Shown: positions 1-14,869 of the stretch, one piece after another
Numbering within the stretch: the stretch's first letter is position 1
How the letters are laid out: each line of letters starts with the position of its first letter
Source of the DNA: a virus
Lineage: Duplodnaviria; Heunggongvirae; Uroviricota; Caudoviricetes
Reading direction: 5' to 3' (one strand)
Virus record (IMG/VR): IMGVR_UViG_3300043119_000443
DNA: 14,869 nt
Translations under genes and position numbers: made by a program
Notes under the pieces: generated by a model
Told to the model about the DNA's origin: nothing
Seen by the model: only the letters and a program-made list of their open reading frames with translations
Databases searched by the model: none

Positions 1-707
1 ATCGCTTGCGCAGGATCGCCGACCGCCACAAGGCGCGAGTCGTCGCGCATGATCTTGCGAAGGATCGCGCGCTGAATCGGGTTCGTATCTTGCGCCTCGT
101 CCACGAAAACCCAGTCGAATTTCGGGAGCGTCACGCCTTCCTTGACGCACAGATAAAGCATGTCGTCGAAGTCGATCATTTTGGACGCGTTCGAGATGCG
201 CAGGAACTTGCGCGACCATTCGATTGCCGTCGCAAAATCCGCCGCGTCGCTTTCCAGCTCCATATCGTGATGATCCGCCAGCGCGACCCATTCCGACTCG
301 GTATCTTCCACAAGGCAACCGATGCCGACGCCTTTGGCAAGGCCGACCAGCTTGCGCACGAATTTCGCGTACAGGCGCGCGTCACGATCTTCCCAGTGAC
401 CAGCGTCCGAATCGGTCAGCCGATACATCTTGTCCGTCGTCGCGTCGCGCACGCCGCGCAGGCTCAGGGCCGGATTGAAAACCAGCGAGTGAAACGTGCG
501 AGCGTTCACGCCGCGCGATTTCAGCTCCGTCGCGATTGACTTGTTGAAGGCGAGAAAGATCACGCGCGCGTCGCCGCAACGCTTTGTCGCCTCGACGATG
601 GTCGTCGTTTTGCCGGACCCGGCGACGGCTTCCACGATCAAGTTCCCGGCTGTCGGGTTCTCGACGTGTGCGAAAATCGCCTGCTGATATTCGGACCACT
701 GTGTCAT
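1..707 (-). CDS. UvrD/Rep-like superfamily 1 helicase, N-terminal part (runs off left edge)
   Basis: Manual translation from ATG 707 (SD AGGAG): MTQWSEYQQAIF...LIVEAVAGSGKTTTI (Walker A), FLAFNKSIA (motif Ia), RTFHSL, DFDDML, VFVDEAQDTN (Walker B), VAVGDPAQA (motif III). Absent from the ORF track because the stop lies outside the window. Confidence 0.93.
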   Translation of the reverse strand, partial: MTQWSEYQQAIFAHVENPTAGNLIVEAVAGSGKTTTIVEATKRCGDARVIFLAFNKSIATELKSRGVNARTFHSLVFNPALSLRGVRDATTDKMYRLTDSDAGHWEDRDARLYAKFVRKLVGLAKGVGIGCLVEDTESEWVALADHHDMELESDAADFATAIEWSRKFLRISNASKMIDFDDMLYLCVKEGVTLPKFDWVFVDEAQDTNPIQRAILRKIMRDDSRLVAVGDPAQA

Positions 708-741
708 AACGGAAGCTCCTGAAACTCTCTGACGGTTGCGT

Positions 742-757
742 TGCGATTGTCATGCCA
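742..757 (-). promoter_or_regulatory. sigma54-type promoter TGGCATGACAATCGCA
   Basis: GG-N10-GC, 35 nt upstream of the helicase ATG. Confidence 0.6.
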
Positions 758-810
758 CGCCGGGCGGTCCGGATCAACCGGAAAATTATTACCGTGAAAC
801 GTCGCGCGCG

Positions 811-850
811 GTAAGGATAATGGCGGGTGGTCGATCGTTAAGGATAATGG
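811..850. repeat. Degenerate TTAAGGTTAA-type pair (GTAAGGATAA-N17-TTAAGGATAA)
   Basis: Direct repeat TAAGGATAATGGC x2 with 27-bp period, upstream of the 742-757 motif. Confidence 0.5.
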
Positions 851-1145
851 CCGGGCGGCGGATCGGGCGGACGCGGGGGCTTCAGCGGGTTACCCCTCCA
901 CCATTATCCGCGCCCGTTCTCCCGCCGTCATCCTTTCGCCCTTGCATGACGCTAGCCGGGCGTCGGGCTTCTCTTCGCGGCGATCACTTTCCGCTAGGCG
1001 TTTGCATCGCCACGTCTCTATAAAATCCTTCGGCTCTTTCGTCGCCGTTTCCTTGTGAACCAGAAAAACCCGGACCAGAAACTTCGGCCCTTGCGTCCAT
1101 CGGTCAGCCAGCTTCCCATTGCAATCCTTACGCCAGTTAGAGAAC

Positions 1146-1367
1146 GCGCCCGGTGCGGTTTAGGTCGCCGGGCGCGACCGTCTGATGGCTACCGCTGCCA
1201 AAATTTGAACCGTGCTGAATTGATCCGTTCCTAACCACGCTCAAGCCGCAGGGGCGAGCATGACGGGAGGGCAGACTTTTCGGACTCGCGTCCTAATCCA
1301 GCTTTGCAGTCTGTTACCAGTTCGAGCCCGCGCCGTTCACGCGCGGTTAGAGTTCCCTCCCTTGAGC
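1146..1367 (-). ncRNA. Candidate structured RNA (multi-stem domain plus H-type pseudoknot)
   Basis: Nested stems GCTCAAG/CTTGAGC, GGAGGG/CCCTCC, CCGCGC/GCGCGG, CAGACT/AGTCTG, GGAC-GCGA-GTCC; pseudoknot at 1179-1148; no convincing CDS. Confidence 0.35.
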
Positions 1368-1370
1368 AAC

Positions 1371-2120
1371 TTAATACACAAGTCCGAGTCGTTTTTGCAG
1401 ATACTTCGCGACCGCCTTGCGGACGCGTGCAATGTCCGCGCCCTTGCGGTAGGCGACGAAACTGATCTGCGTATCTGTCCAGCCGCCGGATCGCAGCGCG
1501 TTCATGATCAGCGTGCCGTGCATGTATCCCTCGCGGATGTGTTCGAGCAAGTGGCCGGTGTCGCCGTCGTGCGTGGTCATGCCTTCGCCCCGGAACGGGC
1601 CTTGCTGCGGAAGCGTCTCACGTTGCGCCATGCAGATGAAACAGTCGCCCAGTTCCGGCTTGGGAAGCTCGACGCCGTCCGGGAGCGTCGCCTTAACGAA
1701 GTCGCGAATCTGCTTCTTGAGCAACTTGGCCGCGACGCCGTCGCGCTGCGCTTGCGCGCGTGCGTCAGGATCATCCCAAGCGTCCGGGAGGATCATGCCA
1801 TCGGTGAAAGGAATCGCGTCCACGTGCTCCGGACGCTTGCCGACGAACCACTGGCCTTTGTTCGAGTAGATGTAGAAAGCGCCGAGGCCGAACGCGCCGA
1901 GGGAGATGTTGAGTCTGTCCTTAGTCGTGACGCTTTTCCAGCCGCCGGTGTCCAGCTTGACCCGTCCGTCCGGGAGCTGCACAGCGATGTCCGTTGTGTG
2001 CAGGCGGATGACGTTCTCGCCGTCGGCGCGCGTGTAGCGGAAAGTATTGTTCGCGATCTTGCGGGGCTTCCCGGCGATGTCCGGGACGCGCCTGAAACTG
2101 TCAGCCATAGAAATTCGCAT
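1371..2120 (-). CDS. Phage hypothetical protein, 249 aa, with possible Zn-binding C-terminal motif
   Basis: ATG 2120 after leader AGAGAGACACCG; motifs IRLHTTDIA...GGWKSVTTKDRLN and GDCFIC...HLLEH. Confidence 0.85.
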   Translation of the reverse strand: MRISMADSFRRVPDIAGKPRKIANNTFRYTRADGENVIRLHTTDIAVQLPDGRVKLDTGGWKSVTTKDRLNISLGAFGLGAFYIYSNKGQWFVGKRPEHVDAIPFTDGMILPDAWDDPDARAQAQRDGVAAKLLKKQIRDFVKATLPDGVELPKPELGDCFICMAQRETLPQQGPFRGEGMTTHDGDTGHLLEHIREGYMHGTLIMNALRSGGWTDTQISFVAYRKGADIARVRKAVAKYLQKRLGLVY

Positions 2121-2171
2121 CGGTGTCTCTCTGGTTTGTGTGGCGGGCCTTATGCCCGCCACGTCTAACAA

Positions 2172-2187
2172 TGCAAGCGCCGTGCCG
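2172..2187 (-). promoter_or_regulatory. sigma54-type promoter CGGCACGGCGCTTGCA
   Basis: Near-consensus, directly after the upstream TGA; followed by a 9-bp hairpin (2140-2162) and the leader. Confidence 0.75.
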
Positions 2188-2628
2188 TCAGTCCGCCCGC
2201 GTTTGGGAGAACGCGCCGACCACGCCGTTGGCCGTCAGGTGCTCGACGAACGCCAGCGCGCCGATCTCTTTGATGTCCATCGATTGCCCGCGATACTGGC
2301 CGGGGCCGTGAAAATACCAGTCGCTCGCCGTGTGGACGCCTTTCTTGACGTATCCAGCCCGGTCGCCCATGTCGCGCCCGGCTGTCAGTGCCTTGGCGAT
2401 CCGCAGGGCCTTCATCAGTTCGGGGTTCTGCTTGGCAGGGATGATGACCCAAGCAAAGCCGCAATACATCGGCTCGATTGCGTGCTCGCCGCCGCAGGCG
2501 TTCGCCGCTCTCGCCCATGCTTCATCGCCGCGCGCCTTCACTTCGGCGCGGTAGGCGGTGATAGCCTTGTCCATCGCAGCGGTTGCCGCCGCGTGTGCGT
2601 TGTTGATCAGTTCCACATAGTTGCGCAT
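2188..2628 (-). CDS. Phage hypothetical protein, 146 aa (CGFAWV...QSMDIKE motif)
   Basis: ATG 2628 after the same AGAGAGACACCG leader as 2120. Confidence 0.85.
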   Translation of the reverse strand: MRNYVELINNAHAAATAAMDKAITAYRAEVKARGDEAWARAANACGGEHAIEPMYCGFAWVIIPAKQNPELMKALRIAKALTAGRDMGDRAGYVKKGVHTASDWYFHGPGQYRGQSMDIKEIGALAFVEHLTANGVVGAFSQTRAD

Positions 2629-2672
2629 CGGTGTCTCTCTTTGTTGCAGTAGGGAAGCCATGGGGGATGTAT

Positions 2673-2688
2673 TGCATCCCCCATGCCA
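2673..2688 (-). promoter_or_regulatory. sigma54-type promoter TGGCATGGGGGATGCA inside an 11-bp inverted repeat
   Basis: GG-N10-GC; IR CATGGGGGATG-N5-CATCCCCCATG. Confidence 0.65.
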
Positions 2689-2693
2689 CGTGT

Positions 2694-2960
2694 CTACAGA
2701 AAAAAGCCTTCGCTGATCTCGACCGTCACGCCGGTCCGTTCAAGGATCGCCGCCGCAAGGTTTTCGCAGTGCTTGCGCGCCTTCTCTTTCCCTTTGGCGT
2801 CGCCGTTCTTGTACTGAAAATACTGCTCGCGTCCGAACGCCTCCCTGATCTTCGCGTATGCGTCCTTGCGCTCTTGCGAGCGGAGGGGGTACGTGCCGAT
2901 GGAAAGGTGACAGGTGAAATGCGACATTGAATGATCGCCGCCGAAAAACGTCTTAGTCAT
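2694..2960 (-). CDS. Hypothetical protein, 88 aa
   Basis: ATG 2960 with SD GGAG; ORF track frame. Confidence 0.75.
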   Translation of the reverse strand: MTKTFFGGDHSMSHFTCHLSIGTYPLRSQERKDAYAKIREAFGREQYFQYKNGDAKGKEKARKHCENLAAAILERTGVTVEISEGFFL

Positions 2961-3011
2961 AGTTCTCTCCGTGTCCATTACGGGACGGTCGTGCCGCCCC
3001 ATAACGAACAA

Positions 3012-3027
3012 TGCAAGCCCCATGCCA
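3012..3027 (-). promoter_or_regulatory. sigma54-type promoter TGGCATGGGGCTTGCA
   Basis: Near-consensus, intergenic, upstream of ATG 2960. Confidence 0.75.
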
Positions 3028-3051
3028 CGTGCCCGAGGCCCGTGTCCTTAA

Positions 3052-3096
3052 CCTTACCACCGATTGCCCGTTAGCCTTACCACCGATTGCCCGTTA
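3052..3096. repeat. Tandem 22-bp repeat CCTTACCACCGATTGCCCGTTA x2, followed by TTAA half-sites and TTAACCAT
   Basis: Copies at 3052-3073 and 3075-3096 (period 23). Confidence 0.85.
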
Positions 3097-3109
3097 ATGA
3101 TTAACGGCG

Positions 3110-3490
3110 TTAACCATAAATCCATTCTTTCGGTCGTCGCTCCGCGAACGGGGTCATCGAATGCACGATGGCCGTGTTGCTGGCGCGCGGTTCGATCATG
3201 ACACAATGACCGCCGCGAATTGTCAGCCCGCCGCCCTTCTCATAGTTGCGCGAGACTTCCAGATAATCCTCGAACGATGGCCCGAAACGGAATCGGATCG
3301 TCGCGTGTTCGAGAATGGGCCGCGCAGGATCGTCGCCATAGCCGACGATTGTGTTCCGCGTCAATTCATCCGCGACGCCAAGCTGCTCGTCCAGACGGTC
3401 GCGCAGGCTCTTTTCGTTGCGCTCCATCGACTCGATGTGCGTCTGCCACTTCTTAGGCAAACGCTCGAACCCGTCCGGCCTGATCATCAT
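3110..3490 (-). CDS. Hypothetical protein, 126 aa
   Basis: ATGA overlap with the upstream stop at 3490-3487. Confidence 0.75.
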   Translation of the reverse strand: MMIRPDGFERLPKKWQTHIESMERNEKSLRDRLDEQLGVADELTRNTIVGYGDDPARPILEHATIRFRFGPSFEDYLEVSRNYEKGGGLTIRGGHCVMIEPRASNTAIVHSMTPFAERRPKEWIYG

Positions 3491-3891
3491 GATCTGATCC
3501 AATACGTGACGCCGTCAAAATCGACCGACGTATAATCTTGCTGCAACTCTTCCGCCGCCTGTTTCCAGTCGATGCACGTCTGCGGCCATGACGCATTGCT
3601 GTCAATCGCGCCGATGTCATCGGCGAATTCACGCGCCCAGCGTTCGAAGTGAGAGTCGCGTATCAGCGCCTCGCCATGATGCCAGTCGGCGCAACCTTCG
3701 GCTTCTTCCGCCAGCGCCAGAAGCGCCGTCAGCTCTTCCTGCTCTTCCGTCATATCGACGCCGTTAACCATGAAACCTTCTTCGGTTTCTTCGCCGCCGT
3801 CCAGCTCTTCCTGTAGCTGCTCGATCTTTTCGATCACGTCGCGGCTGTCGATGATGTCGTCGCCGTTCGAGATGTTGATTCTGCGGGCCAT
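3487..3891 (-). CDS. Highly acidic protein, ArdA/Ocr-like DNA-mimic (antirestriction) candidate, 134 aa
   Basis: 35 D+E versus 9 K+R by manual count; C-terminal CIDWKQAAEELQQDY resembles the ArdA Y(I/F)DYE.Y.RDL motif. CDS solid, function tentative. Confidence 0.6.
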   Translation of the reverse strand: MARRINISNGDDIIDSRDVIEKIEQLQEELDGGEETEEGFMVNGVDMTEEQEELTALLALAEEAEGCADWHHGEALIRDSHFERWAREFADDIGAIDSNASWPQTCIDWKQAAEELQQDYTSVDFDGVTYWIRS

Positions 3892-3924
3892 TCTGAAACT
3901 CTCCGGTTGATGTAGTCCAATCAA

Positions 3925-3940
3925 TGCAAGCGCCGTGCCT
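3925..3940 (-). promoter_or_regulatory. sigma54-type promoter AGGCACGGCGCTTGCA
   Basis: Shares 17 identical bp with the 2172 site; overlaps the upstream TAG. Confidence 0.75.
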
Positions 3941-4175
3941 ACAGGTGCGTGCGCAGGTCCAGCGTCATGTTCTGCAACGTCCGGATGGCGAGGTGAAAGC
4001 CATCCTCCAGACCTTTGCAGTACGTCTTAGCCTCAAGCGCCAGCGCCGCCCGTGCCGCCGCCTTGTCCACGTCCGGGCGGTTGTCGGCGCTCAGCGATTT
4101 GACCGGCTGATCGTTAACCGCGATGACCGCGTAGTCCGGTGTCGGAAACAGTACAGTGATCTTCTGGTTACCCAT
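3939..4175 (-). CDS. Hypothetical protein, 78 aa
   Basis: SD AGGAGG, ATG one base after the upstream TAA. Confidence 0.8.
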   Translation of the reverse strand: MGNQKITVLFPTPDYAVIAVNDQPVKSLSADNRPDVDKAAARAALALEAKTYCKGLEDGFHLAIRTLQNMTLDLRTHL

Positions 4176-4176
4176 G

Positions 4177-4716
4177 TTAGCCTCCTAGTTCCGCAATGGC
4201 GCGGTCCTTTTCCTGATTGTATGGGTAGAGCAATTCCGATGCCAAGTCTCGCGCGCATTCGGCGATGTAGTCCTCACAATTGCTCTCGACGCCGCCGAGG
4301 TATTGCGTTTCATGCGTGCCGTCCAGCGTCACACCGATGACCACGTATTGCCATTCATCATCACACCAGCCGCGCAGAAATTCATAGTCGCGGCGGACCG
4401 CTTCCTTGCGGATGTCGCGGGCCGTGGGCGTGCGTCCCAGACGTTTCGCCAGCTTGGCCTTGTGCTCTTCGCACAGGCCCCATCCGTCGCGCTTGGCGAT
4501 GGTCATCGTCTCGAACCAGTTATACAGGCGCTCGTAATGGCGTTCGCAAGAAAGACGCCAGTATCCACGCGGTTCGGTCGTCGTCTCGCGTCGCTGCCAG
4601 TCGCCGACAACGCCGTGACCTTCAGCGCGCTCCCATGGCGTGTCGCCGCAATCGTCGCGCTCGATTGAAACGGTGAAGGTCGCGCCTTCATGTTCGAATT
4701 TGTCGCCGTCGTACAT
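4177..4716 (-). CDS. Phage hypothetical protein, 179 aa
   Basis: Leader CAACCGAAGAGTTTCAGAATG; acidic/aromatic, PWERAEGHG and DYEFLRGWCDDEWQY motifs. Confidence 0.85.
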   Translation of the reverse strand: MYDGDKFEHEGATFTVSIERDDCGDTPWERAEGHGVVGDWQRRETTTEPRGYWRLSCERHYERLYNWFETMTIAKRDGWGLCEEHKAKLAKRLGRTPTARDIRKEAVRRDYEFLRGWCDDEWQYVVIGVTLDGTHETQYLGGVESNCEDYIAECARDLASELLYPYNQEKDRAIAELGG

Positions 4717-4749
4717 TCTGAAACTCTTCGGTTGCTCTAGTTCGAATGA

Positions 4750-4765
4750 TGCAATCGCTATGCCA
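4750..4765 (-). promoter_or_regulatory. sigma54-type promoter TGGCATAGCGATTGCA
   Basis: Near-consensus, 33 nt upstream of ATG 4716. Confidence 0.75.
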
Positions 4766-4902
4766 TGCCGGCTAGTCTAGGTAAGTGTGCGCTGGCGTAC
4801 TCTGTTACAAATAGCGACCGCGACCTACTTCGATCTGATTCCTGATCTCGCGCCAGCCGTCGAATCTCTCGACGATCTCGCGGCCATGCGTGATATGGCG
4901 TA

Positions 4903-5085
4903 CTAGGTCGAAGGCGGGGCGACAAACCCATGTCGCTCCGCTATCGCCGCCAGCCAGTTGATCGTGGCCGGTAGCGTCGCCTGTATGATAGCGTCGCGCA
5001 GGATCGCCGACGCCGGGTGCAGGTGGCCGTCGATCTCGACCCAACGCGCCAGCGCGTTCGCCAGTGCTTGCGTGTCCCTGTCCAT
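4903..5085 (-). CDS. Hypothetical protein, 60 aa (possible -1 frame extension to 4805)
   Basis: ATG immediately follows the upstream TAG. Confidence 0.6.
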   Translation of the reverse strand: MDRDTQALANALARWVEIDGHLHPASAILRDAIIQATLPATINWLAAIAERHGFVAPPST

Positions 5086-5280
5086 CTATTCGATCTCGAT
5101 TGTAAACTGGGGGCCGGGCGTGTCGTGCTTGTGATGCGCGTAATGCCAGCCCTTCACGAACCAGCGCGCCGACTGATCATCGGGGAACGTGTGCGAAGGG
5201 GGCGATATGTGCAGCGACCGCGACGGGGGCGCGAACATGACTCTTCCGTCGCTCAGGCGCGTGAGGTGATACGTGATCAT
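5086..5280 (-). CDS. Hypothetical protein, 64 aa
   Basis: ATGA coupling at 5280-5277. Confidence 0.7.
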   Translation of the reverse strand: MITYHLTRLSDGRVMFAPPSRSLHISPPSHTFPDDQSARWFVKGWHYAHHKHDTPGPQFTIEIE

Positions 5281-5474
5281 GCGCGCAGCTCGTACGCCAG
5301 CGCCCGGATATTGCGGACGCGTTCCTCGACCACTAGGTCCGACTCGTCAAGGATCACGCCATACAGCGCGCCGTCGTCCATTGCGCCCAACAGGCGCGCG
5401 TGTGCCGCCCATTTTTCTTTGCAGCGCCCGGTGTAGGTCATGCCGTCACGGTTGACGTAGCTGATTCGGTACAC
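5277..5474 (-). CDS. Hypothetical protein, 65 aa
   Basis: GTG 5474 with SD GGAG. Confidence 0.7.
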   Translation of the reverse strand: MYRISYVNRDGMTYTGRCKEKWAAHARLLGAMDDGALYGVILDESDLVVEERVRNIRALAYELRA

Positions 5475-5568
5475 TTGTGTCTCCGTACAGGTTGCTCTCC
5501 CCTGCCACAAGCAAAGCACATGCCATGAAAATGGCCGCAGTGATTAACAGCGAGAGTGTCTGTTTCAT
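5446..5568 (-). CDS. Possible 40-aa hydrophobic peptide (MKQTLSLLITAAIFMACALLVAG...)
   Basis: Signal/TM-like N-terminus, fills the gap after the 5574 stop; no clear SD. Confidence 0.35.
   Translation of the reverse strand: MKQTLSLLITAAIFMACALLVAGESNLYGDTSVPNQLRQP
5510..5525 (-). promoter_or_regulatory. sigma54-type promoter TGGCATGTGCTTTGCT
   Basis: Near-consensus, 35 nt upstream of GTG 5474. Confidence 0.65.
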
Positions 5569-5573
5569 TAGGG

Positions 5574-5780
5574 TTACCGGGGCTCGATCTCGAATTCCAT
5601 CCGGTGCTTGGCGCGTCCCTTGTTGAGACTTTCGCACGTCAGGTCAGCATCGCCGTCGTCGCGCTTGTAAACCTTAGCGCGGTCCCGGAATTGCGTAAAC
5701 GCTTCCTGTCCCTGCTTGCCGGTGTAGTACAGGACGCGGCCCGACTTGATGTCGGTGCCGCGCAAAATACTGTTAGCCAC
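5574..5780 (-). CDS. Hypothetical protein, 68 aa
   Basis: GTG 3 nt after the upstream TAG. Confidence 0.7.
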   Translation of the reverse strand: MANSILRGTDIKSGRVLYYTGKQGQEAFTQFRDRAKVYKRDDGDADLTCESLNKGRAKHRMEFEIEPR

Positions 5781-5783
5781 GTT

Positions 5784-6191
5784 CTAGTCCCTTTCGATCT
5801 TCTTCACTTCCACGGTGAACCCGGCGATCATCAGCTCGCGCCGGACGTTCTGCGCCGTCGATTCGTCATCCGTCTGGACAATGCACTGTGACACAAGTTT
5901 GCCGTCGCGCAATCCCTCGACCATGTCCTTTGCATCTTTCAGGCCGTAGTTCGCGCCCCAGTGGCGGATTGCCTTGATGCCGTCGATCAGCCGCGCGCCG
6001 TCGTGGTTCGTGATGATGACGCGATACAGCACAGCCGCGCCATACACTTCATTGGCAAGCTCTTCGGCCCATTTCTGTAGACCGTTCTGGATCATGACCG
6101 CCAGCAGAGGGTCCGCCTCGCCGATGGCCGGTTGCAGCATCTTGCGCTCGCGGATCATGCGGCGGATGAAGTCGTCGCGTGTCAAAAGCAT
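5784..6191 (-). CDS. Ribosomal protein bL12 (L7/L12) C-terminal-domain-like protein
   Basis: YRVII...LIDGIKAIR..YGLKDAKDMVE...AQNVRRELMIAGFTVEVK parallels bL12 FDVIL...VAVIKAVR..GLGLKEAKDLVE...AEALKKALEEAGAEVEVK; start ATG 6191 or TTG 6200. Confidence 0.75.
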   Translation of the reverse strand: MLLTRDDFIRRMIRERKMLQPAIGEADPLLAVMIQNGLQKWAEELANEVYGAAVLYRVIITNHDGARLIDGIKAIRHWGANYGLKDAKDMVEGLRDGKLVSQCIVQTDDESTAQNVRRELMIAGFTVEVKKIERD

Positions 6192-6196
6192 CTGGT

Positions 6197-6430
6197 TCAA
6201 TCCATTACGTCAAAGGTTGCATCGTCCGGCAGGCCGTGGATCGTGGCGACTTCGCTCACGGTCACGCCGTCCGGTTCGTCGCCGTCGCTCTCGATGTTGA
6301 GCGTGGCGAATGTGGGCTTCGCGTGCGTGCCGACGTACGCCAGCGCCTTGCTCAGCGCCTCGCCTTCCGACTCCGCTTTGATGTAGAGCGTGGCCCAGAC
6401 GGGCACGTCAACAGAGTATTCCAGTGTCAC
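6197..6430 (-). CDS. Acidic hypothetical protein, 77 aa
   Basis: GTGA coupling, SD GGGAG. Confidence 0.75.
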   Translation of the reverse strand: MTLEYSVDVPVWATLYIKAESEGEALSKALAYVGTHAKPTFATLNIESDGDEPDGVTVSEVATIHGLPDDATFDVMD

Positions 6431-6651
6431 GATGCGACTCCCATCAGTTGATCGATTGATCCGACGATATACTGCCGACGGTCCGCGTCATAGACCGATC
6501 CGCCCGTCTCGCGAACGCCGCGAACAAACGCCGCGAAGGCATTGCCGTCGCCCGCCGTGTTCTCGAACCGCGCCACAAGTTGACCGTCCACGCTCACGAT
6601 GACCGGGCCGGTGATGTGATTCGAACTTTGCCGCATGAAGTCGTAACGCAT
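6427..6651 (-). CDS. Hypothetical protein, 74 aa
   Basis: Leader AGAGAGACACCTATG. Confidence 0.8.
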   Translation of the reverse strand: MRYDFMRQSSNHITGPVIVSVDGQLVARFENTAGDGNAFAAFVRGVRETGGSVYDADRRQYIVGSIDQLMGVAS

Positions 6652-6690
6652 AGGTGTCTCTCTCTGTTTTCCCGCCCGTGTCGGGCGTGC

Positions 6691-6933
6691 TCAGTGCCTT
6701 GCGGGATTCATGCCAACGCGCCGGTCGCGCTGCTCAGCGCTTTCCATCTGGTAAACCGTGCCGACGCGATACACGTCTTTCCCGATATCGCACGCCTGCC
6801 ATCCCCCAAAGTTGGCTTGGCCGATGCCGCGCGAAAACATATTGCCGGGCAGGCCGACCGTGCCGTCAGGAAGCCGTCGCACAGTGCCGACGTACCCGCG
6901 CCAGTTCATCGGGTGGACGCCTTGCGGGGTCAC
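6691..6933 (-). CDS. Hypothetical protein, 80 aa
   Basis: GTGA coupling to the upstream gene. Confidence 0.7.
   Translation of the reverse strand: MTPQGVHPMNWRGYVGTVRRLPDGTVGLPGNMFSRGIGQANFGGWQACDIGKDVYRVGTVYQMESAEQRDRRVGMNPARH
6700..6715 (-). promoter_or_regulatory. Weaker sigma54-type promoter TGGCATGAATCCCGCA
   Basis: GG-N10-GC at the same relative position as the 2172 and 2673 sites. Confidence 0.45.
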
Positions 6934-7172
6934 GTGTGGCGCTCCAGCTTGTAACGCTCTTTCGAGACGGAACCGTCCGCCGTGCGCTTCTCGATGATGA
7001 TGATGTCCCGGTCCGCGCCCAGTTGGCGACGCTCGCGCGTGTAGCTGATCAGGTCAGGCAACGGGCCGATGATGCCGGGCAGGGCGTTGTCGAATTCCTG
7101 CTCTTGACCGTATGACGCGATCACAGCGAACGGGCCAGCGGGATACAGTTGCCGGTGGAGTGTGCAGCGCAT
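6930..7172 (-). CDS. Hypothetical protein, 80 aa
   Basis: Leader CAACCGGAGATTTTCAAAATG. Confidence 0.8.
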   Translation of the reverse strand: MRCTLHRQLYPAGPFAVIASYGQEQEFDNALPGIIGPLPDLISYTRERRQLGADRDIIIIEKRTADGSVSKERYKLERHT

Positions 7173-7192
7173 TTTGAAAATCTCCGGTTGCT

Positions 7193-7426
7193 CTAATCAG
7201 GACGATGCAACATGCGTGCCACGCTCTTGTACTCACGATAGGCGTCGCGCGTTAAGTCTTGATAAACCATAACCGCCTCCGCATACATCCGCGTCCATTC
7301 GTCGGGCGTGATCGCCTTGGCGCTCCGCATCTTTTCGAGCCTATACATCTCGTCTTCCAGCAGCTCGCTTGCCGGGCTCGCGACCTCGCAATACTTGGCC
7401 CAAGCCGCCGCTTCCCAGACGCTCAT
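7193..7426 (-). CDS. Hypothetical protein, 77 aa
   Basis: ATGA coupling. Confidence 0.7.
   Translation of the reverse strand: MSVWEAAAWAKYCEVASPASELLEDEMYRLEKMRSAKAITPDEWTRMYAEAVMVYQDLTRDAYREYKSVARMLHRPD
7206..7221 (-). promoter_or_regulatory. sigma54-type promoter TGGCACGCATGTTGCA
   Basis: Full match to TGGCACG-N4-TTGCW. Confidence 0.8.
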
Positions 7427-7620
7427 GTCAGCAGCGTGATCGTGAAGTCGAATCCCTGATCTGGAATCTTGACCACGCGCCCGGCTTCAAGGTCGGGCAA
7501 CACGCGGGTGATCTCCCCACGGGTGAACCCGTACGCCGTCAGGGCGGCGCGAACGGTGCGGCCCGCCGCGACGCGCGGCTTGGCTTCCGATGACGGTGTG
7601 CTGATTTGAACGCGTACCAT
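7423..7620 (-). CDS. Hypothetical protein, 65 aa
   Basis: TAATG coupling. Confidence 0.7.
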   Translation of the reverse strand: MVRVQISTPSSEAKPRVAAGRTVRAALTAYGFTRGEITRVLPDLEAGRVVKIPDQGFDFTITLLT

Positions 7621-7871
7621 TATATCACCTTCATGCGCAGCGCGTCGTTAGCGCGCTCGATCTCTTTCGCCGTGAACTCTTGCGCGGCGATGTACGCGCC
7701 AGCGAAGCCGCAACGCTCCAGCTCGTCCTTGCATTCGGCCCAGCGCCGCCGCGCCATCTCTTCCACGTCACGGGCCAAGCTGGCGTTTTGCAGCGCGACC
7801 GCTTGGCGCGTTGCGAGCGTCGCGGCTTCGCGCAGGAATCGGGCGTCTGCGTTTTTCTTGATCAGGTTCAT
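7620..7871 (-). CDS. Hypothetical helical protein, 83 aa
   Basis: ATGA coupling. Confidence 0.7.
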   Translation of the reverse strand: MNLIKKNADARFLREAATLATRQAVALQNASLARDVEEMARRRWAECKDELERCGFAGAYIAAQEFTAKEIERANDALRMKVI

Positions 7872-8662
7872 ATCAGTCCCTCAATGCCTTCGTCTGTCTC
7901 TTCATCATCGTATGCAATAGGCGTGCCAGCAGCGAAAGGTATGACCGGCTCGTATTCCATCCCGCCTGCATACGCTAGGGGCCGACATGACACAAGCTGA
8001 AAATTGATTGCGTCCCAGAATGGGAGGCCCTTCCCATTGCGGCCCTGCACTGGGATATACACGTCGGGCTTATTGAGTGTCCGGGGCCATGGCGTCGTTT
8101 CATGCCGCCGGGTGATCGCTATGCCTTTCTGTGACAGCCGGACGCCGGTCAGCAGATAGTCCAGCACATTGTTCGCAGCGAATAGCGCGCGGGTCGCCTC
8201 ACGTTCGGCGCGGGCATGATAGGACGATATCAGAATGTGGGGCGTCTCCCCATACGGTTGCAGTCTCATAATGGGAAGATGATGCCAGTAGATAAAAGTC
8301 GGTTGGCCGTGCTTGGCCTTAAAGCCGAGGGTCCGGTTAATGCGCGCCTGATAGTCCAGAGGCCGCAACGCGTCCACGTCTTTACCAAAGTTGCCACGTC
8401 GCGGGTCGCGCTTGGTAAATACTGACTTGGCCGTCGTCTTGGGGCCACGGGCTAGGTACTCTTTCAGGAAGTCGCCGCGCAAAGCCGGGGGCATCCCTCC
8501 CTCGACCATGCGCTCGCCGGACAAACCGGACAACGTCCAGCCGTCCCATTGCCCGTTAGGGGTGACAGCCCCCATCGTCTCGTCCACGCGGAATTTCGTG
8601 GGCCGTTGCTTGGCGCGGCTAACTATGGCCCGGTGCCGGGCTAGGGCGGTTGCGTCTATCAT
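7868..8662 (-). CDS. Hypothetical protein, 264 aa, basic N-half with acidic tail
   Basis: Long ORF coupled to the downstream gene; no family recognised. Confidence 0.75.
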   Translation of the reverse strand: MIDATALARHRAIVSRAKQRPTKFRVDETMGAVTPNGQWDGWTLSGLSGERMVEGGMPPALRGDFLKEYLARGPKTTAKSVFTKRDPRRGNFGKDVDALRPLDYQARINRTLGFKAKHGQPTFIYWHHLPIMRLQPYGETPHILISSYHARAEREATRALFAANNVLDYLLTGVRLSQKGIAITRRHETTPWPRTLNKPDVYIPVQGRNGKGLPFWDAINFQLVSCRPLAYAGGMEYEPVIPFAAGTPIAYDDEETDEGIEGLI

Positions 8663-8673
8663 CTTTCCGTACT

Positions 8674-8689
8674 AGCACGATCCGGGCCA
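8674..8689 (-). promoter_or_regulatory. sigma54-type promoter TGGCCCGGATCGTGCT (near-leaderless)
   Basis: GG-N10-GC; ATG falls at about +2. Confidence 0.45.
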
Positions 8690-8699
8690 CGGGGACAAG

Positions 8700-9612
8700 A
8701 GGGTAGGGGGCCGTCACCCTCACAACTGGGGGCGGTCACCCCGTCTTAACGAGTTGGGCGGCGTTTAGGTTAATTGGCGTGGAGCACTAACTTACCGTAT
8801 CCCCCCTAATCGCTCCGTGGCGGCGGGGCTCCCGATTAGGGTTACTGTCCCCGTATAAGTTAGGGTATCCATCCCCTAATTAGCATATTAGGGTTTATAA
8901 TAGGGTGCCAATCCCCTAATCACGATAATGTGATATCCTAATATTTTCTCAGCACTTTAAGATGAGGAGAAGGTTAATAGGTAGTGATTGTCAAAAAAGC
9001 CCATAAATAAAGGATAAAAAGCCCCTTTTTCAACCTCGCATTGGCCGTGGTAGGGTGGAAGGTTAATGGCGCGTCGGCTGTTAAGCTTAAGGCCGAGGGG
9101 GACTTGCTCTAATTAGGCTTAACGTCGTATAACTTAAAATTAACCCTAACAGCCCGTATAACCTCATTTATAATAGCTATAATTAACCTTAACGGGCTAT
9201 AAATTAAGGTTAATTTAGCCTATTAGGGTTAATTTTCGACGAGGCCACGGGGGACTTCAAGGCTGTTAAGGTTAACAGCTCTTGTTTTTCATGGTAACCT
9301 TAACACATATTCGGCGATTAGCACAAAATTAACCTTAACAGGCTATTAAGGTTAATGGCGTTAAGGTTAATGCAGGCCGAGGGGGACTTCAAGGCCACAG
9401 GGGACTTCAAGGTTAACAGGCCAGAGGGGACTTCAAGGTTAATTAGTAGTAAATCCGAGGCGGCGGCTGTCATTAATGGGCCGTTAACCTTAACGCGTTA
9501 ACCTTAACAGGGCGGTAAGGTTAACAGGCTGTTAAGGTTAATGGCGTGTTAAGGTTAATGGGCATTAACTATAAACGGCTGTTAAGGTTAACCGGCGGCG
9601 GCGCGTTAACCA
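8700..9612. repeat. Non-coding AT-rich array of TTAA(GG/CC)TTAA units with GGGGACTTCAAGG and ATCCCCTAAT repeats
   Basis: About 900 bp with no ORF; chains such as GGTTAA-caggctg-TTAAGGTTAA-tggcgtg-TTAAGGTTAA (9519-9558). Confidence 0.9.
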
Positions 9613-9625
9613 TGGTCACGGCAGG

Positions 9626-9757
9626 TTAGACATCCCCCTTGTCGTGGGGGATGTCGAAGATGACCGGGGAGTAATTCCGCCAGACCATGCCGAGGTGATG
9701 CGGGCAGCGGATCAGGCAGATAAAGAGGGCGTAGGACTTCCAAAGGATGCGGTGCAT
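9626..9757 (-). CDS. Small hypothetical protein, 43 aa
   Basis: SD ACGGAG, own promoter upstream. Confidence 0.6.
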   Translation of the reverse strand: MHRILWKSYALFICLIRCPHHLGMVWRNYSPVIFDIPHDKGDV

Positions 9758-9783
9758 GGTCGATCTCCGTTTCTGATGACGCA

Positions 9784-9830
9784 TGTATGCCATAGACCCG
9801 GACGTTATGCAATAGCTATTTTGCATTATT
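9784..9830 (-). promoter_or_regulatory. sigma70-type promoter (TTGCAT 9812-9807), truncated copy of the cassette left arm
   Basis: TATGCAATAGCTATTTTGCATTATT identical to 10756-10780. Confidence 0.6.
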
Positions 9831-9832
9831 CC

Positions 9833-9873
9833 AAAAAAAATTGCTCGCCCCGCGCATCATGGCGGGGCGAGCA
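9833..9873 (-). terminator. Rho-independent terminator
   Basis: 12-bp stem TGCTCGCCCCGC/GCGGGGCGAGCA followed by an A and T8 on the minus strand. Confidence 0.85.
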
Positions 9874-9900
9874 GTTTACCTGTAGACAACGGAGAGAAAC

Positions 9901-10140
9901 CTACAGGCTAGTAAGAAGCGCCACAATCCAGAATATCAGGCCCATGGGCGCGCATACGTACAGCCATGCCTTGCGCGCTGCTAGGCCTATCAGCCACCCT
10001 AGATCAGCGATCCAGCGGGGCAGGGCATGGTCTGGCGTCCAGCCGGTCCGCTCGCATTCGAAAGGCTTGGAAGGCGCTTGCGCGCCTTCCGTGTATACCC
10101 CTTCGACAATTGGCCGCTGGCGTGTTCCAAAGGCGCTCAA
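9901..10140 (-). CDS. Small membrane protein, 79 aa
   Basis: TTG start overlapping the upstream TGA, GGAGG 7 nt upstream; hydrophobic C-terminus. Confidence 0.65.
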   Translation of the reverse strand: MSAFGTRQRPIVEGVYTEGAQAPSKPFECERTGWTPDHALPRWIADLGWLIGLAARKAWLYVCAPMGLIFWIVALLTSL

Positions 10141-10370
10141 GTCAATCCCTCCACCCATTGCCACAGGTCAGGCTTGTTCATGCAAGATCGCTGCCCGCGA
10201 TCGTGGCGCACGTGGACGGAAGCGCCGACGGGATAGGCGCGAAGCACGTCCGCCGCTGCTTTGGCGTCGCTGCCGGTATACATGGCCGCGACAGGCTCGA
10301 TGGACATCGCCACGACTCCCCGGCTATCCGGGGAGGTGCAGCGGATTTGGTTCGCTGATACCGTGATCAT
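10137..10370 (-). CDS. Hypothetical protein, 77 aa
   Basis: SD AAGGAGG. Confidence 0.75.
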   Translation of the reverse strand: MITVSANQIRCTSPDSRGVVAMSIEPVAAMYTGSDAKAAADVLRAYPVGASVHVRHDRGQRSCMNKPDLWQWVEGLT

Positions 10371-10373
10371 GGT

Positions 10374-10640
10374 CTAGGCCTCCTTCAGAAAGTAATACAT
10401 TGCCAGAGTGCAGCCGAGTCGCGGCGCTTCCGGGCAGATAAGCGCAACCTGATGGGCGTGAGCAAAATAGTGCTCTTCCTCTTCGTCCATATGCGCGGGC
10501 GCTCCGGCGTCGATGCGAGCGATGAAGGCATCCGCTGCGGCGATATCTGCGTCAGACAGGCCTTCCGGGTCATCGTTGAAGAAATAGCAGGCCCAATGCG
10601 CGGGGGCGGTGGCGTCGATATTGATCAGGTCGCGGCTCAT
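10374..10640 (-). CDS. Acidic hypothetical protein, 88 aa (WACYFFNDDPEGLSDAD motif)
   Basis: SD ACGGAG, ATG 10640. Confidence 0.8.
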   Translation of the reverse strand: MSRDLINIDATAPAHWACYFFNDDPEGLSDADIAAADAFIARIDAGAPAHMDEEEEHYFAHAHQVALICPEAPRLGCTLAMYYFLKEA

Positions 10641-10664
10641 GATTCTGTCTCCGTTTTTTTTTGG

Positions 10665-10727
10665 TCGAGAGAGGGAAACCGCCGGGGCTTCGGGGGGTAG
10701 GAAGCTTGTCCCGTTTCCCTCTCTCGA
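10665..10727. repeat. 15-bp perfect inverted repeat forming a 5'-UTR hairpin
   Basis: TCGAGAGAGGGAAAC (10665-10679) / GTTTCCCTCTCTCGA (10713-10727). Confidence 0.85.
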
Positions 10728-10777
10728 TACGCAAGACATAGCACGACTGGCGGAGTATGCAATAGCTATTTTGCATT

Positions 10778-10793
10778 ATTACAAATTTGTAAT
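10778..10793. promoter_or_regulatory. Palindromic operator ATTACAAATTTGTAAT (copy 1)
   Basis: Perfect 16-bp palindrome between divergent -35 boxes. Confidence 0.8.
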
Positions 10794-10808
10794 GTTGCAT
10801 TTTTCTTC

Positions 10809-10837
10809 TTGACAGGCTCGGATTTTTGTGATATAAT
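10809..10837 (+). promoter_or_regulatory. Consensus sigma70 promoter TTGACA-N17-TATAAT, antisense to the genes
   Basis: Exact consensus. Confidence 0.85.
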
Positions 10838-10911
10838 GGATTGACGACCTATTTTTGCCCGTTAACGAGTTGTTAACCTTAATAGGCTGTTAAGGTTAAC
10901 GCCGCGCCACG

Positions 10912-10947
10912 AAAAATTAACCATGCCAGTGCGAAACTGGCATGGTT
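10912..10947 (-). terminator. Terminator hairpin AACCATGCCAG/CTGGCATGGTT + AATTTTT
   Basis: Directly after the stop at 10955. Confidence 0.7.
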
Positions 10948-10953
10948 CTTGCA
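10938..10953 (+). promoter_or_regulatory. sigma54-type motif TGGCATGGTTCTTGCA
   Basis: Consensus match in the hairpin arm. Confidence 0.55.
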
Positions 10954-10954
10954 T

Positions 10955-11113
10955 TCATAGCAGTCGGCGTTTTCGCTTGTCCTTAACCCAGCCTCGCATG
11001 GGTTGCGGCGCTTTTACAGCTTTCATTAACCCTGCCAATGGGTTGCGCTTTCGTCGGCGTTTTACGAACAATTTCACGGAAGTTTGGGGAGGCTTTCGCC
11101 TCCCCTCACTCAC
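10955..11113 (-). CDS. Possible very basic 52-aa protein (..KRRRKRNPLAG..KRKRRLL)
   Basis: GTG overlapping the upstream TAG; stop abuts the cassette A terminator. Confidence 0.45.
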   Translation of the reverse strand: MSEGRRKPPQTSVKLFVKRRRKRNPLAGLMKAVKAPQPMRGWVKDKRKRRLL

Positions 11114-11379
11114 TAGGCCGTGATCGAATTCCCTTCGTGCTTGCCTGCCGCGATCTCTGCGGCGGTCTGGTCCGCCAGCGCCTTCAGGGCGTCCGCAGCG
11201 CCGACATAGTCGCGCGCCTTGAACTTCTTCCCAGTGAGCGCCGCAGCCGTGTCCATCATGGCTTTCGGGGTGTATGCACGGTTGACCTTCATCCCGGTTT
11301 TTGCGTAGAGGCGCAGCGCCGAGGCGATGGCGACACACTGGTAAACCGAGACTGCGGTAGAGCCTGAAAACATGGTCAT
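11113..11379 (-). CDS. Phage hypothetical protein, 88 aa (ALRLYAKTGMKVNRAYTP motif)
   Basis: SD ACGGAG, promoter from cassette B. Confidence 0.85.
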   Translation of the reverse strand: MTMFSGSTAVSVYQCVAIASALRLYAKTGMKVNRAYTPKAMMDTAAALTGKKFKARDYVGAADALKALADQTAAEIAAGKHEGNSITA

Positions 11380-11431
11380 TGGTCGTTCTCCGTTCGTTGT
11401 TGATGCACTAGAGATAGCACATCCATCGGCA

Positions 11432-11630
11432 TATGCAATAACTATTTTGCATTATTACAAATTTGTAATGTTGCATTTTTCCTATTGACCCGGTCCGGCT
11501 TTTATGGTATGATGGAATGACGACCTATTTTTTCGCGTTAACGACTTATTAACCTTAATGGCGTGTTAAGGTTAACGCCGCGAGGCTAAAAATTAACCGT
11601 GCCTCCCTTTCGGGTGGCACGGTTCTTGCA
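11432..11630. repeat. ~200-bp cassette, copy B
   Basis: Operator 11454-11469; TTGACC-17-TATGAT 11485-11513; TTAA cluster 11538-11576; hairpin 11595-11624; TGGCACGGTTCTTGCA 11615-11630. Confidence 0.92.
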
Positions 11631-11870
11631 TTACCCCTGCGGGTTCGGCTTGTACTCGCCGACCGGACCACTGTAGAGCAGTTGGAGCACTCCCGCGCCA
11701 TTGTGGCGCGTCAGGTACACGCTGCACATATCGACGCCGTTTGCCTCATACAGCCGCACCTCGACAGCGCCTTGCCATGACGCGGCGCGCGTCGTGAGGC
11801 CCGAGGATTTATGGCCGAGGCGGGAAGCTTCCGTGCGTCCGCCCTGAACCGTTCCGCGAAAGTGAGCCAT
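11631..11870 (-). CDS. Phage hypothetical protein, 79 aa (MAHFRGTVQG motif)
   Basis: SD ACGGAG; stop abuts cassette B. Confidence 0.85.
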   Translation of the reverse strand: MAHFRGTVQGGRTEASRLGHKSSGLTTRAASWQGAVEVRLYEANGVDMCSVYLTRHNGAGVLQLLYSGPVGEYKPNPQG

Positions 11871-11918
11871 TTTCTATTCTCCGTTTTCCGGGGGCGTTCA
11901 TCGCCTCCCATGCGTGTA

Positions 11919-11987
11919 GGTATCGCATATCCGGCCAATGCAGTCAACAGAATAATGCACACATTACAAATTTGTAATGTGTGCATT
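11919..11987 (-). promoter_or_regulatory. sigma70-type promoter TTGACT-17-GATACC with a 34-bp perfect palindromic operator (11954-11987)
   Basis: AATGCACACATTACAAATTTGTAATGTGTGCATT. Confidence 0.75.
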
Positions 11988-11997
11988 TTCCGCTTGA

Positions 11998-12258
11998 CTA
12001 ATAGTCGGCGATCTTGTCCGCCTCGCGTTCGAGAAAAATCATCTGCACAGGCGTCAAGCGGTGGTCGCCTTGGCCGCTTCCGTTGTCGTCCAGAATGCCC
12101 ATCATAAGCGCCACGGTGAGGCTAGACGAGTGTTTCCCGTTCGGGTCGGAGAAGCATACGAACCAGCGATTCCCGTCCTCCGGACCCATGTCCGTGCATT
12201 CGAAAATCACGAGCGAGTGACCCTTCGCGATCACTTTGTCATTGCGTCCCAGTTTCAT
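11998..12258 (-). CDS. Hypothetical protein, 86 aa
   Basis: SD GGAG, TAAT-ATG coupling. Confidence 0.8.
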   Translation of the reverse strand: MKLGRNDKVIAKGHSLVIFECTDMGPEDGNRWFVCFSDPNGKHSSSLTVALMMGILDDNGSGQGDHRLTPVQMIFLEREADKIADY

Positions 12259-12259
12259 A

Positions 12260-12358
12260 TTAACGGCTCCATTTTTTGTGGAAGCGAACCGCGCAAATGC
12301 GGTTGCTGAGTTCTTCCGAAGGGAAGAAGAAAAAGACGATTTTCAGAACCGTTTCCAT
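12260..12358 (-). CDS. Small protein, 32 aa (METVLKIVFFFFPSEELSNRICAVRFHKKWSR)
   Basis: SD ACGGAG and cassette C promoter; below the ORF-track cutoff. Confidence 0.6.
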   Translation of the reverse strand: METVLKIVFFFFPSEELSNRICAVRFHKKWSR

Positions 12359-12405
12359 TTGGTCGCTCCGTTGTTGATGACCCTTTATCGCATAGGTTGG
12401 CCGCA

Positions 12406-12614
12406 TATGCAATAGGATAATTGCATTATTACAAATTTGTAATGTTGCATTTTTCCTCTTGACCCAACCGGATTTATCTGGTAAAATGGATTGACGACCT
12501 ATTTTTCCGCGTTAATGAGTTGTTAACCTTAACAGAATGTGGCGCGCTGTTAAGGTTAACAAATCGAGGCGAAAAATTAACCATGCCAACCGCGGGGCTG
12601 GCATGGTTCTTGCT
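12406..12614. repeat. ~200-bp cassette, copy C
   Basis: Operator 12428-12443; TTGACC-17-TAAAAT 12459-12487; TTAA cluster 12512-12560 (N17 spacer); hairpin 12579-12608; TGGCATGGTTCTTGCT 12599-12614. Confidence 0.92.
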
Positions 12615-12928
12615 TAGGCGTCCACGGGCTCGGGATCGTCCGGCGATTCGAAGAATTCGCCAAGCTCAACAAATAGGACCGTGCAGCCCTGATCATATCT
12701 GATCATGTCGCCATAGTCCGAACGGCTTGAACGCTCGCCAGTGAGTCCAGCTTCGCGCCTAGCAGCCTTGGCGACACGCGCGCGACGCTTGCGCCATGCT
12801 TCGGGCGAATACTGATCGCCATCGCTCCGGCGATGTTCGCAGCGGATAATGCCGCGACGAACCCAGCAATAATTCGCCTCGCCTCCAAAGGTGTCAGTGA
12901 ATTCCCAGCGGTAAAGATGTTCGGCCAT
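12614..12928 (-). CDS. Phage hypothetical protein, 104 aa (EFTDTFGGEANYCWV motif)
   Basis: SD GAGGA, ATG 12928; stop abuts cassette C. Confidence 0.85.
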   Translation of the reverse strand: MAEHLYRWEFTDTFGGEANYCWVRRGIIRCEHRRSDGDQYSPEAWRKRRARVAKAARREAGLTGERSSRSDYGDMIRYDQGCTVLFVELGEFFESPDDPEPVDA

Positions 12929-12930
12929 TG

Positions 12931-13095
12931 TCAATCCTCAAAAAGCAATTCTGCGAATTCGTCGCGCGGCTGTTTGGACGCTTTCTCTTCGTCGCGAATC
13001 TCTTGACAGTATTTCTCGACGATTTTCAACTGACGAAGAATCTCGTCCATCGTCGGCTTTCGGCCATGAAGATAAAGGCTGTTTTCGGGGGCCAT
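12931..13095 (-). CDS. Small charged protein, 54 aa (MAPENSLYLHGRKPTMDEILRQLK...LLFED)
   Basis: TAATG coupling; fills the gap exactly. Confidence 0.6.
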   Translation of the reverse strand: MAPENSLYLHGRKPTMDEILRQLKIVEKYCQEIRDEEKASKQPRDEFAELLFED

Positions 13096-13277
13096 TAGAA
13101 GGTCACCACGACGGTCAGGACAGCGACGGCGACGAAGAGCGCCACGGCGATGAAAGCGAAGTGATCGCGCTTCACGACGGCTTTAGGAGCCGTTTCGAGC
13201 GTGATGGGCGTGCGGCGCTCAACTCCGGCCCATTCGGCGCGGATTTGTTCGTCTGTCTGGCGGTAGTTGATTTGCAT
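13095..13277 (-). CDS. Small protein with C-terminal transmembrane anchor, 60 aa
   Basis: SD ACGGAG; FAFIAVALFVAVAVLTVVVTF tail. Confidence 0.75.
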   Translation of the reverse strand: MQINYRQTDEQIRAEWAGVERRTPITLETAPKAVVKRDHFAFIAVALFVAVAVLTVVVTF

Positions 13278-13287
13278 TTGCGTGCTC

Positions 13288-13429
13288 CGTTGTTGATGCA
13301 CTAGAGATAGCACATCCATCGGCATATGCAATAGCCTTTTTTGCATTTTTCTGCGTTTCGAACATTACAAATTTGTAATGTAGAAAAGTGCATTATGCGC
13401 TTGCGTTTCTAGAATAGGTGTGGCATTGT
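13288..13429. promoter_or_regulatory. Divergent sigma70-type promoters (left TTGCAT 13331-13326; right TTGCGT-17-CATTGT 13401-13429) flanking a 20-bp palindromic operator (13362-13381)
   Basis: ACATTACAAATTTGTAATGT; 13288-13333 is identical to 11395-11440. Confidence 0.75.
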
Positions 13430-13456
13430 CTTTTTAACAGCAACGGAGAACTGCAA

Positions 13457-13699
13457 ATGACCTCGCTCTGGACCAAATATAACGACGCCACTCAGCCCGG
13501 CCCTTCGGCCACTAAGGAAGCGATTGCCGAGGTTGCCGCGGCGCTGAACTACGCGGGCAAGGAACCGCCGCTCTATGTCATGAAGCGCGCCCAACGCCTC
13601 GCCCAGATGAAGGGCCAGTCGATCCGGGAGTCAAATTTCCGCTACTGGTTCGATCAAGCGGTTAACAACTTAGCGGCCCAATTCGGGGTCGCTAAGTAA
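13457..13699 (+). CDS. Hypothetical helical protein, 80 aa, divergently transcribed
   Basis: SD ACGGAG, ATG 13457, followed by a terminator. Confidence 0.8.
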   Translation: MTSLWTKYNDATQPGPSATKEAIAEVAAALNYAGKEPPLYVMKRAQRLAQMKGQSIRESNFRYWFDQAVNNLAAQFGVAK

Positions 13700-13714
13700 G
13701 ACCCTGTTAAGGCT

Positions 13715-13741
13715 AAGCCCCCTCTTACTGAGGGGGCTTTT
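13715..13741 (+). terminator. Rho-independent terminator
   Basis: AAGCCCCCTC-TTACT-GAGGGGGCTT then TT. Confidence 0.75.
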
Positions 13742-13746
13742 GCTTA

Positions 13747-13791
13747 TGCAATTAGCGTGCCAACATGGGTGCCCATGCAAGGCCCATGCCA
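13747..13791 (-). promoter_or_regulatory. Two tandem sigma54-type promoters TGGCACGCTAATTGCA (13747-13762) and TGGCATGGGCCTTGCA (13776-13791)
   Basis: Both near-perfect consensus. Confidence 0.7.
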
Positions 13792-13799
13792 GAGGGCAC

Positions 13800-14350
13800 A
13801 TGGTATGGTTAATTTATTGTGCTGTTTTGTTAACCATACTTTCTTGGTTAATGCTGCATTAAAGTTAACAACAGGGGTGTATTTATTAACCATACTTTCT
13901 TGGTTAATTTTTTAGGGTTATTCATTAACCATACCAGAATTTACAGATTTTTAACCTTAACAGAATGTGTCTTTCTGTTAAGGTTAACCCACTGCTAAGC
14001 CCCCTCTATTTAAGCCCCCTATGTAGAGCATGGTTAATGCAAATTAACCTTACTATGTGCTACTGTATGCTAATCTCTTATTAACCTTAACAACATATGT
14101 ATGCTACTATGTATTAAGGTTAACATATGTATAATATTATTAATAATTAATAATAATTTAATTTTTTATTAATTTTATTGATTATTAACCTTAACAAGCT
14201 GTTAACCTTATCGGTTAGGGTTTTGTTAACCCTAACGGGGGTATGCCCCAATCTGGGTCAATTAACCTTACTACGCCACTCATTATACGCATGTGCCAGA
14301 CCCACCTTTTCGACCGGGGGTACTTATAATTAAGCCCCGCCTCTTATAAC
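13800..14350. repeat. Second AT-rich TTAA(GG/CC)TTAA array with a 50-nt pure-AT tract; candidate origin or genome terminus
   Basis: No G/C at 14130-14179; direct repeat TTAACCATACTTTCTTGGTTAAT x2; TAAGCCCC repeats. Confidence 0.85.
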
Positions 14351-14472
14351 CTTGATTTCATAAAAAATTTTCAGAATTTAGCCCTTACAGGGGGTGAAAG
14401 GCTTCTAGCCTCCGCAGGGGGTAAGGCCCATCGCCCGATAACAGCCCTTATCGGCCCATCAGCCTATAGGGC

Positions 14473-14501
14473 TTGACTTCCGTCCATGGACATGGGACAA
14501 C
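14473..14501 (+). promoter_or_regulatory. sigma70-type promoter TTGACT-17-GACAAC
   Basis: Predicted +1 coincides with ATG 14509. Confidence 0.5.
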
Positions 14502-14508
14502 CGTCGCC

Positions 14509-14667
14509 ATGAAGCACACGCACTCTTCCAAGCTCACCGCCCACTCGCGGAAGAAGCCCGGAACGCCCGGCCCCAAGAAGGGGACGGGAAAGCCGAAGGC
14601 GAAGCCGTTCTCGGCTCTCGCGCGTCCTGCTACTGGCCCCAAGCGAATTACGATGTCTCGCGACTAG
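14509..14667 (+). CDS. Basic Lys/Pro/Gly-rich 52-aa protein, probably leaderless
   Basis: MKHTHSSKLTAHSRKKPGTPGPKKGTGKPKAKPF...; no SD. Confidence 0.5.
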   Translation: MKHTHSSKLTAHSRKKPGTPGPKKGTGKPKAKPFSALARPATGPKRITMSRD

Positions 14668-14682
14668 CCCGGCTCTCCTGAC

Positions 14683-14759
14683 GGGCGGGTAGCTCAGTTG
14701 GGAAGAGCGCGCGATCGATAATCGCGAGGTCGCGGGTTCGATTCCCGCCCCGCCTACCA
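14683..14759 (+). tRNA. tRNA-Ile (anticodon GAU) with encoded CCA
   Basis: Cloverleaf: acceptor GGGCGGG/CCCGCCT, D-stem GCTC/GAGC, anticodon stem CGCGA/TCGCG with GAT at 14717-14719, T-loop TTCGATT, ends ACCA. Confidence 0.95.
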
Positions 14760-14842
14760 TTACCGCATTCGGTAATAACATGGCCCGGATACCCGCATCC
14801 GTACCCGATTTTACCCAAAGCGTAAAATAGTCCTTGACGATG

Positions 14843-14858
14843 TGGCACGACCCCTGCA
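14843..14858 (+). promoter_or_regulatory. sigma54-type promoter TGGCACGACCCCTGCA pointing out of the window
   Basis: Perfect -24 box, GG-N10-GC. Confidence 0.55.
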
Positions 14859-14869
14859 TAACCGGGTCA

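Follow-up and report, generated by a model that had tools for sequence, protein, structure and literature searches.

Predicted sigma-54-type promoters ahead of small genes in an uncultured tailed phage distantly related to the YuA group

A motif resembling the -24/-12 element of sigma-54 promoters recurs in the 78.9-kb, circularly assembled genome of an uncultured tailed phage distantly related to the YuA group. Judging from their sequence, these motifs are probably promoters read by the host sigma-54 (RpoN) RNA polymerase holoenzyme, and form a class of their own in a siphophage that lacks an RNA polymerase. The window analysed here is a stretch of 14,869 nucleotides of this genome. The motif scanned was TGGCAY-N5-TTGCW; sites with 0 mismatches were called exact, and weaker sites were graded by their number of mismatches. 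The window contains eleven exact copies, where 0.01 would be expected from 200 shuffles. The whole-genome scan against shuffled controls, proposed as a check by an earlier sequence-only reading of this DNA, gave 13 exact copies against 0.13 expected, with a shuffle maximum of 2 (300 dinucleotide shuffles). Half-site pairs with spacers of 0-4 or 6-11 bases gave 0-1 matches, so that enrichment is restricted to the 5-base spacer. All 13 exact sites map to genome positions 3.4-21.2 kb; the structural block (~26-52 kb) contains no exact motif, and none was found past position 21.2 kb. About ten more sites have one or two mismatches and keep GG and GC 10 bp apart.

In the left block (700-8700), where the coding strand is the minus strand according to our gene calls, 12 sites precede genes:

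742..757, minus strand: predicted sigma-54-type promoter, 1 mismatch; 34 nt to ATG 707, where a UvrD-like helicase gene starts
2172..2187, minus strand: predicted sigma-54-type promoter, 1 mismatch; abuts the upstream stop; 63 nt to ATG 2108
2673..2688, minus strand: predicted sigma-54-type promoter, 1 mismatch; 44 nt to ATG 2628
3012..3027, minus strand: predicted sigma-54-type promoter, exact; 51 nt to ATG 2960; TTAA-type boxes upstream
3925..3940, minus strand: predicted sigma-54-type promoter, 1 mismatch; overlaps the upstream stop; 33 nt to ATG 3891
4229..4244, minus strand: predicted sigma-54-type promoter, exact; inside the upstream gene, at its 3' end; 53 nt to ATG 4175
4750..4765, minus strand: predicted sigma-54-type promoter, exact; 33 nt to ATG 4716
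5510..5525, minus strand: predicted sigma-54-type promoter, exact; 35 nt to GTG 5474
6700..6715, minus strand: predicted sigma-54-type promoter, 2 mismatches; 48 nt to ATG 6651
7206..7221, minus strand: predicted sigma-54-type promoter, exact; 33 nt to ATG 7172
7913..7928, minus strand: predicted sigma-54-type promoter, exact; 41 nt to ATG 7871
8674..8689, minus strand: sigma-54-like site of TGGCCC type, 2 mismatches; left edge of a TTAA repeat array; 11 nt to ATG 8662

The sequence-only reading had listed ten of these, and all ten were present on the coding (minus) strand with GG-N10-GC intact. Its description of them as mostly TGGCAY-N5-TTGCW was accurate for 3012, 4750, 5510 and 7206, while one mismatch was found at 742, 2172, 2673 and 3925 and two at 6700 and 8674. 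The sites lie just upstream of start codons, as it had stated, the distance from the motif end measuring 33-63 nt except at 8674 (11 nt). They often butt against or overlap the upstream stop codon, as seen at 2172, 2673 and 3925, and those at 4229, 6700, 7206 and 7913 fall in the final codons of the preceding gene. Genes devoid of a motif mostly overlap their neighbor by 4 nt or follow it after a gap of 0-5 nt (gene calls of this analysis), in agreement with the translational coupling proposed for them. The count of ten comprised real sites and was too low: exact sites at 4229 and 7913 (minus) had been overlooked, as had 13747 and 13776 (minus), 10938, 11615 and 12599 (plus), and the rightward sites 14843 (plus), 16453 and 20806, the last two just outside the window. 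These three head rightward genes, and the regulon is not confined to the left block.

Co-oriented upstream placement was observed for 12/12 left-block sites and the three rightward ones, and a start codon in the same orientation lies 10-70 nt downstream of 8/13 exact sites, compared with 4% of random positions. Sequence, 5-base spacing, orientation and start-codon distance thus match the -24/-12 consensus, which supports a sigma-54 assignment. A search for a good sigma-70 consensus on the left block's coding strand found none. About 12 sites would drive the small leftward genes of 700-8700, singly or as coupled groups of two to four; their targets would include the UvrD-like helicase (Pfam PF00580), whose gene leaves the window and wraps around the circular assembly, an ArdA-like anti-restriction homologue (gene at 3891), and many genes without assigned function. 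Rightward targets would be the genes at window coordinates 14843, 16453 and 20806, and the replication module is possibly included (65841, 1 mismatch). Transcripts would start ~12 nt after the GC, giving leaders of 20-50 nt, many with a 5' hairpin.

Sites found away from the left block genes were the following:

1120..1135, minus strand: weak sigma-54-like site, 1 mismatch, within a conserved non-coding stretch
10938..10953, plus strand: sigma-54-like site, exact, opposing minus-strand genes; further copies at 11615-11630 and 12599-12614
13747..13791, minus strand: tandem sigma-54-type sites at 13776 and 13747, both exact, facing left
14843..14858, plus strand: sigma-54-type site, 1 mismatch; 39 nt to 14898, start of the rightward block's first gene

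Five exact sites head no gene, which counts against the promoter reading: three lie antisense within terminator hairpins, and the other two form a tandem pair directed at an opposing gene. The site at 10938 forms part of a minus-strand terminator hairpin, lying in its 3' arm, within a ~200-bp repeated cassette (3 copies) whose hairpin arms co-vary among copies; the plus-strand cassette sites could be antisense promoters, roadblocks or by-products. The 13747/13776 pair lies upstream of the leftward early zone and runs antisense to a plus-strand gene (13457-13699). Closed complexes of sigma-54 holoenzyme are stable even without activator, and some or all sites might be non-promoter binding sites whose complexes act as roadblocks or as a holoenzyme sink. 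The five geneless sites are in line with this, as are tandem arrays in at least 120 viral contigs and the lack of a true enhancer-binding protein in 44 sampled array-bearing phage records. However, a sink has no need of start-codon geometry, and each of the 12 left-block sites points toward a start codon, mostly 33-63 nt away and in three cases at an identical 33 nt, in a block with no other promoter candidates; we consider this explanation improbable. Also against the promoter reading, three sites with one mismatch (14843, 52977 and 65841) are preceded by TTGAC at 5-6 nt and could instead belong to the sigma-70 type; 14843 could be read as such because of the TTGACG just upstream.

Conservation was assessed in two phage contigs with 70-90% nucleotide identity to the phage, which are close to each other. 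They carry 10 and 11 exact motif copies, and a reversed-pattern control gave none. At orthologous sites, substitutions amounted to 6.7% in half-sites against 34% in the spacer for these two mutually close relatives, supporting purifying selection on the half-sites. The 16-mer at 742 is unchanged in both relatives, with a diverged upstream flank. Sites 2673 and 6700, imperfect in the phage, are exact in the relatives, the former at the same place with 4/5 spacer bases changed and the latter in both relatives with differing spacers. Site 7913 is exact in both with three spacer changes, 4750 shows one spacer change, and 14843 keeps its half-sites with three spacer changes. In one relative (G002), 4229 is exact and 5510 is exact with three spacer changes. 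A sigma-70-like -10 overlapping 4229 is gone in the relatives, where the sigma-54 half-sites are retained. Site 8674 has one mismatch in the relatives; 7206 is not conserved, their spacing being shorter by one base, and the 13747/13776 pair is missing from the corresponding place. This drift of spacers around constant half-sites, the sites perfected in relatives, and the differing spacers and flanks of most sites make it very unlikely that the motifs are mere passengers of a duplicated promoter-leader/terminator cassette, kept by descent and not by selection, even if 3925, 4750 and 7206 share a promoter-leader cassette of fixed geometry (33 nt to the ATG in each) and the three plus-strand copies lie inside the ~200-bp repeat.

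Two regions adjoin the left block:

8700..9640, no strand: repeat array (TTAACCTTAA units and others) devoid of genes, separating the sigma-70 zone from the sigma-54 block
9600..13460, minus strand: ten small genes (32-104 aa) with sigma-70-type promoters, from the gene calls of this analysis

Promoters of the 9.6-13.3 kb zone are of sigma-70 type (TTGCAT/TTGACT, 14-15 nt, GCTATCTC-like), and every one carries a ATTACAAATTTGTAAT palindrome. None of the ten proteins of the zone has a known function. These promoters with their operator palindrome suggest that the zone, presumed to be the early class, is probably expressed earlier, from which we infer that the sigma-54 set is a middle or accessory class. 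The array at 8700-9640 is a candidate shared regulatory region; the main unit of the TTAA arrays is TTAA-N2-TTAA, with some TTAA-N7-TTAA, adjoining the sigma-54 block.

According to the accepted view, a sigma-54 promoter stays silent unless an ATP-driven activator acts on it. No activator was recognised in the phage, as the sequence-only reading had anticipated: PF00158 and PF00004 had no match at E<=1, and a GAFTGA-like loop was absent from the six frames of three genomes (the phage and its two relatives). Nor did the sigma-54 DNA-binding domain (PF04552) or sigma-70 region 2 (PF04542) match in the phage. A T7-type RNA polymerase gave no match, but the positive control of that search also failed to score; the large ORFs are all accounted for by other assignments. 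Pfam and PHROGs searches with 30 window and middle-region proteins, and PHROGs with the genome's 10 largest, revealed no regulator except an HTH_3 protein (15927-16319), the sole regulator-like match. No recognisable enhancer site was seen either: k-mers in the 200 nt upstream of 24 sites gave no enriched motif common to the promoters, and only about half of these 24 have TTAA-type boxes upstream. Since most sites abut or lie inside the gene before them, a classical UAS and IHF arrangement would not fit, and no such architecture is visible. The lack of a recognisable activator or enhancer counts against the promoter reading, and an anti-restriction-like gene behind an activator-needing promoter is awkward if immediate action is required.

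With no enhancer-binding ATPase in the phage, opening would need a host activator or an unrecognised phage factor, and expression probably hangs on the host sigma factor plus a trigger. Our preferred guess, evenly balanced, is a host activator, present beforehand or induced by infection; an unrecognised phage factor is the less likely trigger, and Caulobacter-style cell-cycle gating of the class is conjecture. Rather doubtful is the idea that the phage dispenses with a conventional AAA+ enhancer-binding protein when opening its sigma-54 promoters. In one route, the closed complex would be licensed by one of the small early proteins of the sigma-70 zone; in the other, the TTAA arrays flanking that zone would form a common remote enhancer on which a host regulator acts. 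If true, such opening could account for many activator-less sigma-54 arrays of uncultured phages. The phage, which would have most of its accessory and middle genes behind such sites, would thus either sense a particular host physiological state or open the complex another way, and either answer would show a phage programme timed via host alternative sigma factors.

A phage-made small protein might instead redirect core or sigma-70 polymerase, the likeness to sigma-54 being convergent. The lack of a phage activator and the ten small sigma-70-zone proteins without known function are compatible with it, as is the separate conserved, phage-specific promoter motif of YuA, which is inactive without phage factors (PMC10914365). 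However, the YuA cofactor motif is wholly unlike TGGCAY-N5-TTGCW, the phage showed no sigma-like domain, and the sigma-54 match spans all eleven specified positions plus the exact spacing, so that such a redirecting protein seems unlikely.

When phage proteins were compared with ORFs near 120 tandem-site viral loci, only a Kyano_Gp96-like domain recurred. In the phage it is the N-terminal domain of a 245-aa protein (gene at 2108, with a hairpin in its leader), which has no ortholog in the two relatives and whose predicted fold (pLDDT 83) has no match among solved structures. Sigma-54 sites occur at 57/80 viral loci chosen for this domain. A causal link was nevertheless rejected because array-bearing phages from a single low-GC clade had supplied the seed of the alignment, six cultured domain carriers lack any site, and the domain is present in only 1/50 array-bearing records. 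All-against-all clustering of ORFs near arrays yielded no candidate partner and placed about half of the array loci in one phage clade. For one left-block protein, no close relatives were found among viral contigs.

The tail host-specificity protein matches almost exclusively phages of Alphaproteobacteria, in which RpoN is common. The evidence points to an alphaproteobacterial host and only that far, not to a Caulobacter-like one; rpoN is assumed in it. Megablast of the window gave no match, and two bacterial genome scans, with the portal and with the ribonucleotide reductase, gave nothing.

Sigma-54-dependent promoters of Pseudomonas phage YuA were reportedly described by Ceyssens et al. in 2008. 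Both phages are siphophages of the same broad group without an RNA polymerase (the portal is ~38-42% identical to those of Bordetella FP1 and PaMx74), both would use host sigma-54 beside sigma-70 (predicted here), and no phage-encoded activator has been described for YuA. However, YuA (NC_010116 annotation) has three weak sites in its head/tail gene region and zero exact TGGCAY-N5-TTGCW, and its small-gene region uses a different, phage-specific motif, whereas here ~15-20 near-consensus sites occupy the small-gene and middle regions, with none exact in the structural region. Exact sites serving virion or lysis genes, as in YuA, were not found.

Bacterial sigma-54 regulons (glnAp2/NtrC; Caulobacter class III/IV flagellar genes, FlbD) share the -24/-12 sequence, spacing and gene-relative position, whereas the phage has no visible UAS/IHF layout and no activator gene, and its site density, one per ~700 bp, far exceeds theirs. 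Phages of Alphaproteobacteria that carry clusters of CtrA boxes (Mascolo et al. 2022, PMC9437464) are wired to a host regulator, as is predicted here, and have repeat-rich gaps between gene blocks, comparable to the TTAA-rich arrays here with their TTAA-N7-TTAA units. In contrast, the main unit here is TTAA-N2-TTAA, unlike CtrA spacing; sigma-54, RpoN, FlbD and TacA are unmentioned in PMC9437464, and exact sigma-54 sites are absent from Brevundimonas phage Delta. Dense sigma-54 use had been called unusual for phages, which stands when set beside the literature and eight cultured phages (either distant relatives or phages of Alphaproteobacteria with single proteins in common; 0 exact sites in ~0.8 Mb). 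It does not stand for uncultured phages: at least 120 viral contigs carry tandem sites. Those arrays also combine near-consensus sites with the absence of an activator, but are mostly packed in control regions, while the sites here are spread, one per gene or small operon. The ~15 promoters with varied spacers make up a natural set usable for studies of sigma-54 promoter strength.

At 8674, the third-position, codon-like substitution pattern against the relatives begins at ATG 8662 and favors this start; with the motif only 11 nt away, the mRNA may be leaderless. The conserved non-coding stretch at 940-1370 was found in the two relatives only, and as a structured RNA it had no Rfam match and a folding z-score of +0.9. 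The 1120 site within it, of uncertain status, may drive a short transcript; its GG-N10-GC is retained in the relatives with a different mismatch, and a terminator-like hairpin (1090-1072) lies ~30 nt past it.

Twelve sites of the sigma-54 (-24/-12) type head minus-strand genes in the left block of the window (700-8700). Ten of them, at 742, 2172, 2673, 3012, 3925, 4750, 5510, 6700, 7206 and 8674, had been listed in the sequence-only reading; all were found at these coordinates and, as it had stated, are oriented with the genes of the block, which a codon-usage gene call places on the minus strand. The other two are exact sites (TGGCAY-N5-TTGCW) at 4229 and 7913. A scan against shuffled controls, proposed in the same reading, found this strict pattern 11 times in the window versus 0.01 in the shuffles, and 13 times in the whole genome versus 0.13 expected, with a maximum of 2 in 300 dinucleotide shuffles. 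All 13 exact sites are confined to genome positions 3.4-21.2 kb, and when the spacer length is varied over 0-11 bases, every length but five yields 0-1 occurrences of the half-sites.

The distance to the start codon had been given as 11-55 nt; the site at 8674 is 11 nt from the ATG at 8662, and the other eleven sites are 33-63 nt from theirs. A codon-like substitution pattern begins at ATG 8662, and an 8674 transcript, if it started ~12 nt after the GC, would be a leaderless mRNA. In the gene calls, left-block genes that lack a site mostly overlap or directly follow the gene upstream, in agreement with the translational coupling suggested for them. A simple scan for a good sigma-70 consensus on the left-block coding strand found none, with one apparent exception; this match overlaps site 4229 and is lost in two syntenic viral contigs (the relatives), which retain the sigma-54 half-sites.

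The relatives were found by a portal search of viral contigs, and comprise one full-length sequence of 79,283 bp and one 44.9-kb fragment. Their IMG/VR samples are 3300017716, 3300017766 and 3300017778. They are syntenic with the phage at 70-90% nucleotide identity, the left block being the most diverged part, and contain 10 and 11 exact motifs, with none for the reversed-pattern control. At orthologous positions, 20 of 297 half-site bases were substituted (6.7%) versus 46 of 135 in the five-base spacer (34%), the relatives being close to each other and the comparison amounting to about one independent comparison. The flanks of these sites diverge freely. As read from the sequences, this is the pattern of a two-part site held by selection around a spacer that is free to vary. 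Sites 2673 and 6700 are imperfect in the phage and exact in the relatives, while site 7206 was lost in them.

Two other features of the left block were observed in this comparison. The spacer and -12 element of promoter 2673 (2673-2700) recur in perfect inverted form immediately downstream, and the relatives have a different sequence with the same kind of inverted repeat. A non-coding minus-strand stretch at 940-1370 separates the gene for a 245-aa protein from the helicase promoter; in the relatives it keeps 90-100% identity, versus 70-78% for the neighbouring genes. It contains hairpins with GNRA-type loops and compensatory changes, had no Rfam match and a folding z-score of +0.9, and was found in the two relatives only.

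The window corresponds to bases 392-15260 of an IMG/VR virus record of 78,869 bp. The record has a 127-bp repeat at its ends, indicating a circular or permuted assembly. PHROGs matches include tape measure, portal, tail proteins, DNA polymerase, primase, helicase and ribonucleotide reductase, and the phage is therefore classed, by these matches, as a siphovirus carrying its own replication genes. The portal is ~38-42% identical to those of Bordetella phage FP1, Pseudomonas phage PaMx74 and Xanthomonas phages of the YuA-related family, and the DNA polymerase is ~39% identical to counterparts in Brevundimonas, Rhodobacter and Variovorax phages. The host is likely alphaproteobacterial, since the tail host-specificity protein (1142 aa) matches almost only Alphaproteobacteria phages (PhiJL001, Caulobacter, Rhodobacter, Brevundimonas, Roseobacter). 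A 135-aa protein (5784-6191, minus strand) has a C-terminal half matching the ribosomal L7/L12 C-terminal domain (Pfam PF00542, E 1.6e-6).

In sequence, spacing and placement the sites fit the host sigma-54 holoenzyme. They probably form a host sigma-54 promoter class, a reading well supported by sequence and comparative evidence. Searches of the phage gave no match to a sigma-54 DNA-binding domain or sigma-70 region 2; none was found to a T7-type RNA polymerase either, a weak result since the control of that search also gave no match. The search for a phage-encoded sigma-54 activator, another proposed check, likewise found none, with no match to the activator AAA+ domain or the general AAA family, and no GAFTGA-like loop is present in any frame of the three genomes (phage and relatives). 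No regulatory annotation was obtained for the ten small proteins encoded in the neighbouring zone (9600-13460) or for the larger left- and middle-region proteins, with one exception:

15927-16319: HTH_3 protein, the sole regulatory annotation among those proteins

K-mers in the 200-nt regions preceding 24 sites revealed no common element; TTAA-type boxes are found upstream of about half of them. An ArdA-like gene sits behind site 3925, which suggests that some of the sigma-54 promoters, at the least, have to be active early after entry; this would make a pre-existing host activator the likelier one.

A Kyano_Gp96-like domain in the 245-aa protein (1371-2108) was the only phage protein feature recurring near tandem arrays of sites. 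Among loci picked for this domain, 57 of 80 had sigma-54 sites (215 sites in 1.32 Mb versus 0-5 at other spacings), in a sample seeded from one low-GC clade. None of six cultured carriers, cyanophages included, has a sigma-54 site; the hosts of the cyanophages are not known to have rpoN. The domain occurs in only 1 of 50 array-bearing records, and its predicted fold matches nothing solved. Given the clade-seeded sample, the site-less cultured carriers and the near absence from array records, the domain was rejected as a sigma-54 partner and the link was treated as a lineage effect.

In the neighbouring zone, ten small minus-strand genes are flanked on either side by a repeat-rich, gene-free array (8.7-9.6 kb and ~13.8-14.2 kb). 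The regions upstream of these genes have in common a TTGCAT or TTGACT box with a GCTATCTC-like box 14-15 nt further on, as well as a CATCAACAACGGAGC leader and a ATTACAAATTTGTAAT palindrome, which is perfect; the -10 box, and the promoter as a whole, resembles the Caulobacter housekeeping consensus. This zone could hold the early genes, with the sigma-54 set forming a middle or accessory class and the HTH protein from the rightward sigma-54 operon as a candidate repressor at the ATTACAAATTTGTAAT palindrome. The arrays bracketing this sigma-70-type zone (8700-9640 and 13800-14200) are low-GC and built mainly from TTAACCTTAA units, with a CCTTGAAGTCCCC repeat also present. Genome-wide there are 28 TTAA-N2-TTAA, 13 TTAA-N7-TTAA and 18 TTAA-N13-TTAA units.

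Several features were found outside the sites originally listed:

14843, plus strand: sigma-54-type site with one mismatch, heading rightward genes
16453 and 20806, plus strand (window coordinates, beyond the window end): sigma-54-type sites heading rightward genes
52977: weaker site preceding a gene
65841: weaker site preceding the replication module
near 77.4-77.9 kb: two weaker sites
10938, 11615 and 12599, plus strand: three exact copies facing against the local genes
10756-10954, 11432-11630 and 12406-12614: three copies of a ~200-bp cassette
13747 and 13776, minus strand: tandem exact sites facing left, antisense to gene 13457-13699

The gene behind 16453 encodes an SPFH-domain protein, and a tRNA-Ile(GAT) gene (14683-14759, plus strand) lies directly upstream of the first rightward site. 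For 14843, 52977 and 65841 a sigma-70 reading is possible because each has TTGAC 5-6 nt upstream. The cassette contains a terminator hairpin on the minus strand, whose 3' arm is formed by the copies at 10938, 11615 and 12599, and also TTAA boxes, a palindrome, the leftward promoter of the next genes and a strong plus-strand TTGACA-17-TATAAT sigma-70 promoter consensus that no gene follows. Between copies, the arms of the hairpin co-vary (CAT/ATG versus CGT/ACG) and the hairpin is therefore selected; for these three copies the sigma-54 reading is a candidate one. The tandem sites 13747/13776 are absent from both relatives.

The closest known system is Pseudomonas phage YuA, whose record annotates three -24/-12 promoters among the head and tail genes; these are weak matches, no exact consensus site is present, and its small-gene region has another conserved motif, one that depends on a phage cofactor. 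No exact site was found in ~0.8 Mb from eight cultured phages chosen as distant relatives or as alphaproteobacterial phages sharing single proteins (YuA, FP1, Brevundimonas Delta, RcSimone-Hastad, PhiJL001, phiCbK, Citromicrobium RXM and DSS3P8). A study of CtrA boxes in phages of Alphaproteobacteria makes no mention of sigma-54 (Mascolo et al. 2022, PMC9437464). Dense sigma-54 use had been called unusual for phages, which agrees with the cultured set but not with uncultured phages, where at least 120 viral contig stretches have tandem exact sites 5-35 nt apart, versus a roughly estimated chance of <1. No true activator domain was detected in a sample of 44 phage records carrying sigma-54 sites, made up of the two relatives and 42 records with tandem arrays; 14 of the 44 are at least 90% complete. 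Phage use of sigma-54-type sites is already a known kind, of which the present case is a variant; what appears new is a dense, near-consensus, gene-by-gene putative sigma-54 regulon in accessory/middle genes of a phage without a detected activator. A clade of large low-GC uncultured phages (~40% GC, viral contigs up to 243 kb, loci L146-L225) carries the 215 exact sigma-54-type sites in 1.32 Mb noted above.

Follow-up and report, generated by a model that had tools for sequence, protein, structure and literature searches.

Results

The stretch of DNA analyzed here (the window, 14,869 nucleotides) is part of the complete 78.9-kb genome of an uncultured siphophage. A GTA-type tail protein, whose full-length relatives come nearly all from alphaproteobacterial phages, and the BLAST matches of the arrays described below point to a putative alphaproteobacterial host; the phage DNA polymerase is 37% identical to that of Brevundimonas phage Delta. 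Two non-coding gaps flank an early region made of cassettes, and most of the small window proteins belong to no known family. None of 20 window proteins was assigned to a DNA-binding family, and no HTH, winged-helix or ParB gene is recognizable within or adjoining the arrays. Six-frame searches of the phage returned no match to an OmpR-type winged helix (wHTH) or to the ParB-type PF02195, nor, over the complete genome at E<=1, to the sigma54-activator ATPase PF00158. No sigma54 gene was recognized in the phage, and a weak, sub-threshold XRE match lies outside the window. GC skew gave no clear origin signal, and the sole Rfam match was the tRNA.

The TTAA(GG/CC)TTAA units described in the first-pass annotation are real: exact decamers (TTAACCTTAA/TTAAGGTTAA) occur 22 times in the window against 0.01 expected, spanning 9183-14194, and the whole genome has 23, 22 of them between 9183 and 14205. 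Its proposal of spacers one helical turn apart also holds, with 13 TTAA-N7-TTAA (0.07 expected) and 12 TTAA-N17-TTAA (0.13 expected) in the window, as does the remark that many sites read TTAA-N7-TTAAC, the CtrA-type C extension being present on one side of 11 of the 13 N7 sites. The genome has all 13 of its N7 sites within 4.9 kb of non-coding DNA between 9183 and 14205; the example given at 10881-10895 exists, but its true position is 10879-10893. The half-site TTAACCAT is found 10 times in the window (0.24 expected). Decamers, N7 and N17 units all lie in two ORF-free gaps and three non-coding repeated cassettes. Because TTAA start-to-start distances inside the clusters peak at 6, 11, 17, 21 and 27, with 10, 12, 20 and 22 almost unoccupied, the rule of one versus two helical turns is real; exact decamers are in addition separated by spacers of 4, 5, 11, 23 and 24. 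The extended consensus of the unit is TTAAyaggCTG-TTAAGGTTAA-Y, in which neither the GG/CC center nor the flanking TG...C varies. The decamer, (TTAAC)C(TTAAC), is composed of a pair of TTAAC half-sites offset by 6 bp, and in tandem runs it forms the junction between abutting 17-bp full sites, TTAA-N7-TTAACC. TTAA is preferentially conserved across three phages at ~75% identity.

The first gap array (Gap-1, 9060-9613; arrays and unit clusters are given without strand throughout) shows no coding potential and holds 11 exact decamers with degenerate copies, four TTAA-N7-TTAA, a 17-bp tandem run at 9515-9560, TTAACCAT at 9606 and GGGGACTTCAAGG repeats scattered among the units. Aligned with two relatives, it has a mean column identity of 82%, all three phages agree at 71% of window positions, and full conservation reaches 69% of TTAA tetramers versus 43% of all 4-mers. 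In the second (Gap-2, 13805-14271), TTAACCAT/ATGGTTAA half-sites form palindromic pairs; decamers are paired at 13951/13978 (N17) and 14081/14114 (N23), with one more at 14185 and degenerate copies reaching 14271, and the units from ~13880 on are conserved in both relatives. The gaps additionally contain an AT-rich stretch and repeats of two further families. A third cluster lies outside the window, at about 76,960-77,260 in window coordinates.

The units of cassette A (10862-10924) read TTAA-N7-TTAACC / TTAA-N7-TTAA / GGTTAAC, then N17 and TTAACCAT, a layout common to all related cassettes. Cassette B (11538-11600) repeats it with TTAACCGT as the distal half-site, and cassette C (12512-12584) reads TTAA-N7-TTAACC / TTAA-N17-TTAA / GGTTAAC, then N17 and TTAACCAT. 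A near-consensus sigma70 promoter (TTGACA-17-TATAAT, plus strand, 10809-10837) is directed at the units and antisense to all adjacent genes; the further cassettes have plus-strand copies at 11485-11513 and 12459-12487. The three copies match at 12/12, 10/12 and 10/12 positions, and the promoter is conserved in relatives. The minus-strand gene ends in an intrinsic terminator at 10919-10947 (minus strand, folding energy -21.9 kcal/mol, followed by UUAAUUUUU), and minus-strand terminator hairpins lie at 11595-11624 (-28.9 kcal/mol, the stem carrying compensatory changes relative to cassette A) and 12579-12608. All 10 cassettes of three related phages have a hairpin with a folding energy between -20 and -38 kcal/mol and UUAAUUUUU after it, with stems that differ in sequence through compensatory changes. 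In each of the three cassettes here, the array has the terminator of the upstream gene on one side and the next promoter region on the other. Measured from the antisense sigma70 promoter it lies at +17 to +57, and relative to the probable leftward promoter of the gene at about -134 to -172. The unit pair is inverted (CC-N7/N17-GG) in all cassettes.

Sigma54-like sites were defined as GG-N10-GC (-24/-12) and scored out of 16. The eight motifs listed previously (742, 3012, 8674, 10938, 11615, 12599, 13747 and 13776) are all GG-N10-GC with scores of 14-16/16, as reported. Sixteen sites score at least 15, against 0.74 expected; the sigma54-like sites are co-directional with genes, 30-60 nt ahead of start codons, and in a relative they retain GG/GC with a variable spacer. 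Judged by this pattern, the left gene block has genuine sigma54-like promoters. A -24/-12 element is co-directional with and near a gene start at 757, 3027, 8689 and about 12 other positions. The minus-strand site TGGCCCGGATCGTGCT (8674-8689, score 14) heads a long leftward gene block; relatives keep its GG and GC and alter the spacer, and a proximal TTAA pair (TTAAC...GGTTAA, 8746-8773), 57-81 bp upstream, is invariant in both relatives. At 811-850, 55-95 bp upstream of 742-757, the reported N17 pair is present as the direct pair GTAAGGATAA-N17-TTAAGGATAA, but both copies are degenerate and contain a single true TTAA; the relative L026 has a CTTAAC element at a similar distance. The cluster at 3048-3117 (TTAACCTTAC, TTAGCCTTAC, TTAATGATTAAC, TTAACCAT) does lie upstream of 3012-3027, by 21-90 bp, although its copies are degenerate and spaced by N13 rather than N7 or N17; L026 has a comparable cluster upstream of the orthologous promoter.

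The suggested tie of units to sigma54-like sites breaks down in most cases. Units are geometrically upstream at 757, 3027, 8689, 13762 and 13791 only. The last two belong to tandem minus-strand sites (13747-13791, scores 16 and 15) that face left into a terminator and a convergent plus-strand gene; both relatives have unrelated sequence instead of this segment, with the adjacent arrays conserved. In the cassettes, we rejected the "sigma54 motifs" as promoters, as those at 10938-10953, 11615-11630 and 12599-12614 overlap the intrinsic terminator hairpins and are antisense to genes; across the three phages the motif is kept in only 5 of 10 cassettes and the hairpin in all 10. A unit lies within 250 bp upstream of only 5 of 21 gene-directed sigma54-like sites, leaving 16 without one, and the cluster at ~76,960-77,260 is downstream of its site since the site points into it. 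Among 31 other array-bearing viral loci (268.5 kb), we counted 2 sigma54-like motifs, which is the chance level.

In another 31 viral contigs the decamer appears again with N7 or N17 spacers, in direct or inverted orientation, and the spacers peak at 7 and 17 in both orientations alike; in these contigs, 37 cases of N17 and 13 of inverted N7 are free of the ascertainment pattern. BLAST of the gap against 50,697 phage records gave matches to phages of Caulobacter, Brevundimonas, Sphingobium and Erythrobacter alone, and the CtrA-site regions of the matched cultured phages contain identical GTTAACCTTAAC units. In phiCbK this grammar occupies the terminal repeat, and in Brevundimonas Delta-like phages it occupies the gap. 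Upstream of DELTA_120, phage Delta has an 81-bp stretch that reads decamer-N7-decamer-N7-decamer and fits the description of the published CtrA~P-shifted probe and CtrA-repressed promoter (PMC9437464). Unit and spacing rule are common to phage lineages in which no shared gene could be detected around the arrays. Decamers far exceed N7 sites in several other phages (22 versus 3 in L009), and single decamers have their partner at the N17 distance, which is undocumented for CtrA. Hosts do not use the decamer grammar themselves: in 121 alphaproteobacterial genomes the decamer shows no enrichment against a reversed control, and across 185,579 species genomes the direct N7 pair is essentially missing, with one Xanthobacter promoter as the exception.

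Discussion

The arrays look like the clustered CtrA sites already described in alphaproteobacterial phages, and we consider it probable that the units are clustered CtrA-type binding sites (TTAA-N7-TTAAC, half-site TTAACC[AT]) that tune early transcription to the cell cycle. The earlier proposal of CtrA boxes gains support from the comparison with phiCbK, with Delta and with the description of its shifted probe. Purified CtrA~P alone shifted that probe, and CtrA represses its promoter (Mascolo et al. 2022, PMC9437464); this EMSA had a cold-competitor control and no mutated-site control (PMC9437464). The statistics of the motifs, their grammar, how it is conserved and its presence in published CtrA-bound DNA were observed directly; that CtrA occupies the arrays of this phage, and in which direction it would regulate, we infer.

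The recognized unit could instead be a 13-16-bp element, (C)TGTTAAGGTTAAC, bound by a factor other than CtrA, with TTAA-N7-TTAA as a by-product of packing; a small phage protein of no known family or another conserved host protein, such as a SciP- or MucR-like partner, would be the candidate binder. This would account for a GG/CC center whose invariance goes far beyond what the published CtrA consensus demands and for the invariant flanking TG...C, and it agrees with the surplus of decamers over N7 sites in several phages, with single decamers placed once per gene cassette, with the unenriched decamer in host chromosomes and with the many small window proteins that lack a known family. We nevertheless find it unlikely, considering that lineages without shared genes near the arrays follow one unit and spacing rule, that cultured carriers are limited to alphaproteobacterial phages, that CtrA~P alone shifted a Delta probe composed, by its description, of these units, and that the only hint of a DNA-binding gene is the XRE match outside the window. 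We regard as quite improbable that the units are structural or replication and segregation elements, such as hairpins in ~100-nt RNAs from the antisense sigma70 promoters, cruciforms, iterons or centromere-like sites of a gap origin. The inverted pair between strong promoter and terminator in all cassettes would suit this reading, as would the other repeat families and AT-rich stretch of the gaps; yet direct N7/N17 pairs are as common as inverted ones across phages and direct repeats cannot form hairpins, there is no covariation signal because the unit arms never vary, and the searches for ParB, GC skew and Rfam families gave nothing in its favor.

The first-pass annotation had proposed that the arrays act as upstream activating or blocking sequences of sigma54 promoters, through which CtrA or a phage enhancer-binding protein couples transcription to the cell cycle. 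The sigma54-like promoters themselves are real in this lineage, and units or degenerate units stand 20-100 bp upstream of those at 757, 3027 and 8689 and are conserved in L026, a placement that recalls the upstream activating sequences of bEBPs such as NtrC and FlbD (ftr). However, the motifs in the cassettes are terminator hairpins, relatives that conserve the arrays lack the pair at 13747/13776, and units do not track sigma54-like sites here or in other phages. Unlike bEBP systems, the phage encodes no recognizable AAA+ activator, CtrA itself lacks the AAA+ domain needed for sigma54 activation, and the TTAA motif is not known to be a bEBP site. We give this coupling very little credence. The arrays do not serve sigma54 promoters as specific enhancers; the conserved units at 757, 3027 and 8689 may still have a modulating role.

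Returning to the CtrA-type sites, the closest parallels are the LPEG phages (Delta gap and phiCbK-like terminal repeats; PMC9437464), which likewise have dense TTAA/TTAA-N7-TTAA clusters in non-coding gaps only, with identical GTTAACCTTAAC units and 17-bp packing; their signature features, N7 above chance, skewed genome position and intergenic location, are present here. There are clear differences. The gap here lies upstream of a co-directional operon rather than between divergent gene blocks, three terminator-promoter cassettes carry further copies of the units, each downstream of an antisense sigma70 promoter, and there is an extra set of sigma54-like promoters. Sites packed within a few bp are also found at Caulobacter pilA and hemE Ps/Cori (PMC11264516). 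pilA has four CtrA sites, some 3 bp apart, and in such multi-site promoters, which are partly repressive, upstream sites repress and sharpen the sensitivity to CtrA level, and binding is cooperative (PMC11264516). In contrast, the host has only a few, degenerate sites at irregular spacing (N6/N7), and perfect decamer arrays are essentially absent from chromosomes. The early cassettes resemble the promoter/terminator-flanked gene cassettes, or moron-like modules, of phage early regions: the order terminator, TTAA unit(s), promoter surrounds each small early gene here and in the unrelated L009 and L022, where a single decamer lies 30-90 bp upstream of a gene-directed sigma70/73-like promoter, whereas here the antisense sigma70 promoter intervenes.

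In this CtrA-based model, a partner TTAA one (N7) or two (N17) helical turns away would therefore place the bound proteins on one face of the DNA, and phosphorylated host CtrA, when abundant, would occupy the arrays. In the cassettes, the most likely effect would be a CtrA-dependent block of the antisense sigma70 promoter, and a distal effect on the leftward gene promoter is possible. CtrA was shown to act on phage transcription by repression in Brevundimonas phage Delta and by activation in phiCbK. By analogy with these two phages, CtrA occupancy would tune early transcription of this phage to the cell-cycle state of its host.

Results

The window corresponds to bases 392-15260 of a 78,869-bp IMG/VR virus record that has a terminal overlap, is estimated to be 100% complete and has a G+C content of 59%. 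Its gene products include tape-measure, tail tube and GTA-type host-specificity tail proteins, as well as a family-A DNA polymerase (37-38% identity to Brevundimonas Delta-like and Rhodobacter phage polymerases), a primase-polymerase/helicase and a ribonucleotide reductase; full-length relatives of the tail protein are found almost only among alphaproteobacterial phages. Using codon-usage scoring, we placed minus-strand genes from 13346 down to ~1371, interrupted by an ORF-free gap at 8663-9625 (gap 1), then a single small plus-strand gene (13457-13699) followed by a terminator, a second gap at ~13.75-14.45 kb (gap 2) and a tRNA-Ile (14683-14759). The whole window had no megablast match among phages or plasmids, Rfam detected only the tRNA in the window, and GC skew was weak and uninformative as an origin signal. 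A 138-aa protein (5784-6200, minus strand) matches the C-terminal domain of ribosomal protein L7/L12 (E 1.7e-6), an unusual gene product for the early region of a phage.

The first-pass annotation had described TTAA units with helical-phase spacing, and our counts in the window, all far above expectation, confirm that they are real: the decamer TTAACCTTAA / TTAAGGTTAA occurs 22 times (0.01 expected), TTAA-N7-TTAA 13 times (0.07 expected), TTAA-N17-TTAA 12 times (0.13 expected) and TTAACCAT 10 times (0.24 expected). Of the 23 decamers and 13 N7 sites in the entire genome, nearly all are within 9183-14205. Within clusters, start-to-start distances between TTAA tetramers peak at 6, 11, 17, 21 and 27, whereas 10, 12, 20 and 22 are almost empty, so that the one-turn/two-turn rule also holds against the local background. 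With TTAAGGTTAA as the reference orientation, a longer consensus emerges, TTAAyaggCTG-TTAAGGTTAA-Y, the opposite strand of which carries two TTAAC half-sites 6 bp apart and a third TTAA after N7. Copies are indeed present in the clusters claimed at 811-850 and 3048-3117, but these are degenerate only, and those at 3048-3117 are spaced N13. Two other repeat families were seen near the arrays. One consists of five GGGGACTTCAAGG copies interleaved with the TTAA units of gap 1 (9096-9440) and two GGGGACTTCAGAC copies outside the window, in a third cluster of TTAA units lying ~10 kb further left (~76,990-77,040 in window coordinates). The other, which relatives conserve, comprises inverted and direct copies of CCCCTAAT/ATTAGGG at 8800-8925, where it separates the 8689 promoter from the TTAA arrays.

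The spacing rule proved to be general. A sensitive BLAST comparison of gap 1 with 50,697 phage records matched only phages of Caulobacter, Brevundimonas, Sphingobium and Erythrobacter, and Mascolo et al. described CtrA-site clusters in phages among these matches (PMC9437464). The GTTAACCTTAAC units also occur in the phiCbK terminal repeat and in the gap of the Delta-like phage Poludnitsa. In phage Delta, the 81 bp that precede the DELTA_120 start codon are decamer-N7-decamer-N7-decamer; this stretch matches the description of a Delta probe that was shifted by purified CtrA~P, from a promoter repressed by CtrA in a ctrA(ts) comparison (PMC9437464). Scanning IMG/VR for two decamers at N7 recovered 31 further array loci with up to 27 decamers each. 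Spacers between consecutive decamers at these loci peak at 7 and 17, direct repeats being as frequent as inverted ones; of these pairs, 37 at N17 and 13 inverted at N7 do not depend on the pattern used for the search. A direct repeat yields no hairpin, and yet such repeats share the spacing rule; we therefore rejected a hairpin-only reading and take the rule to indicate a protein bound along a single face of the helix. The arrays are also kept across the window and two relatives (three related phages, ~75% identical), and their alignment over gap 1 shows no change in 69% of TTAA tetramers vs 43% of all 4-mers. Two unrelated phages, L009 and L022, carry a single TGTTAAGGTTAAC unit every 500-800 bp, once per small gene, between one gene's terminator and the next gene's sigma70/73-like promoter; their decamers usually have a partner half-site, often ATGGTTAAC, at N17, not N7.

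The decamer was not enriched over its reversed control in 121 alphaproteobacterial genomes, and we therefore rejected its use by hosts. Across 185,579 species genomes the direct N7 decamer pair occurred no more often than chance predicts, one orthologous Xanthobacter promoter excepted. There, two decamers at N7 lie ~20 bp ahead of the start codon of a gene for a TPR-repeat protein (L046 7895-7921; L054 883-909), a rare chromosomal case of the phage-type grammar that is kept in two species.

Between the two gaps, three repeated cassettes share one order of elements. In the direction of the gene, the terminator of the upstream gene and a spacer of ~15 bp are followed by GGTTAA / TTAA-N7(or N17)-TTAA / GGTTAA-N7-TTAA, a reversed near-consensus sigma70 promoter (TTGACA-17-TATAAT), a perfect 16-bp palindrome (ATTACAAATTTGTAAT), a TATGCAATAG element that we read as a Caulobacter-type promoter (TTGCATA-N13-GCTATNTC), and finally the 5' leader and the gene. 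This order puts the units at +17 to +57 from the antisense promoter and at ~-134 to -172 from the gene promoter. The palindrome (10778-10793, 11454-11469, 11963-11978, 12428-12443 and 13364-13379) adjoins every cassette promoter and also lies within the divergent region ahead of the only plus-strand gene. Both relatives carry it unchanged, and it probably serves a phage repressor as its operator. Two terminators enclose 160 nt of non-coding sequence (10955-11112) with two copies of a hairpin-like TTAACCC...ATGGGTTGCG repeat; this stretch may be a small RNA.

We scanned for sigma54-like sites with a weighted model of TGGCACG-N4-TTGCW. Sixteen sites scored 15 or more (0.74 expected) and five scored 16 (0.02 expected). 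Most are intergenic, 30-60 nt before start codons and co-directional with the genes, and they precede most early genes: minus-strand sites run from 757 to 8689 (motifs from 742) and plus-strand sites from 14843 to 23866, reaching beyond the window. In the relative L026, the orthologous genes are likewise preceded by sites that retain GG and GC but differ in their spacers. Excess, gene-directed placement and this conservation together mark the sigma54-type -24/-12 promoters as a real feature of this lineage. The complete phage genome encodes neither sigma54 nor an AAA+ activator, and a literature search for phage sigma54 precedents returned nothing relevant. The conserved site 14843 (14828-14858) reads both as sigma54-like TGGCACG-N4-CTGCA and as TTGACG-N17-CATAAC, and sites 52992 and 65856 have the same dual reading.

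Discussion

The arrays may best be read as CtrA-type box clusters, a kind of feature already described in 2022; it is the best-supported reading and the one toward which we lean, as the Delta stretch that fits the CtrA~P-shifted probe has the same decamer-N7 grammar. A less likely alternative is that another factor reads the decamer. The decamer varies less in sequence than the published CtrA consensus would allow, and it is a phage speciality, given the lack of host enrichment, the near-absence of the N7 pair from genomes and the predominance of N17 partners for the single decamers of L009 and L022. However, we found no consistent link between any gene and the arrays: when all ORFs were compared by tblastn with the sequences flanking the 31 array loci, sharing was only sporadic, and the most widely shared ORF (a 145-aa phrog_25535 protein) occurred at 5 loci and was missing from the close relative. 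Nor does this phage encode an OmpR-type, ParB or XRE-class protein above threshold, and 20 window proteins fall in no DNA-binding family (Pfam/PHROGs). The sole DNA-binding hint found in the genome is a weak, sub-threshold XRE-type helix-turn-helix match in a 300-aa protein (genome 16375-16470; ~15984-16079 in window coordinates, outside the window). Searching the literature for the decamer string returned only unrelated papers, and a paper on an XRE factor in phiCbK gives no TTAA motif.

The proposal that these units are coupled to sigma54 transcription is largely contradicted. The cassette motifs (10938, 11615 and 12599) oppose all neighbouring genes and overlap hairpins that were called as terminators on the strand of the genes; a strong hairpin with UUAAUUUUU after it is kept in 10/10 cassettes of the three phages, with differing stems and compensatory changes, whereas the sigma54-like sequence is present in only 5/10. 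We therefore identify these motifs as terminators, which removes a false sigma54 lead. The pair at 13747/13776 faces a terminator and a convergent gene, and both relatives have unrelated DNA in place of its segment, unlike the gap-2 units from ~13880 onward, which both conserve. A decamer-like unit lies within 250 bp upstream of only 5/21 gene-directed sites, and at site 77416 the cluster is downstream, the opposite geometry. The 31 other array loci (268.5 kb) contain two sigma54-like motifs, the chance rate, compared with 12 in the window and 5 and 3 in the two relatives. Both motifs, scoring 15 or more, are in L006, a 49.8-kb IMG/VR contig that may be a second lineage combining arrays and sigma54-like motifs.

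Under the CtrA reading, CtrA~P on the cassette units would block the antisense sigma70 promoter, resembling the repression at DELTA_120, and may also influence the gene promoter remotely. How far sense outweighs antisense transcription of the early cassette genes would thus track the cell-cycle state of the host, and the two gaps would be larger CtrA-responsive hubs bordering the cassette region. A modulating role of TTAA-like units at promoters 757, 3027 and 8689 is possible, since the units there are conserved in L026. Arrays do flank the sigma54 block, with the cluster at ~76,960-77,260 at one end, gap 1 at the opposite end and degenerate units upstream of these three promoters. Open-complex formation by sigma54 requires an AAA+ activator, and CtrA is not one. 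We think it improbable that arrays and sigma54-type promoters form one circuit in this lineage, in which CtrA~P could gate or insulate transcription that needs a sigma54 activator of the host (FlbD or TacA, for example); if they did, the phage would read two host developmental regulators at once.

In conclusion, the unit grammar is sharper than the published TTAA-N7-TTAA, with two TTAAC half-sites 6 bp apart, partners one or two helical turns off, and full sites abutting as 17-bp units. As this grammar is essentially absent from host chromosomes, the arrays may be phage-evolved high-avidity sites. With at least 31 IMG/VR contigs carrying them, the CtrA-box-cluster strategy would be widespread among alphaproteobacterial phages, uncultured ones included.

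Follow-up and report, generated by a model that had tools for sequence, protein, structure and literature searches.

Predicted back-to-back promoter cassettes with backward-facing sigma70-type promoters between the small early genes of a siphophage

The early genes and their intergenic cassettes

The stretch of DNA analysed here (14,869 nucleotides, hereafter the window) corresponds to positions 392-15260 in an IMG/VR virus record of 78,869 bp, whose GC content is 59% and whose ends overlap by 127 bp. Annotation identified the phage as a siphovirus. Besides a tape measure protein it encodes a portal and a large terminase, together with a family-A-type DNA polymerase and a primase-polymerase/helicase protein. 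Homologs of the portal occur among Bordetella, Stenotrophomonas and YuA/PaMx74-type Pseudomonas phages; the match list also contains many phages of Caulobacter and Brevundimonas. The host of this 79-kb siphophage probably belongs to the Caulobacterales. Leftward from position 13280 the window holds small minus-strand genes, each with an RBS and with GC3 values of 0.60-0.79 (0.56 and 0.59 in two short ones); those adjoining the cassettes described below are annotated only as DUF6926 or as PHROGs of unknown function. A tRNA-Ile (GAT) gene on the plus strand (14683-14759) lies at the right edge of the second of two regions rich in TTAA boxes.

Between the small genes lie three intergenic control units, cassettes A (10756-10954), B (11432-11630) and C (12406-12614), which were delimited by repeat family D1 and by alignments A1 and A2. 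They are copies of one repeat of about 200 nt and are 65-82% identical. Alignment A2 comprises 10 distinct cassettes from three genomes, namely the present phage and two close relatives. Two truncated copies were also observed: cassette D (11945-11998) retains an extended 34-nt palindrome and a TTGACT remnant, with -10 element, boxes and terminator absent, and cassette F (9806-9873) has a gene-facing promoter box and a separate strong terminator, with palindrome and backward promoter absent.

Each full cassette in the window carries a strong sigma70-type promoter on the plus strand, facing away from the gene that it precedes: TTGACA-17-TATAAT in A (10809-10837; 12 of 12 consensus positions), TTGACC-17-TATGAT in B (11485-11513; 10 of 12) and TTGACC-17-TAAAAT in C (12459-12487; 10 of 12), which rank best, fourth and fifth in the promoter scan of the window. 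All three show what defines this promoter type (both hexamers, a spacing of 16-18 bp and, optionally, a TGn), with 17 bp and a TGn in every case. A sequence-only reading of this locus had pointed to three strong sigma70 promoters that oppose the neighbouring genes and have no gene after them, and both statements proved correct, with the qualification that a plus-strand gene judged to be real lies at 13457-13699, farther right than all three. The plus-strand ORFs 3' of the promoters lack an RBS and have GC3 values of 0.43-0.57. A small ORF within the plus-strand RNA was considered and rejected, as its reading frame is not the same between the copies and neither an RBS nor a GC3 signal is present.

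Across the 10 cassettes, mean pairwise identity is 0.91 in the -35 element, 0.79 in the -10 element and 0.62 in the spacer, while the 17-bp spacing and the TGn are constant throughout. Judged by this pattern, in which hexamers and spacing are kept while the spacer drifts, the backward promoter looks genuine and is under selection; its activity on the plus strand and its start sites are predicted. As promoters A, B and C occupy homologous positions of one repeat, they are not independent and represent one invention copied three times.

Sixteen bp upstream of the backward promoter lies a perfect, operator-like palindrome, ATTACAAATTTGTAAT (10778-10793 in A). Further copies were located at 11454-11469, 12428-12443, 11963-11978 and 13364-13379, giving five in the genome, all within the window. 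On the other side of the palindrome, a weaker, putative gene-facing promoter on the minus strand (TTGCAT, 13 nt, GCTATGTC; 10735-10762) would drive the gene that starts at 10640. We take this promoter to be of the alphaproteobacterial type, and a comparable leader, TTGAC...CCTATGCGA...GGTCATCAACAACGGAG, is present in Caulobacter jumbo phages.

Two hairpin elements at the DNA level

The backward promoter of cassette A would yield a non-coding transcript of about 112 nt (10844-10955, plus strand) if it ended at the second of two hairpins, as judged from the -10 position, the folds and the lack of a coding signal; its counterparts in B (11520-11632) and C (12494-12616) likewise have predicted ends on both sides. 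The element GACGACCTATTTTT, previously proposed as a conserved start, was found three times in the 78.9-kb genome, always on the plus strand, 6-7 nt past the -10 boxes of A, B and C, and nowhere else. Among the aligned cassettes it is kept in seven and replaced by unrelated sequence in the other three. The transcribed starts fall into two classes without relation to each other, GGATTGACGACCTATTTTT and GAGGCTAAAAGCATTTTTT. Distant phages, too, have a GACCTAT core behind their away-facing promoter, and this core and the conserved 5' sequence could mark the 5' end of a functional RNA.

The sequence-only reading had further described two hairpins in each copy and had suggested a family of homologous small RNAs. 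The plus-strand regions of about 112-123 nt indeed fold as described, with -38.6, -39.2 and -48.4 kcal/mol (z = -5.0, -4.2 and -5.0). The minus strands of the same regions gave z-scores of -4.4, -5.1 and -6.7, and since both strands fold alike, these values say nothing about the strand that is used. A scan of the window against Rfam 15 returned no family, the region 10800-12620 giving only chance miRNA-type matches well under the threshold (e.g. 23.6 bits where the threshold is 95). Of the proposed RNA family, the conserved promoters and the absence of a following gene stood, while the two hairpins turned out to be a DNA site and a predicted terminator of the opposite strand.

Hairpin 1 corresponds to a cluster of CtrA-type boxes at 10862-10899 (B, 11538-11575; C, 12512-12559), which contains TTAA-N7-TTAA twice, including TTAACCTTAA-N7-TTAAGGTTAA. 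The inner gap is N17 in copy C versus N7 in A and B, corresponding to one extra helical turn. TTAA-N7-TTAA occurs 13 times in the window against an expectation of 0.12; five of these sites lie within cassettes, and all 13 fall outside called genes. Half of the hairpin is itself the unit of dispersed repeats (families D2-D6), which is found in head-to-tail 17-bp arrays at 9470-9600 and in clusters at 9100-9360 and 13700-14240, and nearly all genomic copies of the unit fall in those non-coding stretches. The exact 27-bp inverted pair, which recurs in Caulobacter jumbo phages, is frequent in Caulobacter phage CcrSC and in a second 322-kb phage, where its copies are positioned after terminators and upstream of promoters. 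In searches of GenBank phage DNA, the CtrA-box part alone matched Brevundimonas and Caulobacter phages. The arms of hairpin 1 are invariant across the 10 cassettes. Taken together, the sequence points to a protein-binding DNA site, an inverted pair of CtrA-type boxes with putative CtrA binding. As shown by Mascolo et al. 2022 (PMC9437464), CtrA binds and regulates phage promoters with such sites.

Two other readings of the repeat unit were considered. A T3/T7-like phage RNA polymerase promoter in TTAACCTTAAC was rejected, given that this motif is found in either orientation and forms part of 17-bp arrays; a search of the genome for PF00940 gave no match, a weak negative, as the control search also matched nowhere. 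An iteron-type origin built from TTAAGGTTAA units is unnecessary to explain the cassettes and may apply to the large arrays. In the gap at 8.7-9.6 kb (9242-9442 and 8861-8927), four copies of AGGCCACGGGGGACTTCAAGG and two of TAGGGT.CCA.TCCCCTAAT were observed adjoining the 17-bp TTAAGGTTAA arrays.

Hairpin 2 lies at 10911-10947, with a stem at 10919-10947 and a T-run on the minus strand; its equivalents span 11587-11624 in B and 12571-12608 in C, and the 5' arm carries the CtrA half-site-like TTAACCAT. On the minus strand it combines a GC-rich hairpin with an immediate U-run located after a stop codon, i.e. the features of an intrinsic terminator, and a terminator scan called the hairpins of A and C on this strand only. 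The minus-strand run of five to six T is kept in all 10 cassettes. The tails on the plus strand vary: A, B and C have CTTGCATT, the ortholog of A has CAACTCCCG, and TTCTTCC or CCTTTCC is seen elsewhere, and the U-tract that is conserved on the own strand behind the 3' stem-loop of an sRNA was not found there. Folding energies are uniform on the minus strand (-18.7 to -23.1 kcal/mol) and range from -12.9 to -22.2 kcal/mol on the plus strand. We conclude from these sequence features that hairpin 2 is the predicted terminator of the preceding leftward gene.

The stem itself is maintained, as four to five different stems occur among the 10 cassettes, with the outer nine pairs 97% paired and two pairs changed on both sides. 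Copy B has AACCGTGCC/GGCACGGTT versus AACCATGCC/GGCATGGTT in A and C, which bears out the compensatory change from CAT/ATG to CGT/ACG that had been read from the sequence; the stem works at least equally well on the other strand. In two cassettes, A·C mismatches of the plus strand are G·U pairs on the minus strand, and the reverse applies in one. The CTTGCATT tail of A, B and C has four U in eight positions, so that a discrete RNA of about 110 nt could arise there by partial termination. Hairpin 2 aside, scanning from 10475 to 13249 detected no plus-strand terminator-like site; the first ones beyond the cassettes are located at 13249 (weak) and 13715 (strong).

A sigma54-type -24/-12 motif, TGGCAYGGTTCTTGC, is found on the plus strand at 10938-10952, 11615-11629 and 12599-12613, where it overlaps the 3' arm of hairpin 2. 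With the GG/GC consensus and its spacing, these three sites are predicted promoters, although part of the -24 element is merely the complement of the TTAACCATGCCA arm. The motif occurs nine times in the window against 0.03 expected, three times on the plus strand (within the cassettes) and six times on the minus strand, where four of the six head minus-strand early genes. It is present in the relatives' counterpart of C and absent from the counterpart of A. Two minus-strand motifs (13748-13762 and 13777-13791) lie just past the terminator of the plus-strand gene at 13457-13699; the backward motifs, three on the plus and two on the minus strand, are all perfect and converge on the gene that they follow. 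Directly 3' of the plus-strand motif in A, a 158-nt non-coding stretch (10955-11112) extends to the stop codon of the gene at 11113-11379 and is absent in the ortholog of a 79,283-bp relative. A unit of about 60 nt is present in duplicate (TTAACCC...ATGGGTTGCG and CGGCGTTTT each occur twice), GGGGAGGC and GCCTCCCC form a hairpin, and by its position the stretch is a candidate sigma54-dependent non-coding RNA.

Distribution of the cassette modules

Three to seven cassette copies are present per genome, every one tied to an early-gene boundary. The arms of hairpin 2 and the sigma54 tail are common to A, B and C, and the orthologous positions of the 79,283-bp relative carry other variants, which argues for concerted evolution within a genome and makes the three copies weak as independent evidence; their similarity would thus in part indicate homogenisation inside the present genome. 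Gene content at the cassette borders varies between relatives. At 11631-11870, for example, a phrog_5927 gene (MAHFRGT...) stands in place of an unrelated gene (MTKKHF...) in a close relative (contig L014, from 2842 onward), an exchange that fits cassette-mediated shuffling.

The hairpin elements and the promoter module also occur apart from each other. A block of TTAAGGTTAAC, about 10 nt and AAAAATTAACC, often followed by a hairpin, was found in at least 17 other GC-rich metagenome contigs, with neither the palindrome nor a consensus promoter aimed at the block. As both hairpin elements are present there without the promoter, the hairpins exist independently of it. Within contigs L181-L227, GAAAAATTAACCAT follows TTAAGGTTAAC after about 10 nt, in many even without a subsequent hairpin; the A-run with TTAACCAT may be a binding motif in its own right, besides supplying the T-run of the opposite-strand terminator.

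Conversely, a scan of IMG/VR revealed 14-18-mers of the palindrome in multiple copies in unrelated contigs, among them phages with a GC content of about 46% and with portal and terminase proteins of other families. A constant gap of 12-15 bp in these phages, and of 12-16 bp for the module in general, separates the palindrome from the away-facing TTGACA-17-TAAAAT; towards the gene-facing promoter the distance ranges between 1 and 21 bp. At 28 of 40 distinct palindrome sites the away-facing promoter matches 10-12 of 12 consensus positions, and most of these 28 have no ORF on the away side, the end of a convergent ORF being 36-250 nt off. The RNA following this promoter in the distant phages forms a hairpin of variable sequence and contains no CtrA boxes. 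Judged by this distribution, the conserved element is the backward promoter with its operator, not the RNA. In every contig examined, the away-facing promoters are codirectional with the neighbouring divergent structural block.

Among the cultured phages of the GenBank collection searched, the module of palindrome and back-to-back promoters was found in none, and both near and distant DNA searches with the palindrome-plus-promoter part returned noise only. A scan of bacterial genomes for the palindrome followed by TTGAC gave mostly chance matches in AT-rich genomes. The literature search for the palindrome core ACAAATTTGT retrieved only the unrelated GraR site of Staphylococcus, and a paper on an XRE protein of Caulobacter and phiCbK does not give the letters of its motif. 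When all ORFs were compared by tblastn with the loci of the distant phages (about 1.6-14 kb per contig) in search of a shared palindrome-binding protein, one unrelated small protein was the sole match.

Three Cohaesibacter genomes contain the palindrome TTACAAATTTGTAA once each in an orthologous place (L061:2090, L086:2903 and L107:3790). In the two that were checked (L061 and L107), it lies 11-12 bp upstream of TTGACA, ahead of a class I/II aminotransferase gene, a spacing close to the 12-16 bp seen in the phages, which hints at a host factor that reads the palindrome. In distant phages (L015 and L028, e.g. L015:4540-4570 and L028:6440-6470), the hairpin 3' of the backward promoter is often GGGTGTGACAAATTTGTCACACCC, which shares the core ACAAATTTGT with the operator, so that a related palindrome stands on either side of the promoter, with about 80-90 bp between the two. 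This arrangement in L015 and L028 suggests repression by looping.

Possible roles of the backward promoters

On the whole, we lean towards a back-to-back cassette whose backward promoter would give non-coding antisense or insulating transcription in cis, with CtrA and a protein bound to the operator as its probable gates. Read along the minus strand, the cassette would present the terminator of the preceding gene, the CtrA-type boxes and the back-to-back promoters around the palindromic operator, and may be viewed as two joined modules, a terminator with CtrA boxes, common in Caulobacterales phages, and an operator with back-to-back promoters. The weaker alphaproteobacterial-type promoter would then serve the next gene, and the near-consensus promoter would fire backwards, starting near 10844, 11520 and 12494, passing over the two CtrA boxes (about +19 to +56) before it enters hairpin 2 and the 3' end of the preceding gene. 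As hairpin 2 lacks a good U-tract in the rightward direction, a large share of the transcripts probably extends further as antisense RNA. Antisense RNA produced by read-through had been one of several options raised by the sequence-only reading and fits best. Convergent transcription and RNA duplexes would damp or insulate the preceding early unit in cis, with a palindrome-binding factor and CtrA at +19 to +56 as the presumed switches. With two promoter types aimed at the preceding gene and a terminator that works one way, the most economical interpretation is cis-antisense or convergent transcription.

A more far-reaching version, which we put forward tentatively and with considerable doubt, would see the backward promoters as an undescribed, widespread phage device that is wired to the cell cycle in the present phage. 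In the swarmer cell, the antisense promoter would be held shut by CtrA sitting on +19 to +56, loss of CtrA would free antisense transcription and thereby shut down or insulate the early genes, and the sigma54 promoter would act as a second, signal-dependent backward input.

It seems unlikely to us that the binding or firing of RNA polymerase, and not the RNA, is the function. Acting as a helper, the backward promoter would recruit polymerase or introduce negative supercoils, thereby activating the divergent, weaker promoter on DNA that has just been injected; acting as a sink, it would compete with the gene-facing promoter until the palindrome-binding factor arrives, or titrate the host polymerase. 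The back-to-back geometry around a common palindrome, the gap that is fixed towards the away-facing promoter and variable towards the gene-facing one, and the lack of conservation of the RNA body across phages are consistent with such a role. However, the sigma54 motif pointing in the same direction and the one-directional terminator would be left unexplained, and short untranslated transcripts generate little torque.

Improbable as well are three homologous, discrete, two-hairpin RNAs of about 110 nt that act in trans as regulators, decoys or anti-defence molecules. The strength of the promoters, the conservation of the 5' sequence behind them, the stable folds (z about -4 to -5), the compensatory change in the second stem and the partly U-containing tail of A, B and C would agree with this proposal, as would the distance of 103 nt from the start of the -35 element to the A-run just before hairpin 2, which is found in 8 of the 10 cassettes. 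Against it, no Rfam family was recognised and the minus strand folds equally well or better; stem 1 is invariant and a shared protein-binding site of DNA, and stem 2 terminates the upstream gene, its U-tract being on the opposite strand. Both stems occur elsewhere without the promoter, and the promoter module occurs elsewhere with a quite different RNA. The 5' 'seed' is moreover swapped for unrelated sequence in 3 of 10 cassettes, and a U-tract is entirely missing from the ortholog of A.

We give little credence to the idea that the internal cassettes are evolutionary left-overs, i.e. duplicates of the divergent region at the boundary of the early block in which the backward promoter has no role. 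Boundary cassettes with genes on both sides do exist (13365 in the window and the first cassettes of L015 and L028), and cassettes recombine and homogenise within genomes, yet the backward promoters hold 10-12 of 12 consensus positions while spacers and downstream RNA diverge, unrelated lineages included. As the truncated cassettes D (11964) and F (9806) show that the backward promoter can be lost, its retention elsewhere looks selected. The least likely of the readings weighed here takes the cassettes as a CtrA-gated, transcription-activated origin, by analogy with the Caulobacter chromosomal origin, which contains a strong promoter, or as distal promoters reading through to the gene at 13457 and the plus-strand late block: strong promoters followed directly by CtrA boxes and T/A tracts, the encoded primase-polymerase/helicase protein and DNA polymerase, the lack of listed plus-strand terminator-like sites before the weak one at 13249 and the strong one at 13715, and the codirectionality with the structural block would suit it, but three to seven copies per genome, each at an early-gene boundary, promoters without CtrA boxes in distant phages, and leaders of 0.8-2.6 kb running antisense through genes, which would be unusual, speak against it.

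Lambda OOP and P22 sar are cis-antisense phage RNAs, OOP being single-copy and equipped with its own terminator. The present promoters resemble the OOP type in geometry only, in that a promoter downstream of a gene fires back at it; they differ in that several copies exist, each coupled to an operator and a divergent promoter, and in that no terminator is conserved in their own direction. Antisense transcripts have been mapped in Pseudomonas phages (PMC10914365), among them YuA, a cultured member of the set of portal homologs of the present phage, which has four antisense RNAs with defined starts. No homology of the present cassettes to antisense RNAs of the OOP, sar or YuA type was found.

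A functional parallel is offered by the PeSL elements in the hyperplastic regions of T4-type phages (PMC2839356), which likewise are repeated intergenic cassettes of about 100-200 bp among small early genes whose function is unknown, with a stem-loop to stop transcription arriving from upstream, a promoter of host type that serves the next gene, and variable gene content at their borders. PeSLs have a single promoter that faces the gene (PMC2839356), whereas the strongest promoter of the present cassette faces backwards, and the word 'antisense' is absent from the PeSL paper (Arbiol et al. 2010, PMC2839356). The palindromic operator, the CtrA-type boxes and the sigma54 motif are particular to the present cassette, which resides in a siphovirus of an alphaproteobacterium and not in a T4-type phage. 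The cassette thus works like a PeSL and is not a member of that family.

In alphaproteobacterial 'LPEG' phages, TTAA-N7-TTAA sites cluster in gap regions and between genes, and the related phage vB_BsubS-Delta, placed within the YuA-like group, has a gap region with 30 TTAA repeats (PMC9437464). In the present window, by comparison, boxes are also found inside the region transcribed from a backward orphan promoter, beside terminators; a term search of PMC9437464 did not turn up this arrangement of boxes within a backward transcript.

For the prediction of small RNAs, the locus carries a caution, as palindromic protein sites and terminators of the opposite strand can mimic a well-folded small RNA. 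The design recurs in structurally unrelated phages, so that explaining the backward promoters could explain a common, unannotated feature of early regions. If the preferred reading of gated cis-antisense transcription is true, a lytic phage would time or insulate its first genes with nothing but the host RNA polymerase, an operator and a cell-cycle regulator of the host, and the idea of the CtrA-controlled phage would extend from simple promoter regulation to gated antisense transcription.
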